A stretch of DNA of 64,000 nt from Patescibacteria group bacterium (GTDB lineage Bacteria > Patescibacteriota > Minisyncoccia > Phycocordibacterales > UBA9973). Under the pieces are notes generated by a model, which was not told the origin of the DNA, did no database searches, and worked only from the letters and a program-made list of their open reading frames with translations. The stretch lies in assembly GCA_040388575.1 (NCBI GenBank), contig JAZKBO010000004.1, positions 5,400 through 69,399 of the forward strand, in the 5' to 3' direction. This document shows positions 1 to 64,000 of this stretch, one piece after another; positions within the stretch are counted from its first letter, which is position 1, and every line of letters starts with the position of its first letter. A program made the translations under genes and the position numbers.

Positions 1-1
1 A

Positions 2-772
2 AATATTAATGAAAGCTTTGGTGGCTTTACTGTCATAGAAAAAAATAAGATAAGATTTGGGCTATATACAATAAAAAATTTAGGCACTGATATTGCGGAC
101 GCCATCATTGCCGAGCGCGTGCAAAGAGGAGCCTTCAAATCCATCACTGACTTCCTGGACCGTATTAAACACAAAAATTTAAATAAAAAGTCTCTGGAAG
201 CCCTAACCAAATCTGGCAGCTTTGATGAACTGGCGGAACGAGGGCTACTACTGGCAAACACAGAGGACATGCTCGCTTACAATCACGCGGGTGGCAGCCT
301 CAGTAAAAACCAAACATCGCTCTTCGGTGCGAGCACTGTCAAAGCTCCGGAATTTAAATTTAAAAATGAAGGCGTCGCCACCCAAGCGGAAAAATTGCTT
401 TGGGAAAAGGAGCTCCTTGGTTTATATATCTCTGGCCACCCGCTAGATAGAATTCGGGAGAAATTAGAAAAACGTGACATAAATATTAAGAAAATAAAGG
501 AAGGTCAAGAAATAAATGTTGGTAACGGCATGTCGGTAACTATTGCTGGGATTATTGAAACCTCGAGGCAGGTAATTACAAAGAATAATGAGCGCATGGC
601 CTTCCTAAAGATTTCCGACTTCACTGGCTCTATTGAAGCTGTGGCCTTCCCTTCCATATTTAAAGAATCAATGGATATATTGGTGCCCGAAAAATGTATT
701 GCCTTATCTGGCAAAATATCTTTGCGCTCGGGAGAGAAAAGTATAATTATTGAAGGGGTTAAAGAGGTTTAG
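2..772 (+). CDS. dnaE: DNA polymerase III alpha subunit (DnaE), C-terminal fragment; the gene starts upstream of the window
   Basis: Open frame runs from window edge (frame 2). Translation ...IRFGLYTIKNLGTDIADAIIAERVQRGAFKSITDFLDRIK... and the downstream OB-fold-like region are typical of the DnaE C-terminus. Confidence 0.7.
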   Translation, partial: NINESFGGFTVIEKNKIRFGLYTIKNLGTDIADAIIAERVQRGAFKSITDFLDRIKHKNLNKKSLEALTKSGSFDELAERGLLLANTEDMLAYNHAGGSLSKNQTSLFGASTVKAPEFKFKNEGVATQAEKLLWEKELLGLYISGHPLDRIREKLEKRDINIKKIKEGQEINVGNGMSVTIAGIIETSRQVITKNNERMAFLKISDFTGSIEAVAFPSIFKESMDILVPEKCIALSGKISLRSGEKSIIIEGVKEV

Positions 773-1296
773 TTATACAAACTCATAGCCTTTTCTTTAC
801 TCTCGCCATAGATAGTTTCTACTGCTTCGGCTACTTTCTTAGAAAGCTTTTTGAGTATTTCTAGCTCCGGTTTTTTAAATTCACCTAAGATAAAATTAAT
901 TACTTGCTTCTCGCCGTGCGGCTTCTTTAGTTTACCTGTCGGTGTTGCTGGCGTGATGCCTATTCTTATACGTAGGAACTCCTCACTCTTTAATGTCTTA
1001 ATTATTGAGCCTAGGCCATTGTGCCCGCCGCTAGAGCGGTTAAATGATATCTTCATTTTACCTAGCGGTAAATCAATATCGTCATATATCACTATCAAAT
1101 CTTTCAAATCCTTTTTTGTTTTTATAAATGGTGCAACTTGCTTACCAGACTTATTCATAAAAGTATCTGGCAACAGGAACTTAGCTTTAACTTTTTCAAG
1201 TTTGCTCTCAATTAGGCCGACAATAATCCTGCCGGTGTTGTGTCTGGTGTTTTTATACTCGGGTCCTGGGTTACCGAGTCCGACAATAAGTTTCAT
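769..1296 (-). CDS. pth: peptidyl-tRNA hydrolase
   Basis: MKLIVGLGNPGPEYKNTRHNTG is the classic Pth N-terminal signature. The ORF extends to 1332 (MTVRVNLFYNKN...), but the conserved Pth start aligns with the Met at 1296. The gene overlaps the dnaE stop by 4 nt convergently. Confidence 0.85.
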   Translation of the reverse strand: MKLIVGLGNPGPEYKNTRHNTGRIIVGLIESKLEKVKAKFLLPDTFMNKSGKQVAPFIKTKKDLKDLIVIYDDIDLPLGKMKISFNRSSGGHNGLGSIIKTLKSEEFLRIRIGITPATPTGKLKKPHGEKQVINFILGEFKKPELEILKKLSKKVAEAVETIYGESKEKAMSLYN

Positions 1297-1357
1297 ATTT
1301 TTATTGTAGAACAAATTTACCCTTACTGTCAATTCTATTGTATGCTATATTATAGCC

Positions 1358-1930
1358 ATGGAAACGGAGAAAATTGAAGAATCAGGCAAAGATAAGTCCG
1401 GCTGGGAGCTCGTACGCTTCGGGGTCATCGCACTCATTCTTGCAATTCTACTCCGCGTGTTCGTCGCTCAACCGTTCGTCGTTTCGGGTTCCTCCATGTT
1501 CCCTACTTTTCAGGACCGCAACTACTTGATAGTGGATGAAATATCATACCGCCTGCATGACCCAGCGCGTGATGATGTAATAATCTTCCGCTACCCTAAC
1601 GACACTACTAAATTTTTCATAAAAAGAGTCATCGGTTTACCAAATGAAACTGTGGACATCAAGGGTAGCGCTGTAACTATTACAAACAAGGCACACCCCG
1701 AAGGATTTGTATTGGATCAGCCCTATGTATTAAACAACTCTGAAAATAAAACTCATTTTGAATTAAAAGATGATGAGTATTTCGTGATGGGCGACAACCG
1801 CAATGCCAGCTCTGACTCCCGCTACTGGGGTGCCGTTCCAAAGAAACTAATAATTGGCAGGGCCTTCGTCCGCCTATGGCCCGTCTCCGGTATTGATATC
1901 CTGCCGGGTAAATATGTCCAAGCAGAGTAA
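1358..1930 (+). CDS. lepB: signal peptidase I
   Basis: N-terminal TM segment, catalytic Ser motif SGSSMFPTF, and the GDNRNASSDSRYWG box. Confidence 0.85.
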   Translation: METEKIEESGKDKSGWELVRFGVIALILAILLRVFVAQPFVVSGSSMFPTFQDRNYLIVDEISYRLHDPARDDVIIFRYPNDTTKFFIKRVIGLPNETVDIKGSAVTITNKAHPEGFVLDQPYVLNNSENKTHFELKDDEYFVMGDNRNASSDSRYWGAVPKKLIIGRAFVRLWPVSGIDILPGKYVQAE

Positions 1931-3227
1931 GAAAAATATGAAAGAAAATAAAAACCAAGACCTCGCCGCGCCGAAGGGTATGCGAGACATCATGAACGAA
2001 GAGTATTATGCTTTTCAAGGATTTTTTGAAAAGGCTCAGGAGGTGGCTGTCTACTACGGCTTCAAGCCGGTAGATACTCCGATACTTGAGCATGAGGATG
2101 TTTTCACCAGCACAATTGGTGAAGGCACTGACATTGTGGATAAAGAGATGTACACTCTTAAAACTAAGGGTGGTGACCACCTGGCGCTACGACCTGAGCA
2201 TACAGCTCCCCTTATGCGCGCCTATATCGAGCATGGTATGCAATCGCAACCACAGCCGGTTATGTTCTACCAATATGGTCCCGTCTTCCGCCACGACAAG
2301 CCTCAAAAAGGACGTTATAGGCAGTTTTGGCAATTTGATCTTGATTCCCTAGGGAGTGAGAAAAGTATTATGGACGCCCTGGTTATCAAGGCTGGAATGA
2401 GCATCTTAGAAGAGGCAGGCGCAGAGAACCTCTCAATAGATATTAACTCAATTGGAGACAAGGAATGCCGCAGTGGCTATTTAAAAGAGCTTACAAGCTA
2501 TTACAGGAAGCACATTAGTGACTTGGCTCCCATTGATCGGGAACGCCTGAAGACCAATCCCCTCCGAATCCTCGACTCCAAAGAAGAAAAAACTAAAGAA
2601 ATAAATGTTGGTGCTCCTGACTGCGTATCCTTCTTGTGCGTTTCGTGTAAAAAACATTTCAAAGAAGTGCTTGAGTACCTAGAGGAGCTGGGGATCGATT
2701 ACACTATTAACAAGAACCTGGTTCGAGGGCTTTCATATTATACTCGCACTGTTTTTGAAGTTTACACCCCCAGCACTGAAGAAGGTGGAGCTCCAGTACA
2801 AGTAGCATCTGGCGGTAGATATGATTACCTAGCGCGCCAACTTGGCGGCAAGCGCGATGTACCAGCAGTAGGATTTTCTATGGGTGTAGACCGTGTAGTA
2901 GGCTCCCCGTGGTATAAAAAGCTTTCTCCTCGTATTTTAAAGAAACCAAAAATTTATTTCATTCAGCTTGGTGCAGAAGCGAAGCTAAAGAGTTTAAACA
3001 TAATAGAAGCACTACGCAAGGCTCATATCCCAATCGCACAATCTATATCTAAAGACAGCCTTGGCTCCCAGCTCTCTATTGCTGAAAAGCTTGCCATCCC
3101 CTACGCACTCATCTTCGGCGTTAAGGAAGCAATTGAAAACTCTGTAATAGTGCGCGATATGTCCAACCGCTCTCAAGATACGGTAAAGATTTCTAAGCTA
3201 GTTGAATATCTAAAAGACTTGAAGTAA
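1914..3227 (+). CDS. hisS: histidyl-tRNA synthetase
   Basis: Class II aaRS motifs: GMRDIMNEEY..., LRPEHTAPLMRAY, QYGPVFRHDKPQKGRYRQFWQFDLD, and a C-terminal anticodon-binding domain. The start is at ATG 1914 (overlapping the lepB end by 17 nt) or ATG 1938. Confidence 0.85.
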   Translation: MSKQSKKNMKENKNQDLAAPKGMRDIMNEEYYAFQGFFEKAQEVAVYYGFKPVDTPILEHEDVFTSTIGEGTDIVDKEMYTLKTKGGDHLALRPEHTAPLMRAYIEHGMQSQPQPVMFYQYGPVFRHDKPQKGRYRQFWQFDLDSLGSEKSIMDALVIKAGMSILEEAGAENLSIDINSIGDKECRSGYLKELTSYYRKHISDLAPIDRERLKTNPLRILDSKEEKTKEINVGAPDCVSFLCVSCKKHFKEVLEYLEELGIDYTINKNLVRGLSYYTRTVFEVYTPSTEEGGAPVQVASGGRYDYLARQLGGKRDVPAVGFSMGVDRVVGSPWYKKLSPRILKKPKIYFIQLGAEAKLKSLNIIEALRKAHIPIAQSISKDSLGSQLSIAEKLAIPYALIFGVKEAIENSVIVRDMSNRSQDTVKISKLVEYLKDLK

Positions 3228-3232
3228 ACGGA

Positions 3233-3775
3233 ATGAAGAAAATTCTTCAACAGAAAGAAAAAGTCTTGAGGCAAGTAGCGAAAGAACTACCCATTGCCGA
3301 CATAAAAACTCCTAAAATTAAGAAAATTTTGAAGGAAATGTCTCTAGCTCTCAAGAGCCAGGATGACGGTGTAGCCATAGCGGCGCCACAGATAGGTTAC
3401 TCGCTTCGGATTTTTGTTGTTTCCGGTAAAATATTTAGGAAAGATTTTTTAGATAAAAGAGATAGGGAAATAGATGGGAAAGATAAAATTGAAGATACCC
3501 CAAAGGATTTAGTTTTCATAAATCCTAAAATTTCCAAACTCTCGCGGGAAAAGGAATGGGTGCCTGAGGGCTGCCTATCCGTGCGCTGGCTCTACGGCAA
3601 GACTTTCCGCTCCAAAAAAGCATTAATTACCGGCTATGACGAAACTGGTAAGAAGTTCACCCGCGGCGCCGCAGGCCTCCTGGCGCAAATTTTCCAGCAT
3701 GAAACAGACCACCTAAATGGCATCCTCTTCATCGATCACGCTAAGGAAGTAAAGGAAGAAAAACCAATAAAATAA
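3233..3775 (+). CDS. def: peptide deformylase
   Basis: GVAIAAPQIG, EGCLS and QHETDHLNG motifs. It has a small insertion before the EGCLS box. Confidence 0.85.
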   Translation: MKKILQQKEKVLRQVAKELPIADIKTPKIKKILKEMSLALKSQDDGVAIAAPQIGYSLRIFVVSGKIFRKDFLDKRDREIDGKDKIEDTPKDLVFINPKISKLSREKEWVPEGCLSVRWLYGKTFRSKKALITGYDETGKKFTRGAAGLLAQIFQHETDHLNGILFIDHAKEVKEEKPIK

Positions 3776-3776
3776 A

Positions 3777-4577
3777 ATGCACGAGAAAAACGAGAAATTA
3801 AATTTTACATTCTTCGGTACGCCGGATGTGGCCGCTGAGACATTAGAGATATTGAAGCAAGCAGGTCTTTTGCCTTCGGTTATTGTGACCTCACCAGATT
3901 CTCGAGCAGGCAGAGGAATGCATATGCAAGCAACTCCCGCGGCAAAATTTGCAGAAGAAAATAAAATAACTTGCTATAAAAATCTTGAAAATATTCCGGA
4001 TGCAGATTTGTTTGTGGTGGTTGCTTTTGGTAAAATATTATCTGAAAAAATTATAAACACTCCGAAATTGGGCTCTCTTAATATCCACTATTCCCTACTT
4101 CCTAAGTACCGCGGCGCCTCCCCTGTGGAAAGTGCAATATTAAATGGGGATGCAGAAACAGGTGTAACAATTCAAAAGATGGTTTATGAGTTAGATGCGG
4201 GTAACATCGTAGCTCAAGAAAAAACTGTGATTAACGCTGAAGAAACTGCGCCAGAACTCCGCAAAAGATTAATAAAACAAGGTGGTGAGCTCTTGGTTAA
4301 AACTCTGCCCCAATTTGTTGAGGGTAAACTCAAAGAAATTCCGCAAGACGAAACCCAAGCCACATTTTGTAAAAAAATAAAAAAGGAAGATGGGTTGATT
4401 GATTTACAAGACAACGGTGCAAAAAATTACAACAAATTCCGTGCCTACGCCACCTGGCCGCGTACTTTTTTCTTCAAAGACGGCAAGCGCATAATAATCA
4501 CTGCCGCCGCGCTCGAAGACGGCAAATTCGTAATCAAAAAAGTTATTCCCGAAGGGGGTAAAGAGCAAAACTATTAA
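3777..4577 (+). CDS. fmt: methionyl-tRNA formyltransferase
   Basis: Lies immediately after def. Carries the NIHYSLLPKYRGASPVESAILNGDAETGVTIQ formyltransferase core. Confidence 0.85.
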   Translation: MHEKNEKLNFTFFGTPDVAAETLEILKQAGLLPSVIVTSPDSRAGRGMHMQATPAAKFAEENKITCYKNLENIPDADLFVVVAFGKILSEKIINTPKLGSLNIHYSLLPKYRGASPVESAILNGDAETGVTIQKMVYELDAGNIVAQEKTVINAEETAPELRKRLIKQGGELLVKTLPQFVEGKLKEIPQDETQATFCKKIKKEDGLIDLQDNGAKNYNKFRAYATWPRTFFFKDGKRIIITAAALEDGKFVIKKVIPEGGKEQNY

Positions 4578-5252
4578 CTAAAATTCACGAGGTCCTTTTA
4601 ATGCAGTTTTTTTAATTGTCTCTCTGTCTTGAGATATATCAAGCATTTTCCCATATGTGTCCCCCATTTTTCCACAATCCGATATAGCATAAGCTTGTTT
4701 GAGACGATCTCCCTCACCACTAGCAACTATCTCTTCAAAAATTTCTTTTAAAACACCCAATCTTTCTGCAAATTTTCCTGGTTCTTTCATTATTCCTAAG
4801 TTTATAGTTGAACCATTTTTTTCGTATGTATTTACAAAATCCCGGAACAAATCCGAATTTCTATTTTCAATTTCAACCTGCTGACCCGAAATTTCTTTAA
4901 CTTTTATGGCTTCATCTGCTTTTTCGATAACCTGTTTTACGATGTCATCTTCCTGAACACCCATGCCTACTATGATTTCGCCATTACTTTCAACCTTAAC
5001 CCCATCCCCCATATTTCGAAAAATAATTCTTAGTTGAGCAAATTTTTCAGCATTTATCAAACCTTTTATTTTTGCCAATGCGCCTGCACACCTATCTACT
5101 GTATATTGAGTATATGTACCCTCATTGTAAAGAGAGAACTGCGCATTTGGGAAAGCTGTCTGTATGTCTGCTAGAGTTTTAAAATTACCTGCAGCTGCAA
5201 CTTTATTTTCAGGACTAACTGGTTTACTGCCTGGGGCTTGATCAAAATTCAT
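4578..5252 (-). CDS. hypothetical protein (no recognisable motifs)
   Basis: 224-aa ORF that ends the long minus-strand gene string 10449->4578. Composition is native-like and no signal peptide is present. Confidence 0.4.
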   Translation of the reverse strand: MNFDQAPGSKPVSPENKVAAAGNFKTLADIQTAFPNAQFSLYNEGTYTQYTVDRCAGALAKIKGLINAEKFAQLRIIFRNMGDGVKVESNGEIIVGMGVQEDDIVKQVIEKADEAIKVKEISGQQVEIENRNSDLFRDFVNTYEKNGSTINLGIMKEPGKFAERLGVLKEIFEEIVASGEGDRLKQAYAISDCGKMGDTYGKMLDISQDRETIKKTALKGPREF

Positions 5253-5269
5253 ATATTTATTGTTAATAA

Positions 5270-5668
5270 TTAGTATTTCGAAGTAAAAGGATTCCTCTTT
5301 GAGAGCCCTTTCATCATTTTTTTGACACTGCGAGCGCCGCGGAGGAGTAGGGTCTGGCGGCGGCCTTTGCTTTTATTTATTTCGTTATAAAGAGTCTCTT
5401 TTATTTGGTCCACCGCGGCATACAGATCCACTTCGTCAGCACTAGCATAGAACTCTTCCCCTTTGATATTAATCAAACAGTCAGCATGAAAGATCTCCCC
5501 TGTTTTATGATGATTGGTGCTTTTAGCAACTTCGAAATTCACCATTACTTCCCCACCTCCCTCTTCAATGTTCTTTAAAAGCTTTTCTAGATTGGTAACT
5601 CTCTTTTCTACATAATCATGTATGGGAGGGGTCAACTCCATATTGGTGGCCTTTAAGTTTATTTTCAT
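5270..5668 (-). CDS. hpf: ribosome hibernation-promoting factor (RaiA/HPF family)
   Basis: MKINLKATNMELTPPIHDYVEKRV... VNFEV...HADCLINIKGEEFYA... is the HPF/YfiA fold signature. The ORF could extend to 5686. Confidence 0.75.
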   Translation of the reverse strand: MKINLKATNMELTPPIHDYVEKRVTNLEKLLKNIEEGGGEVMVNFEVAKSTNHHKTGEIFHADCLINIKGEEFYASADEVDLYAAVDQIKETLYNEINKSKGRRQTLLLRGARSVKKMMKGLSKRNPFTSKY

Positions 5669-5686
5669 ATATTTATTGTAACACAC

Positions 5687-7618
5687 CTAACGCACCCTTA
5701 TTCCATGACGTAGTGCTTGAGTAATTATGTCAATTTTCATCGTTGCCACCCCTACCACTTTATCCGCACCACCATAGTATATATAAAGCAGTTTGTCTTT
5801 TACCACCATGCCGCATGGAAAAACAACATTATTAACTACTCCTTCCTTTTCATACTTCTCTTCTGGGCTAAAAATAGGGTCGGCACTGCGGGCCAATACC
5901 AGGGCTGGGTCTTTAAGGTCAAGGAGTAATGCCCCCACTCGGTAAGTATGGTGGTTATGGGATATGCCGTGATATAAAAGTAGCCAGCCATACTTGGTTT
6001 TAATAGGCGGAGCAGTGATTCCTACCTTTTCACTGTCCCAAGTATTTATTCGCGGGCCAATAATTCGGATGCACTTTTTAACTGTTTCGTTTTTAAAGTT
6101 AAGTGTTGGTAGATAATCCCCACAAATTTCATGTCCCACGCGATGTAAAATCAAATATCCATCCGGAAACTTCTCTGGGAAAATACAAGTGTCTTTATCA
6201 TCGAAGTCCTGCGGCGTAATTAAAAATGGCTTTTCCCATTTCCACTTACGAGCGAGGAAATCTTTTTCAGTAATTGATGACACCGCTACTCTGGGTGGTC
6301 CGACACCATCAAATGCGGTATAGCAAATGTAAATATTTTTACCAATCTTAGTCAGACGTGGATCTTCACAGCCAGAGTTACCACCAGCAATTTTCTTATT
6401 TTCAAAATCTTCACGTGGTACATAGATTGGTTCTACCAGGCGCTCAGTAATATTTAGACCGTCCAGCGATAGCGCATAACCGAAGGCAGATGTATTATCG
6501 TTGGACATGGCCCGATAGACAATATGGGTTTTATCTTTGATTTGTATCGCCGCAGGGTTAAATACTGCTTGAGCTTCCCAAGCATTTTCGGGCCGTGGTA
6601 AGAGGATGGGATTGCCGGCAAAGCGTTTAAAATGGAACTCGTCTACTACATGGCCACGCATGGTGCCAACTATGTCATTAATATTTACATGCACTGCACA
6701 TACTGTAGTATCAGCCGCGCCATAATAAATAGTAAGTGTATCCTTAATAAGTACTGCGCCAGATGGAAAGACAATATTACCCACATAGCCAGTAAGTTCG
6801 TAAGCTTCCTCCGGCACAAGGATGGGGCCTTCGGTCCGGCCGATAATTTTCCTAGGGTCATTTAAGTCCAAGAGGAGGGCTTCAATTCCAAATATTCTTT
6901 TACCATTATTGGTATTAAAATAGTTTTGTATATAAGAATAAATAAGTAGCCAGCCATCCTTAGTTTTTATAGGCGTCGCTCCTACCTCCACATGGTCCGC
7001 CTCTGCCCGTTTTGGATTTATAGTATGCTCATCAATCTCATTCTGCCATTTTTGCCAAAATGAAGGTGACCACAACTCTTCCATATGGTCGACTTGCGCA
7101 ATAGCCATTTTGGTTGGCGGTGAGTCGGTGTGAGCCGAAAAAATAACAGTGATTTTACCATTTATTCTCTCTGGAAAAAGAGTCATGGCTTTGGCATTAA
7201 ATGGCGTAACGAGATGCTTCTTATCTACCTTTTTTAAATTCTTTGATATAGCCACCGCCACCTTAATGCCTGAGGCTTCATAAGGATACTTTGAAAGTGC
7301 GGTGTAAAAAGTATAATAATTGCCTTCAAAAAAAGTTATTCGTGGATCCTCGCAACCAAACTTTTCCCATTCCTCTTCGGCTATGATAAATGGCAACCTA
7401 TTATCAAAATCAATACCGTCTTTGCTCTCAACAATCCCGATTGTGGAAGTCTGTTCTGGCTTCCTCAACATATCTTTCAGGGAGATGGCTCGATAGAGCC
7501 CATAAAATTTGCCCCCCTTCTTTACCACACTCATGTTAAAAGTGGCGAAGGCTTCCCAGTAATGGTCTCTGTCTGGTACCAGTATTGGATTGTGATGTGA
7601 TCTGCGTGCAACAAACAT
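5687..7618 (-). CDS. tandem-duplicated GH130-like (Glyco_hydro_130 / beta-1,4-mannoside phosphorylase-like) beta-propeller protein
   Basis: Two GH130-like repeats of about 320 aa. Each has NPIL(V/L)P...W(E)...A(T)FN... and GCEDPR(I/L)T...Y..YTA(F) motifs. It is a paralogue of the next gene. Confidence 0.6.
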   Translation of the reverse strand: MFVARRSHHNPILVPDRDHYWEAFATFNMSVVKKGGKFYGLYRAISLKDMLRKPEQTSTIGIVESKDGIDFDNRLPFIIAEEEWEKFGCEDPRITFFEGNYYTFYTALSKYPYEASGIKVAVAISKNLKKVDKKHLVTPFNAKAMTLFPERINGKITVIFSAHTDSPPTKMAIAQVDHMEELWSPSFWQKWQNEIDEHTINPKRAEADHVEVGATPIKTKDGWLLIYSYIQNYFNTNNGKRIFGIEALLLDLNDPRKIIGRTEGPILVPEEAYELTGYVGNIVFPSGAVLIKDTLTIYYGAADTTVCAVHVNINDIVGTMRGHVVDEFHFKRFAGNPILLPRPENAWEAQAVFNPAAIQIKDKTHIVYRAMSNDNTSAFGYALSLDGLNITERLVEPIYVPREDFENKKIAGGNSGCEDPRLTKIGKNIYICYTAFDGVGPPRVAVSSITEKDFLARKWKWEKPFLITPQDFDDKDTCIFPEKFPDGYLILHRVGHEICGDYLPTLNFKNETVKKCIRIIGPRINTWDSEKVGITAPPIKTKYGWLLLYHGISHNHHTYRVGALLLDLKDPALVLARSADPIFSPEEKYEKEGVVNNVVFPCGMVVKDKLLYIYYGGADKVVGVATMKIDIITQALRHGIRVR

Positions 7619-7621
7619 AAA

Positions 7622-8824
7622 TTACAAATTTTTAATAGATTTTTTTGAAAAAACTATATTTTTCCCTGTTTTTAATTTTTTTAAAAATTCCTCCAGGTTG
7701 GTATGAGCTACCGCAATACGTTTATCACCCCCACCATAATAAATAAACAATGTACCGTCTTTCACTACTGCCCCGCTCGCATATATAATACCTGGCTTCC
7801 AATCATTTTCATACCACATGTCTGGTTCGAGTATTGGATGGTTGGCGCGATATAGAACGCGTGTCGGGTCCTTTAAATCAAGCAGAAGAGCACCGACTTT
7901 GTATCGGTTGGGGTCATCTTTATCCATGGCATGGTAAAACAACAACCACCCCTCCTTAGTTTTTATTGGTGGTGCCGCAGCACTACGAGTACGGTTATGC
8001 CAAGCAACAATATGGTCCGGGAGGGTGTGTACATCCGGAGCTTCGGCCTGGGTGGGTGTTTTATACATATTAAGATCATCTAAATACGCTATGTGGACAC
8101 GTGAAGCATCACCTAGGTCCAGATTATGGAAAAGTGCGAATTTGCCATTAATTTTCTCAGGAAAGAGGACCCAATTTTTTTGCCTATCACCAGGACGGGA
8201 TAAGTAAGTAAATTTACTCCAATTCCACTTTTTGGCTGACAAACTCTCTCCAGAGATTGAAGTAACGCCAACACGCATAGACTCCCAGCCGTTGAACATA
8301 TTAAAAGTAAGGTAAATCTGACCATCAATTTTTACTGCTCGGGGGTCCTCACAACCACCCCACCCCCCGCCAGATGCATAAAGTACTGGATCGTAAACGA
8401 GCCGAGCAGGTGAAGTATACGGGTAATGCGCCATGGCATCATTTATTTCCTCCGCAACATAAACTGGGTGAGGAAGCCTTTCATAAAAATTAATTCCATC
8501 CGAACTTGAAGCGTAACCAATTCGTGACATTCCGTCATGTCCAAGTGCGCGATAAAATAAATGGATGCGTCCATCATGCACTACTGCTGCTGGGTTAAAG
8601 ACTGCTTCCGACTCCCAAGGTGAATGAGGGGATGGTTCCATTATTGGATTACCGATAAATTTCTTAATAAGAACTGGGTGTGTTTTCTTTACTATCTTCT
8701 TTACTATTTTCTTTGTTGTTTTTTTGGCTGTAACCTTTACCCGGCTCTTTTTAGGAGTAACTTTTTTGACTGTAACTTTCTTTGTCTTTTTTGCTATTAC
8801 TTTTTTCTTTTTAAGCTCGGCCAT
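7622..8824 (-). CDS. GH130-like glycoside phosphorylase with lysine-rich N-terminal tail
   Basis: NPIMEP...WESEAVFNPAAV...YRALG... and GGCEDPRAVKIDGQIYLTFN motifs. The N-terminal tail is KKKKVIAKKTKKVTVKKVTPKK... The start is assigned to the Met at 8824, whose ATG overlaps the upstream cupin stop as ATGGCCGAGCTTAA. The ORF is open to 8881. Confidence 0.6.
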   Translation of the reverse strand: MAELKKKKVIAKKTKKVTVKKVTPKKSRVKVTAKKTTKKIVKKIVKKTHPVLIKKFIGNPIMEPSPHSPWESEAVFNPAAVVHDGRIHLFYRALGHDGMSRIGYASSSDGINFYERLPHPVYVAEEINDAMAHYPYTSPARLVYDPVLYASGGGWGGCEDPRAVKIDGQIYLTFNMFNGWESMRVGVTSISGESLSAKKWNWSKFTYLSRPGDRQKNWVLFPEKINGKFALFHNLDLGDASRVHIAYLDDLNMYKTPTQAEAPDVHTLPDHIVAWHNRTRSAAAPPIKTKEGWLLFYHAMDKDDPNRYKVGALLLDLKDPTRVLYRANHPILEPDMWYENDWKPGIIYASGAVVKDGTLFIYYGGGDKRIAVAHTNLEEFLKKLKTGKNIVFSKKSIKNL

Positions 8825-9161
8825 ATTTGTCCTCATAGCGAGTAATGTCTTCTTCGTCGAACTCGCCAGTAGCGACTTCAACTAATAACATTCCGGATGG
8901 CCCTGCTATCCAGCGATGCTTGGCACCGACCGGTGCCGTGTATTCAGCGCCAGGTGAAATTTTAAATATTTTGTCATCAATATGAACTTCACCATCGCCC
9001 TCGATAAAATACCAAAATTCAGAACGTTTGGTGTGGCTCTGCCAGCTTGTCTCTTCATTAGGTTTAACTTTATGAACTTTAACGGTTGATGGGCTATTTA
9101 AAGTAAGCTGGCGAAAAGATCCCCAAGGACGCTCTATAGTAAAAGGTGTGAAATCTGACAT
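8811..9161 (-). CDS. mannose-6-phosphate isomerase, type II cupin domain
   Basis: ERPWGSF..L.....KVHKVKPNEETSWQSH.KRSEFWYFIEGDGEV...H.WIAGPSGMLLVEVATGEFDEEDITRYEDKYGR matches the C-terminal PMI cupin of ManC-type enzymes almost position by position. Confidence 0.75.
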   Translation of the reverse strand: MSDFTPFTIERPWGSFRQLTLNSPSTVKVHKVKPNEETSWQSHTKRSEFWYFIEGDGEVHIDDKIFKISPGAEYTAPVGAKHRWIAGPSGMLLVEVATGEFDEEDITRYEDKYGRA

Positions 9162-9188
9162 CTTTTAATTATATAACTTATCGTTCTT

Positions 9189-9956
9189 TTAGCCAATCCA
9201 GCCTTGTATAAATTTAGCTGTTTCTTCGGGGCCCTTCACAGCTATGGTCTCGAACCCTGCCTCCTTAACAGAGTAGTCATTTCCTCCTGGAAAAAGGCCA
9301 TCCCCTACAAAGACCATATCGGATTTTTGAAATCCGAGCTTATTCAACAATTTCGTGAGCCCAACACCTTTGTTATAACCCTTCGGAACAATATCAATGC
9401 TAGAGTATGCGTTAATTAAAAAGCTAACCTCTGGCAACAGCGGTTCTAGTATTGAAACTATTTTTTGTCTTTTTCGTTTGTCTGGATCCCAGGCCCTCTT
9501 TGCTTCAATATTCGCAAGTTGTCCACAGCCAGAAAAAGTTATTTGCGTGTCTCTATCTTCTACAATTTCGCCAGCTGGATTAGGTGGTATTTCATATAAA
9601 CCGGAATCGATTATTTCTTTTAGGAATTTTTTAATCTTAGTTTTTATATTTTCATCTAAAAGTTCCTTATCTGTGATTTGCCAATCTTTTTTTACTTTAT
9701 CGTATTCATACTGTTGGGTTGCGCTAGTCGGTAATAAAATTAAATTATGAATATAAGGGAGAAAAGAATTGTCATTTAAAAATGGCGGTAAAAATTGTGT
9801 TTGAAATTGCTTAAGACTTCCACCACTAGTAACAACTACAATAATTTTTTTTATTAATTGCTTTACTAATTCTCCCATTTCTGGGGTAATTGGAGACTTG
9901 CTGACAGCGAGCGTGCCGTCAAGATCAAAAGAAATAACCTTTTTGTTTGGCAACAT
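9189..9956 (-). CDS. eukaryotic-type phosphomannomutase (HAD-IIB family)
   Basis: ISFDLDGTLAVSKSPITPEM (DxDGTLT motif I), KIIVVVTSGGSLKQ, and VFVGDGLFPGGNDYSV (the PMM FFGDKTMPGGNDHEIF box). Confidence 0.7.
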   Translation of the reverse strand: MLPNKKVISFDLDGTLAVSKSPITPEMGELVKQLIKKIIVVVTSGGSLKQFQTQFLPPFLNDNSFLPYIHNLILLPTSATQQYEYDKVKKDWQITDKELLDENIKTKIKKFLKEIIDSGLYEIPPNPAGEIVEDRDTQITFSGCGQLANIEAKRAWDPDKRKRQKIVSILEPLLPEVSFLINAYSSIDIVPKGYNKGVGLTKLLNKLGFQKSDMVFVGDGLFPGGNDYSVKEAGFETIAVKGPEETAKFIQGWIG

Positions 9957-9957
9957 T

Positions 9958-10425
9958 TTATTTTTTAATTGCTAGTTTAGCTTTTTCCACTAATTCTGAC
10001 GAGCTGCGCACTTTGCCGCCCTCACCGATGTTAAAAACCATTTCTATGCCTAAACGCTTGCAAAGTTTATACTCTGGTATATTGTCATGCTTTCTATCTC
10101 CACCGTTAGCAAAAATATCCGGCATAACAATTTCAAGCTCTCGGCAAATTGATATATCCTTGGTGTTTATCTCATGGGTTGTAATTAAAACTTCATCTAC
10201 TGATTCGAAGGATTCGATAATTTCCTTGCGGTCGCCCTCCGGCATAAAGGCAAAGCCTTTCTTGAAGCGTAGCCAATGGTCATTATTTAGAATTACCACC
10301 AGCCTATCCCCTAATCTTTTAGCCTCTTTAAACATCCTCACATGGCCTATGTGCACTGGATCAAAGCCACCGCTCACAGCAACTGTTTTATGTGCCTTTG
10401 TTTTTTGTTTATTTTTTGCCGTCAT
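9958..10425 (-). CDS. cytidylyltransferase-fold nucleotidyltransferase (HldE domain II / RfaE2-like sugar-1-phosphate nucleotidyltransferase)
   Basis: VAVSGGFDPVHIGHVRMFKEAKRLGDRLVVILNNDHWL carries the (H/T)xGH motif and the GDRLIV box of RfaE-II/TagD-like enzymes. The ORF is open to 10449. Confidence 0.6.
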   Translation of the reverse strand: MTAKNKQKTKAHKTVAVSGGFDPVHIGHVRMFKEAKRLGDRLVVILNNDHWLRFKKGFAFMPEGDRKEIIESFESVDEVLITTHEINTKDISICRELEIVMPDIFANGGDRKHDNIPEYKLCKRLGIEMVFNIGEGGKVRSSSELVEKAKLAIKK

Positions 10426-10468
10426 GTAATCTTGCCTTAAGTATATCAATTTGTGCTAAAATTGTCAT

Positions 10469-11146
10469 ATGTCAAAAAAGCTAATTTACTTTGTCCGCCA
10501 TGGTGAAACCGAGCTTAATGCTAAGGGTATTAAGCAGGGTGTAGAGGGTGCCTTAAGCGCTAGGGGCAGGGCTCAGGCAGCAGATACGGCCCAAAAGTTT
10601 CCCCGGCATCAAGGTAGCCCACAAATAATAATTTCGAGCCCTTATCCGAGGACCAGAGAAACATCTGAAATAATCGCAAATCAACTGAAGCTCAATATTG
10701 AGTACACTGATCTTTTAGCAGAAAGAAGAAATCCTTCAGAGGTAATTGGCCGCTCTACTAAAGACAGAGAGGTAGAGGCCATTGTAGACCGGATTGAAAA
10801 AAGCTTTCATGATGACAACTTTCGATATTCAGATGAGGAGAATTTCGTAGATTTAAGAGATAGAGCAAAAAAATTACTGCAGCTCATTAAATCAAGACCA
10901 GAGAGTAGGATAATTATGGTTACTCATCGAGCATTCTTGAAAATGATCCTGGCATACATGTTCCTAGACGAAACTCTTGATGCTAAAATTTTTAATAAAG
11001 TAAGTTATTTTAACCCCATAGATAATGCCGGGCTGACAATAGTGCAATACACTCCGCATTGGTTTAAAAAAGACGAATGGAAGCTAATTGCTCAAAATAG
11101 CAACCTTATCGAGGAGCCACCAAAAACTCAATTTATTTTAGAGTAA
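10469..11146 (+). CDS. histidine phosphatase superfamily protein (phosphoglycerate mutase-like)
   Basis: LIYFVRHGETELNAKG (RHG motif) and VTHRAFLKMI (the second His). Confidence 0.7.
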   Translation: MSKKLIYFVRHGETELNAKGIKQGVEGALSARGRAQAADTAQKFPRHQGSPQIIISSPYPRTRETSEIIANQLKLNIEYTDLLAERRNPSEVIGRSTKDREVEAIVDRIEKSFHDDNFRYSDEENFVDLRDRAKKLLQLIKSRPESRIIMVTHRAFLKMILAYMFLDETLDAKIFNKVSYFNPIDNAGLTIVQYTPHWFKKDEWKLIAQNSNLIEEPPKTQFILE

Positions 11147-11876
11147 AAGCAGCCTTCACGGTGATCATGATAGTCTTGTTAACTTTGGATGTATCGTAGC
11201 TGCCATAGTCAGAAACATTTAAAGAATTTTCGGAAAGCACTTGAACTACTCCGGAAGATGCTGATTTTAATTGGCCAACTTTTTTACCAGTGGATTCCGC
11301 CAGCATTGAGGCTCGTGCTTTAGCATCTGCCATAGCATCTTTAAGGAGTGCGATACGCTCGTCCGCGAGCTTGGTGTAAGTGTATTCTAGAGACTGGGTA
11401 GAAAATACTACTCCTTTATCAATTAGGGGGCTGGTGTGTTTAGACAAATTGGTTATAGCATCGACATTGACTGAATTTATTTCAATTGTTTGCTTTAAAT
11501 TGTATGATTTGTCATTCGCACTTACATTTTGCTGATTCAAATCCCAATCAGGCTCCATTGTAACTGGGGAGATGTCTATCTCGGCGTCCGTAATACCATT
11601 ACTTTTTAGAAATTCTTGTACGATAGTAAGGTCGCTAGCTAAGGCAGCGTAGCCGGTTTTTAGAGTAGGCACCTTGGTAGTCCTGGTAATAACTCCTACC
11701 CATTTGACGTGGTCAGAAGTCACGTTCTTTGTAGCGCTACCAGTAACTGAGAGAGAATTTTCAAAACCTCTAGCCTGGTAAAATACATAGGCGCCGATGG
11801 ATGCAGCAATGATGATACATAGACCTAAAACTACTTTGGTGTTTAACCACGCCATCAATTTTTCATTATTGTTCAT
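11133..11876 (-). CDS. SIMPL domain (DUF541) periplasmic protein
   Basis: N-terminal TM anchor. Length and composition resemble BP26/SIMPL. Its end overlaps 10469..11146 by 14 nt convergently. Confidence 0.5.
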   Translation of the reverse strand: MNNNEKLMAWLNTKVVLGLCIIIAASIGAYVFYQARGFENSLSVTGSATKNVTSDHVKWVGVITRTTKVPTLKTGYAALASDLTIVQEFLKSNGITDAEIDISPVTMEPDWDLNQQNVSANDKSYNLKQTIEINSVNVDAITNLSKHTSPLIDKGVVFSTQSLEYTYTKLADERIALLKDAMADAKARASMLAESTGKKVGQLKSASSGVVQVLSENSLNVSDYGSYDTSKVNKTIMITVKAAFTLK

Positions 11877-11887
11877 ATTAGTTGTAT

Positions 11888-12325
11888 TTAATGTGCCTTT
11901 AACTTATTTTCTAATTCTTTTATTTTACCCTCTATCCCTTCCAGCGCTTCTTGAATTTCAGAAATAGCGCTGACCTCATTTTCAACTTCCCCTTCCGTTT
12001 TTTGACTTAGCCTCTTTTCACCACGGAGTCCGGATAGGATAAGCTCGTTACCGATAAAGCTAGAGATAAAGGCACCCGTGAAATATAAAATAAAAACACC
12101 AATAACGAATGACGCCGGCCCGTCCCACCAAGGCGAGGTAAAAGCATCGGTAGTTGAGCAGCCTGCATAGCCTATAAAAAAGCAGGAGTGGATTTGATCC
12201 GCAGTGTGCCAAATTCCGCGCCAGAAAAGCACTACCCCTACTCCCACAACGAAAGCATACAGCTTCGGCCGATGGCTCAAAAAAGCTGTGATATGTTGTT
12301 CTAATTTAGAAACTCCGCTTCGCAT
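11888..12325 (-). CDS. hypothetical membrane protein with C-terminal coiled coil
   Basis: Three predicted TM helices, then EVENEVSAISEIQEALEGIEGKIKELENKLKAH. Confidence 0.4.
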   Translation of the reverse strand: MRSGVSKLEQHITAFLSHRPKLYAFVVGVGVVLFWRGIWHTADQIHSCFFIGYAGCSTTDAFTSPWWDGPASFVIGVFILYFTGAFISSFIGNELILSGLRGEKRLSQKTEGEVENEVSAISEIQEALEGIEGKIKELENKLKAH

Positions 12326-12345
12326 GGCTTAAATATAACATAGTC

Positions 12346-13500
12346 TTAAAAATTACGATAATATGCATTTGCCGTATCGGTGCAAATACGCTCTCCCTCT
12401 CCGGTAAGGACGCTACAGAATTCTAGAGCTTGTTTGTCGGAATGATAGTAGGAAATTATTTCCTTCACCGCACCGATAACGCAATTATTGAAATCGTTCG
12501 GGTCTTTAGCAATAGAACATAATTCCTTCGTGCGCATTTTTTCATGCATGGCTTGATTGGCCACATCGCGCCCCATGCTTTGGTTACATATATCGCGATA
12601 CGGCGCTTCCACTGTAGTGCATAAAGCAAAAACTTTTTTATAATCATAGCCTGTCACTTGCAATGCATAGGATGTCTGGCCCAGGTAACATTGGCCTTTA
12701 TATTTGGTGTCCACCGCAGTACAAGGGTAAAGGGGTTCCTTTGGTTTTAAATCTTTCACTATATTATCCGTATCGGCCACATTGGTGCTATCAATAATAT
12801 TTTGCATAAATACTCCACCGTAACAGGACTCCTCTTCCCAATTGCCAGACAGGTTGTCACACATTTTTAATGAATCGAAAACATCATCCTCTAGGAGCGC
12901 CATTACTCCGTGGCCAAGCCCGTGCACGCAATTAAAATAATCGAAGGTGTAATTGGCTTTACCTGGAATGTCCGCGCAGATGTTATTTAACTCTTTGGGT
13001 AAATTCGATAGGCCAATTTTTGCTACCATACCCTCCATCACGCCGTGGAAGTAGCCGCTCCAGCAATATGAGTCCCCATTCGCAAAAGCCTCCGAGATGG
13101 TTTTATAATTCCCCACCGCTGCGCGGCCTATCACATGCATAAGCGGATGGCATTGCGACAGAACGCTGGGGTTTTCAGCAGCACGCTTCTTCATGTCCGC
13201 AGTAGCTAAAGTAACTCCAGAAGTTTTTACTAAATTTTTATAATACTCAGAAAAGCAGTTATAGGTAAATGGTGCACCAGCGCAAACTTTGGAATCATAA
13301 TTCGATAAATCAATGTTCTTATCTGCTACCACGCCTTCTGGGTTGACTGCACTATTTAATACTTGGCTATCAGGCTGGAAAACTATTCGGTCGGAATTTC
13401 CACTCTTTCCGGAAGTTTTATAGTATCTAAAAAAACCAAAACTGGCCCCCGCAACCAGGAGTACAATAATTCCCATTTTAAGACCGGGGCTAAATTTCAT
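12346..13500 (-). CDS. secreted/membrane-anchored cysteine-rich hypothetical protein
   Basis: N-terminal TM/signal segment, more than 20 Cys, and His-containing motifs HPLMHVIGRAA and HGLGHGVM. Confidence 0.45.
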   Translation of the reverse strand: MKFSPGLKMGIIVLLVAGASFGFFRYYKTSGKSGNSDRIVFQPDSQVLNSAVNPEGVVADKNIDLSNYDSKVCAGAPFTYNCFSEYYKNLVKTSGVTLATADMKKRAAENPSVLSQCHPLMHVIGRAAVGNYKTISEAFANGDSYCWSGYFHGVMEGMVAKIGLSNLPKELNNICADIPGKANYTFDYFNCVHGLGHGVMALLEDDVFDSLKMCDNLSGNWEEESCYGGVFMQNIIDSTNVADTDNIVKDLKPKEPLYPCTAVDTKYKGQCYLGQTSYALQVTGYDYKKVFALCTTVEAPYRDICNQSMGRDVANQAMHEKMRTKELCSIAKDPNDFNNCVIGAVKEIISYYHSDKQALEFCSVLTGEGERICTDTANAYYRNF

Positions 13501-13514
13501 AAATTAAGTATACA

Positions 13515-14201
13515 TTACGTAGAGCTTTTTTCAATTATATCTTCCAGCTCGGCTGCAGCCTTTTTAATATATTTTTCTTGTAACTGATTTATTTTTTCTT
13601 TCATGAGTTCAAATTTTTCTGGATCCTGATCTTTCAAATTATTTATATCTTTATAAATCAAGTCGTGTTCAATCTCCGCCCAAGCATGATGGAGTATTGA
13701 AGTAAGTTGAATTTCACTTTTTAATCCACGTAGATGCTTGTACTCGCTTAATTTGAGGCGCTTAGGTCCGAAAGACATCACTATGTGAGTGGCACGGTAA
13801 CCATTTTGCTTATTCCTCTCCTCTACTTTCATAAACCCACCAATTTCATTTTTGATTCTTTTAGTAAATCTATCTTTATCTCTTTCCGTGTAGAAAATTA
13901 TTCTTATACCAACCAGGTCCTCAACTTCCTCGACAGAGTGATACAAAATACCCTCCCTTTTTTTACGTAGGAGCTTCTCCTCCAGCCTCTCTGGGGTTTT
14001 GGTCCTCGAAACAATTTGGTACTTGTAGCCCTCTTCTTCTAGCAACGCCTCCAGGGCTTTATGTGCAGCTACCCTGAAATCTTCATAATTTGGGCGCTTG
14101 TTTTTGTATTCCGTTAATATGTCGCCAATATAACTCTGCTCACCTTTATGCCTTTTAGGATTCAAAAAAGCTATGATTTTATCCATCAACTGCGCATTCA
14201 T
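13515..14201 (-). CDS. RelA/SpoT-domain small alarmone synthetase ((p)ppGpp/(p)ppApp synthetase-like)
   Basis: DLVGIRIIFY, GYRATHIVM and EIQLTSILHHAWAEIEHD are the synthetase-domain motifs of RelA/SpoT nucleotidyltransferases. The protein is single-domain with no hydrolase or TGS domain. Confidence 0.7.
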   Translation of the reverse strand: MNAQLMDKIIAFLNPKRHKGEQSYIGDILTEYKNKRPNYEDFRVAAHKALEALLEEEGYKYQIVSRTKTPERLEEKLLRKKREGILYHSVEEVEDLVGIRIIFYTERDKDRFTKRIKNEIGGFMKVEERNKQNGYRATHIVMSFGPKRLKLSEYKHLRGLKSEIQLTSILHHAWAEIEHDLIYKDINNLKDQDPEKFELMKEKINQLQEKYIKKAAAELEDIIEKSST

Positions 14202-14228
14202 AACTTAATTATACCAGACGATGGTATT

Positions 14229-14717
14229 TTATTTCACTGAAGCTTTAGAACCCCTTGAGAGATAGATTGCGCCAAACGCTGCCACACCTGCTGAAGCTAG
14301 CAAAAGGATTATATTCATGGACGCATTGCCTCCAGCCCCGGTGGTAGGTAACCCTGGATTACTAGTACCTAATACTACTGGTGTTACTCTCGCTGTACCA
14401 TTACAAGGCGACCCATCAATAGAGCTAAAGCCTACAGTTGAGGTACAACCGGCCAACCATTGTATTGCAACGCTTCCACCACTGCATGGCTCGCCTGTGG
14501 TAGCGCTATAGCCAAGAGCCGAACTACTACAACCGGGCATATATCTATTTGTAGCGGTATTGGTGCCATTACAAGGATTTCCTGTGGTAGCGCTGTATCC
14601 TAGCCCAGAAGCACAGCCAGAAGGAAATGAGGCTGTTTGAGCTTGCGCCACGCCTGTGGTTACCCCTACAACTATGAACATAACTATTAGAACTGAAAAT
14701 GCGAGTTTTTTGGTCAT
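14229..14717 (-). CDS. LPXTG-anchored surface protein with three Cys-pair repeats
   Basis: Signal peptide MTKKLAFSVLIVMFIVVGVTTGVAQA. Three repeats of GCxSxxG(Y/F)Sxx(T/D)GxPC(N/S)G. The C-terminus is LPTTG plus a hydrophobic stretch plus RGSKASVK, a classic sortase sorting signal. Confidence 0.65.
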   Translation of the reverse strand: MTKKLAFSVLIVMFIVVGVTTGVAQAQTASFPSGCASGLGYSATTGNPCNGTNTATNRYMPGCSSSALGYSATTGEPCSGGSVAIQWLAGCTSTVGFSSIDGSPCNGTARVTPVVLGTSNPGLPTTGAGGNASMNIILLLASAGVAAFGAIYLSRGSKASVK

Positions 14718-14807
14718 AAATTAATGATTAATCTTATAATATAAAGACAGCAAACGACCCCGTTATATTTGACGGTGGGCCGCGCTTAATATTACATTGT
14801 TGGCCTG

Positions 14808-14972
14808 CTAGTTGCTGAGCTTATAGCCGAGCCATATCCCAGCTATCCCGCCTACTGCAGATAAAATAACAGAAGACATGGATAGGAAGCCGGCCCCCCA
14901 TAATGTAGGAATATAACTCCCCAAGGTGGAACCTATGCCCATAAAAAGCCAAATTAATGATTTTGAATTCAT
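14808..14972 (-). CDS. GlsB/YeaQ/YmgE-family small membrane protein (54 aa; below the ORF-track length cutoff)
   Basis: MNSKSLIWLFMGIGSTLGSYIPTLWGAGFLSMSSVILSAVGGIAGIWLGYKLSN. Its ATG overlaps the TGA of the upstream ABC ATPase gene as ATGA. The Gly-zipper TM pattern matches YeaQ-like proteins. Confidence 0.5.
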   Translation of the reverse strand: MNSKSLIWLFMGIGSTLGSYIPTLWGAGFLSMSSVILSAVGGIAGIWLGYKLSN

Positions 14973-15721
14973 AAATCTTTTTTAAATTTTGATAATACTT
15001 CATCTTCAAGTGCAAAAAATGGCGCGCTGCGTGCATCGCGCGGGCGAGGTAATTCATTTTTTACAATTTCCAAAATTGTCCCCGGTCGATCAGAAAATAC
15101 TGCGATACGATCCGCCAGCTCTACCGCCTCATCAATGTAATGCGAGACCATCACTATGGTTGCTCCGCGCAGCTGCCACAAATCTAGCAAGGCCTTACGC
15201 AAGGACTCCGCGGTAAAGAAATCGAGTTCTGAAAAAGGTTCATCAAGGAAAATAATATCCGGCTCGGTAACAAAGGCTCGAGCCAGCCCAACTCTCTGCT
15301 TCATGCCACCTGAAAGCTCGAAAGGGCGATGTTTGGCAAATTGCTTCAAGCCGAAATGCTCTAGAATTTTTTCCACTTTTTGTTTTCGCATGGAGACAGG
15401 TATATTCCTACCGATAAGCCCAAGCTCCACATTTTCTTCAACTGTAAGCCAGGAAAGAAGTCCGAAGTCCTGGAAAACAAATCCAACTTTATCTAGATTA
15501 AATTTTTCATGGAAAATTATTTCCCCATGGCTTTTTTCTTCAAGGCCTGTGATGAGCCGAAGTAATGTGGATTTACCGCACCCGGATGGCCCGAGGAGTA
15601 CTACAAACTCCCCCTTATGTATTGTCAGGTTAACGTCATTTAAAATGTGTAGGGCTCTTCTACCTTCTTTCCTAGGAAATATTTTGGTCAGGTTTTTAAT
15701 TGTAATAAAGGGTGTAGGCAT
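14969..15721 (-). CDS. ABC transporter ATP-binding protein (NitT/TauT - nitrate/sulfonate/bicarbonate family)
   Basis: Walker A GPSGCGKST, signature LSGGMKQRVGLARA, Walker B IIFLDEPFSELD. Confidence 0.8.
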   Translation of the reverse strand: MPTPFITIKNLTKIFPRKEGRRALHILNDVNLTIHKGEFVVLLGPSGCGKSTLLRLITGLEEKSHGEIIFHEKFNLDKVGFVFQDFGLLSWLTVEENVELGLIGRNIPVSMRKQKVEKILEHFGLKQFAKHRPFELSGGMKQRVGLARAFVTEPDIIFLDEPFSELDFFTAESLRKALLDLWQLRGATIVMVSHYIDEAVELADRIAVFSDRPGTILEIVKNELPRPRDARSAPFFALEDEVLSKFKKDL

Positions 15722-15726
15722 GGTTC

Positions 15727-16449
15727 TTATTCTTCAATAAGTTCGTGACTCCTTTCAAGTAATGGTAGCCAGATAAATTTATTCACTGCGTAAATTATAG
15801 TGAGGAATATCAGCACGCCGAAAAGTGTCATGGATGAGCTACCAGAAAAACTTTGGAAAAAGGCACCCAGCCCATGCGGAGTATTCAATATAATTTCCGT
15901 ACCAATTATTGCTTCCCAGCCCTCGCCTAGCCCAATAATAGCTCCAGTAATAATGCCCGGAAAAGTTAGTGGTAAAAGGTAGTATCTAATGTAATCGAGG
16001 CCATGAATCCGAGAAACTATGACTGCCTCCTCCCTGCTTTTGTTTACTTGCTTTAGCGCAGAAACGATCGAAAAAATGATTGGCCAAATAACTGTAATAA
16101 TAAGTAGGAAAATTATCGTCCAAGTCGAAGGACCCCATAAATGTACGGCTACGGGTAGCAGCGCGAAGGTTGGTACACTCTGCAGGACATCCAGGGCTGC
16201 TAGCGTTGGGGTGCTGGTTTTACCTCGCACAAAGCACACTACTAGGAGCCAGGCCAAAATCATTGAGATAATAAAAGCCACGAAGAGCCGACCAGCTGAA
16301 ACTCCGAGGTCATATAGGACAGTCGACAGATCGATACCACTAACCAGAGAGAAGGCAAAGAGGCCAATGAGCGGGATAAGAATTATCGAAAAACCGGCAA
16401 CGAGATGCTTGACGGAGCGATTGAGAGGAAAATGATGATAAGCACGCAT
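15727..16449 (-). CDS. ABC transporter permease (SsuC/TauC/NrtB-like)
   Basis: Six TM helices and an EAA-like loop. Adjacent to the ATPase. No substrate-binding protein lies nearby. Confidence 0.7.
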   Translation of the reverse strand: MRAYHHFPLNRSVKHLVAGFSIILIPLIGLFAFSLVSGIDLSTVLYDLGVSAGRLFVAFIISMILAWLLVVCFVRGKTSTPTLAALDVLQSVPTFALLPVAVHLWGPSTWTIIFLLIITVIWPIIFSIVSALKQVNKSREEAVIVSRIHGLDYIRYYLLPLTFPGIITGAIIGLGEGWEAIIGTEIILNTPHGLGAFFQSFSGSSSMTLFGVLIFLTIIYAVNKFIWLPLLERSHELIEE

Positions 16450-16482
16450 ATACTCACAATATTATACCAGGATTGGAGTTTT

Positions 16483-18231
16483 CTATCTACCTGTTCTCTC
16501 CCCTATTTGCTGGCGCCACATTGCAAAATACAATCCTTTCTTATCGAGTAGTTCTTGATGTGGCCCGGACTCAGTGATTAATCCTTTTTCTAAGACATAT
16601 ATTCGGTCCGCGTGCATTATGGTAGAAAGTCGGTGCGCGATCAATATGGTTATATGGGAATCTTCTTTCGAAATACTTCTGATAGTCTTACTTATCTCTT
16701 CTTCAGTTAGCGAATCTAGTGAGGAAGTTGCTTCATCGAAAATCAAGATGGAAGGTTTACGAAGTAATGCCCGAGCGATAGAGAGGCGCTGTTTCTCGCC
16801 ACCAGAAACCTTAACTCCACCCTCGCCAATAACAGTATCGATACCTTTATCTGCTCTCTCTAGAAGAGAGTTGGCAGCACTTTTTTGAAGTGCATCTAAA
16901 CATTCCGCTTCAGTGGCATTCGGATTTACGAAAAGTAAATTCTCCCTGATGGATCCGGCAAAAAGCTGGGTATCCTGAGTAACAAATCCAAACTGGGTGC
17001 GTAATTTATTTAAATTCAAATCTTTATTATTAATACCATTGTATTCTACTGCTCCCCCCTTCGGTTCATACAAGCCAACCAGAAGCTTCACTAAGCTTGT
17101 CTTGCCTGCACCAGATGGACCGACAAAAGCGATAGTCTCCCCCGAGCGTACTTGGAAGGAAATATTTTGCAGGGCCTCCTTAGTAGCACTAGCATACCCG
17201 AAGGTAACGTCATTAAAGGTAAGTGAAGTTATTTTACCTATTTCTTTAGCATTCGTAGGCACTGGCTCTACGGGCGTATCCATAATGGCTTTAAATTTTA
17301 CAAGCGCCACCTGGGCATCACGGAAATTATTAATAACTGTACCCAAGTCCTGCAGCGGGCCAAAAATAAAAAAGGAGTAAATGTAGAGCGAGAAAAATTC
17401 ACCGAAGGTGACTGTGCGAATAAAAACCAAGTATAGAAGAAATGCCAATATACTGGTGCGCAGGAAATTAATAAGTGTCCCCTGCACAAACGCAATACTA
17501 CGGATATAGCGCAATTTCTTCAGCTCGAGTTTAAGAATTTTATTGGTAGTGGTATTTAAACGCAAAATTTCCTGATCCACTAAGCCCAGACTTTTCACTA
17601 ATTCAATATTGCGCAAAGACTCCGTAGTGGAGCCAGCGAGCGCAGTGGTTTCCGCTAAAATTATTTTCTGAATTTTTTTAACCTTTGCAGTAAGTATGTA
17701 GCTTATACTGCCGATTACGGGTATGGTCAGGGCAAAAACGAGCGCTACTCCCCAATATATCCGAATGGCATAGATGGCAACGAAGATGAAACCGATTAAA
17801 GAAATGAAAAGTATATTAATGAAGGAAGTTATGAATACTTCGCTAGTAGTACGAACGTTTTGCAAAATTCCTAATGTCTCGCCGCTGCGCTGATCCTCAA
17901 AAACAGCATATGGTAAAGCCAAGGAATGCTCGATACCATCATTGTAAATTTTAGCCCCTAACCTCTGGGTGACCGTATTTAGATAATAATCTTGAAAATT
18001 CTTCGCCACTCTAGAAACAAAAGCTACCCCCACCGCCAATGCTAAAAGATATGAGATGCCTCCTAGAAACTGCCTTAATGTGTAGGAGTCGAACTTTGTG
18101 GCATAGTCATCAATAACATGACGGAAAATTAGTGGATCCAATAAGGAAAAGATTTGATTAATTGCCGCCAGAAAAAGCGTCAAGACGCACAGACCCCAAT
18201 ATTTTCTTAAATAATGATAAAAAATCCTCAT
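16483..18231 (-). CDS. ABC exporter, fused permease-ATPase (MsbA/multidrug-like)
   Basis: N-terminal 6-TM domain and a C-terminal NBD carrying GPSGAGKTS, LSGGEKQRLSIARA and ILIFDEATSSLD. Confidence 0.8.
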   Translation of the reverse strand: MRIFYHYLRKYWGLCVLTLFLAAINQIFSLLDPLIFRHVIDDYATKFDSYTLRQFLGGISYLLALAVGVAFVSRVAKNFQDYYLNTVTQRLGAKIYNDGIEHSLALPYAVFEDQRSGETLGILQNVRTTSEVFITSFINILFISLIGFIFVAIYAIRIYWGVALVFALTIPVIGSISYILTAKVKKIQKIILAETTALAGSTTESLRNIELVKSLGLVDQEILRLNTTTNKILKLELKKLRYIRSIAFVQGTLINFLRTSILAFLLYLVFIRTVTFGEFFSLYIYSFFIFGPLQDLGTVINNFRDAQVALVKFKAIMDTPVEPVPTNAKEIGKITSLTFNDVTFGYASATKEALQNISFQVRSGETIAFVGPSGAGKTSLVKLLVGLYEPKGGAVEYNGINNKDLNLNKLRTQFGFVTQDTQLFAGSIRENLLFVNPNATEAECLDALQKSAANSLLERADKGIDTVIGEGGVKVSGGEKQRLSIARALLRKPSILIFDEATSSLDSLTEEEISKTIRSISKEDSHITILIAHRLSTIMHADRIYVLEKGLITESGPHQELLDKKGLYFAMWRQQIGERTGR

Positions 18232-18276
18232 AAGTATTTATGTTAGCATGAATGAAACCTATTGAGAAATTCTCAA

Positions 18277-18402
18277 TTATCGGCTCTTGCGGCGAGCTTT
18301 AATAGAGTTAAGTAACGCGTGTTTGATAGCCAAGCGCTTCTTGGTCTTGTGTGAACGGCGGGACTTCTTCTTAGGGCTCAATGTTGTTCCTCTTTTTGCC
18401 AT
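18277..18402 (-). CDS. 41-aa highly basic peptide, possible divergent ribosomal protein bL34
   Basis: MAKRGTTLSPKKKSRRSHKTKKRLAIKHALLNSIKARRKSR. A KR-T..PS-K-K-R-SH pattern weakly recalls bL34 (MKRTFQPS.LKRKRTHGFR...). It is not bL32, which is found at 56801..57025. Confidence 0.3.
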   Translation of the reverse strand: MAKRGTTLSPKKKSRRSHKTKKRLAIKHALLNSIKARRKSR

Positions 18403-18439
18403 GGGATTACTATACCAAATTTTGAATTTTTAAACAATC

Positions 18440-18844
18440 TTAAAGTGGGAGGACAGAGGTACAAAAGGCGCAGCGTTTAGCTGCAATGTTTATTTCACTT
18501 AAGCATTCCGGACACTTTTTAGTTGTCGGGTCAGCTGGGGGCTGTTTGCGCGAGCGAGAGATGAGTAGATTCATGGGCTTAATTATGAAAAAGAAAATGG
18601 AAGCCGCTACGAGAATAAAGGAGATTATTGCATTAATAAAATGCCCGTACATAAATGTGCTGCCGTGAATGGTAAAAGTAAGTCCGCTCATGTCAGGAAC
18701 TTTAATGATGGCGGAAATAAGCGGTGAAATAATATCAGCTACCAATGCGGTAACAATGGTGCCGAAAGCCCCACCAATAACTACACCCACAGCCAAATCC
18801 ACCACATTTCCCCTAAGTAAAAATTGTTTGAATTCTTTTAACAT
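18440..18844 (-). CDS. mscL: large-conductance mechanosensitive channel MscL with C-terminal CxxC...CxxC extension
   Basis: FKQFLLRGNVVDLAVGVVIGGAFG... is the MscL N-terminus/TM1. The C-terminal tail is KKCPECLSEINIAAKRCAFCTSV. Confidence 0.8.
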   Translation of the reverse strand: MLKEFKQFLLRGNVVDLAVGVVIGGAFGTIVTALVADIISPLISAIIKVPDMSGLTFTIHGSTFMYGHFINAIISFILVAASIFFFIIKPMNLLISRSRKQPPADPTTKKCPECLSEINIAAKRCAFCTSVLPL

Positions 18845-18847
18845 ATG

Positions 18848-18920
18848 TGGACCCTAGGAGACTCGAACTCCTTACCTCCTCTTTGCAAAAGAGGCGCTCT
18901 ACCAGATGAGCTAAGGGCCC
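18848..18920 (-). tRNA. tRNA-Ala (UGC)
   Basis: Cloverleaf GGGCCCTTAGCTCATCTGGTAGAGCGCCTCTTTTGCAAAGAGGAGGTAAGGAGTTCGAGTCTCCTAGGGTCCA. G3:U70 pair. Anticodon loop TTTGCAA. CCA is not encoded. Confidence 0.85.
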
Positions 18921-18943
18921 AGATTATTTTCATCCTCTGGGGG

Positions 18944-19015
18944 CTCCGGGGGTAGGGATCGAACCTACGACCAATCGCTTAACAGGCGACCGCTCTACCG
19001 CTGAGCTACCCCGGA
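18944..19015 (-). tRNA. tRNA-Asn (GUU)
   Basis: TCCGGGGTAGCTCAGCGGTAGAGCGGTCGCCTGTTAAGCGATTGGTCGTAGGTTCGATCCCTACCCCCGGAG. Anticodon loop CTGTTAA, discriminator G. Confidence 0.85.
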
Positions 19016-19107
19016 ATGGGTTTATCTCTAAAGAACCTTATCATATTAACAGAAATCTAATAAAAAACAACGCTAATTTGGATTAAAGAAATAAATTTTT
19101 TGAGTCG

Positions 19108-19136
19108 TTGACAAAGCCCTTGGAGGCGCCTATTCT
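19108..19136 (+). promoter_or_regulatory. sigma70-like promoter TTGACA-N17-TATTCT for the first G+C-rich cassette gene
   Basis: TTGACAaagcccttggaggcgccTATTCT, followed about 30 nt later by SD AAGGGAG and ATGATG at 19176. Confidence 0.45.
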
Positions 19137-19175
19137 GAATAAGAACTATCAATTGTAGACAGAAGGGAGAACTGT

Positions 19176-19730
19176 ATGATGCTCTTTGCTGCATTTGCCT
19201 TGACCGCCGTTATGAACAGCGGCTCCGGGTGTAAACCGGCAGACCTACCGAAGGAATTGACGCGGGCGGCTTGGGAGCCGTACCTCAACGCCACATTCCA
19301 TCAGTGCTTCGACCAGCTTGGTACAGACGTGGCCAAGTTCGGGGTGGTAGTGCGGAAACAGTCCAACGTGGCAACACTGGACTGTTCGGACCTGAAGCTC
19401 GGGTGTGTCGTCATTGTGAGCGATGACATACTCACCGCGGGGCTCGACCCAGGCGCAGTCGCATTCGTGCTGGGTCACGAAGCCGCACACATTCGGCTGC
19501 GCCATCCAGACTTCGCGATGATGGGTGGTATTGAGGTCGAATTCGCAGCTGATAGTTTGGCTGCAGAATCTATCGCTCAAGGCGCCTGCTACGGCGCCCG
19601 TGCCACGGATTGGGTAATGTCCCGTTACGTGAAGACAATAGGGGCTGAAGACAAAACCACAGAAGCAATGTGGTATCGGCGAATCGCCCTCCTCGGCCAG
19701 TGCGGACTTGGTGCCACTCGTTCTCGCTGA
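19176..19730 (+). CDS. putative lipoprotein zinc metallopeptidase (HExxH), G+C-rich
   Basis: Signal/lipobox ...AVMNSGSGC and the LGHEAAHIRLRH HExxH motif. The G+C content is much higher than in neighbouring genes. Confidence 0.5.
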   Translation: MMLFAAFALTAVMNSGSGCKPADLPKELTRAAWEPYLNATFHQCFDQLGTDVAKFGVVVRKQSNVATLDCSDLKLGCVVIVSDDILTAGLDPGAVAFVLGHEAAHIRLRHPDFAMMGGIEVEFAADSLAAESIAQGACYGARATDWVMSRYVKTIGAEDKTTEAMWYRRIALLGQCGLGATRSR

Positions 19731-19906
19731 AGAGTAGAAACAAACGGAACATCATCGCCTCGATCAAAAGAAGTCGCTTCGACTTCCGGTCGGGGCGATA
19801 TTCTTTTTATATAAGAAATTTCTGTATAGAAATTATGGAATTTTATCTCAAGTTCGAAGCCAGATTAGTTTTTGTAAATATTATATAGATTTGATATGAT
19901 TCATAT

Positions 19907-20185
19907 ATGAACAACGAAAGATTTAACTCATTGCGATCGCAACATATTAATACGCCAGAAAACATGACTGATGCTTTTAAAGCGTTGGAAGCAATAGTGA
20001 AGATAAAGAGTAGAGACAAATTTTACAATATTACTATTCCGGAATTAGATAGAATAGTAAAAGACAACCCCGATAAATTTCCTGGCGTCGCAGATGGTAC
20101 TGCGCTACTAAAAAAGCTTGCTCCCAATATCCGGGAGTTAAGAGCGAAGTTAAAATTACCCGAGAATATTGCCCGAGGATATTAA
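19907..20185 (+). CDS. hypothetical protein (AT-rich ORF between the two G+C-rich genes)
   Basis: 92-aa ORF MNNERFNSLRSQHINTPENMTDAFKALEAIVKIK... with no recognisable motifs. Confidence 0.35.
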   Translation: MNNERFNSLRSQHINTPENMTDAFKALEAIVKIKSRDKFYNITIPELDRIVKDNPDKFPGVADGTALLKKLAPNIRELRAKLKLPENIARGY

Positions 20186-20291
20186 AAAAACTTTACAATC
20201 AAGGCATTTTGGCTGGGAACTATTGACATTGACTTAATTTAATTACGTAGTAGGATAAACTCGAATTTCAGGTTCCTTTCAAGGAGGCTTT

Positions 20292-21092
20292 GTGACCACA
20301 CTCAAGTACGTGCTTCTCTCCATGGTGCTGGTGGCGATGGTGCCGAACATTTCAGCGGCTCAGCTCACACACAAAGACAAGGTCGTACCTCAGCCCGCAG
20401 ACGCCTGCCAAGAAGTAATCAGCTTGGCGTGTCAGGTCGAGTACGACGCGTGGTTCGCGGGAGATATGGAATGGCGCATGATATACATTCCCAACTCTCC
20501 GAACGAGAAGCTCATCCGCCGCGAAAAACTCAGATGGCTCAATTCACCGGTGCCGGTGAGGCGACCGTCCATTCCACTGTGGCTCGGGCCGCGTTGTTTA
20601 CCCGAGATGAGTTATCAGATCAAGTCGCCGATGTGTCAGGCATATGACGAGGCACTGAGATACGACTTCGTCGAGCACCTCGACAACACTTGGTCGAGCA
20701 AAACCTACACCACCCGCGTGCCGCTCAAAATTGGCGAGGGTAATGGGTTCATCGAGTACCTCTTCAGCCATCTTCACGTTGATGGAGTGCTATGGGATGG
20801 TTCCATTCAATTTGCCTTCGCTGGGACTCACTTGGAACTAGCCAAGGCCGGCCGTTACGGGATCTGGGGTGTGCCCGGGGTCATTTTCTTTCGGGAATGG
20901 AACGGGACCATAGTCATGAAAATGACTGAAGGTGCCGATGTGCACATTCGAAGCATACCCATCGGCCGATATTCGTTGCCGACATACTTCACAGTCGCGG
21001 CCCTCCTCGATGCCAACGAGGCTAAGGCTCGAAAACACGGAGTTGAGACCGGGACGGTGATAGTGGGCCTATCGTTCACTCTTTTGAAATAA
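20292..21092 (+). CDS. secreted hypothetical protein, G+C-rich (GTG start)
   Basis: SD AGGAGG lies 5 nt before GTG. Signal peptide MTTLKYVLLSMVLVAMVPNISAAQ. Several Cys residues. A TTGACT -35 box sits about 65 nt upstream. Confidence 0.5.
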   Translation: MTTLKYVLLSMVLVAMVPNISAAQLTHKDKVVPQPADACQEVISLACQVEYDAWFAGDMEWRMIYIPNSPNEKLIRREKLRWLNSPVPVRRPSIPLWLGPRCLPEMSYQIKSPMCQAYDEALRYDFVEHLDNTWSSKTYTTRVPLKIGEGNGFIEYLFSHLHVDGVLWDGSIQFAFAGTHLELAKAGRYGIWGVPGVIFFREWNGTIVMKMTEGADVHIRSIPIGRYSLPTYFTVAALLDANEAKARKHGVETGTVIVGLSFTLLK

Positions 21093-21108
21093 GAACAATG
21101 AAAAAAAA

Positions 21109-21148
21109 CCCGCGACGGAGCTTGCTCCTCGCGGGTTTCGTCGTTTTT
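21109..21148 (+). terminator. rho-independent terminator
   Basis: CCCGCGAcggagcttgctccTCGCGGG followed by TTTCGTCGTTTTT. Confidence 0.7.
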
Positions 21149-21441
21149 ATGTTATAATTACTGAGGTCGATTAATTGTTACTAATCTTAATTATTTATTT
21201 TATGTCTCTATCTTTAATGTCTATCGCAGAAATTGTTTTCTTCTTGGTTTTCGGTATCAGTAGTTTCTTTCCTTTTAAATACTCAAGGGAAATAGCCGCA
21301 ATCGCAGCTATCGTTATCGGTATCCTTTTATTGCTTGGTAAGTATTAGTAGCTTCATATAGTAAGTAGTAATTGTATTAAGACAAAGGTTTTTTGTCTTT
21401 TTGTTATATCTTTTTATAAGCGTTTCTAGTAGAATATAATA

Positions 21442-22413
21442 ATGAAGAATATTTTTATAACAAGACAAATTCCTGGTAGTGGCATAAAAATGCTCGAGGA
21501 CAAGGGTTATAGCGTCACTGTGGGTAAATATAAAATTCCACCGACTCAAGAGAAAATAATTGAAGAATTAAAGGGTAAAAATTATGATGCTGTCATTACC
21601 CTCCTGACAGACAAAATAGATACACAAGTATTCGCTGCCTCCCCTACCACTAAAATATTTGCCAACTACGCAATTGGTTACGACAATATTGATTTAGATG
21701 CAGCCGCTGCCGCTAGCATAACCATCACCAATGCTCCGGGTAACTATACTGACGGCATTGCCCAACACGCCATAGCTCTCCTTCTTGCATTAATGGCGCG
21801 CCTAAATGAAGCCGATGCTTTCATGCGCGCTGGTAAATATACCGGCTGGGATCCAATGATTTTTATTGGTGACAAGCTGGAAGGTAAAACTGTAGCCATA
21901 ATCGGTACAGGTAGGATCGGCGGTGATGTAGCTAAGATGCTCCATGGTGGCTTTGGTGTGAAAATAATTTATTACGATGTAACAAAAAATGAAAATATCG
22001 AAAAGGAGTGTGGTGCGGAATTTGTACCTTCTGTAGATGACGCCTTAGCAAAGGCTGATGTTGTCAGTATTCATGTGCCGCTACTGCCCACCACCCAACA
22101 CCTGATCAATAAAGAAAACTTGAAGAAGATGAAGCCAACTGCTTACCTTATTAACACCTCTCGTGGACCGGTAGTAGATGAAGTAGCGCTGGTAGAGGCA
22201 CTAAAGAACGGCACAATACGCGGTGCAGGATTAGATGTGTATGAATTTGAGCCAAAGCTTGCTGAAGGTCTAGCGCAACTCCCCAACACTGTACTAACTC
22301 CTCACATTGCCTCCGCTCAAAATGACTCTCGTGAAGAAATGTCTAAAGTTGTAGCGGAAAACGTTATCGACTTTCTGGAAGGTAAAATTCCTAAAAATAA
22401 AGTAAGTAAATAG
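21442..22413 (+). CDS. D-isomer-specific 2-hydroxyacid dehydrogenase (glyoxylate/hydroxypyruvate reductase-like)
   Basis: NAD-binding GTGRIGGDVAKML. Catalytic region ...HVPLLPTTQHLIN...GAGLDVYEFEP...TPHIAS. Confidence 0.75.
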   Translation: MKNIFITRQIPGSGIKMLEDKGYSVTVGKYKIPPTQEKIIEELKGKNYDAVITLLTDKIDTQVFAASPTTKIFANYAIGYDNIDLDAAAAASITITNAPGNYTDGIAQHAIALLLALMARLNEADAFMRAGKYTGWDPMIFIGDKLEGKTVAIIGTGRIGGDVAKMLHGGFGVKIIYYDVTKNENIEKECGAEFVPSVDDALAKADVVSIHVPLLPTTQHLINKENLKKMKPTAYLINTSRGPVVDEVALVEALKNGTIRGAGLDVYEFEPKLAEGLAQLPNTVLTPHIASAQNDSREEMSKVVAENVIDFLEGKIPKNKVSK

Positions 22414-22424
22414 TAAAAAACAAA

Positions 22425-22446
22425 GGCCCCCTTGCGGGGGCCTTTG
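22425..22446 (+). terminator. stem-loop (GGCCCCCttgcGGGGGCC) with a weak U-tract after the dehydrogenase gene
   Basis: Perfect 7-bp GC stem, followed only by TTTG. Confidence 0.35.
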
Positions 22447-22553
22447 CGGCACATATGAAGTTTCGATAAAGATGAGTTAACCTCACCCTCACAATTAGAG
22501 TATAGCATACTTTTAAAAAAATTGCAAGCAAGGGGAATATATGCAATAATACT

Positions 22554-22848
22554 AGGGTAGGTGTTGGGTAATTACTCCGACCCAGGTCGGAGAGGAAAGT
22601 CCGAACACACAGCCTTTTAATAGGCAAACGTAGCGGGTAACGCCCGCCGGCAGCAATGCTCGAGGTGCGAACAGTGACGAACCGATTTAGTTCGGGTGAA
22701 ACGGCAAAATCCTTACGCGTGTGCAAGATCGTGCCCTAGCGCAAGTTGGGGAGAATCGCTTGAGCCTGTCAGTAATGGCTGGCCTAGATAAATTGTTACC
22801 GTCCACCGCAAGGTGAACCACAGAATTCGGCTTATAAACACCTACAAG
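22554..22848 (+). ncRNA. rnpB: RNase P RNA (bacterial type A, minimised)
   Basis: P1 pairing (GGGTAGGTGTT...AACACCTAC). P4 5' strand GAGAGGAAAGTCCGAAC and 3' strand ACAGAATTCGGCTTATAA, with compensatory CCGAA/TTCGG. GGGTAACGCCCGCC and GGGTGAAACGG elements. An upstream TTGCAA-N17-AATAAT promoter and a downstream terminator are present. Confidence 0.7.
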
Positions 22849-22856
22849 AAAATGAG

Positions 22857-22889
22857 AGCTCCGCCCCAAAGGCGGAGTTTTCTCTTTTT
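22857..22889 (+). terminator. rho-independent terminator after rnpB (also usable by the convergent DUF192 gene)
   Basis: GCTCCGCCccaaaGGCGGAG followed by TTTTCTCTTTTT. Confidence 0.65.
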
Positions 22890-22892
22890 AGC

Positions 22893-23351
22893 CTAATAGC
22901 CGAACAGCACTTCATCCCCTACTTTTATATTATGTGCATCGGTAAATCCAGCATTAACTTCGAGGACGTATTTAGAATTTTCATCGGTACCAAAACTCTC
23001 TAATACTCCCGAGGGTTGTGCATTCTTTTTTATGTAAATTACATGGAGGTCTTCACTAAGCCAGATCATATCGAGTGGAAAATTCATGCCCTTCATCCAG
23101 AAGTAATATTTACCAGGGCGGTTGAAGATAAAAAGCATCCCGGCATCATTGGCGAGGCTGCTCCTGCCACCGAGCCCTAGCTCTTGCTCGGCGCTCGTCT
23201 GTGCTAAATCAACACTTACCTTAACACCGCCGATATTAACCGATTTAATTTCCGGCACGCCAGAGTTTTTTGGGGAATAATTAACTAGAAAAAATATAGT
23301 GACAAAAAAAATAAAAATTAGGGCAATACTCGTTCCAATTTTTTTATTCAT
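22893..23351 (-). CDS. DUF192 (COG1430) domain protein
   Basis: N-terminal TM segment. GMLFIFNRPGKYYFWMKGMNFPLDMIWL matches the DUF192 core. Confidence 0.6.
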   Translation of the reverse strand: MNKKIGTSIALIFIFFVTIFFLVNYSPKNSGVPEIKSVNIGGVKVSVDLAQTSAEQELGLGGRSSLANDAGMLFIFNRPGKYYFWMKGMNFPLDMIWLSEDLHVIYIKKNAQPSGVLESFGTDENSKYVLEVNAGFTDAHNIKVGDEVLFGY

Positions 23352-23353
23352 AA

Positions 23354-24763
23354 CTATTTATGGTCGCCATTAGTCCAGCCGAACATTTTACCAATAGTTT
23401 CCGCGGACTCACGCTTGCGGATAATTTGAATAGTACCATTCTGCGCGCTTATTTTCATGGGCAGTGACAGCAAGCAATGATGTGAGGACAAGCCTTCCTG
23501 GTACGCGCCAGTGTCGAGTACCGCCACAAATTGATCTTGATCTTCATGCAGCTTAGGCAAGAGGACGTAGTTACCGCCGTCGGTGTATTTATCATCAGAG
23601 TCACAAGTACTGCCCGCAAGCCAAGTAGTTTTCAGTGGTGAGTGCATATTATTCGCTGGAATGATATGCCACTTCTGGTGTATCGCCCAAGTGTCTTTCA
23701 AGTCATTCATAAAGCTACCGTCCACCACATACCAAGCCTTGGCATTAGCTGTCGGGATATTCTTTTCCGAAATTACTTTATATAGAGTTACCTGCGCCGG
23801 AGCCGCGATATAACGCCCCCACTCTACTGCTAGGTTCGGGTGCTTAACACCGGCTTTATCAGCTAAATTCTTTAGAACTTTTACTATTTTACTAGACACG
23901 CCTTTAGCAGTGTAGAATTTCTTCCTCTCATATGGAATGCCAAAGCCGCCGCCGATGTCTAGAGTGTCGAGCGATGGGTGAGTTTTTTGTAATTCTACAT
24001 AAATCCCGAAGGCATGCTTAATGGCATCAATAATACTTTTTTGGGTTTTGATTTGGCTACCTACATGGTAGTGCATTATTTTTAGATTCTTCATTTTACT
24101 CAAATCGAGTGCATCTTTTTCTGAAAGCCCGAAGAGGTCGAACTTTTTGTCCCAGTGGGTGTCAGTTTTAACGGTTAAATTCACTCGCAGGCCAATGTCG
24201 CCTTTATGCTTTGAAACTCTTTCTACTTCTTCGAGGGATTCAATAATCGGAACAATGTTCATGCCCTTAGCGCGCAGCTCTTCAATCAAGTCTAGGTATT
24301 GGTCAGTCTTCGGGCCATTACAAAGCACACGAATTTTAGTATGGAATCTCTCACCCTCCCAAAGCTTCTTCACTATCCAGAGCTCATTTGCTGAAGTAAC
24401 TTCAAGATTGGCACCTTCAGAGAGCAGTGGAAGCAGGAATTCTTTATTCTGGTTCACTTTCATTGGATAGTGATAGAAGAATTTGCCCTTATAGCCATAG
24501 ATCTTCATGTATGCTTGAAAATACCCGATCAAGTCCTTGAGCAAGTCTTCAATAATGAATGGAAAGGTTATCTGTAGTGGCGTGCCGTACTTGGCCGCCA
24601 AATCATTTAAATTATAAATATGATGGCCTTCATTAGCTGTAAGCTCGCCATCTTTATTCACGCCGAAAAACTGAGTGTTGAATTCCTCTATTCCTAGTTT
24701 CCAAAATCTCCTCCAGTTCTTTGCAAATTTCTTTTGCTTTTTAGTTTTTCTATTTTTCTTCAC
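23354..24763 (-). CDS. PLP-dependent fold-type III decarboxylase (Orn/Lys/Arg/DAP decarboxylase family; arginine/ornithine decarboxylase-like)
   Basis: PMKVN (PLP-Lys), LDIGGGFGIPY, EWGRYIAAPA and GSTCDSDD motifs. Carries a basic N-terminal extension. Confidence 0.55.
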   Translation of the reverse strand: MKKNRKTKKQKKFAKNWRRFWKLGIEEFNTQFFGVNKDGELTANEGHHIYNLNDLAAKYGTPLQITFPFIIEDLLKDLIGYFQAYMKIYGYKGKFFYHYPMKVNQNKEFLLPLLSEGANLEVTSANELWIVKKLWEGERFHTKIRVLCNGPKTDQYLDLIEELRAKGMNIVPIIESLEEVERVSKHKGDIGLRVNLTVKTDTHWDKKFDLFGLSEKDALDLSKMKNLKIMHYHVGSQIKTQKSIIDAIKHAFGIYVELQKTHPSLDTLDIGGGFGIPYERKKFYTAKGVSSKIVKVLKNLADKAGVKHPNLAVEWGRYIAAPAQVTLYKVISEKNIPTANAKAWYVVDGSFMNDLKDTWAIHQKWHIIPANNMHSPLKTTWLAGSTCDSDDKYTDGGNYVLLPKLHEDQDQFVAVLDTGAYQEGLSSHHCLLSLPMKISAQNGTIQIIRKRESAETIGKMFGWTNGDHK

Positions 24764-24832
24764 CGTAATCAGGTTAAATTAGTATACCCCCAGCCTTTTG
24801 CAATGTAAATACTTTACTCTAGTATTATACAC

Positions 24833-26125
24833 CTAACTTAGATTTTTGTCAAGATTAAGATACTCTTTTAGAAAGGTTTCCTTAAATTCAAAAAAGTTAT
24901 CGTCAAGAATTGATTGTCGGATTTTTTTAACTAGGTTAACTATGAAGTATAGATTGTGGGTCGAGGCCAGTGTGCCTGCGAGCATTTCTTTGCCGTGAAA
25001 TAAATGCGCTATGTAGGCACGAGTATAATTTTTACATGCATAACAGCCGCAATCTTTTTCGATCGGGTTAAAGTCCTCGCGGAATGCTTTGTTCATTATT
25101 ATTATCTTCCCTTCCTTAGTATATATAGTGCCATTCCTGCCTAGGCGTGTTGGTGCCACACAGTCAAATAGGTCCACACCATTCTCCACCCCCTCAAATA
25201 AATCCTCTGGCTCCCCTATCCCGAGCAAGTGCCGCGGCTTGCCCTCCGGTAGAATTTCATTCACCCATTTTACAGCGCTAGACATATCTTCCTTCGCGAA
25301 TGAGCCGCCGATTCCGTAGCCATCAAAATCCAAACCTTTTAAAAACTCCGCTGACTTTTTTCTAAGTCCTTCATCTCGCCCACCTTGCACGATACCGAAG
25401 AGAGCGGAAGAAAATACTTTTTGAGAAGCGACGGGTGGGGGCGTGCCATCGCGAAGCGATGGGGTTAAGGAGCTTTGAGAAAAGGTATTTTCTGCAGCGA
25501 GTAATCTCTGATGTTCTTCTAAGCTTCGTTTGGCCCACAAATGAGTACGCTCCAAAGCTTCATCTTGATATTTCAAGTCCTCTGCTGGTGAAGTGCACTC
25601 ATCAAAAGCAAAAATAATATCCGCGCCTAAGTTATGCTGTATCTGAATAGACTTCTCCGGAGTAATGTAATGGATCGAACCATCCAGGTGCGACTTGAAT
25701 GAAACCCCATCCTGCCCTATCTTGGCCAGCCGTGGTGCTAATGCATCATCAAATCGCTCCGGAATCATGAGCGATGGATCAGTAATTTTTACAATTTTCG
25801 AAATGTCTTTGCCATATGCAGCACCGAGCGAGAATACTTGGAATCCACCCGAATCCGTTATGGTTGGTCCATGCCACCCCATAAACTTACCCATACCTCC
25901 AGCTCTCGCCACCAACTCATCCCCAGGCTGTAAATATAAATGGTAAGTATTCCCCAGCACCACCTCTGCACCCACTTCAGCCACCATATCTGGCGTGAGT
26001 GACTTTACAGTGGCCTTCGTCCCCACTGGCACAAAAGCGGGAGTATGAATAACGCCGTGTGCCGTTTGGATAACCCCCGCTCTTCCGAGCGCTCCTTTTA
26101 ATTTTTTCTCAATCTTAAATTCCAT
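24833..26125 (-). CDS. tgt: queuine tRNA-ribosyltransferase (tRNA-guanine transglycosylase)
   Basis: HTPAFVPVGT... and DCVAPTRLGRNGTIYT boxes. Zn site CGCYACKNYTRAYIAHL. Contains an internal insertion. Confidence 0.8.
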   Translation of the reverse strand: MEFKIEKKLKGALGRAGVIQTAHGVIHTPAFVPVGTKATVKSLTPDMVAEVGAEVVLGNTYHLYLQPGDELVARAGGMGKFMGWHGPTITDSGGFQVFSLGAAYGKDISKIVKITDPSLMIPERFDDALAPRLAKIGQDGVSFKSHLDGSIHYITPEKSIQIQHNLGADIIFAFDECTSPAEDLKYQDEALERTHLWAKRSLEEHQRLLAAENTFSQSSLTPSLRDGTPPPVASQKVFSSALFGIVQGGRDEGLRKKSAEFLKGLDFDGYGIGGSFAKEDMSSAVKWVNEILPEGKPRHLLGIGEPEDLFEGVENGVDLFDCVAPTRLGRNGTIYTKEGKIIIMNKAFREDFNPIEKDCGCYACKNYTRAYIAHLFHGKEMLAGTLASTHNLYFIVNLVKKIRQSILDDNFFEFKETFLKEYLNLDKNLS

Positions 26126-26916
26126 TACCTTTGTACTTCCACAAACTTTAGTTCGAAAATATTTACGGGGCTCACCAGGAGTGCTTTGGTAAAGGCGTCC
26201 CGCGGGTCGGTAATTATTGTACTAACTGTCCCTACTACGTTTGGAGATATTCCGGGCAGAACAACATTGGCACCTTTGTCGATGGAAAAGTCGCGTGGCA
26301 CCACCATTTCAAAATTCCCACCACCCCGACCGACAATCGACATAAATACGCTCCGGCCTTCGATTACAATTTCAGTTTTCTCGCCAGGATTTGAAAATAA
26401 AACTACTTTTGAAGTTGTTGCATCCACCTCACTCACTCGGCCAATAGGCACATTACCTAGGGCTAAAACCAAATTCCCCACGGAGAGGTTTTGATTTTTA
26501 CCTGCATCGATTACTAGCGTGTCATATGGGCTTTGATTAGGTTTAGCTAATATTGCAGCTAGAACTAAATTGGCTTGTTCCTTTTTCCTACCAAGAACAT
26601 CTTTCAATTGATTATTCTCATCAAGTAGCGCGTTATAATTTGCCATCGTAGCATCCTTCTCCCCCAATTCTTGCTTCAAGGTATTATTTTCATTAATGAG
26701 AGAATTTTTAGAAGTGAAAAAGGAAAATATATTTGAAAATTTACTACCAGTATTATTGCCCATAACTATTACTGGGTGGAAAATTGCGTTGGATACATAG
26801 GAAAGCCCACCGAATACACTGCTTCGAAAATAAAAAATAATAACTAAAAATAGGAAGGCTCCCACAGCTACCCATGTTTTTTTGTTTTTTGTTTTTTTAT
26901 CTTGGAGGTAACTCAT
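26125..26916 (-). CDS. mreC: rod shape-determining protein MreC
   Basis: TM anchor, coiled coil (LKQELGEKDATMANYNALLDENNQLKD), beta-domains. Lies immediately downstream of mreB. Confidence 0.7.
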   Translation of the reverse strand: MSYLQDKKTKNKKTWVAVGAFLFLVIIFYFRSSVFGGLSYVSNAIFHPVIVMGNNTGSKFSNIFSFFTSKNSLINENNTLKQELGEKDATMANYNALLDENNQLKDVLGRKKEQANLVLAAILAKPNQSPYDTLVIDAGKNQNLSVGNLVLALGNVPIGRVSEVDATTSKVVLFSNPGEKTEIVIEGRSVFMSIVGRGGGNFEMVVPRDFSIDKGANVVLPGISPNVVGTVSTIITDPRDAFTKALLVSPVNIFELKFVEVQR

Positions 26917-27943
26917 CTTGATTCCTAATTAGAACATCCCGATAAGCCTCAAGGTCATCCAGTATCACCCCAGTGCCGCGAGCCACCGCTGAAAGCGGAT
27001 CATCTACCACGTACACCGGAATTTTGAGCACTCGCTGGAATAATTGATCCAGCCCTGGCAAAAGCGCACCGCCACCAGAGAGCGTGATGCCGCGATGCAT
27101 TATGTCCGACAGTATTTCCGGCGGCGTAGTCTCGAGCATATCTTTGACTCCATTTACGAGCTCGCGGATGGAAGAGGAAATGGCTTCCCGCACATCTGAA
27201 TCCGTCACCACTACTTCGCGAGGTAGCCCGGTTAAGAGATCCCGCCCTTGCACTTCCGTTTCCATATACTCGCCTGGCAAAACCGAACCGATAGCAATCT
27301 TAACAGCTTCCGCCGTGCGCTCGCCGATAAGAATTTTAAATTCATCTCGCATGTAGGAGATGATGTCGTTGTTTAGCCTGTCGCCCGCGATTTTTAAATT
27401 TTTGGACTTTACTATCCCACCTAAAGAAATGACCGCGATGTCCGTGGTCCCTCCACCGATATCTATGATCATGGAGCCGACCGGCTCTTTGATCGGTAGC
27501 CGCACCCCGATGGCCGCGGCCATGGGCTCCTCTACTAAGAAGACTTCTCTAGCACCCGCAGAACGTGCTGCATCATACACTGCGCGAGTCTCCACGTTAG
27601 TCGTGCCGGAAGGCACGCCTACTACTACCCGAGGTTTACCGAATTTTTTAGAAACTTTGTCTGCTTTGCCAATAAGGTATGAAAGCATTTCTTCTGTAAC
27701 TTCAAAATCAGAAATAACTCCATCTACCAGTGGGCGAATAGCCCGAATGTGGCCCGGAGTGCGGCCGAGCATTTCCTTGGCCTGCATGCCCACCGCGAGC
27801 ACCTGGTTGGTTTTGATATTCACCGCTACCACGGATGGCTCGTTGATGACTATGCCGTGGCCTTTCAAATATACCAGGGTGTTAGAAGTGCCCAGGTCGA
27901 TCCCGATGTCATTTGAAATTAATTTGTAGAATTTTTCAAACAT
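26897..27943 (-). CDS. mreB: rod shape-determining protein MreB (actin homologue)
   Basis: IGIDLGTSNTLVY..., DIGGGTTDIAVISLGG, LSGGGALL. Confidence 0.85.
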   Translation of the reverse strand: MFEKFYKLISNDIGIDLGTSNTLVYLKGHGIVINEPSVVAVNIKTNQVLAVGMQAKEMLGRTPGHIRAIRPLVDGVISDFEVTEEMLSYLIGKADKVSKKFGKPRVVVGVPSGTTNVETRAVYDAARSAGAREVFLVEEPMAAAIGVRLPIKEPVGSMIIDIGGGTTDIAVISLGGIVKSKNLKIAGDRLNNDIISYMRDEFKILIGERTAEAVKIAIGSVLPGEYMETEVQGRDLLTGLPREVVVTDSDVREAISSSIRELVNGVKDMLETTPPEILSDIMHRGITLSGGGALLPGLDQLFQRVLKIPVYVVDDPLSAVARGTGVILDDLEAYRDVLIRNQDELPPR

Positions 27944-27953
27944 ACTTAACTGA

Positions 27954-29207
27954 TTATTTACTTAATACTTTAATTAATTCATCCAGAGTTACTATTTTAC
28001 CTTTTTCTTCCGTGCGTTTTTTAATTTCTATCCCGCCTTCTTTGATACTACGAGCTGAAACCACCGCACGTAGTGGTATGCCTATCAAATCCGAATCGGC
28101 AAATTTCTCCCCTGCCATTACCTCAGCTCTATCATCGAACAAAACCTCAACTCCAGCTTTAGTAAGTGCATCGTAAATTTTATTGGCCTCCTCTGCCACC
28201 GCCTCAGTCTCGCCTAATTGAAGTAAATGTACAGCAAATGGGGCAATAGAGTCTGGCCAGATTATGCCTTTATCATCCGCCAAGGCCTCAACTATCGTAC
28301 CCATAAGGCGCCCGAGACCAATACCATAGGAACCCATAAAAACTGGCTTTCTTTCCCCATTTTTGTCTGTGTAGAACAGCCCAATAGCTTCTGATTTACC
28401 AGTGCCTAAAGTAAAAATATTTCCTACCTCAATTGCCTTTTGCTCTTTCAGTTTATCCTTTTCTAATCCTAGAGTTTTGAGCACCTCGTCCTCCAAGACT
28501 TCCTTGTTTATTGCTAAGGCTTTATCTTCGCTCAAATATATAGTGTCTTCACCAGCGGAAGTTATGGTTTGAAATTCGTGTGAGTATTTTGAGAAGGCCC
28601 CGCCGGAAGCAAAAGTCAGATATGTCACATGACCAATACCAACACGCTTAAAAATATTTAAATAAGCCGTTTTCATCTTTTCATAAAAAACGTTATGCTC
28701 CGCTTCATCCTTGGAAAAGGAATATAATGCTTTCCAGAAAAATTCTCGGCCTCGAAGAATGCCCGACTTGCTACGAATTTCGTTGCGGAGAATATCTTTA
28801 AAATCATAAAGATGAATTGGTAAATCTTTATGGGAACTGACATATTGGGTTAGGATATTAGCAAAATCTTCTTCATTACTCCAAGACAAGCCGACCTCAG
28901 TACCACTTTTTAGTTTCGTTTTAAACCAAATGTCCACTTCCGCATCACTCCAGCGATTAGTTTTTTCCCAAACTTCCTTGCTTTGCAAAATAGAAGTCTT
29001 CATTTCAGTGCCCCCGGCCATATTCATTTCCTCTCTGATGATATTTTCAATCTTTTTTAGGACTCGCAAACCCAGCGGTAGGTAGGAATATACCCCAGCC
29101 ATCTCCTTATAAATAAAGCCCCCACGGGTTAGAAATTCAGCGTTTTTTGACACCTCGTCCGCCGGCGCCTCCTTCTTGGTTCGAGTAAAAAGTTGCGATT
29201 GTTTCAT
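27954..29207 (-). CDS. proS: prolyl-tRNA synthetase, short form lacking the INS editing domain
   Basis: The N-terminus MKQSQLFTRTKKEAPADEVSKNAEFLTRGGFI... parallels bacterial ProS. A class II core and an anticodon-binding domain are present. It is only 417 aa. Confidence 0.75.
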   Translation of the reverse strand: MKQSQLFTRTKKEAPADEVSKNAEFLTRGGFIYKEMAGVYSYLPLGLRVLKKIENIIREEMNMAGGTEMKTSILQSKEVWEKTNRWSDAEVDIWFKTKLKSGTEVGLSWSNEEDFANILTQYVSSHKDLPIHLYDFKDILRNEIRSKSGILRGREFFWKALYSFSKDEAEHNVFYEKMKTAYLNIFKRVGIGHVTYLTFASGGAFSKYSHEFQTITSAGEDTIYLSEDKALAINKEVLEDEVLKTLGLEKDKLKEQKAIEVGNIFTLGTGKSEAIGLFYTDKNGERKPVFMGSYGIGLGRLMGTIVEALADDKGIIWPDSIAPFAVHLLQLGETEAVAEEANKIYDALTKAGVEVLFDDRAEVMAGEKFADSDLIGIPLRAVVSARSIKEGGIEIKKRTEEKGKIVTLDELIKVLSK

Positions 29208-29267
29208 GAGTCCATATTAACTAATAAATGCTTGCAAAGCAATGGTCTTTCTGCTAATATAACCCTT

Positions 29268-29999
29268 ATGCAAAAAGCGAAAAACGATACCAAAGGGGCA
29301 GATACCCTTATAGAAGATATGTTCAAGGCCGGCACCCATTACGGCTATTCTAAGACCCGCAGGCACCCTTCGGTTTCTCCTTTTATATACGCAACCAAAA
29401 ACAAGGGCGATATTATCGACCTTGAAAAAACCAGCACTATGCTCGACGCTGCTAAGGAATATGTTAAGGGCCTCGGCGCTAAAGGTAAGACTATCCTCTT
29501 TGTTGGTACCAAGCCAGAAGCTAAGATGGCAGTGCAAAAGGGCGCAGAAGCTATCGGCATGCCTTACACAGTGGAGCGCTGGATCGGTGGCACAATTTCA
29601 AATTTTACTGAAATAAAAAGACGCATCAACGAGCTCGAAACTTATCGTAAGGAAAATGCAGAAGGCACCCTGGAAAAATATACCAAGAAAGAGCGCGTAG
29701 TTATGGCTAAGAAAATGGAAAAGCTCGCTAAATATTACGGCGGCTTGATTGGCCTAAAAAAGACTCCAGATGCATTATTTATAATCGATGCCAAGAGTGA
29801 GCACATCGCCGCCACAGAAGCTATGAAAGGTGATGTAACCGTAGTATCCCTTGTAAATTCCGATTCTAATATTAAAGGTATCGACTACCCTATCTTAGGA
29901 AACGATGCTTCTATCCCATCCATTAACCTATTCACTAATGCAATAGTTGCTGCTTACAAAGAGGGCCAGAGTTCTATCCCTCCTAAACCAGTAGCCTAA
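29268..29999 (+). CDS. rpsB: 30S ribosomal protein S2
   Basis: LIEDMFKAGTHYGYSKTRRHPSVSPFIY..., VERWIGGTISNF. The ORF is open from 29193. The start is assigned to MQKAKND at 29268. Confidence 0.8.
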   Translation: MQKAKNDTKGADTLIEDMFKAGTHYGYSKTRRHPSVSPFIYATKNKGDIIDLEKTSTMLDAAKEYVKGLGAKGKTILFVGTKPEAKMAVQKGAEAIGMPYTVERWIGGTISNFTEIKRRINELETYRKENAEGTLEKYTKKERVVMAKKMEKLAKYYGGLIGLKKTPDALFIIDAKSEHIAATEAMKGDVTVVSLVNSDSNIKGIDYPILGNDASIPSINLFTNAIVAAYKEGQSSIPPKPVA

Positions 30000-30007
30000 A
30001 ACTTAAT

Positions 30008-30787
30008 ATGTCTTCCGCTATTACAACCGAGCAGGTGAAGGAACTTAGGGATGCCACTGGCATCTCTGTTATGCAATGTAGACGCGCCCTAGAGGAGGCC
30101 GGCGGCGATATGAAGAAGGCACTAGCCATTCTAAAAAAGACAAGTTCTGACATTGCTCTTAAAAAGGCTGATAGAGTGGCTAAAGATGGAGCAGTATCAA
30201 TAAAAAGTGACGGTAAGAAATCAGTGATTGTGTCGCTCCACTGTGAAACAGACTTCGTAGCTAGAAATGCGGATTTCCTGGCACTACTAAATAAGTTAAG
30301 TGATATAGCTCTAAAAGATGGAGCTGATAAAATGAAAGCTGGTGCTAAGGAATTGATCGATGAAGTAATCCAAAAGACTGGTGAAAAGATTGAGCTCGGT
30401 GAGGTATATGAAATTGGCGGTAATGTTTTGGGTAATTACGTTCATAACAATAAATCAGCTGTAGTTGTCTCGCTCGAGGGTGGATCCGAAGAGCTTGCTC
30501 GCGACATAGCGATGCACATCACTGCTATGCGCCCAGAGTATATGTCCAGTACTGAAATCACTGATGAAGCAAAGAAAACGATGATGGAAGTTTTTGAAAA
30601 GGAAGTTGCGAATGTTGATAAGCCAGCGGAAATAAAGAAAAAAATGCTAGGAGGTAAAATCAACACTTATTTTAAAGAAAAGACTCTTCTTGAGCAGCCA
30701 TTTATTAAAAATGGTGATGAGACGGTAGCGCAATTGCTCGAGAAAAACAAAGCCAAGATCGTTGAGGTCAAACGTTACTCAATATAG
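30008..30787 (+). CDS. tsf: elongation factor Ts
   Basis: The UBA-like N-terminus TTEQVKELRDATGISVMQCRRALEEAGGDMKKALAILKK is classic EF-Ts. Lies immediately after rpsB. Confidence 0.85.
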   Translation: MSSAITTEQVKELRDATGISVMQCRRALEEAGGDMKKALAILKKTSSDIALKKADRVAKDGAVSIKSDGKKSVIVSLHCETDFVARNADFLALLNKLSDIALKDGADKMKAGAKELIDEVIQKTGEKIELGEVYEIGGNVLGNYVHNNKSAVVVSLEGGSEELARDIAMHITAMRPEYMSSTEITDEAKKTMMEVFEKEVANVDKPAEIKKKMLGGKINTYFKEKTLLEQPFIKNGDETVAQLLEKNKAKIVEVKRYSI

Positions 30788-30799
30788 TATAATTAAACT

Positions 30800-31207
30800 A
30801 TGTACGTATTTTTAGTTTTATTTGTCTTATCTTTTACTTCTATCGTCTTTATGGTTAGGCGCAAAATGGCTATGGTCAAAAATGGCTGGGTGCCACAGCC
30901 ACTACACCCCCACCCTTTCGTACCGGATGTGCAGAAGTTAAAACATTTTACAGTTGCTAATGCTAGAAGGGTGGAACATGTAGCCCTGGTCACACTTCTG
31001 CGCTCCTATGTTAAAACTTTAAACTTACTTAAAAGTCAGTATCGAAAATCAGTTAATAAATTAACAGAGTTAAAAAATAGGAATAAAATCAAGAATGGTG
31101 AACCGATAAATACAGATGCTTCGAAGTTTTTGAAAATGGTATCGGACTACAAGCACAAAATCCGCACGATCAAGCGCCGAATTCACGAGGAGGAAAATAA
31201 AATGTAA
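30800..31207 (+). CDS. hypothetical protein (possible N-terminal TM), in the position usually held by pyrH/frr
   Basis: 135-aa ORF with a basic C-terminal half and no recognisable motifs. Confidence 0.35.
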   Translation: MYVFLVLFVLSFTSIVFMVRRKMAMVKNGWVPQPLHPHPFVPDVQKLKHFTVANARRVEHVALVTLLRSYVKTLNLLKSQYRKSVNKLTELKNRNKIKNGEPINTDASKFLKMVSDYKHKIRTIKRRIHEEENKM

Positions 31208-31227
31208 ATATGTTAATGTGTTTTAGA

Positions 31228-31300
31228 TGCCGCCTTAGCTCAGTTGGTAGAGCAACGCTTTTGTAAAGCGTGGGTCCTCGGTTCAAGCCCGAGAGGCGGC
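31228..31300 (+). tRNA. tRNA-Thr (UGU)
   Basis: GCCGCCTTAGCTCAGTTGGTAGAGCAACGCTTTTGTAAAGCGTGGGTCCTCGGTTCAAGCCCGAGAGGCGGCT. Anticodon loop TTTGTAA. Confidence 0.85.
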
Positions 31301-31307
31301 TCCCGGA

Positions 31308-31991
31308 TTATTGACTCGTTTTGGTTGTAGTTTTAGGCTCTTGAAGCTTAAAGGACTCGTTAATACGTGTTTCAAGGTCCTCTATGCCCTGGAAGCCAGT
31401 TAGCACCTCATCGTCTATGACCAATGCTGGCAGCACTGTGTCTTTGATTTTATATATTTGGAGCATGGCCTTAACTGCAGAGAGGTCGGTACTGTAATCG
31501 AAGGAATAGACTCGTAACTCCGGATATTTAGCTCGCAAGGTTGAAAGCACCAGGCTTTCTTTCTGACACTCGGTGCAATACTCCGCTGTGGTGTAAAAAT
31601 AAAGAATAAAGGCAGATTTAACCTTGCAGCGCTCTGCTATTTTCTTCATTAATAAATAGTCTTTGATCTGAAGGAGTGAGTAGTATTTCCTTAAATAGGA
31701 AACTTCATCAGTAGAGCCCAAATTCTGCTGGCTCCATTCCAGCTTTTGGCCAAGCTCCCCTAGCTCCCCTGATAGCGTCGAATCGGAAATATTTTTGCAG
31801 GATAAGTCAGAGAGGAGTGAGAATTGTGTTTCAGAAGAAAGGATGTCTATGGATATTTTATCTTGGATTTGTTTGAGCTCATCTATTTTTTTATTACCGA
31901 AGTAATTCGACACAGCACTAGCCGAGACAAATAGCGCTAAAGTTATAATAAAAACAATTATGTATTTTTTCCAATCAATGTTGTTTTCCAT
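31308..31991 (-). CDS. membrane-anchored thioredoxin-fold protein with CxxC (CTEC) motif
   Basis: N-terminal TM helix. FILYFYTTAEYCTECQKESL resembles a Trx/DsbA-like active-site context. Confidence 0.4.
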   Translation of the reverse strand: MENNIDWKKYIIVFIITLALFVSASAVSNYFGNKKIDELKQIQDKISIDILSSETQFSLLSDLSCKNISDSTLSGELGELGQKLEWSQQNLGSTDEVSYLRKYYSLLQIKDYLLMKKIAERCKVKSAFILYFYTTAEYCTECQKESLVLSTLRAKYPELRVYSFDYSTDLSAVKAMLQIYKIKDTVLPALVIDDEVLTGFQGIEDLETRINESFKLQEPKTTTKTSQ

Positions 31992-31994
31992 TTT

Positions 31995-33245
31995 TTAGCG
32001 CCAAGCCGGAGCTTTAGAAATTATCGTATTGTAAACTGCCTTCATTATCCAAAAAGGGGCTAAGAAGCCGAAAATCACAAGGTAGAAAGCTATTTCATAA
32101 GGAAATCCCCTCCTCTCTTTTGTACCCCTAGTCATTACCGAGCCGATGATGATAGAAAATAGTAGTAGCGAGTAAATTATTACAGTAATAAAAACAGATA
32201 ACCTGGTATTGATAAAGAAGGGGTCTAGGCTATTGGACCAGGCAGGCAAACCTACTGCTTGTACTTCTACGATTTTATTAAAAATGAATTGACCAATACC
32301 ATAGAAGAATTTCATAAATACGTACCCAACGGATAGTATCGTAACCACACCCATAGGGAGAGTAAAAGTCGAGAAATTACCATATTTTTTATTAAACAAT
32401 ACCCCGCGATAATCTATCGTGTTATTTATAAAGCCATAAATCCAGCGCAGACGCTGGGTAAAGAGCTTGCGTACGGTATAAGGAGTGTTGGTATACACGT
32501 AAGCATCATTACAATGGTCTATTTTGTAATGATTCTTTTGCATCCTGTAGGCTATCTCCATGTCTTCTGTATTGTGCGCATAGCGATATGGGCCTAGGTC
32601 ATCGAAAACCTTCTTTTTAAAGATTGTGAAGGGCCCAGGAGTCACATTAATAGCGCCCAGGAAGCCGAGCATTTTTTTGAAATAAATTCCGGTGTGATAT
32701 TCGATCTTCTGCGCATTTTGAATAAAACCTCGAGGGTTATTGACCACCACCGCAGGCGCCACTGCCATCACGGTACTATCGCGTTCAAAATAACTCATAA
32801 TCCTCACTAGGGCTTCCGAATCTACTAAGGAGTCCGCGTCCAGGCAGCCGACAAATTCAGTTTCAGTATTTTCAAGGCCAAGATTTAACGCCATGTGTTT
32901 GCCAGCATTTTTTTCTCGTTTAAAAATTTTTATATAGGGATAATTTTCAAACTTTTTAAACACGCTCCAAGTGCCGTCAGTAGAACCGTCGTCTATAAGA
33001 AAGATTTTTAGTTTATCTTTTGGATAATTAAGACTGAGGAGTGATTGGATAGTTTTAAAAACTGTGGTTTCTTCGTTAAGGGAAGGCACAATAAGGGTGA
33101 CTCCTGGATAGTTATCGAGCTTTATTGCCTTATCTCTAATAACAATTTTCTTCCTGTTTTCCAGGAAGGTTACAAAGAAAAAAACCTGCACGTAGATCGA
33201 CAGGAAAACAAACAGATAAAATACTGTTTCGGAAACAAGTGCCAT
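31995..33245 (-). CDS. processive family-2 glycosyltransferase (cellulose/chitin-synthase-like, QxxRW)
   Basis: The GT-A DxD region is LIDDGSTDGT... DAD. QRLRW is the processive GT2 motif. Multiple TM helices flank the catalytic domain. Confidence 0.7.
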   Translation of the reverse strand: MALVSETVFYLFVFLSIYVQVFFFVTFLENRKKIVIRDKAIKLDNYPGVTLIVPSLNEETTVFKTIQSLLSLNYPKDKLKIFLIDDGSTDGTWSVFKKFENYPYIKIFKREKNAGKHMALNLGLENTETEFVGCLDADSLVDSEALVRIMSYFERDSTVMAVAPAVVVNNPRGFIQNAQKIEYHTGIYFKKMLGFLGAINVTPGPFTIFKKKVFDDLGPYRYAHNTEDMEIAYRMQKNHYKIDHCNDAYVYTNTPYTVRKLFTQRLRWIYGFINNTIDYRGVLFNKKYGNFSTFTLPMGVVTILSVGYVFMKFFYGIGQFIFNKIVEVQAVGLPAWSNSLDPFFINTRLSVFITVIIYSLLLFSIIIGSVMTRGTKERRGFPYEIAFYLVIFGFLAPFWIMKAVYNTIISKAPAWR

Positions 33246-33344
33246 ATCTTTTTACTATAACATTAATGAGCAAAAAAGCAATCAGCCCCGCCCATATTCT
33301 TTAGGACGAGGCTGACTCAAATCAATTACAGAAACTGCACCAAT

Positions 33345-33611
33345 TTACATTCCGCTTCCAGTTGCAGGAGCTGTGCCACAAGTTGCACAATTGCAATTCT
33401 TACAGGCGCCACACTTGCAGTGGAAGATCTTAAGTATGGCAGAGACGCCAACCAAAAGATAAACCAAGGCCTCAACGGTTTGCATTGATCCAAATATCAT
33501 GTGGACCACATTCCAATCTTTACCGCCGAGGAGCCATCCCAAGCCGACCAAACCCCAGTTAATACCGCCGATAATTAGAAGCCACTTCGCAATCTTGTAT
33601 AATAAGTGCAT
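33345..33611 (-). CDS. DUF378 small membrane protein with C-terminal Cys-cluster tail
   Basis: IAKWLLIIGGINWGLVGL...LVYLLVGVSAIL is the DUF378 pattern. The tail is HCKCGACKNCNCATCG. Confidence 0.55.
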   Translation of the reverse strand: MHLLYKIAKWLLIIGGINWGLVGLGWLLGGKDWNVVHMIFGSMQTVEALVYLLVGVSAILKIFHCKCGACKNCNCATCGTAPATGSGM

Positions 33612-33691
33612 ATTTTTTTCTCCGGTTTACTACCGGAAATTAATTATAATAGCCCTATTGTATCATAAATAAAAATGATATAATACCCAAC

Positions 33692-34450
33692 ATGCAAGAA
33701 AATACACAAGAAAGTATGCCTGAAATGGCAACGCCTGTAGCTAATATTGTCACTAAAAACAACAACCAATCTCAAATAGCGGGTGCCATAGTCTTGGCTG
33801 GGCTGATTATTGCCGGGGCTATATTATTAAAGGGTGGTTCGGGGCTGATAGCGCCAAAAGATCTGTCAAAAGCCTCCCCCCTCTTCAATGCCTGCCTAGA
33901 TTCCGGTAAATACACCTCTGCGATAACTGATGCCAAGGCCGCAGGAAGCACAGTAGGAGTAACCGGCACACCGAAGGGTTACATTGTTAGTGCTGGAAAA
34001 GTTGTCAGCACTATCGACGGTGCGGAGCCATTTAACGATGTGAAGAAAAAAATTGATGATGCTATCGCAGGTAAGGGCATACCACAAAATAATATTAAAC
34101 TGGATGCAGTAACGAATAAAGACTTTGCTGTGGGTAACCCACAAGCTGCAGTTACAATTATTATGTATGAGGACTTCCAGTGCCCATTCTGTGGCCGATT
34201 TTTCCAGGATTCTGAAAAAAGTATCCGAAGTATTTATGTTAAGGACGGTACGGTGCAATTTGTGTACCGAGACTTCCCTTTCCTAGGCGCTGAATCATAC
34301 AAATCCGCTGAAGCTGCATCTTGCGCTAATGAGCAAGGCAAATTCTGGGAATATCATGACTACCTGTACTCCCACCAAATGGGTGAAAACCAAGGAGCCT
34401 TTTCGGATACAAACTTGAAGTCTTTTGCGGGAACTCTAAAACTCAAATAA
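33692..34450 (+). CDS. DsbA-family thiol:disulfide oxidoreductase (membrane-anchored)
   Basis: TM anchor. The thioredoxin fold carries the active site EDFQCPFCGRF. Confidence 0.75.
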   Translation: MQENTQESMPEMATPVANIVTKNNNQSQIAGAIVLAGLIIAGAILLKGGSGLIAPKDLSKASPLFNACLDSGKYTSAITDAKAAGSTVGVTGTPKGYIVSAGKVVSTIDGAEPFNDVKKKIDDAIAGKGIPQNNIKLDAVTNKDFAVGNPQAAVTIIMYEDFQCPFCGRFFQDSEKSIRSIYVKDGTVQFVYRDFPFLGAESYKSAEAASCANEQGKFWEYHDYLYSHQMGENQGAFSDTNLKSFAGTLKLK

Positions 34451-34451
34451 T

Positions 34452-35654
34452 TTAATCGAAGTAGTTTTTCAAACGTGAGATTTTGTCATGGCTGCGGAGC
34501 TTGTCATGCACTTTAGCTTCAATTTGGCGGATACGCTCACGAGTAACACCGAACTCTTCACCTACCCGCTCTAGGGTGTGCTGGATGCCATCGAGTAAGC
34601 CATAACGCATTTCTAGAATTTTGCGTTCCTTAGGATTAAGCTCGTCTAATACTTCCCGAATTTGATCCGAGAGTATGCGGCGGGAAGATTCTTGATCCGG
34701 GCGCAGAATTTTATCATCCGGAATAAAGTTCTCAAGTGTTGATTTATCATCATCATCCCCTACTGGCTGCTCGAGTGACACTGTCTCTTGGGAAATATTT
34801 TCGATAGTATGAATTTTCTCTACTGGTATACCCATCTCGGTGGCAATTTCTTCTGCCAATGGCTCACGGCCTAAATCCTGTGAGAGCTTGCGGTGAGTCT
34901 GCTTATACTTGGAAATTGTCTCTACCATGTGCACCGGTATGCGGATGGTGCGGCTCTGGTCCGCCAAGGCACGAGTTATGGACTGCCTAATCCACCAAGT
35001 AGCATAGGTTGAGAATTTAAAACCCTTATTCCAGTCGAACTTTTCCACTGCTTTGAACAAGCCTAAGTTACCTTCCTGAATTAGGTCTAGCAGGGTCAGG
35101 TTAGCGCTACGGCCCACATATTTCTTAGCAATGGACACCACAAGGCGCAGGTTCGCCCTGGCTAGGAGGTTTTTAGCCTCAAGGTCGCCCTTCTCGATAC
35201 GCTTAGCAAGGTCCTTCTCTTCTGAGGCATGGATCAAGGGGTATTGGCCTATCTCTTTGAGGTACATTTGAATGGAGTCATACATTCCGGACTTGTTCAG
35301 GTCCTTGTCCGCGGAGTCTACATCAAGGTCAAGTAGGTTGCCGCCTTCAAGTACATCAATGCCCGCGACTGCTAATTTTTCATAAAGCTCATCTAAGAAT
35401 AGGACGTTGTTTTCAACATTTGGAAAAGTTTTTAAAATTTCATCGTAGGTTATGAACCTGCGCTTGCGGCCCTTCTCGATCAGGATTTGGGCAAGCTTAT
35501 CGAAGCTCTCGCGCTTAGAGTCTTTCTTAGCATCTTTCTTGGCGCTCTTTTTCTTAAGCTTTAAGGATTTTTTTAGAGCACTTTTTATTCGCGCCTTTCT
35601 TTGAGCTTTGTGTTTATTATTTAATTTTTTTGCTTTTTTTAATTTTTTTGTCAT
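34452..35654 (-). CDS. rpoD: RNA polymerase sigma-70 factor RpoD with lysine-rich N-terminal tail
   Basis: Region 2 [39 protein letters not shown]. Region 4 at the C-terminus. N-terminal tail [22 protein letters not shown]... Confidence 0.85.
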
Positions 35655-35658
35655 ATAT

Positions 35659-37353
35659 TTATTTTGCCCGGCTATTTTTAATATTTTGTATCTGATCGTT
35701 GATTTCTTTTATTTCTTTTAAAATCGCTGGTGCCTTTGAACTTTCCTTTTTTTCTTCCGCTTCATACAGTTCCCGCATCTTTGTGCTCAACCTTTCTTTC
35801 AAATTTTCTTCCTTTAAATTCTGCAGTAATTCATCGACGTCTTTCTTTATTTCGCCTTCTCCATAAAAAACTTCCGCTTCATAAATTAAATCTTCTTTGC
35901 TATCTTTATATTTATCTAAAATTTCTTTTAACTCCCCTTTTAATTCTTTATCCTTTTTCCAAAATGCAATTCCTGCCAATCTCCGCTCGATATAGTCCAT
36001 GCGACGCATAGTATTCTCACGTTCTGCAGTAACTTCTATTTCTTTCTTTTCATATTTAAATTCTTGTTCAACTTTCTTTAAGTCATCTGCAATTGCAGCC
36101 TCAGCAATCCCAGAGAGCTGGCTGATTTTCTTCAAGAAATGACTTTTCTCTATTGAGCTACCTAACGCATCTACGTAAGGTAAAACTTTCTCTTTTATTT
36201 CTCTGCCTGCCTTGCGCGCATCGCCTCCAGCACTTTGTAGGACTTTAGCTAGAAGGAATTCAATAATGTGCTTAGAGTTCCGTATTGATTCCTTCCACGC
36301 GCTAGGGCCCTGCTTTGCTATTAAGTCCGCTGGGTCTACTCCAGAGGGCATATCAGCCACTTTGACATCCATACCTAAGGATAATGCTATCTTGCCAGCC
36401 CTGACAGAAGCATTAAAGCCGGCTTTATCACCATCGAAGGCAAGAACTATGTTCTCTGAAAGACGCCGTATTAGCCCCAGATTACTTACAACATGCTCTT
36501 TATTCTCTGTTGCATCGGTTAATGCAGTACCTGAAGTAGCCACAGTATTTCTATATCCAGCTTGGTGGGAAAGTATTAGATCCATTTGGCCCTCAACTAA
36601 TATCGAGAAGTTATTTTTACGGATAGAATCTTTAGCACGGTCGAGTCCGTATAGGACTGCGGACTTACTGAAGATGGGTGTTTCCGGGCTATTTAGGTAC
36701 TTTGCTGACTTTTCATCATCTACAAATATTCTGCCCGAGAATGCAATAATGCGCCCACTGGAGTCAGCTATGGGGAACATGATTCGCCCACGAAATCTAT
36801 CGTAATAGCCTTTTTCAGTTTTCTTTACTAGTCCGGCTTTTTCCATCTCGACGTCACTAAATCCCTTTTGTCTTAAGTGATCATATACTTGCCGCCAATC
36901 ATCCTTAATGAAGCCGAGCCGGAAATTCTCTACAGTAGAATCCTCTAAACCACGAGATTTTAAGTACTCTAGCGCTGATTTATTCTCTTTTAAGTTTCGA
37001 GAGTAAAATGATGCTGCCTCCTCCATCGCTTTATAGAGTCTTTCCTTCTCGTCTTCCTTACCTCGGTCTTGGTATTCCAAAATTACTCCGGCTTTAGCAG
37101 CGAGCAACTTGAGCGCCCCTTTAAAATCAAGCCCTTCGAATTCTTCCACAAAGGAAAAAATGTCCCCGCCAGCACCGCAGCCAAAGCAGTAGTAGCTCTC
37201 CCGCGCAGGCGAGACAAAGAAGGAGGGGGTCTTTTCATTATGGAATGGACACCGAGCCCTCAGGTTAACCCCTGAACGCTCAAGTTTGATATAGGAAGAG
37301 ACTACTTCTTCAATTGACAGCCTCTCCTTGATTTGTGTAACGGGAGAGTTCAT
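35659..37353 (-). CDS. dnaG: DNA primase
   Basis: Zn finger [13 protein letters not shown]...[17 protein letters not shown] region EGQMDLI...DGDKAG. Lies directly upstream of rpoD. Confidence 0.85.
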
Positions 37354-37358
37354 ATTTT

Positions 37359-40300
37359 TTATTCCAACACCTCAGGAGTAACTTTATTTTTGAACCCAGT
37401 TCCTGCTGGAATGAGTCGGCCGATGATTACGTTCTCTTTTAGTCCACGAAGGGAATCTACGCCGCCCTTGATAGCATTTTCGATTAAGATACGGTTCGTA
37501 TTCTGGAAGGATGCTGCGGAGAGCCAACTCTTAGTTCGCAGTGATACTTCAGTAATACCTAGAACAACAATTTCAGCTTTGGCTTCCTTGCCACCTTCTT
37601 TAGTAATGCGAACATTTTCCTCAATAAAGGCAGTGTTTTCAACAATATCGCCGATAGAGAAGTTAGTTTCCCCAGCATCTTTGATCTTGCGGCGAGAGAA
37701 CATTTGGCGCACGATAATTTCCGTATGCTTTCTAGAGATAGAGGCACTTTGTAGTTCGTAAACTTTATTGATTTCGGTAATTATGTATTCCTCTACTTGT
37801 TCTTTGCCACCGAATTTAAATATCGCTGCGATGTCCGCTGATCCGTCTGTAAGTAGTTGGCCGGATTTCACTCTGTCCCCTGTTTTTATTATCGGCATTC
37901 TGCGGAAAGGCACCAGGTATTCAATCTCATTCGGCTTGCCATCGAGTTTGGTATCAGAGAGGACTTTAATTAACTTCTCTTTACCTTCTTTATCCTTTAT
38001 CTCAATTACTTCCCCATCACTCTCGGAAATGATAGCTGGATTTTTAGGAATTCGGCGTTCAAAGATTTCTTCAATACGAGGTAAACCAGTAGTGATGTCA
38101 GTACCTGCCACACCTCCAGCGTGGAAAGTTCGCAGCGTTAGCTGAGTTCCTGGCTCACCGATGGCTTGAGCGGCAATAATACCAACTGCTTCACCTTGCT
38201 TGACTATGTGGTTGCGTCCCAAGTCTAGTCCATAGCACATAACGCAAATGCCGTGTACTGTTTTACATGTTAGCGGTGAGCGGACGAATACTTCAGTGAA
38301 TCCGGCCTTTTCTATCGTAATTGCTTCTTCCTTAGTAATCAGGAAGCCTCTCTTGTAAGCCACCTTGCCATCTTTATCCTTCAGGTCGCCGGCCAATACT
38401 CGGCCACGAATATTCTTAGATAGTGGGATTTCAATACCAGAAATATTTTCTTTGGTAACTACTTTTCCTTCCTTAGTACCGCAATCTTCCTCCGTAACAA
38501 CTACATCCTGAGCTACATCCACGAGTCTGCGGGTTAGGTATCCAGCCTTAGCAGTGTTTAGCGCGGTGTCGGATGCTCCCTTACGTGCACCGTGCGTCGT
38601 AACGAAATATTCAATCGGTGAGAGCCCTTCTTGATATGAAGGTATGATTGGAAACTCTAGAGTCTTACCTTGGTTGTTTTGGATGAGTCCTTTCATTCCA
38701 CTCATTTGAGTAAGCTGACCCATAGAACCTCTGGCACCAGAAGTAAATATATCGTAAGTAGAACCATTCTTATCGAGTGACCCTGGCAATACTTTTTCCA
38801 AGTCTTTCTTGGCTTGAGTCCAAATTTCAATAATTTTCTGGTATCGCTCTTCTAGGGATAGAAGACCTTCTTTCCATTCAGATATTACTTGCTCCTCTAA
38901 TTTCCTGCCTTCAGCGATTATCTTCGGCTTCTCCACTGGCACGCTAACGTTATCCAAGCCCCAGGTAATACCAGAAATTGTGGAGTATTTGAATCCGAAC
39001 TCTTTTATCTTGTCCAGTATTGGCGGAGTTTGATCCACGCCATAGGAGAGAATTAATTCGTCAACTAAGGAAGACATTCTCTTCTGGGTCATCTCGTCAT
39101 TAACGTATGAGAAATCATTTGGCAAAATACTATTGAAAAGTAATTTACCAACAGAAGTATCGAATACTTTGCCTTCAAATTTCTTGTACTTAGGTGTATC
39201 AGTAGCTAGAACTTTTATCTTGGCTCGCAGAGAAACAACTCCGTAGTCGAAGGCAGTAATAGCAGTATTTGGATTAGGGAAGTATTTGCCTTCGCCTAAC
39301 TCATTATCTACAAACTTAGTCATCCAGAAAGATCCGAGCACAATGTCCTTACTTGGGTTCACGATTGGGTCACCATTTTGAGGCTTAAGTAGGTTCTTGT
39401 TGGAAGCCATTAATTCTTTGGCTTCTGCTTGAGCTTCTTCTAGAAGTGGTACGTACACAGCCATCTGGTCACCGTCGAAGTCTGCGTTAAAGGCGGCACA
39501 CACGAGTGGGTGCACTTGGATAGCATTACCTTCGATAAGTATTGGGTTGAAAGCCTGAATACCGAGGCGGTGCAGTGTCGGCGCGCGGTTTAGGAGCACA
39601 TACTTGCCTTCAATAACTTCTTCGAGCATGGCCCAAACTTCAGCAGTTCGCTCTTCGATGAGTTTATTGGCACCGCGAATATTGAACGCAAGTTCAGCTT
39701 GAAGAATTTTAGAAATGACGAATGGGCGGAAGAGTTCGAGCGCCATATGCTTTGGCAAACCACACTGATTTAATTTCAATTGCGGACCGACTACGATAAC
39801 GGAACGGCCGGAGTAGTCTACACGCTTACCGAGCAAGTTCTGACGGAAGAGACCTTGTTTTGATTTTAGATTGTCAGATAGGGATTTAAGCGGGCGCTTC
39901 TGGGATTGGCTCATAGCTGCAGAGTCATTTTGCTTAGCAATAGAGTTATCTATCAACGCATCTACTGCTTCCTGAATTATTCTTTTTTCATTTCGAAGAA
40001 TAACGTCAGGAGCATTAATTTCCTTAAGCTTTTTCAAGCGGTTATTGCGGTTGATCACGCGGCGGTATAGGTCGTTAAGGTCGCTTGTTGCATGACGGCC
40101 ACCATCGAGCGCCACCATAGGGCGGAGCACTGGTGGAATAACTGGAATAACTGTTAAGAACATCCACTCTGGACGGATAGAGGCATAAGTCATAGCGCGG
40201 ATAAGGGAGAGCCTCTTTTGTAACTTTTCCTTCTCCACTGCGCTGGCCTTTACTACCATTGCCTCAGTAAGAGTCTTTAGTTTATTTAAGTCTAGATTTT

Positions 40301-40967
40301 TAAATATGGAATATATTGCCTCCGCCCCAATGTTGGCTTCAAAGCAAGTTCCATATTTTAAGGAATAATGATGGAAAGAAATTTCATTGAGCACCTTACC
40401 CTCGTATATTTCACCGATTTCTTTTTTGGTAACTGAAAGTAAAGTCTTCAACTTCTCGCGAGTTTCCTCGTCTGGAATACTTTTAACCTTTGTCTTGTAC
40501 TCTTTATCCAGGCCGCTGATAAGAGTAGCTTTTTCTTCCTCATGCACCTTGGTAATGATGTAGCCGGCAAAGTAAATAACCTTCTCTAGGTCAGAGACAG
40601 AAATATTAAGGAGGATACTCATGCGGGATGGTACGCCACGTAGGAACCAGATGTGGGAAACTGGAGTAGAGAGCTCAATATGGCCCATGCGTTCACGACG
40701 AACGATAGAGCGGGTAACTTCCACGCCACACTTCTCGCAGATAATGTCCTTATACCTTATGCGGCGGTACTTTCCACAGTAACATTCATAATCCTTCTCC
40801 GGTCCGAAAATCTTCTCGTCGAAAAGGCCTCCACGCTCAGAGCGGCCAGTTCGATAATTTATCGTCTCAGGCTTGGTGACTTCCCCGTAGGACCATTCCT
40901 TGATCTGCTCCGGTGATGCGAGACGTAGTGTGATGTAATCAAATTCAGTTAAATTTAAAGTTTTCAT
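37359..40967 (-). CDS. rpoC: DNA-directed RNA polymerase subunit beta'
   Basis: [15 protein letters not shown], zinc-binding Cys N-terminus, 1202 aa. Confidence 0.9.
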
Positions 40968-40984
40968 ATAATTTTTTTGTTATT

Positions 40985-43900
40985 TTATTCCTCTAATTTC
41001 TCCTGAATTTCTTTCGGGGAGTATTTTTTAAGATTTACATCAAGTGCTAGACCTCTTAAGTAATTTAAGAGCACATTGAATGACGCTGGTGAGTTCGGGG
41101 AGCGAATCTTTTCATTCTTGATAATAGAGTCGAAGGTAGCAGAGCGGCCGAGGATATCGTCGGACTTGATGGTGAGCATTTCACGTAGTGTGTATGCAGC
41201 GCCGTAGCCTTCGAGTGCCCAGACTTCCATTTCTCCGAATCTCTGTCCGCCGCCTTGAGCTTTACCGCCGAGTGGCTGTTGGGTGATGAGCGAGTAGGGA
41301 CCAATGGAACGCATATGGATCTTGTCTTCCACCATATGGTGCAGCTTGAGCATATACATATATCCTACTGCTACGTCTTGCTGGAAAGCCTCGCCTGTGC
41401 GGCCGTCAAATAGCTTCATTTTGCCGCTCTCTGGCAATCCCGCTGCTTTTAATTCTGCCTTTATCTCTTCATGACGAGCTCCTAGGAATGGAGGCACAAT
41501 TGCCTGATAGCCTAAAGTGTTAGCAGCCATACCTAGGTGAATTTCTAGAATTTGACCCAAGTTCATACGTGATGGCACGCCGAGTGGTGAGAGGATGATA
41601 TCAACTGGAGTACCATCTTCCATGTATGGCATATCTTCCTCTGGTAGAACTGTTGAAATAACACCCTTGTTACCGTGGCGGCCCGAGAGCTTGTCTCCAA
41701 CTGAAATGTTTCGGATCTGGGCAACTTCGATAACAATTTTCTTGATGATGCCAGCTTCTAGTGTATGGCCAAGGTCGCGAGAGAAAATTTTAACTCCGAT
41801 TATGCGCCCACGCTTGCCGTGTTCCATACGCAGCGATGTGTCTTTAACATCACGAGCCTTTTCCGCAAAGATAGAGCGGAGCAATCTCTCCTCTGGAGTA
41901 AGTTCCGTCTCACCCTTTGGGGTAATTTTACCAACTAAAATATCATTTTCGCGAACTTCAGCTCCGATACGGACAATGCCGTCCTCATCTAGGTCCTTAA
42001 GTTTAAGCTCACCCACATTCGGGATATCGCGAGTAGTAATTTCCGGCCCAAGCTTAGTATCGCGAACAGTACAAATAAATTCCTCAACATATACAGATGT
42101 AAATTTACTTTTCTTTACTAGGCGTTCAGAAATAATTATAGCGTCTTCGTATGTTGAACCTGACCAAGAAAGGAAAGCAACTAGAATATTCTGCCCGATA
42201 GAAATCTGCCCACCTACAGTGCTCGAAGTGTCGGCAAGAACTCCACCCTTCTTTACCTTATCTCCTACTGATACTGCAGAGCGCTGGTGGAATACAGAGA
42301 AGTTGTTGTTGCGCAGGAAATTAACTAATGGATAAGTCTTTTCGCTCTTGCCTTTTACTACTACTTTCTTCGAATCTAAGTATGAAACTACTCCTTCCTC
42401 TTCGGCGAGGACAAGACGGCCACCATCGCGGGATGCTAACTCTTCAATACCAGTTGCAACTAGTGGCACTTCTGGTAGTACGCATGGTACTGCCTGCTTT
42501 TGCATGTTCGAGCCCATCAGCGCACGGTTAGCGTCGTTGTGTTCGAGGAATGGAATCATAGAAGTAGCAAGTGAGAATGCTTGGTTGGCAGCAACGTCAA
42601 TAAAGTCCACTGCTTCGCGAGCAATAGTTCCTGGCTCTGTTTTTACTCTCGCCTCAACTTTTTCTTCAGTGATTTTACCTGTTTCTTCGTCATACGGAAT
42701 ACCAGCGTGCGCAATGTTGTACTTTTCTTCATCGAGTGCATTGAGGTAAACCATCTCGCCAGTGATCTTACCATTCTTAACTTTGATATATGGGGTTTCG
42801 ATTATACCGAATTCATTTATTTTGGCATATGTTGAAAGGTGCACGATAAGACCGATGTTCGGACCTTCAGGAGTATGAATAGGACAAACGCGGCCGTAGT
42901 GGGATGGGTGCACGTCACGCACTTCGAGGCCCGCTCGCTCGCGAGTTAAGCCTCCTGGACCAAGAGCTGAAAGTAAGCGTAGGTGCTCCATTTCCGCAAG
43001 CACATTTTCCTGACTCATGAATTGAGAGAGCTGGTTGGTAGTGAAAAATTCTTTAATACGAGCCTGTAGTGGGCGCTGGTTAATGATCTGGATAGGCATC
43101 GCTGTCTGCACATCGATGATAGACATGCGGTCCTGAATGTTGCGCTTGATCTGCATCATACCGGTGCGGATCTTTTGCTGTAGAATTTCACCGACGAAGC
43201 GCACACGACGTTGACCGAGGTGGTCGATGTCGTCACTCTTTGCTCCCGGGGTATTGTTAAGAACAATAATATGGGTAATTACTGTGAGTAAATCTTCTTT
43301 GGAAATTGTGCGGCGAGCCATTTCAGCCTCATCCATACTCTTATTGAAGCGCTGATTGAAACGGAAACGTCCAACTGGGGAGAGGTCATAACGCTCAGAA
43401 GTAAATAATGAATTTATAAATTCTTTAGCATTTTCCGCAGTAGCCATGTCACCATCGCGTAGGCGCTTGTAGATTTCAATATAGGATTCACTTAAAGTTT
43501 TTACGCCATCCTTAGCTAGACATGCCTTAATAGCTTCCTCGGTTACTGGATTCTTAGCAAAAGCTTTAGTGATAGCTTCACTCGTCTCATAGCCCATTGC
43601 CCGTAGGAGTGCAGTAGCTGGGAACTTCCTCTTTTTGTCTATTCTTATGTAAATTGCGCCGTCAGCTTCAGACTCTATTTCAATCCAGACTCCGCGAGCT
43701 GGGATAATCTTGGCTCCGAAGTATGTTTTACCCTTACTCTCGCTTTGAGTGAAGAAAACACCGAAGCTTCTGGCAAGCTGCGGCACGATAACTCGCTCTA
43801 CGCCGTTGATGATGAAGGTTCCGTGTGGAGTCATTACTGGGAGGTCGGACATGAATATCTCTTGCTCCTTTACAGTGCCTAGGATTTTATTAGTGAGCTT

Positions 43901-44179
43901 CACGCGCACTTTCAGCGCTCCCTGGTAAGAGAGTTTATTTACTTTTGTATCATTCTCATCTGTCTTCGGCTCGCCGAGCGAGAAGGAAGAAAATTCCAAT
44001 TGGAACTTTTTACCGGAGTAGTCCGATATTGGTGAGAATTCTTTGAAAACTTCTTTGATCCCCTGTTCCACCAGCCACTTGTAGGATTTGAGTTGAGCTT
44101 CGATCAAATTTGGGAATTCGACCAACGGCTTCTTGTACCTACCAAAATACTTCTTCGGACGCTTGAGATCTGTTTGCAT
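40985..44179 (-). CDS. rpoB: DNA-directed RNA polymerase subunit beta
   Basis: Conserved RpoB blocks throughout (…GRHGNKGV…, …MRSIGPYSLITQQPLGGKAQ…). The ORF is open to 44221. The start is assigned to MQTDLKRPKK at 44179. Confidence 0.9.
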   Translation of the reverse strand: MQTDLKRPKKYFGRYKKPLVEFPNLIEAQLKSYKWLVEQGIKEVFKEFSPISDYSGKKFQLEFSSFSLGEPKTDENDTKVNKLSYQGALKVRVKLTNKILGTVKEQEIFMSDLPVMTPHGTFIINGVERVIVPQLARSFGVFFTQSESKGKTYFGAKIIPARGVWIEIESEADGAIYIRIDKKRKFPATALLRAMGYETSEAITKAFAKNPVTEEAIKACLAKDGVKTLSESYIEIYKRLRDGDMATAENAKEFINSLFTSERYDLSPVGRFRFNQRFNKSMDEAEMARRTISKEDLLTVITHIIVLNNTPGAKSDDIDHLGQRRVRFVGEILQQKIRTGMMQIKRNIQDRMSIIDVQTAMPIQIINQRPLQARIKEFFTTNQLSQFMSQENVLAEMEHLRLLSALGPGGLTRERAGLEVRDVHPSHYGRVCPIHTPEGPNIGLIVHLSTYAKINEFGIIETPYIKVKNGKITGEMVYLNALDEEKYNIAHAGIPYDEETGKITEEKVEARVKTEPGTIAREAVDFIDVAANQAFSLATSMIPFLEHNDANRALMGSNMQKQAVPCVLPEVPLVATGIEELASRDGGRLVLAEEEGVVSYLDSKKVVVKGKSEKTYPLVNFLRNNNFSVFHQRSAVSVGDKVKKGGVLADTSSTVGGQISIGQNILVAFLSWSGSTYEDAIIISERLVKKSKFTSVYVEEFICTVRDTKLGPEITTRDIPNVGELKLKDLDEDGIVRIGAEVRENDILVGKITPKGETELTPEERLLRSIFAEKARDVKDTSLRMEHGKRGRIIGVKIFSRDLGHTLEAGIIKKIVIEVAQIRNISVGDKLSGRHGNKGVISTVLPEEDMPYMEDGTPVDIILSPLGVPSRMNLGQILEIHLGMAANTLGYQAIVPPFLGARHEEIKAELKAAGLPESGKMKLFDGRTGEAFQQDVAVGYMYMLKLHHMVEDKIHMRSIGPYSLITQQPLGGKAQGGGQRFGEMEVWALEGYGAAYTLREMLTIKSDDILGRSATFDSIIKNEKIRSPNSPASFNVLLNYLRGLALDVNLKKYSPKEIQEKLEE

Positions 44180-44328
44180 AATAGTTTTCTCTCCCCGCTG
44201 TGCGGGGTAAGAAATAAACAAAACAAAAGAGAGAAAAGGCTTTTGCTTTACTTACTTCCTATAAATTAAAAAACGCCTTTTTTAAGGGCCTAATAATGGA
44301 GAAACGTCATTACTCAATCGGTATTACC

Positions 44329-44356
44329 AGTATACTCGGATTAGTTTTTTTGTCAA
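44329..44356 (-). promoter_or_regulatory. candidate rpoB promoter TTGACA-N16-TATACT
   Basis: The reverse strand reads TTGACAaaaaaactaatccgagTATACT, about 150 nt upstream of the rpoB start. A CCCCGCtgtGCGGGG hairpin lies in the leader. Confidence 0.35.
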
Positions 44357-44408
44357 ATGTGCATAAAAACACAAAGTCGAGCGCGACTCTGTGGTCGTAC
44401 TCGACTAC

Positions 44409-44729
44409 TTACTTGGACTCTCTCTTTTCTGCCTTCACGCATTCGTCCCGCAGTGTCAGGGCGATTCGAAAAACTGCGTGCGTGAGTTTGTCTTTCTCTG
44501 GGGCGATGAGGTCGGTCCGGTGAGTCGACACCCGAATCACTGCTGACAGTAGTGCTCGCATGTCATCTTCCGGAACTTCATCAAAAATAGAGTCGACTAT
44601 GGCTTTATGAAGAGCAAGGTAAAAGCTCACCAAATCGCCCAAACGCTGCTCCCCACATTCTCGCAGTTCAGCCTTCAACATCGATTCCATCGTTTTGACA
44701 GCTTCCTTATTAGGATAAACTGGCAACAT
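44409..44729 (-). CDS. G+C-rich hypothetical acidic protein (cassette B)
   Basis: SD GGAGG lies 6 nt before ATG (MLPVYPNKEAV...). Promoter TTGACA-N17-TAGGCT at 44750-44778. AGTCGcgctCGACT plus a T-run terminator sits downstream. G+C is clearly above the flanks. Confidence 0.5.
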   Translation of the reverse strand: MLPVYPNKEAVKTMESMLKAELRECGEQRLGDLVSFYLALHKAIVDSIFDEVPEDDMRALLSAVIRVSTHRTDLIAPEKDKLTHAVFRIALTLRDECVKAEKRESK

Positions 44730-44782
44730 GGGAACCTCCTCCATTTATTAGCCTACTATCTGTAAAGTTGTTGTCAAACTAT

Positions 44783-45430
44783 TTATTTCCTCTTCTTCCA
44801 CTCCTCTATCTTGGCGTGATTTCCAGAAAGCAAAACTTTAGGCACACGGTAGTTTTTACCCTTATGTTTAAGGATTTCAGGGCGAGTGTAAACTTCACTA
44901 GAGGAAACTCGTTCTTCTTCGAGCGATTCGTATTTACCCAGAACGCCAGGGATTTGGCGGGAAATGGAGTCGATCAGGATCATGGCTGGCAGCTCCCCGC
45001 CAGTTACTACATAGTCCCCTATGGAGTATTTCTTGGTCTTAAAAATTTTATCCACGCGTGCATCAATGCCTTCGTACCTGCCACAAATTAAAATAATATC
45101 TTTGTAATTTTTAGATAACTTTTTTGCTTCACCGGTGGTAAACTTTTCTGCAGTTGGAATAAAATTTATTACCAGAACTTTTCCCTTCGATTTACTCAGG
45201 GCCTTCGCCACTGCTGCGGCTACGGGCTCCGCCCTCATTACCATACCAGGCCCGCCGCCATAAGGCTTGTCGTCCACTGGCCTGTAATTATTCTTGGGTG
45301 CTTTAATGAAGTCCCGTGGATTATAAAATTTAATATCAATATGCTTATTCTTTATCGCCCGGCCAATAATAGACTCATTTAAATATGAGTCGAACATGTC
45401 CGGAAAAATTGTAATTATGTGAAAATTCAT
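44783..45430 (-). CDS. trmD: tRNA (guanine37-N1)-methyltransferase
   Basis: MNFHIITIFPDMFDSYLNESIIGRA... and GGELPAMILIDSISR (SPOUT knot). Confidence 0.85.
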   Translation of the reverse strand: MNFHIITIFPDMFDSYLNESIIGRAIKNKHIDIKFYNPRDFIKAPKNNYRPVDDKPYGGGPGMVMRAEPVAAAVAKALSKSKGKVLVINFIPTAEKFTTGEAKKLSKNYKDIILICGRYEGIDARVDKIFKTKKYSIGDYVVTGGELPAMILIDSISRQIPGVLGKYESLEEERVSSSEVYTRPEILKHKGKNYRVPKVLLSGNHAKIEEWKKRK

Positions 45431-45517
45431 TCTTGTTTTACTTTGTATTTATATCACAAATTCATTAAAAGTAGTGACGGCCGGCAACCTTCTGGTTGCC
45501 GGCCTGTTCACGATGCT

Positions 45518-45745
45518 TCAGCGTGCGTGCAGTCTGTAGTGGTAGATGCTGTTCCATTGGATGGCACGGAGCCCACGCGTCGCAGCCCAGCTATCGACTT
45601 GGGCTGGCAGTTCGCTGTCCGGCATTACACCGGCCTCGGCAAGAAACGCCTTGAGCTCCTCCACCATTTGGGGTTGCGGTCCCGCGTCGCCCAGGATTCG
45701 GATATCTCTATTGTGCATCCACACTTCGTAAAGAGCCTTCGTCAT
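45518..45745 (-). CDS. G+C-rich hypothetical protein, 75 aa (cassette C1)
   Basis: Promoter TTGACT-N16-CATAAT (45765-45792). SD GAGGGT, ATG at 45745 (MTKALYEVWMHNRD...). A GGCCGGCAACCttctGGTTGCCGGCC hairpin lies downstream. The ORF is open to 45796. Confidence 0.45.
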   Translation of the reverse strand: MTKALYEVWMHNRDIRILGDAGPQPQMVEELKAFLAEAGVMPDSELPAQVDSWAATRGLRAIQWNSIYHYRLHAR

Positions 45746-45764
45746 GTTAGGTACCCTCAATACT

Positions 45765-45792
45765 ATTATGTCACTTTTATATAAAAAGTCAA
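45765..45792 (-). promoter_or_regulatory. sigma70 promoter with extended -10 (TTGACT-N16-tgaCATAAT) driving cassette C1
   Basis: Part of a ~28-bp element, tcacttttatataaaaagtcaaacaaaa, that is repeated at 46321-46348. Confidence 0.5.
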
Positions 45793-45871
45793 ACAAAATT
45801 CTTTATTAAAATAGTTATGGCCGGCCTCATCTTTCGATAAGTCCGGCCACGTTGCTTGAGCCTTATGGCTC

Positions 45872-46264
45872 TTACTGCACGATTTGCACCGGCAGCTGGA
45901 TGTACGCTGGGAACTGATGAGTCGCGTCGTGCACTTCGACCCACCACTGATCCTTCTTCCACTTGCCGCCGACTTCCATGCCCACTTGTGCGGCCAGGCA
46001 GCCCATTGCTCCCCATTCCTCACCCTTGTCATTGAGCAATGAGTAGCGGTCCATATCGAGCGTGACCGCCCCGAGCTTGGCCGTCATCCGGCCATGCCGC
46101 TGGAGGTCGGGGTTCCTGGCAGGCGGGACCGGTCTTACCGGCACCTCCGTTACGGCGGGAGCGACAGTGGTCGAGCACGGCTTCCCTTTCATGAGGCCGA
46201 TGCCCAGACCCACCAAAGCCCCCACCATGAAAACGTTAAACAAGCCAATCCCTCTTCGAAACAT
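45872..46264 (-). CDS. G+C-rich hypothetical membrane-anchored protein, 130 aa (cassette C2)
   Basis: Promoter TTGACT-N16-TATAAT (46315-46342) with TGn. SD AGGAG lies 4 nt before ATG. N-terminal TM (GLFNVFMVGALVGLGIGL), then a Pro-rich linker. Long hairpin TGGCCGGACTTATCGaaaGATGAGGCCGGCCA plus a U-rich tract downstream. Confidence 0.5.
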   Translation of the reverse strand: MFRRGIGLFNVFMVGALVGLGIGLMKGKPCSTTVAPAVTEVPVRPVPPARNPDLQRHGRMTAKLGAVTLDMDRYSLLNDKGEEWGAMGCLAAQVGMEVGGKWKKDQWWVEVHDATHQFPAYIQLPVQIVQ

Positions 46265-46314
46265 ATTACTCCTGTCTGCGCATCCAAGCGCCTTAATCGA
46301 GATACTTACTACTA

Positions 46315-46342
46315 TATTATATCACTTTTGTATAAAAAGTCA
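46315..46342 (-). promoter_or_regulatory. near-consensus sigma70 promoter (TTGACT-N16-TGaTATAAT) driving cassette C2
   Basis: Second copy of the repeated promoter element. It lies directly downstream of the khpA terminator. Confidence 0.55.
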
Positions 46343-46368
46343 AACAAAAAACTCCGACCTGGGTCGGA
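46341..46368 (-). terminator. rho-independent terminator of khpA (bidirectional hairpin CTCCGACCtggGTCGGAG)
   Basis: On the minus strand the hairpin is followed by TTTTTTGTTT. On the plus strand it is followed by CTCTTTGTTTTTATATTTTT. Confidence 0.6.
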
Positions 46369-46396
46369 GCTCTTTGTTTTTATATTTTTCTAGAAA

Positions 46397-46801
46397 CTAA
46401 ATACCCTTAAGGTCCTCCATTGCTTCATCCACAGTTTTAAGTGAAGAAGGTGCTGCGCCTGGGGATCTCTCTCCTGGAGCTCGAGGTGGGATGTCACTGG
46501 TTGTGCCCATTCCCCCATCCATGCCTCGGTCGCCGCCATGGCCTCCGGTACCGCCTTCAGGCTCGTTAATCTTCAAGTTCACGCGAGCATTATTCTTCAT
46601 ACCTATGATGCGGAGCAATGTGCGGATAGCTTTAGCAGTGTTGCCCATGCGGCCGATGATTTTACCCATGTCTGCTGGGTTAACTGTCAGGGTTATAAGT
46701 ACGCCCATTTCGTCGACTGTCCTATCGATCTTTACATCATTTGGATTGTCAACGAGAGCCTTAACTACATATTCTAGAAATACTTTGTCTGCGTCTTGCA
46801 T
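46397..46801 (-). CDS. khpA: KH-domain RNA-binding protein KhpA (YlqC-like) with Gly/Pro-rich C-terminal tail
   Basis: KH core VNPADMGKIIGRMGNTAKAIRTLL. Lies downstream of rpsP, as in the canonical rpsP-khpA-rimM-trmD operon. Tail GGTGGHGGDRGMDGGMG... Confidence 0.7.
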   Translation of the reverse strand: MQDADKVFLEYVVKALVDNPNDVKIDRTVDEMGVLITLTVNPADMGKIIGRMGNTAKAIRTLLRIIGMKNNARVNLKINEPEGGTGGHGGDRGMDGGMGTTSDIPPRAPGERSPGAAPSSLKTVDEAMEDLKGI

Positions 46802-46900
46802 AATATCTTATCTATTTAAGCTTCTAAATTCTCTTACTGAGAGTGGCAGTATACGACGGACTGCTTATTTAATTATATCAAAATGAGAGTCTAAAGCAAA

Positions 46901-47209
46901 TTATTTTTTCGCTTTGAGTTCCTTTCTTTTTACAGTTGGCTTTTTCTTTGGAAGAACGTTTATTTTCTTACCTTCTATCGCCTTCTGGAGCACCAGGAAG
47001 TTGTGCATAGTTGGAGAGAGCTGGGCGCCCTTACTAATCCAGTGCTTCATCCTCTCGGTTTCAAATTTAGCCTCCCCTGCTTTCGGGTTATAAGTGCCTA
47101 GAATTTCTAAAAACCTGCCGCTCTTGGTGGAGTTCTTGGAGTCGGTTAAAACTGCCCTGAAGGAAGGGTCATTCTTGCGGCCTATTCGCTGTAAACGTAT
47201 TTTTAACAT
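46901..47209 (-). CDS. rpsP: 30S ribosomal protein S16
   Basis: MLKIRLQRIGRKNDPSFRAVLTDSKNS...GRFLEILGTYNP. Confidence 0.85.
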   Translation of the reverse strand: MLKIRLQRIGRKNDPSFRAVLTDSKNSTKSGRFLEILGTYNPKAGEAKFETERMKHWISKGAQLSPTMHNFLVLQKAIEGKKINVLPKKKPTVKRKELKAKK

Positions 47210-47249
47210 TGTTTGAGTCTAACATAGAAATTTAAAAAAGCAATATTCT

Positions 47250-49220
47250 GTGTTATATTTAAAGGTAATGTCGCAATCGAAGAAAAAAGGGGGCACAAAC
47301 CGCCTGGAAGGCACTATCTCCATCTCTGCCAAAGGCATAGGCTATGTGGCTGTAGGGGAAACTAAAAATAAAGGCCAGGATCCGGAAATAGATTCTAAGC
47401 ATTTAAACACTGCCCTTCATGGCGACAGGGTGGAGATTGTACTCCATCCTAAGAGCAAGAATCGCCAGACTGCGGAAGTTACCCGCGTAATAACCCGAGC
47501 CAAAACTGGCTTCATGGGCGTCATAGAGGAACAGAATGGCTTATTTTTTTTAAAGCCAGATGATCCTAAAATGTATACGGATATCATCGTTCCTCAAAGT
47601 ATGTTAAATGGCGCTAAGGCTGGGGAGAAAGTTTTCGTCAAAATCGTTTCTTGGAATGACCCTCGTAAAGAACCAGAAGGTAAAGTAGAAAAGGTCTTAG
47701 GTAAGCCAGGTGATAATAATGTCGAGATGGAGGCCATCGCGATGGAAAAAGGCTTCGCTGCAAGTTTACCTACAGATGTTGAAGCCGAAGCGGAAAGGAT
47801 AAAGCACGCGGGCATAAAAGAATCTGATTATCAAGATCGTCGGGATTTCCGCAACACTCTCACCTTCACTATCGACCCGGACACTGCTAAGGACTTCGAT
47901 GATGCAATATCATTCAAAGAAATAGATAAAGATAAATACGAGGTGGGTATTCATATAGCTGATGTATCACATTATGTGCAAATCGGCAGCGCAATAGATA
48001 AGGAGGCCAGGGAGCGCGGCACATCGGTATACCTCGTGGACCGTACCATCCCGATGTTGCCAGAAGTACTTTCTAATGACTTGTGCTCCTTGGTGCCGAA
48101 TCAAGATCGCCTGACCATGAGTGCTGTTTTTGTTATAGATAAAAATGCCAAGGTTGCTGGTGAATGGTTCGGCCGCACAGTTATCCATTCCCAAAGGCGC
48201 TTCACTTATGAAGAGGCCGAGGAATCGATAAAGAAATCCTCTGCACCACTACATAAGGAGCTTGCAATATTGAATGGTTTAGCAAAAAAGTTAACCAAGG
48301 AGAGGTTCAGTAAGGGCGCAATATCACTCGATCAAGAGGAAGTTAAGTTTGTCCTAGATGATAAAGGTGTGCCGATCAAAGTAATTAAAAAGGAGCGCGG
48401 CGACTCTAATAGATTGATCGAGGAATTTATGCTCTTGGCAAATAAAAAAGTTGCCCAAATTATTTCCTCATCTAATTCTAAGACCAAGGGTCAAAAAGAC
48501 CACAGTATTTCCATTTACCGCGTGCATGACCTGCCGAGTAAGGAAAAGATGGCAGATCTCGCTTTCTTCCTGCGCAGCCTCGGGCACAAAATAACATTAC
48601 GTGACGGGCTGATACCAACTTTTGAAATTAATAAGTTACTGGAGAGCTTGAAAGGTAAAAGTGAGGCCGACACCGTGCATCGCGCTGTCATCCGCTCCAT
48701 GGCCAAGGCAATTTACTCTACCAAAAATATCGGCCACTATGGCCTTGCATTTGAATACTATACTCACTTCACCTCCCCGATCCGCCGCTACCCAGACATC
48801 ATTGTGCATCGCCTACTTGAGGACCACCTAGAAGGTATTAAAATAAATCCCGATAAGCTCCATGTATTTGAAGACATGTCGAGGATTGCTTCCGAGCAAG
48901 AAAAGAGAGCCTCGGATGCGGAACGAGCATCGATTAAGTACAAACAAGTGGAGTACATGTCACTCCGGATCGGCAAAGCTTTCGATGGCGTCATCAGCGG
49001 CATAACCGAGTGGGGTATGTATGTGGAAGAGCTTGAAACAAAGTGTGAGGGTTTGGTGCGCGTGCGTGACATGGCGGATGATTACTATATATACAATGAA
49101 AAAAAGTTGGAATTAGTCGGCCAGAAGAAGAAAAAGCGCTACCGCCTCGGGGATCGTGTTAAAATAAAAGTTAAAGCGGTTGATTTGGAGCGCAAAACAA
49201 TTGATTATATTCTAGTATGA
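47250..49220 (+). CDS. rnr: ribonuclease R (RNB family 3'-5' exoribonuclease)
   Basis: Cold-shock/OB N-terminus. RNB catalytic DFDDAISF...HIADVSHYV. C-terminal S1 domain (GVISGITEWGMYVEL). Confidence 0.8.
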   Translation: MLYLKVMSQSKKKGGTNRLEGTISISAKGIGYVAVGETKNKGQDPEIDSKHLNTALHGDRVEIVLHPKSKNRQTAEVTRVITRAKTGFMGVIEEQNGLFFLKPDDPKMYTDIIVPQSMLNGAKAGEKVFVKIVSWNDPRKEPEGKVEKVLGKPGDNNVEMEAIAMEKGFAASLPTDVEAEAERIKHAGIKESDYQDRRDFRNTLTFTIDPDTAKDFDDAISFKEIDKDKYEVGIHIADVSHYVQIGSAIDKEARERGTSVYLVDRTIPMLPEVLSNDLCSLVPNQDRLTMSAVFVIDKNAKVAGEWFGRTVIHSQRRFTYEEAEESIKKSSAPLHKELAILNGLAKKLTKERFSKGAISLDQEEVKFVLDDKGVPIKVIKKERGDSNRLIEEFMLLANKKVAQIISSSNSKTKGQKDHSISIYRVHDLPSKEKMADLAFFLRSLGHKITLRDGLIPTFEINKLLESLKGKSEADTVHRAVIRSMAKAIYSTKNIGHYGLAFEYYTHFTSPIRRYPDIIVHRLLEDHLEGIKINPDKLHVFEDMSRIASEQEKRASDAERASIKYKQVEYMSLRIGKAFDGVISGITEWGMYVEELETKCEGLVRVRDMADDYYIYNEKKLELVGQKKKKRYRLGDRVKIKVKAVDLERKTIDYILV

Positions 49221-51118
49221 ATACGAAACAGGGAAAAATAAGATGGTTATTGCTTTTAACCCTGGCAATGGTGGCCTTTTTGGGCACGACTTCATATTAT
49301 TTAAAGAATCTTATATATAAAGAAGCGAACCAATTAGCGGATGTTTCCGCCGCCCCGGTTCTAGCCAGTACTGACACGGGGCCTAAATATTTCTATTTCA
49401 ATAAAGAAGCGGCACTACTCCCGAAGGTTTCTGCCACTGCATTCCTGGTGGGTGACCTTGATACGGGTGAAGTAATTATGGAGAAAAATCAAGACACCCA
49501 GCTTCCTATTGCTTCAGTCTCAAAATTGATGACGGCGTTAGTGGCCAATGAGCTGGGAGGAGAAAAAAATGAAGAGGGAGAGGCCCAAGTCAGTAAAAAA
49601 GCCTTGGCTACCTACGGTGGCAACGGTGCCTTCCACTTGGGAGAGAAAATTAAAGTCAACGAGCTTTTCTATCCGCTCCTCTTAGAATCCAGTAACGACG
49701 CCGCCGAGATCCTGGCGGAATATTTCGGACGCGATACTTTCCTTTCTAAAATGAATCAGGAAGCGCAAATCCTGCAGATGTCCTCCACCACCTATGATGA
49801 CCCGAGCGGCCTCTCCCCTAATAACAAGTCTACCGTATCGGACCTTTTTAAACTCGCAGGATTTTTAAGTAAACAAAAGCAAAACATATTGGACATCACT
49901 ACGAAACGTAGCTACACCAATGACAAACATAACTGGTCCAGCAACAACCAATTCCTGCGCGAGGCTGGTTATGAAGGTGGCAAAAGTGGCTTCACTGACC
50001 CTGCCAAACAAACTGTTATTTCGATCTTCTCTGTACCGCTGCCGCCAGGCGGTGAACGTAATATTGCCATCACCCTACTAGGAAGCAATGATAGACATAA
50101 GGATGTAGATAATATTGTCAGCTATCTAAAGAAAAATATATATTATGGTGGTGAAGCGGATGCTAACATCGCTTGGGTCAAACAAAAAGACGGCATCCCA
50201 GAAATTAAGGATCCGGACTTTGTTACCCTCTCCTTCGTCGGTGATATTATGGTGGACCGCGGGGTAAAAAATTCCGTGATGAATAACTTCGGCGGCGACT
50301 ACTCCGCATTATTTGATAAAATGGGAACCTTGAAAGATTCAGATGTGGTCTTTGCAAATTTGGAAGGCACCGCATCGGACAAGGGGGAAGATCAAGGAAA
50401 TTTGTATTCCTTCCAAATGGACCCGACGATTATACCAGCACTACGTGGTGCGGGAGTAAGCATCCTCTCTGTGGCTAACAATCACGTTGGCGACTTTGGA
50501 CGGGAGTCATACATTGATACACTTTCGCGCTTGCGGGAAAATGAAATTACTTATACTGGTGGCGGTATGAATAGTGAGGAAGCCGAGCAGCCAGCGGTAA
50601 TGGAAAAATATGGCATCAAGTTAGGATTTCTTGGCTTCTCGGACGTTGGCCCAGACTGGATGAATGCGAAGGAGGACACTGCTGGATTATTACTAGCTAG
50701 TAACCCACGCTTTGATCAAATAATTAAAAATGCTGCCAGCCAGGTGGATGACCTTATCGTCTCCTTCCACTGGGGTGTTGAATATCAAACGCAGCATAAT
50801 GCTAGGCAGGAAGAATTAGCGCACAAAGCCATAGATGATGGCGCAAAAATAATTATCGGCACCCACCCACATGTGATGGAAGATACTGAAACTTATAAGA
50901 ATGGTTACATCGCTTATTCACTTGGAAACTTTATATTTGACCAGATATTTAGTGCAGAAACTATGAAAGGCATGCTGCTTAACATTAAGCTCGGCCACGA
51001 TGGCAGCCTAGCAGTGACAAAAAATACTGTCAGGTTAAACGACGCCTTCCAGCCGGACACTGTAGTGGCTGGAAAGGAAGAAAAGATTAAGTTTGATAGT
51101 GTATTGATTCCAAATTAA
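49217..51118 (+). CDS. fusion protein: D-alanyl-D-alanine carboxypeptidase (S11, penicillin-binding) + CapA/PGA_cap metallophosphatase-fold domain
   Basis: N-terminal half has SxxK (ASVSKLM), SxN (SSNDAA) and KSG (KSGFTD). C-terminal half has LSFVGDIMVDRGV, ANNHVGDFG, FHWGVEY and GTHPHV, as in the CapA poly-gamma-glutamate family. Confidence 0.6.
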   Translation: MNTKQGKIRWLLLLTLAMVAFLGTTSYYLKNLIYKEANQLADVSAAPVLASTDTGPKYFYFNKEAALLPKVSATAFLVGDLDTGEVIMEKNQDTQLPIASVSKLMTALVANELGGEKNEEGEAQVSKKALATYGGNGAFHLGEKIKVNELFYPLLLESSNDAAEILAEYFGRDTFLSKMNQEAQILQMSSTTYDDPSGLSPNNKSTVSDLFKLAGFLSKQKQNILDITTKRSYTNDKHNWSSNNQFLREAGYEGGKSGFTDPAKQTVISIFSVPLPPGGERNIAITLLGSNDRHKDVDNIVSYLKKNIYYGGEADANIAWVKQKDGIPEIKDPDFVTLSFVGDIMVDRGVKNSVMNNFGGDYSALFDKMGTLKDSDVVFANLEGTASDKGEDQGNLYSFQMDPTIIPALRGAGVSILSVANNHVGDFGRESYIDTLSRLRENEITYTGGGMNSEEAEQPAVMEKYGIKLGFLGFSDVGPDWMNAKEDTAGLLLASNPRFDQIIKNAASQVDDLIVSFHWGVEYQTQHNARQEELAHKAIDDGAKIIIGTHPHVMEDTETYKNGYIAYSLGNFIFDQIFSAETMKGMLLNIKLGHDGSLAVTKNTVRLNDAFQPDTVVAGKEEKIKFDSVLIPN

Positions 51119-51131
51119 AAAGTGATATGCT
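51104..51131 (+). promoter_or_regulatory. sigma70 promoter TTGATT-N16-TGaTATGCT at the head of G+C-rich cassette D
   Basis: TTGATTccaaattaaaaagtgaTATGCT. It shares the aaaagtgaTAT spacer/extended -10 with the C1/C2 promoters. It overlaps the stop of the dac/capA gene. Confidence 0.45.
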
Positions 51132-51175
51132 CTAACTGAATACCTGCCACTCTAGTTCACCATCAAGGAGGTCCC

Positions 51176-51316
51176 TTGGCGAACGGACAGAATACCAAAC
51201 TCGTGCCCATGATCTTGTTCATCCTCGTAATCTTGGCGGTGCTCACTATCGTCGATAGTAAGAAGGTGACGACGCCTTACGGCTTCACCTTCCCCTGCCA
51301 GGGCTGCACGCACTAG
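51176..51316 (+). CDS. putative small membrane peptide (46 aa, TTG start) in G+C-rich cassette D
   Basis: SD AAGGAGG lies 4 nt before TTG. The peptide has one TM helix (MILFILVILAVLTIV) and a C-terminal CQGC. An alternative, minus-strand ORF 51152..51472 is considered less likely. Confidence 0.3.
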   Translation: MANGQNTKLVPMILFILVILAVLTIVDSKKVTTPYGFTFPCQGCTH

Positions 51317-51323
51317 GTGCACG

Positions 51324-51440
51324 ATGAAGGAAGAAGACAGCCTGTGGGCGTGGGCCAAACTGATTGGTCTACTGTTATTAGTTGAGGGCCTCCCGCTCGG
51401 TGCCCTCGCCTTCCTCATCCGGTGGAAGTTCGGAAAGTAA
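51324..51440 (+). CDS. putative small membrane peptide (38 aa) in cassette D
   Basis: MKEEDSLWAWAKLIGLLLLVEGLPLGALAFLIRWKFGK, with one TM helix and a weak SD. Confidence 0.25.
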   Translation: MKEEDSLWAWAKLIGLLLLVEGLPLGALAFLIRWKFGK

Positions 51441-51535
51441 CGCATGCCGGCGGCCCCTTGGGTCGCCGGCAAAATCGTTTGTGGGTGTATAATTAGTGAG
51501 TATGCTGTTCCTGGGCGCTTAAGACTGGAGGGTCT

Positions 51536-51997
51536 ATGAATCGTCTGGCTTTCGTAGTCGTCGTAGCGGTGGTGTTTCTTGCTGGCGTAGCAGCCGGCAA
51601 AGCAACTTCACCTGTCGAGAATGATCTCGCACTTCGCCAGGCAGAGAGTCGCGAGGCCATGCTGATGCTCGCCTTCGTTGAGCTCAAGGTGGAGAACATG
51701 GCGATGGAGGAGCAGCTCCAATCCTGGAAAGATGCCGCTGCTCCGCTTAACACCATGTATTTCACGGAGGCAGCCTACGTCGACATGGGTCTCCACGAAT
51801 ATTTCGAGAAGTTCTATCCGGACATGGTGATGAATGCAGTGAAGCTGCGCAAACTCACTCATCCATGTCAGGTTGACCCTCGACGTTGGGGTTGCTCCTG
51901 GTACGGAAAGAATTACGTACCGGTTTACGTGGAAATCCAGCGGCCATTCTCAATATCCATGAGCCTAGCTGGGCACATGGACTCCCCGAGGAAGTGA
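51536..51997 (+). CDS. G+C-rich secreted/membrane-anchored hypothetical protein, 153 aa (cassette D)
   Basis: SD GGAGGG lies 4 nt before ATG. Signal/TM segment MNRLAFVVVVAVVFLAGVAAG. Cys pair CQVDPRRWGC. A GCGGCCGG...CCGGCCGC hairpin lies downstream. Confidence 0.5.
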   Translation: MNRLAFVVVVAVVFLAGVAAGKATSPVENDLALRQAESREAMLMLAFVELKVENMAMEEQLQSWKDAAAPLNTMYFTEAAYVDMGLHEYFEKFYPDMVMNAVKLRKLTHPCQVDPRRWGCSWYGKNYVPVYVEIQRPFSISMSLAGHMDSPRK

Positions 51998-52081
51998 ATA
52001 AATTGAGTTTCGGGGGACATCCCCAGAACACGCGGCCGGCGATCTCTCGATCCCCGGCCGCAAACTCATTTAAATTAAAAT

Positions 52082-54223
52082 TTATTTAGCTATTGCCACC
52101 GCTTCGTCAAATTTAACGGAGAGGAGTTTGGAGGCGGAGTCCGAGCCAATGGTAACACCATAGAGCATGCCAGCGCGCGACATCGTCTCGCGGTTGTGGG
52201 TCACAACGATAAGCTGGGAATGTTTGGAGAGTTTTTCCAGCATGTCTCCATACTTCCTAGAGTTAGCTTCATCCAGCGCCGCATCTGTTTCATCCAGCAC
52301 CAGGAATGGTGGCGGATTAACTTGTGACATAGCAAAAAGGAGTGCAATGGATGTCAGCGAGCGTTCCCCACCAGAGAGCGCCTGCAATTCTTTTACTTTT
52401 TTATGTGGCAATGACACATCTATCTCAATGCCTTGCTCGGGTATTTCATCTTCCTCATCTATCACTACCTCTTCTTCATAATCCTCGTCTTCACCTTTCT
52501 CAGCCTTTTTCTTCCTCTTTTCTGGTATCACTATGGAAAGCGACCCCGAGCCACCACCGAACATAAGAGTGAAAAATTCTTTAAATTCAACATTGATTTT
52601 CTTTATACCTTCCTTGAATTCCACATCGATTTTTTCTTTTAGGTCCACCATAATACCCTGGAGCGACTTTATACTCTCAGCTAAGTCCGCCATCTCCTTC
52701 TCTAGGAATTGGTCCCGCTGTGATACTTCCTCAAATTCTTTCATTATTTCCGTACCGCCGCCAAGGCCAGCGTCCTCTAATTTTATTTTTATCCTTTCAA
52801 TTTTCTTCCGCAATTCCTCTTGGGCTTGCGCATCGATGCCACCTTCTATTTGGAAGTTTTTATAGGAAAGTATTTCCATGCCGATCAAGGCCTGACCCTC
52901 CTTAATTTCATTTTCTAACATACCCTCCCCTTTGAAAATATTTGCGAGTTTAATGTTTATGAGCTCAAGCGCGGATGAAAGTTCCTGGTGTTTAACTTTA
53001 TGCGTAAACTTCTCGCGCTCCATGTCCCGCAGGGATTCCATTTCCTTATTTATTGCTTGCTTTAGTCCTTCAATAGATTGTGCATGAGTTTGTTCGTCCT
53101 TTTTCAACTTCTCAATCTCGGCCACTGTACTTACCTGGGAGGCTTTAAGTTCCGCCAATTCCCCTTCCTCATTTTCCCTCTTTTGTATTTGCTCGGCGTG
53201 CATCTCACGGATTTCATTACCGCATAGTGGACAACGGCCAGCTATTTTAACCTTATTCTCTTTAGCCTCGAGCATGCCTTCAATACGGCCGAGTTTGCGC
53301 TCTAGCTCGTTCTTAAGGTTCCTTATTTCATTTATTTTTTCCTCTACCGCCCGCAACTCCTCAATCTTTTTATTGCCAGCTTTGGAAGTTTCCTCGGGAA
53401 TATCGGAAATTTTATGGAGGACAGTCTGGAGTTCGCCTTGAATTTTACTTTTCTCTTTTGAAAGAGAATTCTTTTCATTCTCTAGGAAAACACTTTCCTT
53501 TTTTAAATATTCTCGGTACAGGGTTGCAAGTTCACCTTGCATCTCCTTAGCTTTTTCGAATTTTTCAACCTGCTTCTTGAGGAAGTTCAAATGCGGGGCA
53601 CTCTCCCGACGGAGCATGGTGACCTCCTTCATATTCTCCTCAGTGCGTTCTAGTTTGCGCTCGCTTTCACGGATTTTGTATTGGTAAATTTTAAGGCCGA
53701 GTGCGTCCTCCACCATTTCCTTCCTATCCTTCGGGCTCGCATTTAAAATTCTGTCCGCTTCACCCTGGGAGATTATGTGGTGTCCAGAGGAGCCAATATT
53801 GACTGATGCGAGTAAATTATTGATGTCTTTTAAACGCACCTCAGAACCATTTAAAATATATTTATTAAGGCCATCGGTATAAACCTCACGCCCGATGGAG
53901 ATAGTATCGTAATTTAAATTCATATTCTCTCCCACATCATTTGCGAGTTTGAAAATTTTATCTTTATTATCAAAATATATGGTAACTGACGCTCGGTTAC
54001 CCTTAGGCAATTGCTTGGAACCTTTAAAGATCATGTCCGCGCCGGCCTTACCGCGCATGGACTTCATGGACTGCTCACCGAGGACGTAGCGAATGGCTTC
54101 CACCACGTTGGATTTACCGGAACCATTAGGGCCGACGACTGAAGTAATCGGGCTCGAAAACTCTAAAACTGTTTTTTTAGCAAAAGATTTAAAGCCATTT
54201 AATTCTAAACTCCTAAGTCGCAT
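52082..54223 (-). CDS. smc: short SMC-family chromosome condensation ATPase with central CPxC zinc-hook-like motif
   Basis: N-terminal head MRLRSLELNGFKSFAKKTVLEFSSPITSVVGPNGSGKSNVVEAIRYVLGEQS. C-terminal head LSGGERSLTSIALLFAMSQVNPPPFLVLDETDAALDEAN. It is 713 aa with E/K-rich coiled coils. AGRCPLCGNEI sits at mid-length. Lies next to rnc as in rnc-smc synteny. Confidence 0.75.
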   Translation of the reverse strand: MRLRSLELNGFKSFAKKTVLEFSSPITSVVGPNGSGKSNVVEAIRYVLGEQSMKSMRGKAGADMIFKGSKQLPKGNRASVTIYFDNKDKIFKLANDVGENMNLNYDTISIGREVYTDGLNKYILNGSEVRLKDINNLLASVNIGSSGHHIISQGEADRILNASPKDRKEMVEDALGLKIYQYKIRESERKLERTEENMKEVTMLRRESAPHLNFLKKQVEKFEKAKEMQGELATLYREYLKKESVFLENEKNSLSKEKSKIQGELQTVLHKISDIPEETSKAGNKKIEELRAVEEKINEIRNLKNELERKLGRIEGMLEAKENKVKIAGRCPLCGNEIREMHAEQIQKRENEEGELAELKASQVSTVAEIEKLKKDEQTHAQSIEGLKQAINKEMESLRDMEREKFTHKVKHQELSSALELINIKLANIFKGEGMLENEIKEGQALIGMEILSYKNFQIEGGIDAQAQEELRKKIERIKIKLEDAGLGGGTEIMKEFEEVSQRDQFLEKEMADLAESIKSLQGIMVDLKEKIDVEFKEGIKKINVEFKEFFTLMFGGGSGSLSIVIPEKRKKKAEKGEDEDYEEEVVIDEEDEIPEQGIEIDVSLPHKKVKELQALSGGERSLTSIALLFAMSQVNPPPFLVLDETDAALDEANSRKYGDMLEKLSKHSQLIVVTHNRETMSRAGMLYGVTIGSDSASKLLSVKFDEAVAIAK

Positions 54224-54238
54224 TTCTTTATTCTGTAT

Positions 54239-54934
54239 TTACTCCAGCCAATTTTTTACTTTTAATGCCGCCTCTGCCGCCTTCTGCTCGGCTTCCTGCT
54301 TACTTTTACCTTTACCTTCGGCGATCAAAACCCCGCCGAAATTTATGCCCACAGTAAAATGTTTGTCATGGTCTGGGCCTGACTCACTAAGGACCCGGTA
54401 AGCCGGCGTAACCGATGCAAACTCCTGTGCCTTTTCCTGCACCAAACTCTTAGCATCCCGCCATAATTTATTTTTAACTATTTCATCAGTTTTAGGTAGA
54501 AGGGATTCCGACACAAATTTATCAGTCACTTCGTAGCCTTGATCTAAATAAACTGCGCCCACATAGGCCTCATAAGTATTAGCGAGTATATATTGCCGCG
54601 CCTTGCCGTTATCCTTAGATTCCCCTTTCGAGAGTAATAGATAGTCATTCATACCCACAGCGGAGGCAATTTCGGAAATAATTACGGCATTCACTAATGC
54701 CGAGCGCACTGCAGTTAACTCCCCCTCATTATAAGCGGGATATTTTTTGTATAAATAGTCCGTGACAATAAGTTCAAGCACTGCATCACCGAGGAATTCC
54801 AGGCGCTCGTTGTGTGAGAGTCCTGCGGAAGGATTTTCATTAATGTAAGAACGGTGAATAAATGCCTGCTTGAGCAAATTCTTTTCTTTGAAAACTATCT
54901 TTGTCTTTTTCTCAAAATCTGCAAAATTAATCAT
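54239..54934 (-). CDS. rnc: ribonuclease III
   Basis: ERLEFLGDAVLELIVTDYL signature and a C-terminal dsRBD. Confidence 0.85.
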   Translation of the reverse strand: MINFADFEKKTKIVFKEKNLLKQAFIHRSYINENPSAGLSHNERLEFLGDAVLELIVTDYLYKKYPAYNEGELTAVRSALVNAVIISEIASAVGMNDYLLLSKGESKDNGKARQYILANTYEAYVGAVYLDQGYEVTDKFVSESLLPKTDEIVKNKLWRDAKSLVQEKAQEFASVTPAYRVLSESGPDHDKHFTVGINFGGVLIAEGKGKSKQEAEQKAAEAALKVKNWLE

Positions 54935-54947
54935 ATATATAAATTAA

Positions 54948-55811
54948 TTATCTAATACCTGTATCAATATTAAAATTCAACGTGGTTGTTTGACCACTTT
55001 TTACAGTTACTGTGCCCTTATTTTCACTGAGTTCATCAACCATCATTCCGCTTGCTTTTATCGTATACGTGCCTGGGGCCAATGTAAATTGATAATTGCC
55101 ATTGGCATCTAAGTGCTGGCTGGAAACCAAAACTCCGGATTGTGTAAACACTCCAACTTGACGTGCCATATTTGTCTCTGGTGATGGAGTGCACGGGTGT
55201 CCAATTTGCTCCACCGGACAGACGGGCCCAATATCCACATGGCCTTTGAGGGTGCCAGTGGAAGCTTGGACCGTATTCGTAAATTTAAAAGTGGAAAGAA
55301 TTTGTTGTTCTTGATTTAAGTCACCCCAACAATTTAAAGGATCTCGATAGGAAATCGCTATTGTGTCCTTTCCGTCTTTTGTTGAAGTTTGGAAATTTGA
55401 TGTAGCACACTTAGGTGTGCCGTCTTCTGGATCATAAAATCCATACCAAGTTACGCCTGCAATATTATTCGAAGTCGGAGTAATAGATTTATCATAAGGA
55501 TTGGGATCAATGTTTGTCTTGGTCCAACCTTTCATAATCGTAATTATTGGACCTTCCCCGATTGTCAGCTGAACAGTCGGGTATTTCGTCCCATTGTACA
55601 AAAATGAACCCGTATCTTTAGGGGTTAGTGTGGTTAACTGGTACGGAGTTTTTATCTCAAATCCATACTGATCATTGGTATATGTTTTCCAATTTGCAGT
55701 TGATTCTTGTTTTGCGGGAGCTTGAACTGAATTTTTGTTTTTTTGCAAAAGAAAAATACCACCAAAAAGTACTCCGACCACAACTATACTAATAATTATT
55801 TGCTTAATCAT
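54948..55811 (-). CDS. secreted hypothetical protein with C-terminal Ig-like/carboxypeptidase-regulatory-like beta-sandwich
   Basis: N-terminal TM/signal segment. C-terminal GTLKGHV...APGTYTIKASG...VKSGQTTTLNFNI pattern. Confidence 0.4.
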   Translation of the reverse strand: MIKQIIISIVVVGVLFGGIFLLQKNKNSVQAPAKQESTANWKTYTNDQYGFEIKTPYQLTTLTPKDTGSFLYNGTKYPTVQLTIGEGPIITIMKGWTKTNIDPNPYDKSITPTSNNIAGVTWYGFYDPEDGTPKCATSNFQTSTKDGKDTIAISYRDPLNCWGDLNQEQQILSTFKFTNTVQASTGTLKGHVDIGPVCPVEQIGHPCTPSPETNMARQVGVFTQSGVLVSSQHLDANGNYQFTLAPGTYTIKASGMMVDELSENKGTVTVKSGQTTTLNFNIDTGIR

Positions 55812-56737
55812 TTCTTTGTAATTATTTCTATAGCCTTAGTAATCAGCGGAATTATGTCGTTGTAAATATGGAGGTCGGGAATTTCTTTCAATTTAAACCA
55901 ACGCGCTTCGTCTAGGCCCCCTGTAACTTCAAGGGTCAAGGGTTCATATTTGGATTCGGCTAAAAAGTAGATAACTTTCTTTAAAATTTTACCCTTCTCT
56001 GGGTGCGAGGCTACATACTCATTCTCCCCCAATTTTTCAGTAATATTCACATCTATACCTATCTCCTCCTTGATCTTTTTAGCAGTAGCTTCCTTTTCAT
56101 CCCCTGCGCTTTCAATGCCGCCCTTGGTGAGTGTCCAGTAGCCGAAAACGTCGTGCACCATGGCAAAGTAAATATCTTTGCCTTCCTTGGCATACACCAC
56201 AGCCCCACCCTTGCGCTCCACGGGTAATTTGCTCCTGTCTATTGGGGTGTCGTTTTTATGAATTTCCTTTTTCTTTTTACTGACTTCATCCTTACCTGGC
56301 TCGCCTATTTCCTTATACACCGCCCCGAGCACACCGTTGACGAATTTACCGGAATTTTCACCGCCGAAAGTCTTCGCGAGTTCTATTGCTTCATTGATGG
56401 CCACCTTCGGTGGCACTTGACCACGATCGCCAAAGAGGAGCTCGGTGAGCCCAATGCGTAAAATATTTCTATCAATGATGGAAATCTTATCTATCGGCCA
56501 GTCAGGCGCAGCTTTTTCGATGATCTCATCGATCACCGTTTGTTTTACAATTATTTGGTCGGTAAGCATGAAGACGAAGTTGTCCTCCTCCATGCCGGGA
56601 GCGAATTCCTTGAGGTTGCGATCTAAAATTTCTTTTACTTTCTCGGGAGTGTGGTCGGCAGGTTTTGATTGAGACAAGAAGTCCCACTCAAAAAGGGTCT
56701 GAAGTACTATTGATCTGGAAAGATGCCTATTTGCCAT
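55808..56737 (-). CDS. nusB: NusB antitermination factor fused to a C-terminal NUDIX hydrolase domain
   Basis: NusB N-terminus: MANRHLSRSIVLQTLFEWDF... and KFVNGVLGAV. The C-terminus carries a Nudix box: TKGGIESAGDEKEATAKKIKEEIGID. Confidence 0.65.
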   Translation of the reverse strand: MANRHLSRSIVLQTLFEWDFLSQSKPADHTPEKVKEILDRNLKEFAPGMEEDNFVFMLTDQIIVKQTVIDEIIEKAAPDWPIDKISIIDRNILRIGLTELLFGDRGQVPPKVAINEAIELAKTFGGENSGKFVNGVLGAVYKEIGEPGKDEVSKKKKEIHKNDTPIDRSKLPVERKGGAVVYAKEGKDIYFAMVHDVFGYWTLTKGGIESAGDEKEATAKKIKEEIGIDVNITEKLGENEYVASHPEKGKILKKVIYFLAESKYEPLTLEVTGGLDEARWFKLKEIPDLHIYNDIIPLITKAIEIITKK

Positions 56738-56800
56738 TTTTTAAAAAACTTAATCCGCCACCGACGGAAATTACTAACGCTTACAATTAACTACAACTAA

Positions 56801-57025
56801 CTAATTGGCTGCTGCTTTGGCCTTTTCCCTCTTTTGCCTCTTTTCAGTCTTTTTAATCAAGTCCACTACCTTCCTGCCACCGTAAAAGCCGCAATTAGCG
56901 CACATCGTGTGGCTCTTTTTCAGCTCCTTGCAGTTTTCGCACTTGATAAAGTTCGTGCTCACCAATGCATGGTGGGAACGCCTGTTACCTGTATGCGATT
57001 TTGTGCTTCTCATTCTTACTACCAT
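56801..57025 (-). CDS. rpmF: 50S ribosomal protein L32
   Basis: MVVRMRSTKSHTGNRRSHHAL...CENCKE...CANCGFYGGRKV. Confidence 0.8.
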   Translation of the reverse strand: MVVRMRSTKSHTGNRRSHHALVSTNFIKCENCKELKKSHTMCANCGFYGGRKVVDLIKKTEKRQKREKAKAAAN

Positions 57026-57071
57026 AATGTGCTATATCCTAGCATATAAAGGCTGAAATGCAAAGAAAAAT

Positions 57072-58841
57072 GTGATATTATATGAATCTATGGCCCAAAG
57101 CCAACAATCAGAAGACAAGCTAGCCCATACCCGCCACACTTTGGCCCATTTACTAGCCGCCGCAGTCGGTGAAATATATAAATTCGACAATGTCCGCCTA
57201 ACCCTTGGCCCAGCCATAGAAAATGGCTTTTATTACGATATTGATTTCTTGGGTGAAAAGATAAGCGACGAGGATTTAAAAAAGATTGAAAAAACAATGA
57301 AGAAAAGGCTCCCCAGCTGGGATAAATGGGAGCATAAAGTGGTGAGCAAGGAGGAAGCGCTCGAGACTTTCAAAAATAACGAATACAAAGCTGAGCTCAT
57401 CAAGGAAATAGCTGACCGTGGCGAAGAAATAACTATTTATACTTGTGGTAAATTCTCGGACCTGTGCCGCGGCGGCCATGTTGAAAATCCTGCAAAGGAA
57501 ATTGACCCAGAATCTTTTATGCTTGACCGCGTTGCGGGTGCTTACTGGCGCGGCGATGAAAAGAATAAAATGCTCACTCGTATTTACGGGCTCGCATTTG
57601 AAAGTAAAAAAGATTTGGATGCGTACCTAATGCAGCGTGAGGAAGCTGAAAAAAGAGACCATAAAAAGTTGGGTCGGGAGTTGGGACTCCTCATGTTCCA
57701 TGAAACTGCCCCAGGTATGCCCTACTGGCTACCAAAAGGATTAATTTTATACAAAGAACTTGAAAATTATTGGCGCAAAAGGCACGCGGAACTTGATTAT
57801 CAAGAAATCGCGAGCCCGCTCGTAAATAAAGCCGAGCTCTGGAAAATTTCCGGACATTGGGACCACTACCAAGACGACATGTTCATCGCCAACATGGGTG
57901 AAAATGAAGTGTATGGCATCAAGCCGATGAACTGCCCGAATGCCATGATTGTTTTCAAATCCATGCAAGTTAGCTACAAGGATTTACCACTACGCCTTTC
58001 CGATACCGACCGCCTGCATCGCTATGAACGCTCGGGAGTTTTAAATGGGCTCCTCCGCTGCCGCTCCTTCCAGCAAGATGACTCCCACAACTACATAACC
58101 GAGGATATGATCGAAGATGAATATCATAAGATCATGGATATTTGTAAAGAATTTTATGGAATTTTTAACTTAGAATATTCCTTCCGCCTCGGCACCAGGC
58201 CTAAGGAATTTATGGGTGATGTAGAAACCTGGGATAAAGCTGAAAAGGCGCTGCATAATGTGCTTAAAAAATCTGATAAAAAATATTCCGTAGCCGAGGG
58301 TGACGGTGCATTTTATGGACCCAAGATAGACATAATAATGAAGGACGCCATCGGCCGGGACTGGCAGATGGGTACTATCCAGCTCGACTTCCAACAGCCT
58401 CGCCGCTTTGAACTGGAATATACTGACCGTGATGGCAAGAAGAAAACACCTGTAGTAATCCACCGCGTTATTTATGGCTCGCTCGAGCGATTCATCGGCA
58501 TACTTATTGAGCATACTGCAGGCAACTTCCCTCTCTGGCTCGCGCCCGTTCAGGTGAAGGTTATTCCAGTGCGGGAGAATCATAATGAATATGCCAAGAA
58601 GGTTGCAGAATTATTGAAAGAAAATAATATCCGCGCAGAATTTGATAATAAGGATGAAAACCTAGGCACCAAAGTCCGCGATGCCAAAAATAACAAGCTC
58701 CCCTACTGGATAGTGGTGGGTGACAAGGAAGTTGAAGCTGATAAACTTACCCTCGAGAGCCGCGACTCTGGCAACCTAGGGCAAATGGCAAAGGAAGATT
58801 TGGTTTCAAAACTACTCAAAGAAATTAAGGATAAGAAATAA
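57072..58841 (+). CDS. thrS: threonyl-tRNA synthetase (lacking N-terminal TGS domain)
   Basis: N2/editing-domain HTLAHLLAAAV...GFYYDIDF. Class II catalytic core. C-terminal anticodon-binding domain. The start is possibly at MAQSQQ (57090). Confidence 0.8.
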   Translation: MILYESMAQSQQSEDKLAHTRHTLAHLLAAAVGEIYKFDNVRLTLGPAIENGFYYDIDFLGEKISDEDLKKIEKTMKKRLPSWDKWEHKVVSKEEALETFKNNEYKAELIKEIADRGEEITIYTCGKFSDLCRGGHVENPAKEIDPESFMLDRVAGAYWRGDEKNKMLTRIYGLAFESKKDLDAYLMQREEAEKRDHKKLGRELGLLMFHETAPGMPYWLPKGLILYKELENYWRKRHAELDYQEIASPLVNKAELWKISGHWDHYQDDMFIANMGENEVYGIKPMNCPNAMIVFKSMQVSYKDLPLRLSDTDRLHRYERSGVLNGLLRCRSFQQDDSHNYITEDMIEDEYHKIMDICKEFYGIFNLEYSFRLGTRPKEFMGDVETWDKAEKALHNVLKKSDKKYSVAEGDGAFYGPKIDIIMKDAIGRDWQMGTIQLDFQQPRRFELEYTDRDGKKKTPVVIHRVIYGSLERFIGILIEHTAGNFPLWLAPVQVKVIPVRENHNEYAKKVAELLKENNIRAEFDNKDENLGTKVRDAKNNKLPYWIVVGDKEVEADKLTLESRDSGNLGQMAKEDLVSKLLKEIKDKK

Positions 58842-58842
58842 A

Positions 58843-59151
58843 ATGCCTGAAGGATATCATAAGTTAGTTCGAGATAATATTCCAAAACATTTGGATGAAA
58901 AAGGTGTGCCTTATGAAAAAAGGGTTGCAACTCCTGAAGAATATAGAGCTGAGTTATTAAAAAAGCTTCCCGAAGAGGTGGCAGAATTCGAAGAAGCTCA
59001 CAGTCCAGAAGAGCTGGCTGACATCATCGAAGTCATTGAAGCATTAAAAGAATTACCGGAATTTTCTAAAGTGGATGAAATAAGAAAAATAAAGCTCGCC
59101 ACCAAAGGCGGCTTCACTAAGCGAATAATTCTAAAAGGAGAAAAAGGTTAG
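58843..59151 (+). CDS. MazG-like all-alpha nucleotide pyrophosphohydrolase (YpjD/HisE-like)
   Basis: KLVRDNIPKHL...EEYRAELLKKLPEEVAEFEEA...EELADIIEVIEAL pattern. Confidence 0.5.
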   Translation: MPEGYHKLVRDNIPKHLDEKGVPYEKRVATPEEYRAELLKKLPEEVAEFEEAHSPEELADIIEVIEALKELPEFSKVDEIRKIKLATKGGFTKRIILKGEKG

Positions 59152-59156
59152 TTATT

Positions 59157-59516
59157 TTATATCTTCCACCTTAAAACCATAAGTAAAGTATCTTTTTTAG
59201 TTACCCAGGTATGCAAATCATTGGGTTCAATAAAAATGAAGTCTCCTTCTTTTTTAAGTGGAACCATTTTAGATTTATTTATAGTTACTTCGTGATGCCC
59301 ACGAACTAGTATTATCAGTGTTTGAATTACTTTATGTTTATGTGGCACTGTTTTTGTATCTCCCTTCTTGAGTCGAATCCAGCGAACTTCAATTTTAGGT
59401 ATATTTTTAAAATCAAAAATTGGGTTCTTGCTGTCCCCCAACTTTCCCAATCTATTAATTAAAGAACCATTCCTCTGGCTATGTTTTAGTTTAGAATTAA
59501 AGTTGCCATTTTTCAT
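59157..59516 (-). CDS. cupin-domain protein
   Basis: HKHKVIQTLIILVRGHHEVTIN...GDFIFIEPNDLHTW carries the two-His cupin motifs. Confidence 0.4.
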   Translation of the reverse strand: MKNGNFNSKLKHSQRNGSLINRLGKLGDSKNPIFDFKNIPKIEVRWIRLKKGDTKTVPHKHKVIQTLIILVRGHHEVTINKSKMVPLKKEGDFIFIEPNDLHTWVTKKDTLLMVLRWKI

Positions 59517-59522
59517 ATAATA

Positions 59523-60146
59523 TTATTTATATGTGCTTATTAATAAACCGTCCTCAATCTCTAAAAATTCGTTCGAGTAATCTTTATTATTAGATAAATA
59601 TTCCCGGTAATCATTAACATACTCAGCAAAATTAGTCATATTATCCGCAATAATAACAGCTCCGTGATTTAAATGTGGCTCAATTTTCCTTAGATATTCA
59701 AGGTACTCATGTTTATCAGCATCTATAAATACCATATCCACCATCTTATCCCAACTTTCTAAAACATCAAGGATATTACCTTTTATCTGGACAATCGATT
59801 CAGTCAGGCCAGCTTCTGCGAAAGATTGCTGCGCCATTTCTATTTTTTGCGGTGATATCTCAACTGTAAAAAGTTTGCCACCTTCTGGTAAAGCAGATGC
59901 TATCCAGATACTGGAGTAGCCAGCGGATGTGCCCAATTCTAAGACAACTTGTGGTTTTTTAATAAGCACAGTTTCTCGCAATAGCTCCCCTGTTGCCCTA
60001 CCCACTGACCACAACTTTATTTTATTATTATGAGACCAATGTCCGTCCTTACCATTATTTTCGTCAGAGACATCCTCAACTAAAAACTCCTTGTCCAATT
60101 TTTCTAATCGCTCAACTGTTGCTAAAAATTTGGAGTCGATTTTCAT
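59523..60146 (-). CDS. class I SAM-dependent O-methyltransferase (family 3, catechol-OMT-like)
   Basis: VLELGTSAGYSSIWIA (SAM motif I), DMVFIDADKHEY, and GAVIIADNM. Confidence 0.65.
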   Translation of the reverse strand: MKIDSKFLATVERLEKLDKEFLVEDVSDENNGKDGHWSHNNKIKLWSVGRATGELLRETVLIKKPQVVLELGTSAGYSSIWIASALPEGGKLFTVEISPQKIEMAQQSFAEAGLTESIVQIKGNILDVLESWDKMVDMVFIDADKHEYLEYLRKIEPHLNHGAVIIADNMTNFAEYVNDYREYLSNNKDYSNEFLEIEDGLLISTYK

Positions 60147-60152
60147 AATGTA

Positions 60153-60614
60153 CTAAATTTTTATATATTCTATTTCTATACCCAATTGCTTCGCTTGGTC
60201 ATGTTCCCACCGTGCACCCTTTGAAGATTCCCAGTCTGGCATAAAATATAACTTTTTAATTAAGCCAGAAGTGAATATTGGAAGGTAGAAATCAGTTAGT
60301 AGAGCTGTAGCGTACTGCCCGGCGGGTAAAGTGGTTTTTATTCTTTGCATCGGTGCCTCGAAGGGCATCTGATCGAAAATTATTTTACCTTCCGCTTGCA
60401 AAAATACTATCGTTTCATTAAAAGCTATGAGATTTTCTAAAATTGTTCCTCTTCCGCCAGTACTTATGGGCCCACATACTTGGCCTATTGGTGCAGGCAT
60501 GCGGCGTAAAACATTAAAAGCTATGTCCCTCATTGTATCTATACTTTCAGCTTGCTCGAGCAAAAGAATGTCTTCCTCCGTCCAATATTCTCGGGTACTA
60601 TGATTTAGATCCAT
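60153..60614 (-). CDS. DUF4406-like (nucleoside 2-deoxyribosyltransferase-like fold) protein
   Basis: VCGPISTGG...N...FNE... and LYFMPDWESSKGARWEHDQAKQLGIEI match the DUF4406 consensus. Confidence 0.45.
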   Translation of the reverse strand: MDLNHSTREYWTEEDILLLEQAESIDTMRDIAFNVLRRMPAPIGQVCGPISTGGRGTILENLIAFNETIVFLQAEGKIIFDQMPFEAPMQRIKTTLPAGQYATALLTDFYLPIFTSGLIKKLYFMPDWESSKGARWEHDQAKQLGIEIEYIKI

Positions 60615-61163
60615 GATTTTCTTTCTTTAACAACTCTAGAAGATTCTCCATGGCTTTACCGCGGTGGGAGTGTTTATTGCGCTCTTCGTCGGTAAGCTCC
60701 AGCATTATTTTGTCAGTACCGTCTAATTTTACGAAGAGCTCAAACCATCGGCCTTTATGATCCTTTTCTTTCGGAGCTACAATCACGCCATTAAACTCCC
60801 CCACACCCATAATGATATCATCCTCCCCGCGGCATAAAGCTAGCCGACAAACAGCTTTTATCCTAGTACCCGAAAATTTATGACCCATTTCGTATGGAGT
60901 CATAACATTGAAAAAGTCCTTCATATATGGCCCCGGGAAACCATTTAAGAATTCAAAATACACTGAGACATCATCTACTAATACTGCGCCGCCAAACTTT
61001 TTGTAAGCCTTTTTAACTTTGTCAGTAATTATCTCCCCCGGCTCACCCTGTATCTCGTGTTCATCCCAAGGCCTCTGCTCGCAGTCGAAAAAATCTTTAA
61101 GTTTGTAAGATAGATCATGGAATTTAAAGTCACTACCTGTAACAATAAAAAGTTTCGGCTTCA

Positions 61164-61164
<1 letters not shown>
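60598..61164 (-). CDS. non-canonical purine NTP pyrophosphatase (Ham1/RdgB, ITPase family)
   Basis: FPGPY and LTDEERNKHSHRGKA (SHRGxA) motifs. Overlaps the DUF4406 start by 17 nt. Confidence 0.6.
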
Positions 61165-63233
<2,069 letters not shown>

Positions 63234-63322
63234 CTATATTATAGCAAATTGAGATACCAAATGCCAGCACTTTTTACCTAAAAAACCTTTACTTTTAAAC
63301 ACTCTTATCCTATAGTTAGATT

Positions 63323-63604
63323 ATGAAACCCGATCAAATGCCAAGAGAAAAACCGCCCGAATCTATCATTCAAGATGCTTTTGAAAGATCAGTTATGGGT
63401 ATAGGTGTTGGCGGCGACCCCGCAGACACTGCTCAATTTTTAGTGCAAAGAATGCAAGAATTCGATTCTTGGGACGCTTTCAAGGAAAGTTTAGAAGAAA
63501 TGGTTAAAGACCATTCTCTGTTTGAAAAAGAGTTTGATAAATTAACAGACATGCATGTTCGGGATCTTGTTGAGCAATACTATGAGTCTAAGAAAAGAAA
63601 GTAA
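63323..63604 (+). CDS. hypothetical acidic protein
   Basis: 93-aa ORF with no recognisable motifs. Confidence 0.3.
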   Translation: MKPDQMPREKPPESIIQDAFERSVMGIGVGGDPADTAQFLVQRMQEFDSWDAFKESLEEMVKDHSLFEKEFDKLTDMHVRDLVEQYYESKKRK

Positions 63605-63620
63605 GGCGGCCTATTAGAAA

Positions 63621-64000
63621 ATGTCAGATATTTTAATAACCTCTCCGGAGGAAGCTAAATTAAAGAAAGAATTGGAGGCTAAAAATGACGTATATTCCGA
63701 GCGCTTGAAGCGCTACTTGGCTATGCCTGATTTATCTCGTACCCCAGGCAGCCCGCTTGCTGAAGTTGTTAGGAAAGCAAAAAGCGTTTCTTCACTTGCC
63801 GGCTTTGACGACATAAAAGTTCCGGAAATTATCCCTATTGATATCATGTTCGACTTGTTTAATATGCCCGAGGGCCACCCTGCCCGCAGCAAGTCCGACA
63901 CTTACTACGTGGATGAAACTCATGTACTACGAACTCACGACACAGTCTTCTGGTACTACTATTTAAATGATCCGGAAATAAAGAAGAAGATTGCGAATAA
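63621..64000 (+). CDS. pheS: phenylalanyl-tRNA synthetase alpha subunit, N-terminal fragment (continues beyond the window)
   Basis: FNMPEGHPARSKSDTYYV...LRTHDT is the PheS motif-1 region. The frame is open to the window end. Confidence 0.75.
   Translation, partial: MSDILITSPEEAKLKKELEAKNDVYSERLKRYLAMPDLSRTPGSPLAEVVRKAKSVSSLAGFDDIKVPEIIPIDIMFDLFNMPEGHPARSKSDTYYVDETHVLRTHDTVFWYYYLNDPEIKKKIAN

Follow-up and report, generated by a model that had tools for sequence, protein, structure and literature searches.

The window analysed here, a 64,000-nucleotide stretch of Patescibacteria DNA from a CPR bacterium of the Nomurabacteria/Paceibacterota type, holds seven co-directional ORFs on the minus strand (4578-5252, 5270-5686, 5687-7618, 7622-8824/8881, 8811-9161, 9189-9956 and 9958-10449) with no gap larger than 27 nt, in agreement with the original prediction, whose own coordinates span five of the seven. 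Read in the direction of transcription, these five encode a cytidylyltransferase-fold nucleotidyltransferase (NT), a HAD mutase, a cupin, a single GH130 module with a lysine-rich tail (GH130K) and a tandem GH130 protein, with spacers of 1, 27, -14 and 3 nt. Three overlaps had been described, of which only that between the cupin and GH130K was found (ATGGCCGAGCTTAA, 14 nt, or 26 nt if ATG 8836 is the start); the NT/HAD junction is TAA-A-ATG with a 1-nt spacer and the GH130K/tandem GH130 junction TAA-TTT-ATG with a 3-nt spacer. The motifs quoted earlier (GGFDPVHIGH, DLDGTL and FVGDGLFPGGNDY) are all present in the sequence, and in profile searches all five family assignments score above the Pfam gathering scores. 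By eye, none of the five N-termini resembles a signal peptide. A promoter-like site (10440..10468, minus strand; ATGACA-17-TATACT with TG) lies just 5' of the NT start, where a short spacer separates the NT gene from a divergently transcribed histidine-phosphatase superfamily gene (10469..11146, plus strand; PF00300, 106.8 bits); it is the top-scoring site, but the call is weak because the region as a whole contains no more such sites than expected by chance. The phosphatase gene holds the same position in L005/L006/L007, L017 and L069 and is a neighbour in the closest relatives only. At the other end, 18 nt 3' of the tandem GH130 gene and co-directional with it, lies a gene for an HPF/YfiA ribosome hibernation factor (5270..5668, minus strand; PF02482, TIGR00741), which is found 3' of the tandem GH130 gene in most related loci; it is a conserved neighbour and only a putative functional member of the cluster.

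Dozens of independent contigs, drawn from many different metagenomes, carry the five-gene set, which argues against a chance arrangement, and the packed operon is conserved in many ultra-small Patescibacteria. The GH130K and tandem GH130 genes adjoin in all 23 related loci that reach far enough upstream. In Nomurabacteria-type loci the identity of the tandem protein is about 70% (66-78%), comparable with the values for PDF and HisRS there, and its conservation across Paceibacteria is at housekeeping level. The HAD gene is the least conserved member: many related loci lack it or have a Cof-type HAD in its place.

The cupin (8811..9161, minus strand; 116 aa) scores 60.8 bits against PF01050 (cut-off 23.6), as expected of the stand-alone type-II PMI that had been proposed, and matches the C-terminal positions 359-467 of TIGR01479 (GMP_PMI). 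Among solved structures it comes closest to 7ZVY and 7ZVM, two stand-alone cupins ('mannose-6-phosphate isomerase'), and the four predicted metal ligands Q41, H43, E48 and H82 are invariant in 30 orthologues. The HAD-IIB protein (9189..9956, minus strand; 255 aa) belongs to the hexose-phosphate mutase family of eukaryotic PMM and Lactococcus alpha-PGM: it matches PF03332 with 39.6 bits (cut-off 22.4) over profile positions 3-215 of 221, its DxDxT and GD-x4-GGND motifs show little or no variation among 14 orthologues, and the top 17 PDB matches are PMM-family proteins, Cof-type proteins appearing only from E~1e-4. Nevertheless, the label 'PMM' stands for the family and not for the specificity, since by sequence the nearest characterised relative is the Lactococcus lactis alpha-phosphoglucomutase (PDB 4BND; 133 bits, 36% identity over 243 columns), against at most 53 bits for PMMs.

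The NT (9958..10425, minus strand; 155 aa) has the HxGH cytidylyltransferase fold (PF01467, 47.5 bits, cut-off 21) and is 100% identical to the 155-aa database protein P0121; as in P0121, the start is most likely ATG 10425 rather than TTG 10449. Its best NCBIfam model, aligned over the full length, is TIGR02199 (rfaE_dom_II) at 76.5 bits, under the 181.5 cut-off, and TagD models score lower still and sub-threshold. The RfaE-II match is unspecific, given that the archaeal protein 3GLV, the top PDB match by profile (70.9 bits), scores about the same on that model. The motifs VSGGFDPxHxGH, FANGGDR and GGK-x-x-SSS are invariant. The cluster was present in all four contexts that were started from the NT, with differing outer flanks; the NT directly abuts GH130K, without cupin or HAD between them, in L009, L014, L015 and L016, and in L046 and L063 the NT still adjoins GH130 although the genes stand in a different order. 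Away from GH130, NT orthologues lie among epimerase/dehydratase, GT2, GT4, UDPG/GDP-Man dehydrogenase, NeuB and Wzy genes, and some are paired with a PMM-type HAD alone. Given this usual company of glycosyltransferases and NDP-sugar enzymes, gene context suggests that the NT is probably a sugar-phosphate nucleotidyltransferase.

Profile and structure searches place the propeller ORFs in GH130 and not in GH43 or GH32, as had been predicted. GH130K (7622..8824, minus strand) is GH130_6-like, with 132.8 bits against PF04041 and 168 (single sequence) or 240 bits (profile) against PDB 9FJ8. The tandem protein scores 320 bits against PF04041 in two stretches, and Foldseek matches its full-length AF2 model (pLDDT 92.3, pTM 0.90) to 9FJ8 with a TM of 0.89-0.90 and an rmsd of 2.1 Å. 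All three modules retain the catalytic Asp and the residues that determine beta-1,2 linkage and are nearest to the beta-1,2-mannoside phosphorylases Teth514_1788/1789, a resemblance that indicates beta-1,2 specificity rather than the generic beta-mannoside activity first proposed. N29, E92, D93, K143 and D282 (Teth514_1788 chain numbering) do not vary among the 23-24 orthologues of each module. The phosphate set, comprising R161, a basic residue at R195 and H214, corresponds in the alignment to R202, R242 and H261 of Uhgb_MS, of which R202 and R242 have been named as phosphate-stabilising (PMC12814180) and H261 is a putative phosphate-binding residue by alignment. This set is kept only in the C-terminal module of the tandem protein (5687..6643, minus strand; NF052550, 241 bits; 44% identical to Teth514_1788), where all 24 orthologues have H160, R161 and H214 and carry Lys in place of R195, making this module a candidate canonical beta-1,2-mannoside phosphorylase. 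The N-terminal module (6653..7618, minus strand), aligned to Uhgb_MS, keeps the mannose-binding and catalytic residues, including the catalytic Asp found in both tandem domains, and has lost all three phosphate-binding residues: Ser/Thr stands at R202, a gap or His followed by an invariant Glu at R242, and Ser at H261. Its mean identity among close orthologues is nevertheless as high as that of the C-terminal module (68% against 72%), which suggests that it is functional. GH130K, likewise aligned to Uhgb_MS, lacks the phosphate-binding Arg too, with Asn there in the window protein, and carries a shifted invariant Arg. In both Arg-less modules the residues for mannose binding, acid catalysis and beta-1,2 specificity are retained; GH130 hydrolases have a Glu pair that neither module has acquired. 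With phosphate-binding residues in a single module, the proposal of three phosphorylase domains is not upheld.

The reading tentatively preferred here is that the operon forms a cytoplasmic mannose-1-phosphate hub, from which a beta-1,2-mannoside pool is built and remobilised. Judged by family and conserved catalytic motifs, the cupin would convert Fru-6-P to Man-6-P, the HAD mutase Man-6-P to alpha-Man-1-P, and the NT a sugar-1-phosphate to an NDP-sugar; the three small genes together may thus cover every step from Fru-6-P to an NDP-hexose, with non-canonical stand-ins for ManA, ManB and ManC. Sequence and structure model suggest that the C-terminal module would interconvert beta-1,2-mannosides plus Pi and alpha-Man-1-P. 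The N-terminal module and GH130K, making no use of phosphate, would lengthen beta-1,2-mannosides with the NDP-sugar of the adjoining NT as donor, and the pool so built would be remobilised without ATP cost. Given that only one of the three modules still resembles a working phosphorylase, the cells probably both make and break beta-mannosides and do not merely consume them. Extension by the Arg-less modules is the least secure step. Every tested beta-1,2 GH130 phosphorylase shows glycosyltransferase activity with GDP-Man, but in known GH130 enzymes this is about 1000-fold below reverse phosphorolysis, whereas the Leishmania GT108 mannogen synthases transfer exclusively from NDP-sugar. The GT108 paralogues differ at the same phosphate-site Arg; this Arg alone, however, is not diagnostic of transferase versus phosphorylase activity. 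Alternatively, the Arg-less modules could act as a novel kind of hydrolase, as lectin-like partners, or as phosphorylases that use the shifted Arg of GH130K. Further points against the hub are that 16 of about 24 sampled NT orthologues with enough flank do not adjoin GH130 genes, that the HAD is nearest to a glucose-phosphate mutase and its gene is so often absent or replaced, and that literature searches found no report of beta-1,2-mannan from CPR bacteria.

A serious, if somewhat doubtful, possibility is salvage, in which beta-1,2-mannooligosaccharides taken up from the host or the environment are degraded to alpha-Man-1-P by modules differing in chain-length preference, and Man-1-P enters glycolysis via the HAD and cupin or is turned by the NT into NDP-mannose for glycosyltransferases encoded elsewhere. 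CPR bacteria probably rely on compounds from their hosts, and NT orthologues elsewhere do lie in glycosyltransferase clusters able to consume an NDP-sugar. The nearest characterised enzymes, Teth514_1788/1789, adjoin a Man-1-P nucleotidyltransferase in a setting interpreted as salvage of external oligomannan, and phosphorolysis was regarded in the Thermoanaerobacter study as an ATP saving for fermentative cells. However, the Thermoanaerobacter cluster includes an ABC transporter and a GH5 enzyme and the Patescibacteria cluster neither; at none of the loci examined does a gene for a transporter, a solute-binding protein or a secreted endo-glycanase lie in it or next to it. Few sources of beta-1,2-mannan are known, yet conservation of the genes across many different metagenomes is as strong as that of housekeeping genes; in addition, the phosphate-binding Arg is missing from two of the three modules. 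The catabolic route of the original prediction stands in the gene families behind its steps, but as pure scavenging it leaves several facts unexplained: the tight linkage of an anabolic NT, the absence of uptake and secreted glycanase genes, the strong conservation of the tandem protein, and the complete anabolic pathway that the small genes appear to form.

It is unlikely that the small genes are not mannose-specific, with the HAD an alpha-phosphoglucomutase, the NT making NDP-glucose, CDP-glycerol or a similar envelope-glycan precursor, and the GH130 adjacency reflecting shared regulation of carbohydrate genes rather than a shared pathway. The preference of the HAD for the L. lactis enzyme, the comparable sub-threshold RfaE-II and TagD scores of the NT and the GH130-free glycosyltransferase/epimerase clusters around most sampled NT orthologues fit this; the PMI family of the cupin with its invariant metal ligands, the NT-GH130 adjacency that outlasts cupin and HAD loss and gene-order permutation, and the exclusive use of alpha-Man-1-P as donor by tested GH130 enzymes do not. 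Very improbable is an NT that is an archaeal-type (RibL-like) FAD synthetase or other cofactor adenylyltransferase merely travelling with the cluster. RibL has the same fold, the best solved match 3GLV is an uncharacterised small archaeal member from Thermoplasma volcanium sharing the C-terminal SSS motif, and the NT weakly matches FAD-synthetase and PPAT models; but PF06574 reaches only 20.8 bits against a cut-off of 27, NMNAT/PPAT models score below those of sugar-/polyol-phosphate transferases, and no flavin genes were seen near the NT, whose recurrent neighbours are sugar-nucleotide/glycosyltransferase genes, the PMM-type HAD and GH130. By score the NT thus falls outside the bacterial FAD synthetases and the NMNATs, the RibL type being countered by gene context only. 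A heptose variant, in which the cupin isomerises sedoheptulose-7-P, the mutase forms heptose-1-P and the NT NDP-manno-heptose, is scarcely credible: its chemistry would be analogous to PMI/PMM, stand-alone heptose nucleotidyltransferases are widespread and RfaE domain II is the top full-length model, but that score is far below cut-off, the NT has GGKVRSSS in place of (F/L)xxGxSTT, GmhA, kinase and GmhB genes are absent, and the mannose residues of the GH130 -1 subsite are invariant.

The lysine-rich tail predicted for GH130K was found at its N-terminus (8660..8824, minus strand), as a low-complexity stretch of about 55 residues with 20 K+R in the densest 40. Of 22 GH130K orthologues, 17 have a tail of similar composition but without sequence conservation, about 25-100 residues long and with up to 51 K+R. 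In four distant Paceibacterota (L024, L026, L028 and L030) an extra degenerate GH130-like domain, checked by hhalign on L024 only, takes the place of the tail.

Seven ORFs lie in a row on the minus strand from position 10449 to 4578, five of which were covered by the original prediction. In gene order they encode a small cytidylyltransferase-fold nucleotidyltransferase (NT; 9958-10449, the likeliest start being the ATG at 10425, in agreement with the database protein P0121 of 100% identity), a PMM-family HAD-IIB protein (HAD; 9189-9956), a stand-alone type-II-PMI cupin (8811-9161), a single GH130 protein with a lysine-rich N-terminal tail (GH130K; 7622-8824, alternative ATG at 8836), a 643-aa tandem protein of two fused GH130 modules (5687-7618), the ribosome hibernation factor HPF (5270-5668) and, as the last gene of the co-directional run, a 224-aa protein without a Pfam or NCBIfam match (4578-5252). 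Base-by-base reading of the junctions gave a 1-nt spacer between NT and HAD (TAA-A-ATG), a spacing of 27 nt between HAD and cupin, a 14-nt overlap between cupin and GH130K (ATGGCCGAGCTTAA), a 3-nt spacer between GH130K and the tandem gene (TAA-TTT-ATG) and an 18-nt gap between the tandem gene and HPF. The cupin/GH130K overlap is thus the one that stands of three listed in the original prediction, the NT/HAD and GH130K/tandem pairs each being separated by a spacer. The gene packing of the cluster is operon-like. A candidate promoter-like site lies directly upstream of NT; given that the overall count of promoter and terminator sites is at chance level, the scan cannot delimit the transcription unit.

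The five family assignments made from the sequence were upheld by the Pfam profiles, each scoring above its gathering score. PF04041 (gathering cut-off 26 bits) matched the tandem protein in two stretches at 320 bits and GH130K once at 132.8 bits, and the top NCBIfam model for every GH130 module is beta-1,2-mannobiose phosphorylase. The 450-bit cut-off of this equivalog model (NF052550) is missed by the individual modules (198, 241 and 207 bits, the 241 being that of the C-terminal tandem module) and also by the whole tandem protein, whose 434 bits are the sum of two modules. The nearest solved structures are Teth514_1788 (9FJ8) and Teth514_1789 (7FIP). Modelled by AlphaFold (AF2; pLDDT 92.3, pTM 0.90), the tandem protein is predicted to have the five-bladed beta-propeller fold, Foldseek ranking 9FJ8 first (TM 0.89-0.90 on target length, rmsd 2.1 A, identity 39%), and the pTM indicates that the two propellers would be held in a fixed arrangement. 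Given these GH130 profile, PDB and Foldseek matches, a GH43, GH32 or non-catalytic propeller can be dismissed, and the assignment of the propeller ORFs to GH130 holds. The modules are old paralogues, being 32-39% identical to one another and 36-44% identical to Teth514_1788.

The modules were aligned (24 N-terminal, 24 C-terminal and 23 GH130K orthologues together with Teth514_1788) and the columns were tied to published residues via HMMER alignments to Uhgb_MS, whose E136, D137, K184, R202, R242 and H261 correspond to chain positions E92, D93, K143, R161, R195 and H214 of Teth514_1788. The catalytic and -1 subsite residues of the latter have been reported as Asn28, Asp92 and Asp281 (PMC4264767). 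The mannose-binding Asn/Asp and the catalytic Asp are invariant in the 24 N-terminal, 24 C-terminal and 23 GH130K orthologues with one exception, the last -1 subsite Asp being Glu in a single GH130K orthologue of the 23. Also invariant across all three modules are E92, which lies beside the catalytic Asp, and K143; a Glu in this position and the Lys equivalent to Uhgb_MS K184 are the beta-1,2 determinants (PMC12814180), the Lys being Lys199 in BT3780 (PMC4599007).

The phosphate pocket differs between the modules. Two of its residues, R202 and R242, were named for Uhgb_MS (PMC12814180) and 'three basic residues' were described by Cuskin et al.; from our own alignment, we infer that H261 of Uhgb_MS also belongs to the pocket. 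A complete pocket is present in the C-terminal module only, as a His-Arg, a Lys at the R195 position and a His, all invariant. When the three basic residues were looked for in the N-terminal module and GH130K, the set was found to be incomplete in both: in GH130K the first Arg is replaced by Asn, Ser or Gly, the second position is variable with an invariant Arg one position later and the His is kept, and in the N-terminal module the corresponding positions hold Ser/Thr, then a gap or a His with an invariant Glu following, then Ser. The catalytic Asp singled out by the original prediction is kept in all three modules; of the tandem pair, the C-terminal module alone retains the phosphate-binding Arg/His set, which is incomplete in GH130K as well. 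Among close relatives the N-terminal module is constrained like the C-terminal one (68% and 72% identity, respectively) and is thus not decaying.

Loss of the basic phosphate residues is also a feature of BT3780 and BACOVA_03624, secreted GH130_3 beta-1,2-mannosidases in which two Arg are replaced by Glu227 and Glu268 (PMC4599007) and which, like the Arg-less modules of the window (the N-terminal module and GH130K), have kept the beta-1,2 Lys and the catalytic Asp with its neighbouring Glu. However, the Arg-less modules are not canonical GH130 hydrolases: first, the Glu pair is absent from both, as mapped to BT3780 by residue spacing, the N-terminal module having a single invariant Glu two residues beyond the hydrolase Glu position. 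Second, neither a signal peptide nor a hydrophobic N-terminus is present on the proteins that carry these modules. Their scores on the BT3780 model, of 95-121 bits, are also lower than those on the phosphorylase model.

The cupin scores 60.8 bits on PF01050 (cut-off 23.6) and its predicted metal ligands, Gln41, His43, Glu48 and His82, are invariant in orthologues; we take these to form a metal site by analogy with the zinc sites of PMI. Its match to the bifunctional GMP/PMI is confined to the PMI part at the C-terminus (TIGR01479 positions 359-467, 60 bits against a cut-off of 373 bits) and, by this comparison, an N-terminally fused ManC-type guanylyltransferase domain is absent from the 116-aa protein. 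The structures nearest to it are crystallised stand-alone cupins, one of which was deposited as mannose-6-phosphate isomerase.

The HAD protein matches PF03332 over profile positions 3-215 of 221 (39.6 bits, cut-off 22.4) and TIGR01484 (73.4 bits, cut-off 41.8), and its catalytic motifs, DxDxT and GD-x4-GGND, are conserved in 14 orthologues. Given that its best 17 PDB matches are all of the PMM family and that a Cof-type protein first appears at E ~1e-4, HAD groups with the PMM family as originally proposed, and a Cof-type phosphatase is ruled out. By far the strongest match is the Lactococcus lactis alpha-phosphoglucomutase PgmH (PDB 4BND; 133 bits, 36% identity over nearly the full length). 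The HAD-IIB fold, the DxDxT nucleophile and GD-x4-GGND are common to HAD, PgmH and the eukaryotic PMM1/PMM2 (PF03332). PgmH is reportedly glucose-specific, whereas the gene context of HAD points to mannose. The HAD gene is the most dispensable member of the cluster, with 768 homologues at E <=1e-10 against, in a rough comparison, thousands for NT and the tandem GH130; the slot between NT and cupin is vacant in some loci and occupied by an unrelated Cof-type HAD-IIB gene in others, which is a non-orthologous replacement of the PMM-type HAD. In the closest relatives the replacement (L005:5796-6545, L numbers denoting related loci on other contigs) is highly conserved and scores 56 bits on TIGR00099, without a PF03332 match; further Cof-type genes in this slot are L034:6422-7180 and those found as blast matches in L039, L040, L046, L088 and L096.

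NT scores 47.5 bits on PF01467 (cut-off 21), its H-x-G-H residues being invariant in 27 sequences. It also scores 76.5 bits on the RfaE-II model TIGR02199 (cut-off 181.5), a match that is judged unspecific because 3GLV, the structure of a small archaeal protein and the best PDB match of NT, scores the same (81 bits) although unrelated. Furthermore, the region of the heptose-enzyme motif (F/L)xxGxSTT reads GGK(V/I)(R/Q)SSS in NT, and on these two grounds the TIGR02199 match is not taken to make NT a heptose-1-P adenylyltransferase. By the original prediction NT should not group with FAD synthetase or NMN adenylyltransferases, and this is borne out insofar as the models for bacterial FAD synthetase (PF06574, 20.8 bits, cut-off 27) and NMNAT (<=21 bits, cut-offs >110) are sub-threshold; sequence alone does not place the enzyme. 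With HldE domain II/HldC, TagD and small archaeal proteins (3GLV; RibL), NT has in common the HxGH, the KKG region, GGD-x-K, a C-terminal Ser/Thr-rich phosphate motif and a stand-alone length of ~150 aa, but it differs in falling below every curated cut-off and in its departure from the heptose motif. RibL (MJ1179) is an archaeal FAD synthetase characterised by two conserved Cys. It forms its own Patescibacteria clade, which is highly conserved (about 70%) and has thousands of members.

Gene context tells more than sequence about NT. All four contexts obtained from NT homologues on long contigs have the order NT-HAD-cupin-GH130K-tandem GH130 with differing outer flanks, NT directly abuts GH130K in some loci, and in two loci the gene order is permuted with the NT-GH130 adjacency retained. 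In a broader, NT-anchored metagenome sample, GH130 genes were present in only about 8 of the 24 NT loci with enough flank; an invariable link to GH130 genes is thus ruled out, most copies in this sample lying elsewhere. Glycan-biosynthesis genes (NAD-dependent epimerase/dehydratases, GT2, GT4, UDP-glucose/GDP-mannose dehydrogenase, NeuB or Wzy) lie no more than about 4 kb from NT in ten of the 16 remaining loci, and one further locus of the 16 has a PMM-type HAD as its sole neighbour. From this context, NT is probably a Patescibacteria-specific sugar-phosphate nucleotidyltransferase.

A database search with the tandem protein gave 6514 matches at E <=1e-20; the best 120 cluster representatives all span the full length, with identities of 68-78%. 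Named homologues belong to Candidatus Nomurabacteria, Paceibacterota or 'Patescibacteria group', and elsewhere in the window lie housekeeping genes of the kind expected in Nomurabacteria/Paceibacterota-type genomes. Among 30 related loci, GH130K lies directly upstream of the tandem gene in all 23 that reach that far, with the cupin adjacent in 15, NT adjacent in 14 and a window-type HAD in 7. Identity to the window protein in Nomurabacteria-type loci is 66-78% for the tandem protein, 63-73% for peptide deformylase and 77-88% for HisRS, such that conservation of the tandem protein is comparable with the former and approaches the latter. Named entries among the best 120 matches per protein are currently labelled 'hypothetical protein', 'HAD-IIB family hydrolase' or 'adenylyltransferase/cytidyltransferase family protein'.

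Together, the cupin, HAD and NT would provide a complete non-canonical route from Fru-6-P via Man-6-P and Man-1-P to NDP-mannose. The C-terminal GH130 module would exchange Man-1-P with beta-1,2-mannosides, and the Arg-less modules may be the users of the NDP-sugar; strongly conserved as they are, they are the only candidates for this role within the cluster. Weak GDP-Man transferase activity occurs in all tested beta-1,2 GH130 phosphorylases, and Uhgb_MS is a dual phosphorylase/transferase of GH130_4 with a dimer interface proposed to hold the nucleotide (PMC12814180). The beta-1,2 determinants E136 and K184 of Uhgb_MS are common to the window modules and its phosphate or diphosphate pocket, K184/R202/R242, maps directly onto the C-terminal module; the window modules are GH130_6-like without the lid loop of GH130_4, and in place of a homodimer there is a tandem fusion that the model depicts as two rigidly joined propellers (pTM 0.90). 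In Leishmania, the cycle of mannogen, a beta-1,2-mannan, is formed by the GT108 enzymes MTP1-7 (PMC10913872; PDB 6Q4X, 6Q50), which jointly act as a make-and-break reserve cycle and differ at the phosphate-pocket Arg, this being Arg in the phosphorylases and His in the GDP-Man-only transferases (PMC10913872). Both systems are arrays of paralogous five-bladed propellers that differ at this Arg, and the substrate of the MTPs is beta-1,2-mannan in the cytosol. The MTPs are, however, eukaryotic and of a different CAZy family, and the Arg position holds His in the MTPs but Ser/Thr or Asn/Ser/Gly in the Arg-less modules. Membership of GT108 is ruled out, given that neither single-sequence PDB searches nor a search of the PDB with the GH130K profile (to E = 1) recovered an MTP chain and that the Leishmania GT108 structures appear only at Foldseek rank 36-39, a fold-level match at 14% identity. 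Given the weak GDP-Man transfer by GH130 phosphorylases and the Leishmania paralogues differing at the same Arg, it is tentatively suggested, with somewhat less than even confidence, that the cluster is a make-and-break beta-1,2-mannoside buffer, all enzymatic steps of which we infer.

The main rival explanation, considered possible if somewhat doubtful, is that the cluster serves only to salvage external mannosides, the role that has been proposed for Thermoanaerobacter. In Thermoanaerobacter sp. X-514, the 1,2-beta-oligomannan phosphorylase Teth514_1788 and the beta-1,2-mannobiose phosphorylase Teth514_1789, of GH130_6, have as a gene neighbour a nucleotidyltransferase for which activation of Man-1-P has been proposed (PMC4264767). 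In both clusters, GH130 paralogues of one subfamily lie side by side (36-44% identity, TM 0.9) and have the catalytic Asp, adjacent Glu and Lys in common, both are cytoplasmic and both lie beside a nucleotidyltransferase gene, for which salvage accounts equally well. The window cluster differs, however, in its module count of three (some relatives have four), in the fusion of two modules into a single 643-aa protein, in the lack of the phosphate Arg in two modules, in an NT whose fold is that of cytidylyltransferases and not of ManC, in the inclusion of a PMI-type cupin together with a PMM-family mutase, and in the polycationic tail of one protein. The ABC transporter, GH5 and GT4 genes of Thermoanaerobacter are missing from it. 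Salvage leaves unexplained the absence of uptake or secreted enzyme genes, the existence of few known beta-1,2-mannan sources and the presence of the Arg-less modules.

A further reading goes beyond the make-and-break buffer and is regarded as rather unlikely: Paceibacteria-type CPR bacteria would hold a cytoplasmic beta-1,2-mannan reserve, made from Fru-6-P by the cupin PMI, the HAD PMM and the cytidylyltransferase-fold NT along an entirely non-canonical NDP-mannose route. The GH130 modules without phosphate binding would by now be true synthases that depend on an NDP-sugar, the sole remaining phosphorylase module would remobilise the polymer and, through the polycationic tail, the synthase would be anchored to a polyanion of the cell. 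In this case the beta-1,2-mannan would be a bacterial counterpart of Leishmania mannogen.

CPR bacteria are viewed as metabolically minimal and host-dependent, and we know of essentially no storage or buffering carbohydrates in them. A gene set of housekeeping-level conservation that connects glycolysis with an activated sugar and with beta-1,2-mannosides would form a central, so far undiscussed part of their carbon economy. Full-text searches brought up no discussion of the cluster in Parcubacteria or Paceibacteria, the sole related mention being of two GH130 genes in a Microgenomates genome. What is new is that two GH130 modules are fused in tandem, that two of the three modules share a conserved loss of the phosphate site and show no hydrolase signatures, that one protein bears a polycationic tail, that NT has the cytidylyltransferase fold and that conservation in a reduced-genome lineage is at housekeeping level. 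GH130 modules that lack the phosphate site yet are under strong selection offer material to test whether a glycoside-hydrolase fold has turned into a nucleotide-sugar transferase, and the cluster brings with it a new clade of small nucleotidyltransferases. Proteins now labelled as hypothetical or at family level could receive testable names, automated labels existing for some.

The tails of GH130K in Nomurabacteria-type loci are N-terminal, vary in length between roughly 25 and 100 residues, contain as many as 51 Lys+Arg and are kept across orthologues in composition but not in sequence. That the tail binds a polyanion is a reasonable guess. Among window ORFs of at least 100 residues, only GH130K and the primary sigma-70 factor (34452-35654, minus strand, regions 1.1 to 4) have such tails, the N-terminal lysine-rich tail of the sigma factor closely resembling that of GH130K. 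In more distant Paceibacterota, the GH130K orthologues have no long lysine tail and carry an extra N-terminal domain of ~300 aa that is missed by Pfam (L024:1591-3498, L026:6071-7990, L028:6021-7994 and L030:5086-6990). The extra domain of L024, the one compared by hhalign, is related to a degenerate GH130-like propeller (probability 91%), by which such genomes would have two tandem proteins and four GH130-derived modules. In one related contig (L034), a 337-aa ORF without a Pfam match (8681-9694) lies between GH130K and the tandem GH130, and the cluster is followed by a DedA/VTT-domain membrane protein.

Stress or dormancy genes lie on either side of the cluster, with HPF directly downstream, a synteny kept in most related loci, and a small RelA/SpoT-type alarmone synthetase (13515-14201, minus strand) 3 kb upstream. 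Divergent from NT is a gene for a protein of the histidine-phosphatase superfamily (PF00300; 10469-11146, plus strand), as is also the case in L005, L017 and L069; this superfamily includes sugar-phosphate and glycosyl-phosphoglycerate phosphatases. The minus-strand ORF at 12346-13500 encodes a 384-aa protein that is rich in cysteine, has a hydrophobic segment in its N-terminal part and lacks a Pfam or NCBIfam match. Two domain fusions were also observed elsewhere in the window: a 633-aa fusion of a D-Ala-D-Ala carboxypeptidase (Peptidase_S11) with a PGA_cap (CapA-like) domain (49217-51118, plus strand) and a 309-aa ORF that combines NusB and NUDIX hydrolase domains (55808-56737, minus strand).

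Follow-up and report, generated by a model that had tools for sequence, protein, structure and literature searches.

G+C-rich genes probably gained stepwise at a flexible locus upstream of tRNA-Asn and tRNA-Ala in a Paceibacteria-type genome

Published work has shown that Patescibacteria carry genomic islands and have received genes from several phyla by horizontal transfer, and Methylomirabilota are present in its donor table (PMC12455944). Given two open reading frames of deviant composition next to a tRNA pair, we analysed a 64,000-nucleotide stretch of a Patescibacteria metagenome-assembled genome (the window) and compared the locus with related contigs. The most probable reading is that the intergenic region upstream of a tRNA-Asn/tRNA-Ala operon is a flexible locus of this Paceibacteria-type genome, where foreign, self-contained genes were gained in at least two steps.

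Composition and layout of the locus

In a 300-nt profile, G+C rises from 0.43–0.44 to 0.54–0.59 across positions 19100–19700, dips to 0.35–0.37 at 19700–20300 and reaches a second peak of 0.54–0.57 at 20300–21050, beyond which it is 0.31–0.37. The initial annotation had put the two main ORFs at about 55–60% G+C on either side of an AT-rich 92-aa ORF, and the measured values (0.578 and 0.544, with 0.373 between them) agree; its background of 35–40% was too low, as the mean of the whole window is 0.429. GC3 of the 57 background ORFs is 0.410 ± 0.063 with a maximum of 0.536, placing the first gene (M48-like) 3.4 sd and the second (266 aa) 4.0 sd above the background mean, and the tetranucleotide distance of both genes is matched by none of 329 background windows of 700 nt each. 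Thus G+C, GC3 and tetranucleotides are all atypical, which bears out the suspicion of deviant composition. Because the G+C excess is greatest at third codon positions, amino-acid content does not explain it. Two further G+C-rich islets lie in the window, at 45.43–46.40 kb and 51.12–52.08 kb. The four islets show no homology to one another or to the fetched loci, except for the family of the 266-aa protein itself (hereafter fam266).

Table 1. Features of the locus, in window coordinates
Feature	Position	Strand	Basis or remark
tRNA-Ala (UGC)	18847..18920	-	ARAGORN; Rfam tRNA 65.4 bits
tRNA-Asn (GUU), 5' end towards island	18941..19016	-	ARAGORN; Rfam tRNA 70.2 bits
Conserved tRNA-Asn upstream flank	19017..19074	-	last part common to L001 before M48 segment
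Lineage segment with M48-like unit and 92-aa ORF, absent from L001	19075..20191	+	L001 alignment; right boundary approximate
Promoter-like site TTGACA-17-TATTCT	19108..19136	+	10/12 consensus, consensus match only
M48-like HExxH zinc-metalloprotease gene, 184 aa	19176..19730	+	G+C 0.578, GC3 0.627
Intrinsic-terminator-like hairpin and T-run after M48-like gene	19773..19808	+	hairpin 19773-19799
92-aa ORF, host-like G+C 0.373, no signal peptide	19907..20185	+	gene call on L090 and L091 too
Promoter-like site TTGACT-16-TAGGAT, A+T-rich, kept in L001	20229..20256	+	consensus match
fam266 gene, 266-aa exported protein	20292..21092	+	G+C 0.544, GC3 0.663
G+C-rich intrinsic-terminator hairpin and T-run after fam266	21109..21150	+	hairpin 21112-21144

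Both tRNA genes lie on the minus strand to the left of the island, which therefore occupies their 5' side, as had been noted at the outset. The 58 nt directly upstream of tRNA-Asn are probably its promoter; many metagenome loci have the motif AAAGAAC..TTATCAT.TTAACAGAAA in front of this tRNA, and an exact 29-nt pattern of this flank returned zero matches in the JGI metagenomes. Window positions 18970–19074 are 99% identical over 105 nt to a contig of a diverged relative from another sequencing run, SRR26786769 (L001), in which the tRNA, an A+T-rich promoter, a G+C-rich gene, a terminator and A+T-rich DNA follow in order. That gene is a member of fam266, placed directly at the same tRNA-Asn flank, and L001 contains neither the M48-like gene nor the 92-aa ORF. 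An MscL-anchored search of species representatives found Paceibacteria-type relatives with a best identity of 79%; among these, MscL and the two tRNA genes do not stay linked, so the species representatives give no empty-site comparison.

The gene products and their transcription units

The M48-like gene is preceded by GGGAG 7 nt 5' of its ATG. The NCBI product is shorter (172 aa), the gene is called at 184 aa in two other assemblies, and the upstream ATG that yields the longer protein has the better Shine-Dalgarno sequence. Downstream, the hairpin has a 12-pair stem followed by ATTCTTTTTA. The protein matches Pfam PF01435 (Peptidase M48) with 31.8 bits against a cutoff of 20.3 (E=1.6e-7), the match spanning only profile positions 5–113 of 186. 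The zinc-binding and catalytic HExxH motif is present as HEAAH (H101-E-A-A-H105, encoded by 19476–19490), and by sequence reading E120 or E122, within EVEFAAD, is a candidate for the third zinc ligand (Glu). The HExxH part of the original description, a lipoprotein with such a motif, is thus upheld, and the lipoprotein part is tentative: set against a basic n-region, an h-region and a lipobox L-[AS]-[GA]-C, the N-terminus, MMLFAAFALTAVMNSGSG-C19, shows the h-region and the Cys (GSG-C19), with Gly at -3 and no Lys or Arg, so that the basic n-region is absent. The product is expected to be a membrane-anchored extracytoplasmic zinc protease that would act at the cell envelope or surface. A PADLOC match to Lit (E=7e-6) covers only residues 94–138, around HExxH; assignment to the Lit/peptidase U49 phage-exclusion proteases was rejected, as the NCBIfam Lit model scores 17.6 bits against a cutoff of 274 and the similarity is not full-length. 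For the island proteins as a whole, PADLOC, PHROGs and NCBIfam matched nothing else, apart from one weak PHROG match described below. No relative of the M48-like protein was found among PDB sequences at E<=1 or in viral contigs, and a word-based search returned only the protein itself, by a method that also missed fam266 relatives of 43% identity.

The 92-aa ORF has a promoter-like site with a TG extension at 19872–19900. The -10 box stops 6 nt short of the ATG, which makes a leaderless transcript possible. Pfam, NCBIfam and PADLOC gave no match for this ORF, and its PHROG match is weak.

The fam266 gene begins with GTG at 20292, behind AGGAGG at 20282–20287, and this start is backed by the fam266 gene of another contig (L094), which has an ATG (MTTLRF...) at the corresponding position, in line with what had been read from the DNA at first. 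A TTGACA at 20223–20228 overlaps the promoter-like site, and the stretch ACATTGACTT.ATT.A..TA.GTAGTAGGAT is common to the window and L001. The hairpin after the gene, a 14-pair stem followed by TTTTATG, is near-identical in L001, and homology to L001 stops just past this terminator. Matching sites were located for the TTGAC(A/T) promoter and hairpin terminator proposed for each of the two G+C-rich genes.

The fam266 protein of the window has a signal peptide ending in SAA, before Q, and four conserved Cys residues. AF2 modelling with a 19-sequence alignment (A3) gave a pLDDT of 80; a two-sequence run gave 38, and that model was unusable. The protein is expected to be exported and disulfide-bonded, with alpha-helices in its N-terminal half and a C-terminal half rich in beta structure, and would act at the cell envelope or surface. 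The best Foldseek matches are PagP, designed transmembrane barrels and phage OMP-like proteins, at E values of 0.05–0.1 and TM-scores of at most 0.2–0.3. An outer-membrane beta-barrel was rejected for the C-terminal half, since these matches are insignificant and there is no aromatic-ending beta-signal; fam266 C-termini end in Lys or Arg, for example G-[LF]-S-x-T-x-K. A search of PDB sequences with a fam266 profile found nothing, and neither did Pfam scans of every family member. The family is a new, rare family of exported proteins that no Pfam model covers and for which no relative could be detected among solved structures.

Distribution, age and history

An exhaustive HMMER search of 1.84 billion proteins found fam266 in 19 clusters (representatives); a word-based search with the family alignment returned only 3 proteins. 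Outside low-G+C genomes, relatives occur only in contigs of 65–69% G+C, where the gene has a GC3 of 0.78–0.81; genes for ECF sigma factors, Ser/Thr kinases, PEP-CTERM and outer-membrane barrels are found on these contigs. The annotation of one member assigns it to a Methylomirabilota metagenome-assembled genome. Within at least three low-G+C genome contexts (contigs of 0.42–0.44), fam266 is always a G+C-rich single gene, with a GC3 of 0.56 in L094 and 0.63 in L095 and L096, and two paralogues of 0.53–0.55 G+C in L084 of assembly GCA_025450105.1. The family thus spans soil-type bacteria of high G+C and ultra-small genomes of low G+C. The high-G+C source suggested in the initial annotation is plausible for the 266-aa gene on this distribution; for the M48-like gene, composition and absence from L001 suggest a foreign origin. 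The nearest high-G+C relatives of the window protein are only 31–34% identical to it, and in a neighbour-joining tree the window, L001 and L094 form the only supported clade (100%). Total G+C of fam266 in the high-G+C contigs is 6–9 points under that of the surroundings, which suggests that the gene is perhaps accessory there too and leaves the direction of transfer to be inferred.

The window and L001 proteins share 64% amino-acid identity, with a dS of 1.03 that is uneven along the gene (1.6–1.9 in the 5' half, 0.6–0.8 in the 3' half). Their dN/dS of 0.25 indicates that fam266 is under purifying selection and functional. Presence at the same locus with a dS of about 1 argues for an old import. 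Comparison of the orthologous locus, which had been suggested as a check, divides the island: the 266-aa gene is present in L001 with similar composition and the M48 segment is absent, which does not fit a single two-gene insertion as originally described. The shared position and composition disfavour a recent import of fam266, not its foreign origin.

The history that we favour would have begun with an old step, in which fam266 (Sec-exported, about 260 aa) was acquired, its most likely source being a high-G+C bacterium, and settled beside the tRNA-Asn promoter with an A+T-rich sigma-70-type promoter and its own G+C-rich terminator. After import the gene would have been held under purifying selection, its synonymous sites drifting only slowly towards the low G+C of the host genome. 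In a second step, the roughly 1.1-kb segment that separates fam266 from the tRNA flank in this lineage only would have been gained later, or else was lost in L001; its absence there could equally reflect a deletion in the L001 lineage. The high GC3 of fam266 despite a dS of about 1 fits partial drift to host composition, and selection on composition could also account for it. As no recombinase or repeat is present, we infer that the genes entered through uptake of DNA and illegitimate recombination, and we infer likewise the direction and donor of transfer and the roles of the products; composition, gene structures, occurrence in relatives, family distribution and selective constraint were observed directly.

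That these are native, vertically inherited genes whose G+C is held high by selection on mRNA or protein is unlikely, although fam266 stands at the same locus in L001 at a dS of about 1 with a GC3 of 0.66 in both, and a second low-G+C lineage keeps the gene syntenic between uvrB and ruvA (UvrB 81% identical). Against this explanation, the G+C excess peaks at third codon positions, fam266 is extremely rare and patchy and occurs also in unrelated high-G+C bacteria with outer-membrane genes, the M48 segment is missing in L001, and four unrelated G+C-rich islets fall within 64 kb, a density which argues for a common import process.

An equally doubtful extension of the import reading, worth stating for what it would imply, is that the G+C-rich units (the island described here and those at 45.4–46.4 kb and 51.1–52.1 kb) are envelope or secreted genes captured from the organism's own high-G+C host, possibly an acidobacterium (Acidobacteriota), and redeployed at the symbiont-host interface. 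If so, fam266 would be a host-type periplasmic or outer-membrane-associated protein in a surface-attached symbiont that has no outer membrane, the islets would reveal, as a genomic fingerprint, which host an uncultured member of the Paceibacteria has, and the lasting high GC3 would suggest that genes were re-acquired repeatedly or that alleles were exchanged with the gene pool of the host, which the uneven dS along fam266 would fit.

Mobility functions were sought in the ten flanking genes, on both sides, and in the island ORFs, and a Pfam scan of these found no recombinase; repeats at the island are chance-level matches of 11–22 nt. The flanking genes and the repeat search thus agree with the earlier statement that neither an integrase nor an att repeat is visible. 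A tRNA-targeted integrative island was rejected, with no integrase, no att duplication of the tRNA 3' end and a position on the 5' side. An integron gene cassette was likewise rejected, the 3' hairpins being G+C stems with T-runs of the intrinsic-terminator type and the integrase absent; inspection of the island revealed no attC-type imperfect palindrome. A prophage was rejected because there are no phage genes.

Somewhat less likely still than native inheritance is that the island is the remnant of a recombinase-borne element at the tRNA-Asn flank, its recombinase and att sites since lost. A Patescibacteria contig with the same tRNA-Asn (L185) does carry a large serine recombinase (domains Resolvase, Recombinase and Zn_ribbon_recom) 0.5–2.3 kb from the tRNA 5' end, and G+C-rich genes for secreted proteins occupy the same flank in L115 (Amidase_3) and L117 (three Big_7 domains). 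Such an element is at odds with the ten flanking genes devoid of a recombinase, the lack of direct or inverted repeats above chance, and the location on the tRNA 5' side. Across 120 metagenome loci, where the 5' and 3' sides of tRNA-Asn were compared by a crude statistic confounded by neighbouring tRNA genes, G+C jumps of at least 0.12 are equally common on the two sides (10/73 vs 7/68); with no excess on the 5' flank, a site-specific hotspot is not shown.

We give little credence to acquisition as one module, whether of a functional pair in which fam266 is the substrate or partner of the protease or of a toxin-immunity type cassette to which the 92-aa ORF also belongs. An HExxH protein does lie 0.56 kb upstream of fam266 in the window, and in L094, whose fam266 is the nearest outside the window and L001, the gene is directly followed by a 172-aa HExxH protein. 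These two HExxH proteins, however, are alike in the motif alone (BLASTP E=0.35), fam266 occurs without such a protease in L001, L084 and L095, and the three ORFs of the window have separate promoters and terminators and discordant G+C (0.58, 0.37 and 0.54). A chimera of assembly or binning, with G+C-rich reads of another organism in a Patescibacteria contig, would explain an abrupt composition switch in a metagenome-assembled genome but is extremely unlikely, since every junction is reproduced at 100% identity by independent assemblies (L090, a Logan contig, identical to 18989–20724; L082, identical to 20696–22690; L091, identical except for a run of Ns), the arrangement of the 19075–~20191 segment recurs in L090 and L091, and L001, from a different run, has the same tRNA-promoter-gene-terminator architecture.

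Comparison with known systems

Among peptidases, the M48-like protein resembles family M48 (HtpX and the lipoproteins YcaL, LoiP and BepA) in its HExxH motif, its PF01435 match above cutoff and its N-terminal hydrophobic segment, an architecture that in this family fits an extracytoplasmic membrane-anchored enzyme. It differs in being just 184 aa long and in covering only part of the profile (positions 5–113 of 186). In BepA-type enzymes, the spacing from HExxH to the third ligand is much longer than that to E120/E122 here. The HExxH region also resembles that of Lit/U49.

At the level of the locus, the units are similar to phage morons in being autonomous transcription units of deviant G+C amid host-like A+T-rich DNA, whereas their neighbours here are housekeeping genes and tRNAs, with no prophage context and no PHROG match above noise. 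With tRNA-linked integrative islands the locus shares a position adjoining tRNA genes and accessory cargo of foreign composition, but it lies on the tRNA 5' side and has neither an integrase nor an att duplication.

The closest likeness is to the islands reported for Patescibacteria/CPR genomes (PMC12455944), which are likewise atypical accessory DNA in a streamlined genome, patchy among relatives and with gene relatives in other phyla; Methylomirabilota are common to the donor table of that study and to the annotation of one fam266 member. Import into Patescibacteria was already known, and this locus leaves that picture unchanged. It differs from those islands in that the imported units would be single genes of 0.7–0.9 kb, each equipped with a promoter and terminator of its own and unaccompanied by a mobility gene; one of these units is old (dS about 1) and still G+C-rich. 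Import may therefore proceed by single, self-sufficient genes that come to lie between housekeeping genes or tRNAs with no mobility machinery, and units of 0.7–0.9 kb, probably smaller than the islands that predictors report, are likely missed by such programs. If their donors can be named, such genes could indicate the hosts of uncultured Paceibacteria.

Composition and borders of cassette A

The window derives from a 118,930-bp contig of a metagenome-assembled genome labelled Patescibacteria group bacterium at NCBI. Run SRR26324622 yielded two Logan contigs that match it at 100% identity (L090 over 18989-20724 and L082 over 20696-22690), and L091, from metagenome assembly GCA_040384165.1, is identical except for a run of Ns. 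All junctions between A+T-rich and G+C-rich DNA are thus independently reproduced, which rules out an assembly artefact.

Mean G+C of the window is 42.9%. In 300-nt windows it is 0.54-0.59 over 19100-19700, 0.35-0.37 over 19700-20300, 0.54-0.57 over 20300-21050 and 0.31-0.37 beyond. Third-position G+C (GC3) of the M48-like and fam266 genes exceeds the background mean by 3.4 and 4.0 sd, respectively (background 0.410 +/- 0.063, maximum 0.536, n=57 ORFs), and their tetranucleotide distance is equalled by none of 329 background 700-nt windows. The jump in G+C over two ORFs described in the initial annotation is therefore present in profile, GC3 and tetranucleotide comparison alike, although the background from which these genes stand out is about 43% rather than the 35-40% it gave. 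Both tRNA genes lie on the minus strand, so that their 5' ends face cassette A, in agreement with the side first assigned. The separate promoter and hairpin terminator proposed for each G+C-rich gene were also recovered, as consensus matches. Contig L094 has an ATG at the corresponding codon, which backs the GTG start of fam266 after AGGAGG.

Features of the window and of compared fam266 loci (G+C and GC3 refer to the gene or region named)
Feature	Position	Strand	G+C	GC3	Basis or context
MscL gene	18440-18844	-			adjoins tRNAs
tRNA-Ala	18847-18920	-			ARAGORN, Rfam
tRNA-Asn	18941-19016	-			ARAGORN, Rfam
Promoter-like TTGACA-17-TATTCT	19108				consensus match
M48-like ORF, 184 aa	19176-19730	+	0.578	0.627	
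Terminator-like hairpin, T-run	19773-19808				consensus match
92-aa ORF	19907-20185	+	0.373	0.355	
Promoter-like TTGACT-16-TAGGAT	20229				consensus match
fam266 ORF, 266 aa	20292-21092	+	0.544	0.663	
Terminator-like hairpin, T-run	21112-21150				consensus match
Hydrophobic ORF, 48-57 aa	21175-21348	+			between fam266 terminator and dehydrogenase gene
RNase P RNA, bacterial class A	22556-22850	+			122 bits
Second islet	45430-46400	-			ORFs of 130 aa and 75-92 aa; between KH-domain gene and trmD
130-aa ORF of second islet			0.60	0.75	
Promoter copies of second islet	46315-46343, 45764-45792				one before each ORF
Third islet	51120-52080		0.54-0.57		between 633-aa gene and following 713-aa gene
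153-aa ORF of third islet	51536-51997	+			
fam266, L001	242-1045		0.525	0.66	flanks 0.32-0.34
fam266, L083 (1.3-Mb contig)			0.595	0.80	contig 0.66; Peptidase S8, ExbD
fam266, L085-L088			0.60	0.81	contig 0.69; ECF sigma factor, Ser/Thr kinase, PEP-CTERM
fam266, L089			0.58	0.78	contig 0.655; outer-membrane barrels, ECF sigma factor
fam266, L094			0.49	0.56	flank 0.42; 172-aa HExxH protein directly after
HExxH protein, L094	1100-1618				IIAHELAHAFD
Two fam266 genes, L084	9485-11751 (G+C-rich patch)		0.53-0.55	0.71 (P0009)	flank ~0.44; between uvrB and ruvA
fam266, L095	4068-4895		0.53	0.63	flank 0.44; position as L084
fam266, L096	2181-3008		0.53	0.63	flank 0.44; position as L084

The top matches of the MscL gene (71-79% identity) are in Zambryskibacteria, Nomurabacteria and other Parcubacteria/Paceibacteria assemblies. 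Linkage of MscL to the two tRNAs is not kept in the species representatives with the best MscL matches, which therefore yield no empty-site comparison. The MscL product carries a C-terminal zinc-ribbon-like tail (UPF0547) and shares 60-68% identity with the MscL of many Terriglobia/Acidobacteriota, Dormibacterota and Binatus assemblies (L022, L026, L035, L042 and others). Such identity, unusually high across phyla, suggests that soil Paceibacteria have exchanged genes with these groups. Beyond cassette A, the very hydrophobic A+T-rich ORF may encode a real small membrane protein, and a peptide 68% identical to its product is encoded in contig L158. RNase P RNA, immediately 3' of the 2-hydroxyacid dehydrogenase gene, matches a 367-position model over only 295 nt and is thus compact.

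Probable stepwise assembly at the tRNA-Asn flank

Among 5.8 billion protein clusters, a word-based search with the 266-aa protein found one relative, P0003 (64% identity), encoded on L001, a 1,292-bp Logan contig from the separate run SRR26786769. L001 begins within tRNA-Asn and matches 18970-19074 at 99% over 105 nt; a conserved A+T-rich promoter, the fam266 homologue and the same G+C-rich terminator follow, past which homology stops. The segment from 19075 to ~20191, holding the M48-like gene and the 92-aa ORF, is missing. The initial annotation had read cassette A as one two-gene insertion and had pointed to related tRNA loci as a check; L001, with fam266 at the same flank and no M48-like segment, contradicts the single insertion. 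Cassette A is probably a stepwise mosaic.

The motif AAAGAAC..TTATCAT.TTAACAGAAA upstream of tRNA-Asn (19017-19074), probably a conserved tRNA promoter or leader, recurs in many metagenomic Patescibacteria contigs (among L097-L216), so the near-identity of the L001 and window flanks is no evidence of recent common ancestry. The two fam266 alleles differ by a dS of 1.03 and a dN of 0.26 (dN/dS 0.25, Nei-Gojobori), which indicates that fam266 has long been at the locus under purifying selection. By quarter of the gene, dS is 1.65, 1.94, 0.82 and 0.62, and the terminator just 3' is near-identical; the uneven dS possibly reflects a mosaic or recombinant allele.

The zinc-peptidase motif assigned to the M48-like product is present as HEAAH (residues 101-105), and Pfam PF01435 matches over its gathering cutoff, covering only profile positions 5-113 of 186. 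A third ligand is possible within EVEFAAD (residues 120-126). The surroundings of the motif resemble Lit/U49 over residues 94-138 only (PADLOC E=7e-6), and no PDB sequence relative or viral-contig relative was found. The word-based search returned only the protein itself, but fam266 relatives at 43% identity also escaped this method, so the protein cannot be called an orphan. The upstream ATG (19176), with GGGAG 7 nt before it, gives a product with an N-terminal hydrophobic segment and Cys19, both lacking from the 172-aa NCBI call; the original label of lipoprotein is softened to a tentative one. The putative foreign origin of this gene rests on composition and on absence from L001. The 92-aa ORF is host-like in composition, carries no signal peptide and matches no family; it accompanies the M48-like gene wherever that occurs and is likewise absent from L001. 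The mixed composition of the segment argues against a single donor fragment.

The fam266 family and the probable direction of its transfer

fam266 is a rare, previously undescribed protein family. Searched exhaustively by HMMER with a two-sequence profile, 1.84 billion cluster representatives yielded only 19 proteins at E<=1e-3, most of 250-295 aa. In their alignment (A3) a common signal peptide ends in A-x-A|Q, four Cys are conserved, the motifs RPxxPxW, YDWxxH, NxHxDGxWT and GxHLTLAxxGRxxxWGxPG are shared, and the C-terminus reads G-[LF]-S-x-T-x-[KR]. No Pfam, NCBIfam, PADLOC or PHROG model matches the family, nor does any sequence in the PDB. AlphaFold2 with A3 (pLDDT 80) predicts helices in the N-terminal half and long antiparallel strands in the C-terminal half (161-263). 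No significant match to the model was found by Foldseek in PDB or BFVD; the best, all weak, were small beta-barrels such as PagP, designed transmembrane barrels, lipocalins and avidins (E >=0.05, TM-score <=0.3). The C-termini are basic, which speaks against an outer-membrane barrel of the classical type.

fam266 stands out at synonymous sites in every A+T-rich host genome examined. In G+C-rich hosts its GC3 is 0.78-0.81, yet in total G+C it lies 6-9 points under the contig remainder. The case for transfer out of high-G+C into low-G+C genomes, with slow drift towards host composition afterwards, rests mainly on this asymmetry; we infer the direction from composition. One member, P0014, has a Methylomirabilota assembly as its annotated source. 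The uvrB-ruvA position is syntenic across a second low-G+C lineage: UvrB of L095/L096 is 81% identical to that of L084, where a G+C-rich 165-aa ORF accompanies two tandem paralogues. The neighbour-joining tree supports a single clade, which unites the window copy with those of L001 and L094 (100% bootstrap). Beyond its motif, the HExxH protein of L094 is unrelated to the M48-like protein; the adjacency may be due to chance, or fam266 may recurrently pair with small metalloproteases. Of the origin first proposed, a foreign source for the cassette A genes is likely and a high-G+C source plausible for fam266, but fam266 is an old resident, not a recent arrival.

Mobility, recurrence and comparison with known systems

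As initially noted, no integrase or att site accompanies cassette A; nor was any transposase, attC, target duplication or repeat beyond chance found, or any recombinase in the ten flanking genes scanned. The tested features exclude both a tRNA-integrase island and an integron cassette. Entry would have been by DNA uptake, with illegitimate recombination then placing the DNA in a tolerant intergenic site next to the tRNA promoter; an A+T-rich promoter, host-like in composition, would drive each acquired gene.

Among 120 metagenome contigs having the tRNA-Asn 5' half, some carry a G+C-rich secreted-protein gene at this flank, as do L115 (Amidase_3, G+C 0.59), L117 (three Big_7 domains, 0.55) and L209. 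In L185 the flank holds a gene for a large serine recombinase, at 0.5-2.3 kb from the 5' end of tRNA-Asn, and also a ~82-aa GIY-YIG-like ORF, judged by eye. G+C jumps >=0.12 are equally common on the two sides (10/73 against 7/68), so no side-specific hotspot is supported.

Two more G+C-rich islets make cassette A one case of a recurrent pattern in this genome. In the second, near-identical A+T-rich copies of the promoter TTGACTTTTTATAYAAAAGTGAYATAATA precede the ORFs (0 expected by chance), a GGCCGG-rich hairpin closes each, and a degenerate third copy may lie just upstream of trmD; the duplication hints at the way in which the cassettes were inserted or expressed. The third, with no family match, encodes a signal or transmembrane protein with an N-terminal hydrophobic segment and may encode two tiny membrane peptides (~47 and ~38 aa, starts by eye near 51176 and 51327); GCCGGC-rich hairpins follow. 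The islet proteins have no kinship to one another or to fam266.

The nearest parallel in architecture is the phage 'moron', a self-contained promoter-gene-terminator unit with atypical G+C, from which cassette A differs in having no phage context. Genomic islands and single-gene transfers have been reported at scale in Patescibacteria, with donors including Omnitrophota, Bacteroidota and Methylomirabilota (PMC12455944). Cassette A is thus a new example of an already known phenomenon, to which it adds the fam266 family.

Follow-up and report, generated by a model that had tools for sequence, protein, structure and literature searches.

Small-gene cassettes at four housekeeping junctions

The window analysed here is a 64-kb stretch of one genome, a Nomurabacteria/Paceibacteria-like Patescibacteria metagenome-assembled genome (MAG; 42.9% G+C), and Nomurabacteria/Paceibacterota MAGs were used as relatives for comparison. 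Four cassettes (A to D) are located, respectively, between mscL/tRNA-Ala/tRNA-Asn and a 2-hydroxyacid dehydrogenase gene (A), between rpoB and trmD (B), between trmD and khpA-rpsP (C) and between the genes of RNase R plus DD-carboxypeptidase/PGA_cap and smc (D). An earlier sequence-only reading had put them at housekeeping junctions; the flanking genes of all four sites were indeed identified as housekeeping, and A1, A3, B, C1, C2 and D1-D3 were all present at the places claimed. Each cassette unit features a promoter-like site, a 5′ leader and a stable hairpin.

The sequence stems from a MAG, yet it is exceedingly improbable that the cassettes are an assembly or binning artefact in which high-G+C fragments of another organism were mis-joined. 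The Logan assemblies of SRR26324622, which are independent of the MAG assembly, give A (L082) and B/C (L109) at 100% identity, and the NCBI metagenome contig L083 matches the A region with 98.1% identity over aligned columns (the differences being a 16-nt gap and a run of N). Moreover, A+T-rich signals of native type flank each insert within tens of bases, and analogous inserts occur in many independent MAGs.

Cassette A (all features on the + strand) starts with a promoter-like site found by consensus scan, TTGACA-N17-TATTCT (19108..19136), whose TCGTTGACAAA...CTATTCTGAA layout also occurs, as a weak 11-nt match (p=0.013), upstream of the A1 homologue in L084. A1 (19176..19730; GC 0.578, GC3 0.627) encodes a 184-aa lipoprotein-like product that is predicted to be a small M48-like peptidase, a minimal zinc peptidase with an HEAAH motif: it scores 31.8 bits against Pfam Peptidase_M48 (cut-off 20.3), the invariant residues of its family (~15 representatives) include C19, H101, E102, H105, D126, C138 and C176, and its AlphaFold2 model (pLDDT 90.7) has its best PDB fold matches in BepA, ZMPSTE24 and HtpX, at weak E-values of 0.06-0.2. 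A sequence search of PDB with A1 returned no match. A hairpin terminator follows (19773..19799; fold −21.9 kcal/mol, z −5.9), and then A2 (19907..20185), a 92-aa A+T-rich ORF and singleton cluster with a leaderless-type start (TGATATGAT 15 nt upstream of the ATG, no Shine-Dalgarno (SD) sequence). The A3 promoter-like site, also found by scan (TTGACT-N16-TAGGAT; 20229..20256), is homologous to that of the A3 homologue in L081 (31-nt alignment, z 9.0). A3 (20292..21092; GC3 0.663, SD AAGGAGG) encodes a predicted secreted protein of 266 aa with a Sec-type signal peptide and four Cys. With a single homologue among 5.8e9 proteins (64% aa identity; dN/dS 0.25 at dS ~1), A3 is under purifying selection, hence a real gene; searches of Pfam, PHROG, PADLOC, NCBIfam and PDB found no match for it, and its AlphaFold2 model was unusable (pLDDT 38). 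The cassette closes with a 3′ module of hairpin plus U-run (21106..21160; AACCCGCGACGGAGCTTGCTCCTCGCGGGTTTCGTCGTTTTTAT; −23.1 kcal/mol), which is found both behind the A3 homologue in L081 (z 28.6) and behind other cargo, the A1 homologue in L084 (z 15.0).

Cassette B (− strand) begins right after the trmD stop codon with a promoter-like site read from the sequence, TTGACA-N16-TAGGCT (44750..44777). Its resemblance to the rpoB promoters of relatives (TTGACAAAAAAG..GAGTAGGCT) is not significant (p ~0.1), and the site is not demonstrably a duplicate. The single ORF (44409..44729; SD GGAGGAGG) encodes a soluble helical protein of 106 aa, a length also given by the Logan gene call, with no match in family, PDB and phage collections. 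Its terminator (44370..44393; −17.3 kcal/mol) is followed by the native rpoB promoter (44356-44329).

Cassette C (− strand) consists of C2 (45872..46264; GC 0.603, GC3 0.748, SD AGGAG), which encodes a 130-aa protein with a predicted N-terminal membrane anchor and is a complete orphan with zero relatives in 5.8 billion proteins, and C1 (45518..45745; GC3 0.67, SD GAGGG), which encodes a 75-aa soluble protein without a match in phage and viral collections. Cassette D (+ strand) is headed by a promoter-like site, TTGATT-N16-(TG)TATGCT (51104..51131), whose −35 box sits inside the last codons of the DD-carboxypeptidase/PGA_cap gene. D1 (51176..51316; 46 aa, GC3 0.83, SD AAGGAGG) and D2 (51324..51440; 38 aa, GC3 0.69) encode predicted single-helix membrane peptides. 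Behind D2 lie its hairpin (GCCGGCGGCCC/GGGTCGCCGGC) and a stretch that by eye only resembles a promoter for D3 (together 51445..51506), with TATAAT at 51488-51493 and AGTGAGTATGCT at 51496-51506. D3 (51536..51997; GC3 0.63, SD GGAGG) encodes a 153-aa protein with a predicted N-terminal membrane anchor or signal, also a complete orphan among 5.8 billion proteins, and ends in a hairpin plus tail (52032..52078; GCGGCCGGCGATC..GATCCCCGGCCGCAAACTCATTTAAATTAAAATTT; −24.2 kcal/mol), the tail being similar to that of C2 (z 4.1).

When compared with each other, the cassette products proved unrelated, as had been claimed. An N-terminal hydrophobic segment is present in 6 of the 9 (the short leader of A1 being read from sequence), in agreement with the description of the products as small and mostly secreted, lipidated or transmembrane; envelope targeting is thus predicted for A1, the secreted A3 and the membrane-anchored C2, D1, D2 and D3. 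The claim that no homology is evident applies to C2 and D3, which have no relatives, and nearly to A3, which has one, but not to A1 with its match to Peptidase_M48.

Promoters, hairpins and repeated junction modules

TTGAC(A/T)-type promoters had been proposed for all cassettes. The A1 and A3 sites emerged from the consensus scan, but those of B and D score under its threshold and were read by eye only (−10 TAGGCT in B; −10 TATGCT with −35 TTGATT in D). A spacer motif proposed as common to the C1, C2 and D promoters was confirmed: AAAAGTGAYAT has exactly three copies in the 64 kb, at these promoters only (0.11 expected), and just two chance matches in 1.29 Mb of relatives. The promoters of C1 and C2 constitute a 35-nt direct repeat of 94% identity.

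At site C, the khpA terminator hairpin (46379-46342) overlaps module J0, the C2 promoter TTGACT-N16-(TG)TATAAT (46343-46316; jointly 46316..46379, − strand). The TTTTTTGTTTG(A)CTTTTT stretch past this terminator also occurs in relatives L004 and L015, and the −35 region of the C promoter is ancestral at this site. On the same strand, the C2 hairpin is followed by module J1, which is the C1 promoter (45765..45850; GGCCGGCCATAACTATTTTAATAAAGAATTTTGTTTGACTTTTTATATAAAAGTGACATAATA), and the C1 hairpin by module J2 (45440..45511; GCCGGCCGTCACTACTTTTAATGAATTT and GTGATATAAAT; −28.6 kcal/mol). J2 equals J1 minus 21 nt, with the −35 box and spacer deleted (z 6.0), and is predicted to serve now as a promoter for trmD. 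J0, J1 and J2 are homologous, and copies of a single hairpin-plus-promoter module lie between C2, C1 and trmD.

A similar module is present in phage-like sequences. J1 aligns over 49 nt with module 2 of the phage-like metagenomic contig L090 (z 16.5), which holds four repeated modules; the promoter parts are identical at 28 of 28 nt, in a hit that came from a targeted search with that very pattern. A J1-type module is repeated about 26 times per 100 kb in IMG/VR contigs, and nhmmer places J1 at positions 19-98 of the phage-module profile with E=0.1. The link of J1 to the phage module is thus statistically soft. As the G+C of the module-bearing contigs is about 37-46% and their exonuclease is similar to enzymes of Enterococcus and of gut phages, these contigs are unlikely to be direct donors.

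The G/C-rich hairpin terminators that had been described stood in so far as 7 of 7 tested cassette 3′ hairpins fold stably (−17 to −29 kcal/mol; z −3.0 to −6.4), but those of C1, C2 and D3 lack a directly following U-run and would therefore be atypical as intrinsic terminators. The C1, C2, D2 and D3 hairpins share a GCCGGC core; their outer arms are conserved and their centres vary. The composite motif CCGGCS-N1-9-ATTT(T)AA matches in the window only at D3 and C2. Such hairpins could be the sites of a dedicated cassette system, integron-like or hairpin-targeting, with a recombinase outside the window; the shared core, the array-like C2-J-C1-J order and a cargo of small orphan ORFs would fit. 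This is improbable, however, given that the cassette neighbours are all housekeeping genes with no integrase or transposase, that the hairpins, at 26-40 nt, show no attC R/L core sites, that, in contrast to the cassettes of integrons, each one here is equipped with a promoter of its own, that GCCGGC occurs 14 more times in the window and that the A and B hairpins differ. A mobile cassette system with a recombinase, as suggested earlier, thus found no support in the window.

Foreign composition and variable junctions

GC3 is 0.63-0.83 in A1, A3, C1, C2 and D1-D3, as compared with a mean of 0.411 (sd 0.062) in 56 native genes (z 3.5-6.7), and far exceeds that of every native gene, ribosomal-protein genes included. 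The synonymous-codon likelihood of these seven ORFs is likewise deviant, so that both compositional measures mark them as outliers. The upward G+C shift ascribed to the cassettes therefore holds for the seven, but B is marginal (0.52, z 1.8) and A2 is native-like (0.355, z −0.9). Among native genes, those that are highly expressed or conserved show a mild G+C enrichment (GC3 0.53 in MreB, 0.52 in rpsP). A 5-nt SD core precedes 6 of the 9 cassette ORFs, versus 3 of 56 native genes (Fisher p 7e-5); in relatives, the proportions are 10 of 38 G+C-outlier ORFs versus 49 of 1152 (p 7e-6). The cassette ORFs are thus compositionally foreign, and SD initiation is a non-native style here, hardly ever seen at native genes.

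The 80 syntenic (trmD-region) loci of relatives, which include the junctions of B, C and D though not A's site at tRNA-Asn, gave no homologues of the cassette proteins. In relatives these junctions carry different cargo: the contents of the khpA-trmD, trmD-rpoB, dac-smc and rnr-rpsP gaps vary, and small ORFs rich in G+C are frequent among them. In the closest relative (86% TrmD identity), the C and D sites are empty (50 and 82 bp).

Proteins of Patescibacteria are notoriously divergent, which makes orphan status by itself weak evidence. It is conceivable, though unlikely, that the cassettes consist of envelope genes that were inherited vertically, are specific to the lineage and evolve very fast, their high GC3, strong promoters and SDs having arisen by selection for very high expression or mRNA stability. 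A G+C-rich lipoprotein family retained at the rnr-rpsP junction in at least nine diverged relatives with A+T-rich genomes indicates that high G+C can persist for long and need not mean recent import, and the mild enrichment of MreB and rpsP would also fit vertical inheritance. Against vertical descent stand the extent of the cassette GC3, the empty C and D sites, the different genomic context of an A1 homologue, a dS of ~1 for A3 beside a tRNA flank that is 99% identical, and the contrast between SD-led and leaderless starts, which drift would hardly produce.

Island A is itself variable: one relative carries the A3 homologue directly beside tRNA-Asn, without A1 and A2. Mobility of A1 is suggested by its homologue in another genome, a lone single-gene G+C outlier in that different context, with a terminator like that of A3 in the window. 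The variation of island A, which adjoins two tRNA genes, together with the likeness of the junction module to a repeated phage module, could suggest that the islets are remains of larger prophages or integrative islands from which only moron-like genes survived deletion. There is little probability in this, as no phage, integrase or att remnants lie near the four sites, tRNA-Asn has island A on its promoter side rather than at its 3′ end, the insertions are precise (starting a few nt past a stop codon and finishing ahead of the next gene), and one pattern shared by four separate junctions would require four independent decays.

Other members of the A1 family match the composition of the genomes that carry them (45-52% G+C), and the contigs that hold them look like other Patescibacteria genomes. 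For A3, B, C1, C2 and D1-D3 no donor emerged; phage and viral collections contained no relative of the cassette ORFs, and there was no evidence of a high-G+C Actinobacterial host donor. Of the earlier proposal of host- or phage-derived cargo, foreign origin is supported by composition, SD use, absence from the 80 relatives and near-orphan status, but an Actinobacterial or phage source was not found for the ORFs. That the genes were domesticated under native-type promoters agrees with the −35 region at C but not with the A3 promoter and terminator, which recur beside the A3 homologue of another genome, nor with the non-native SD leaders.

Probably acquired cassettes and known systems

Taken together, the four sites are best explained, with a probability of roughly 60%, as horizontally acquired cassettes similar to morons and promoter-early stem-loops (PeSLs), predicted to be self-expressed and placed at recombination-permissive junctions. 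Each would be an islet of acquired genes with promoter, SD leader, small ORF and G+C-rich hairpin, its cargo drawn from G+C-richer, SD-using donors. For A1, other Patescibacteria are the likeliest such donors; C and D may derive from an element not yet sampled, in which, much as in the early regions of phages, copies of a hairpin-plus-promoter module stand between the ORFs. Cargo would be inserted and exchanged by recombination that needs no dedicated recombinase, the homology being provided either by the terminator-promoter modules (the PeSL model) or by the genes conserved on either side (the minimal-mobile-element model), and the leftover copies J0, J1 and J2 would keep the new ORFs and the downstream trmD transcribed. 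We conjecture that the products act at the cell surface, for example in host contact, envelope remodelling or phage exclusion. The cassettes indicate how reduced Patescibacteria genomes may gain new surface proteins.

Integron gene cassettes resemble those of the window in being small, mostly orphan ORFs that are arranged in a short array and separated by repeats with hairpins, but the window has no IntI or attI, its hairpins are too short and without attC core sites, and it has a promoter per ORF. A1 shares HExxH, a PF01435 score above cut-off and the predicted fold with M48 or 'minigluzincin' zinc metallopeptidases (HtpX, BepA, ZMPSTE24), but differs in being a lipoprotein-like protein of 184 aa. 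It has six Cys, of which four are invariant in the family alignment, and neither membrane helices nor a TPR domain.

The moron concept is that of Juhala and Hendrix. Morons are extra DNA between genes that are adjacent in relatives, forming independent transcription units with their own promoter and terminator (Cumby, Davidson and Maxwell 2012, PMC3594210). The window units likewise lie between such genes and have their own promoter-like site and hairpin; however, morons are defined in (pro)phage genomes, whereas the window units, whose expression is predicted, are found among housekeeping genes of the chromosome and have no phage genes in their vicinity. PeSLs are mobile regulatory cassettes of T4-type phages with the order upstream stop codon, stem-loop, A+T-rich stretch, sigma70-type −35/−10, SD and start codon; they precede ORFans in variable regions, where ORFs are gained, lost and exchanged as copies recombine (Arbiol et al. 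2010, PMC2839356; Comeau et al. 2014, PMC4122927). The J0/J1/J2 array and the modules of L090 and the IMG/VR contigs share this layout, but the window has only three copies at C and weaker ones at D, in a cellular chromosome, with no sequence relation to T4 PeSLs and with the stem-loop always ahead of the A+T-rich part. Minimal mobile elements of Neisseria, as outlined in PMC3082526, are different whole-gene cassettes between two conserved genes, with no element-encoded recombinase in that account (Saunders and Snyder 2002; Snyder et al. 2007). The same pattern is seen here at khpA|trmD, trmD|rpoB, dac|smc and rnr|rpsP, but the comparison spans species or genera rather than strains, and the window cassettes bring their own expression signals.

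Composition, translation signals and products of the cassette genes

Nine small ORFs occupy four junctions of the window: A1 (19176-19730, +), A2 (19907-20185, +) and A3 (20292-21092, +) in island A; B (44409-44729, −); C2 (45872-46264, −) and C1 (45518-45745, −); and D1/D2 (51176-51440, +) and D3 (51536-51997, +). Composition was compared with a native background of 56 ORFs of the window (GC3 0.411, s.d. 0.062; G+C of the whole window 42.9%). GC3 was 0.63 in A1, 0.66 in A3, 0.67 in C1, 0.75 in C2, 0.83 in D1, 0.69 in D2 and 0.63 in D3 (z from 3.5 to 6.7), and the synonymous-codon likelihood of these seven ORFs was deviant as well. The description of the cassettes as G+C-rich in the sequence-only reading thus holds for seven ORFs, but B is a marginal outlier (GC3 0.52; z 1.8) and A2, inside island A, is A+T-rich, native-like and no outlier (0.355). 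A further candidate ORF, A+T-rich and of 57 aa (21175-21348, +), separates the A3 terminator from the dehydrogenase gene; it is hydrophobic by eye and of native composition.

A 5-nt Shine-Dalgarno (SD) core precedes six of the nine cassette ORFs, versus 3 of the 56 native genes (P=7e-5; Fisher's test), with the native count allowing an SD core ahead of any in-frame start within the first 40 codons. The strong SDs reported earlier are therefore present in six ORFs but are non-native. Several native first genes carry a TGnTAnnnT box (extended −10) positioned 15-19 nt 5′ of the ATG, the layout expected of leaderless mRNAs, and several native genes accordingly appear, by their upstream sequence, to be of leaderless type (for example, 16483-18231, −; 31995-33245, −; 33692-34450, +; 46901-47209, −; and 61164-63227, −). 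The start of A2 is of this native type. Among relatives, SD cores were found in 10 of 38 G+C-outlier ORFs versus 49 of 1152 others (P=7e-6), a comparison based on noisy ORF calls. The cassettes thus depart from native genes in three independent ways, namely in GC3, in their choice of codons and in how translation is initiated; the opposition of SD-led cargo to SD-poor, in several cases leaderless-type, native genes is new here. As native genes are almost devoid of SDs, an SD leader combined with high GC3 flags foreign genes and can serve as their marker in this lineage.

All four sites have cellular housekeeping genes of known identity as neighbours: mscL, tRNA-Ala and tRNA-Asn on one side of A and a D-2-hydroxyacid dehydrogenase gene on the other; rpoB, B, trmD, C and khpA-rpsP, in this order, for B and C; and RNase R plus DD-carboxypeptidase/PGA_cap on the upstream side of D, with smc on the other. 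Chimeric joins can be dismissed for A, B and C, since the A and B/C regions recur at 100% identity in independent Logan assemblies of the run; these regions are therefore no assembly artefact. Structured RNAs were also ruled out, as the Rfam matches in the window (RNase P RNA and three tRNAs) all fall outside the cassettes and the ORFs show codon-position structure in G+C. The RNase P RNA (class A; 22556-22850, +) is a reduced form, with 295 nt against a model of 367 positions; two minus-strand ORFs that overlap it (22391-22726, 111 aa; 22687-22869, 60 aa) are probably spurious.

The earlier statement that no homology is evident by eye stands for every cassette ORF but A1: these others yielded nothing in Pfam, NCBIfam or PDB sequence searches and no convincing match in PHROGs or PADLOC. 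A1 matches Peptidase_M48 (PF01435; E=1.6e-7, over the Pfam gathering score) and belongs to a rare lipoprotein-like family, represented about 15 times in 1.84 billion proteins, whose members measure 175-209 aa and whose invariants are an N-terminal Cys, HExxH (H101, E102 and H105 in 15 members), an Asp and three more Cys. The AlphaFold2 model of A1 (pLDDT 90.7) has BepA, ZMPSTE24 and HtpX as its closest PDB folds, at weak E-values. A1 is thus predicted, from sequence and model, to be a peptidase with an M48-type catalytic domain and an HExxH zinc site; its weak Lit/U49 matches trace to the HExxH region alone. For A3, which carries a signal peptide, a single homologue was found among 5.8 billion proteins, with a dN/dS of 0.25 (dS about 1) that marks A3 as a real, constrained gene; its AlphaFold2 model (pLDDT 38) is unusable. 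C2 and D3 have no homologues in a large protein database search.

A hydropathy scan detected an N-terminal hydrophobic segment in A3, C2, D1, D2 and D3 and missed the shorter, lipoprotein-like leader of A1, while B, C1 and A2 are soluble; the view that the products are mostly secreted, lipidated or membrane-anchored thus fits the prediction for the former six and not that for the latter three. Roles at the surface or in host interaction are candidate functions of the envelope-targeted products, the new small M48-like lipoprotein family among them; beyond envelope location and the A1 peptidase fold, their function is conjecture.

The suggested origin as phage-derived cargo is unsupported. Matches in PHROGs were weak and limited to A2 (E=0.014) and D3 (E=0.077), those in PADLOC consisted of HExxH-region matches of A1 and one weak match of D3, and C1 has no match in Pfam families or phage collections. 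Neither tblastn against 50,697 phage records nor a search of IMG/VR revealed relatives of A3, B, C1, C2 or D3. Were the islets decayed prophages, four independent and very clean decays would be required.

Junctions that turn over across the clade

The closest relatives by TrmD (up to 86% identity) are Nomurabacteria/Paceibacterota metagenome-assembled genomes. In a comparative set of 80 loci extending 10 kb on each side of trmD (the tRNA-Asn site of island A lies outside these loci), the order rpsP-khpA-trmD-rpoB-rpoC, rnr, dac, smc is kept, and no homologues of the cassette proteins were found. In the closest relative, the khpA-trmD and dac-smc gaps measure 50 and 82 bp, respectively; the inserts therefore divide genes that are neighbours in relatives. 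The khpA-trmD, trmD-rpoB, dac-smc and rnr-rpsP gaps are variably filled in many relatives, and small ORFs far over the local G+C were found in 29 of the 80 loci, mostly in those four gaps (one insert, for example, is of 1140 bp and 53% G+C in a 42% genome). This variable filling makes the four junctions hot spots, across the clade, of accessory genes that mostly concern the envelope.

The rnr-rpsP gap, empty in the window, holds one G+C-rich lipoprotein family in at least nine diverged relatives (L002, L005, L011, L019, L027, L030, L048, L051 and L054; for example, L048 7657-8337 and L027 8172-8699), with G+C of 0.50-0.64 and GC3 of 0.52-0.79 in genomes of 0.36-0.46, and in other relatives A+T-rich pilin-like or repeat proteins. 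Because this family persists at its site, vertical descent of the cassettes, as fast-evolving and highly expressed genes, is the main alternative to import. Such descent leaves unexplained the empty sites of the closest relative, the SD dichotomy and the presence of A1 in another context. The cassette ORFs are foreign by composition and translation signals and lineage-specific, and the junctions that hold them undergo turnover throughout the clade.

Two further features of the relatives were observed. Inside a G+C-rich dac-smc insert of L019, a 33-nt direct repeat (GTATATACCAATCCCTGGGGATATCCCTAGGGA; 3154-3186 and 3924-3956; 88% identity) flanks two small SD-led ORFs and may be another kind of cassette boundary. 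Intergenic hairpin repeats of the form CCCCTCC(T)...GGGGTGAGG are found in many relatives (for example, L028 8365-8416, L064 3178-3828 and L076 8359-8441) and are absent from the window.

Island A varies in its own way. On one contig (L081), a tRNA-Asn flank of 99% identity is followed directly by the A3 homologue (76% nucleotide identity), without A1 and A2, and the predicted promoter and terminator of this homologue are, by sequence, homologous to those of A3. On another contig (L084), from an A+T-rich genome, the A1 homologue (56% identity) is a single-gene G+C outlier in a different context; its promoter bears a weak likeness to that of A1 (an 11-nt match; P=0.013), and its terminator is homologous (z 15) to the A3 terminator of the window. 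An A3-type terminator thus stands behind other cargo in a third genome, so that regulatory modules, as predicted from sequence, pair with different cargo. Remoter members of the A1 family do not stand out in composition from the contigs that carry them (45-52% G+C), which, judged by gene content and naming, are probably also from Patescibacteria. A tRNA-targeted integrative island with att repeats was considered for island A, which lies 5′ of tRNA-Asn, and rejected: the only repeat is a 13-nt stretch of the tRNA-Asn 3′ end (18942-18954) that recurs at 12 of 13 positions within A1 (19221-19233), at chance level in an all-against-all comparison and not on the side where an att site would lie.

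Hairpin-promoter modules at the C and D sites

Predicted promoters of A1, A3, C1 and C2 match a consensus scan, in keeping with the claim that the cassettes have promoters of their own, whereas the candidates at B, D1 and D3 are weaker, seen by eye only, and B and D fail the scan. A B promoter duplicated from that of rpoB was rejected, as the resemblance is not significant. The rpoB promoter itself (TTGACAAAAAAG..GAGTAGGCT) is conserved 3′ of trmD in L001, L002, L006-L008, L019 and L029 and in the window (~44300-44356, −), and the conserved 5′ leader after it (GATTCATTGATTGAGTAtCGGATGCAATC) is a candidate leader RNA element for the clade's rpoBC operon. The proposed sharing of an extended −10 spacer by three promoters was borne out: the three occurrences of AAAAGTGAYAT in the window (0.11 expected) are all in the promoters of C1, C2 and D, and the motif is practically missing from 1.29 Mb of relatives. 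Stable folds were obtained for each of the seven cassette 3′ hairpins tested (z from −3.0 to −6.4), as expected of the terminators proposed, but at C1, C2 and D3 the U-run is displaced from the hairpin.

In minus-strand order, the C locus consists of khpA, a terminator, J0, C2, a hairpin, J1, C1, a hairpin, J2 and trmD, where J0, J1 and J2 are three homologous copies of a composite of stem-loop and sigma70-type promoter. J1 reads GCCGGCC-ATAACTATTTTAATAAAGAATTT-TGTTTGACTTTTTATATAAAAGTGACATAATA and contains one copy of the 35-nt repeat that forms the C1 and C2 promoters (94% identity); J0 has the promoter half of J1 in common, and J2 comprises its 5′ half and −10 box, minus 21 nt (the −35 box and spacer). 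The T-rich −35 region past the khpA terminator is also found in two relatives (L004 and L015), and the module is therefore partly ancestral to the khpA-trmD junction. At D the likeness is weaker, with a D3 tail that resembles the C2 tail (z 4.1). A GCCGGC core is present in all four C/D hairpins; a perfect-stem scan found no GCCGGC hairpins shared across relatives. The pattern CCGGCS-N1-9-ATTT(T)AA occurs in the window at the C2 and D3 tails only, and its sole match placed in an intergenic gap of relatives lies at khpA-trmD of L027, at the 3′ end of a G+C-rich cargo gene.

When the C promoter was scanned against 241 million metagenome contigs, one match was obtained, L090, a phage-like contig made up of 2 kb of small SD-led ORFs together with two paralogous DnaQ-like exonucleases. 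L090 carries four copies of a module (hairpin, GCCGGCC, ATTTAAYA...TTGTAAYAATTTT, TTGACW-N17-TATAAT and leader), one of which fits the window promoter pattern at 28 of 28 positions within a 49-nt alignment (z 16.5). The same module (hairpin, GCGCCGGCCCG, ATTTAAYAnnnTTGTAAYAATTTT, TTGACA-N17-TATAAT and a conserved leader) precedes many small ORFs in uncultivated phage-like contigs (L090, L091, L093, L094, L096-L098, L100, L102, L104, L105, L107 and L108); a dozen IMG/VR contigs, 16-95 kb long, have it at a density of about 26 copies per 100 kb. This very regular arrangement, as read from sequence, is a putative PeSL-like (promoter-early stem-loop) system outside the T4 group. J1 matches the phage-module profile at E=0.1, though over the longest span of any match; the module-bearing contigs are of 37-46% G+C, and the DnaQ-like exonuclease of L090 shares about 30% identity with its counterparts of Enterococcus and gut phages. 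The link is therefore graded as one of module type and does not identify a donor. A module type common to the window and the phage-like contigs, with plausible homology, is rather probable; these contigs contain no relatives of the cassette ORFs, and the A-type terminator and C promoter patterns have no match in viral contigs.

The C and D inserts are probably pieces of an ORFan array punctuated by hairpin-promoter modules, which would have integrated by recombination at a similar native promoter; integration would leave module copies that would drive C2, C1 and trmD in turn. In the broader form of this proposal, to which we give about one chance in five, PeSL-like shuffling takes place in a cellular genome: hairpin-plus-promoter modules shared with phage-like elements would provide the homology, and a Patescibacterium that naturally scavenges DNA would use it to capture foreign SD-led ORFs, set them in arrays and exchange them at junctions of housekeeping genes. 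If so, the junctions would form a recombinase-free 'cassette platform' for surface proteins, and the high G+C and SDs that persist in the cargo would be the sign of a gene pool apart, circulating among genomes that are otherwise poor in SDs and in which several native genes start in leaderless style.

Relation to known mosaic systems

Integron attC sites are imperfect R″/L″-L′/R′ hairpins of 57-141 nt at cassette 3′ ends, whereas the cassette hairpins here are of 26-40 nt and without GTTRRRY/RYYYAAC cores, and no IntI or attI by an array was found among the neighbours of the four sites. The mobile cassette system with a recombinase outside the window, as once proposed, therefore lacks its hallmarks in the window: an integron-like system would bring an integrase, attC sites and promoterless cassettes, and all three are missing.

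Phage morons come with a promoter and terminator of their own and a deviant G+C (PMC3594210). The cassettes likewise have predicted promoters ahead of the ORF (by scan for A1, A3, C1 and C2; by eye for B, D1 and D3), stable hairpins (7/7), a base composition unlike the flanks (seven ORFs; B marginal, A2 not) and insertion between genes adjacent in relatives, yet they differ in location, with cellular flanks and no convincing PHROG match in place of a phage or prophage. In Neisseria, minimal mobile elements are described as hot spots between conserved genes (PMC3082526), and DNA taken up by the cell is incorporated there through homologous recombination in the flanks; conserved gene pairs with different whole-gene cassettes were also found here, at the level of species or genus rather than strain. 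A survey of Patescibacteria reported that the donors detected in horizontal transfer are mostly members of the same group and that no function is assigned to 62% of the genes within regions acquired in this way (PMC12455944), and the cassettes of the window fit both patterns.

Patescibacteria (CPR) have tiny genomes. The locus shows single-gene imports, self-expressed by prediction, at a few permissive junctions and recurrent clade-wide, which bears on gene gain in reduced genomes, including that of genes for dealing with hosts and phages.

In T4-type phages, modular shuffling is mediated by PeSLs (PMC2839356, PMC4122927), which stand ahead of ORFans in hypervariable regions and recombine with one another to give indels, replacements or mini-circles. 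The same combination of repeated stem-loop, sigma70-type promoter, A+T-rich upstream region and SD is present in three copies at C and more weakly at D (z about 4), ahead of an orphan (C2) and of an ORF without family or phage match (C1) at a junction that varies in relatives; J2 as J1 minus 21 nt is compatible with recombination between copies, though not proof of it, and the residence is a Patescibacteria chromosome rather than a T4-type phage. The architecture is real and quantitatively supported, and is best filed with moron, PeSL and minimal-mobile-element mosaicism, here in a CPR chromosome; the clade-wide junction hot spots and the terminator-promoter module shared with phage-like contigs are new. 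To our knowledge, module-mediated exchange has so far been described for T4-type phages only; if the junction modules mediate exchange, the T4-type mechanism would extend to cellular chromosomes and join the phage and CPR gene pools.
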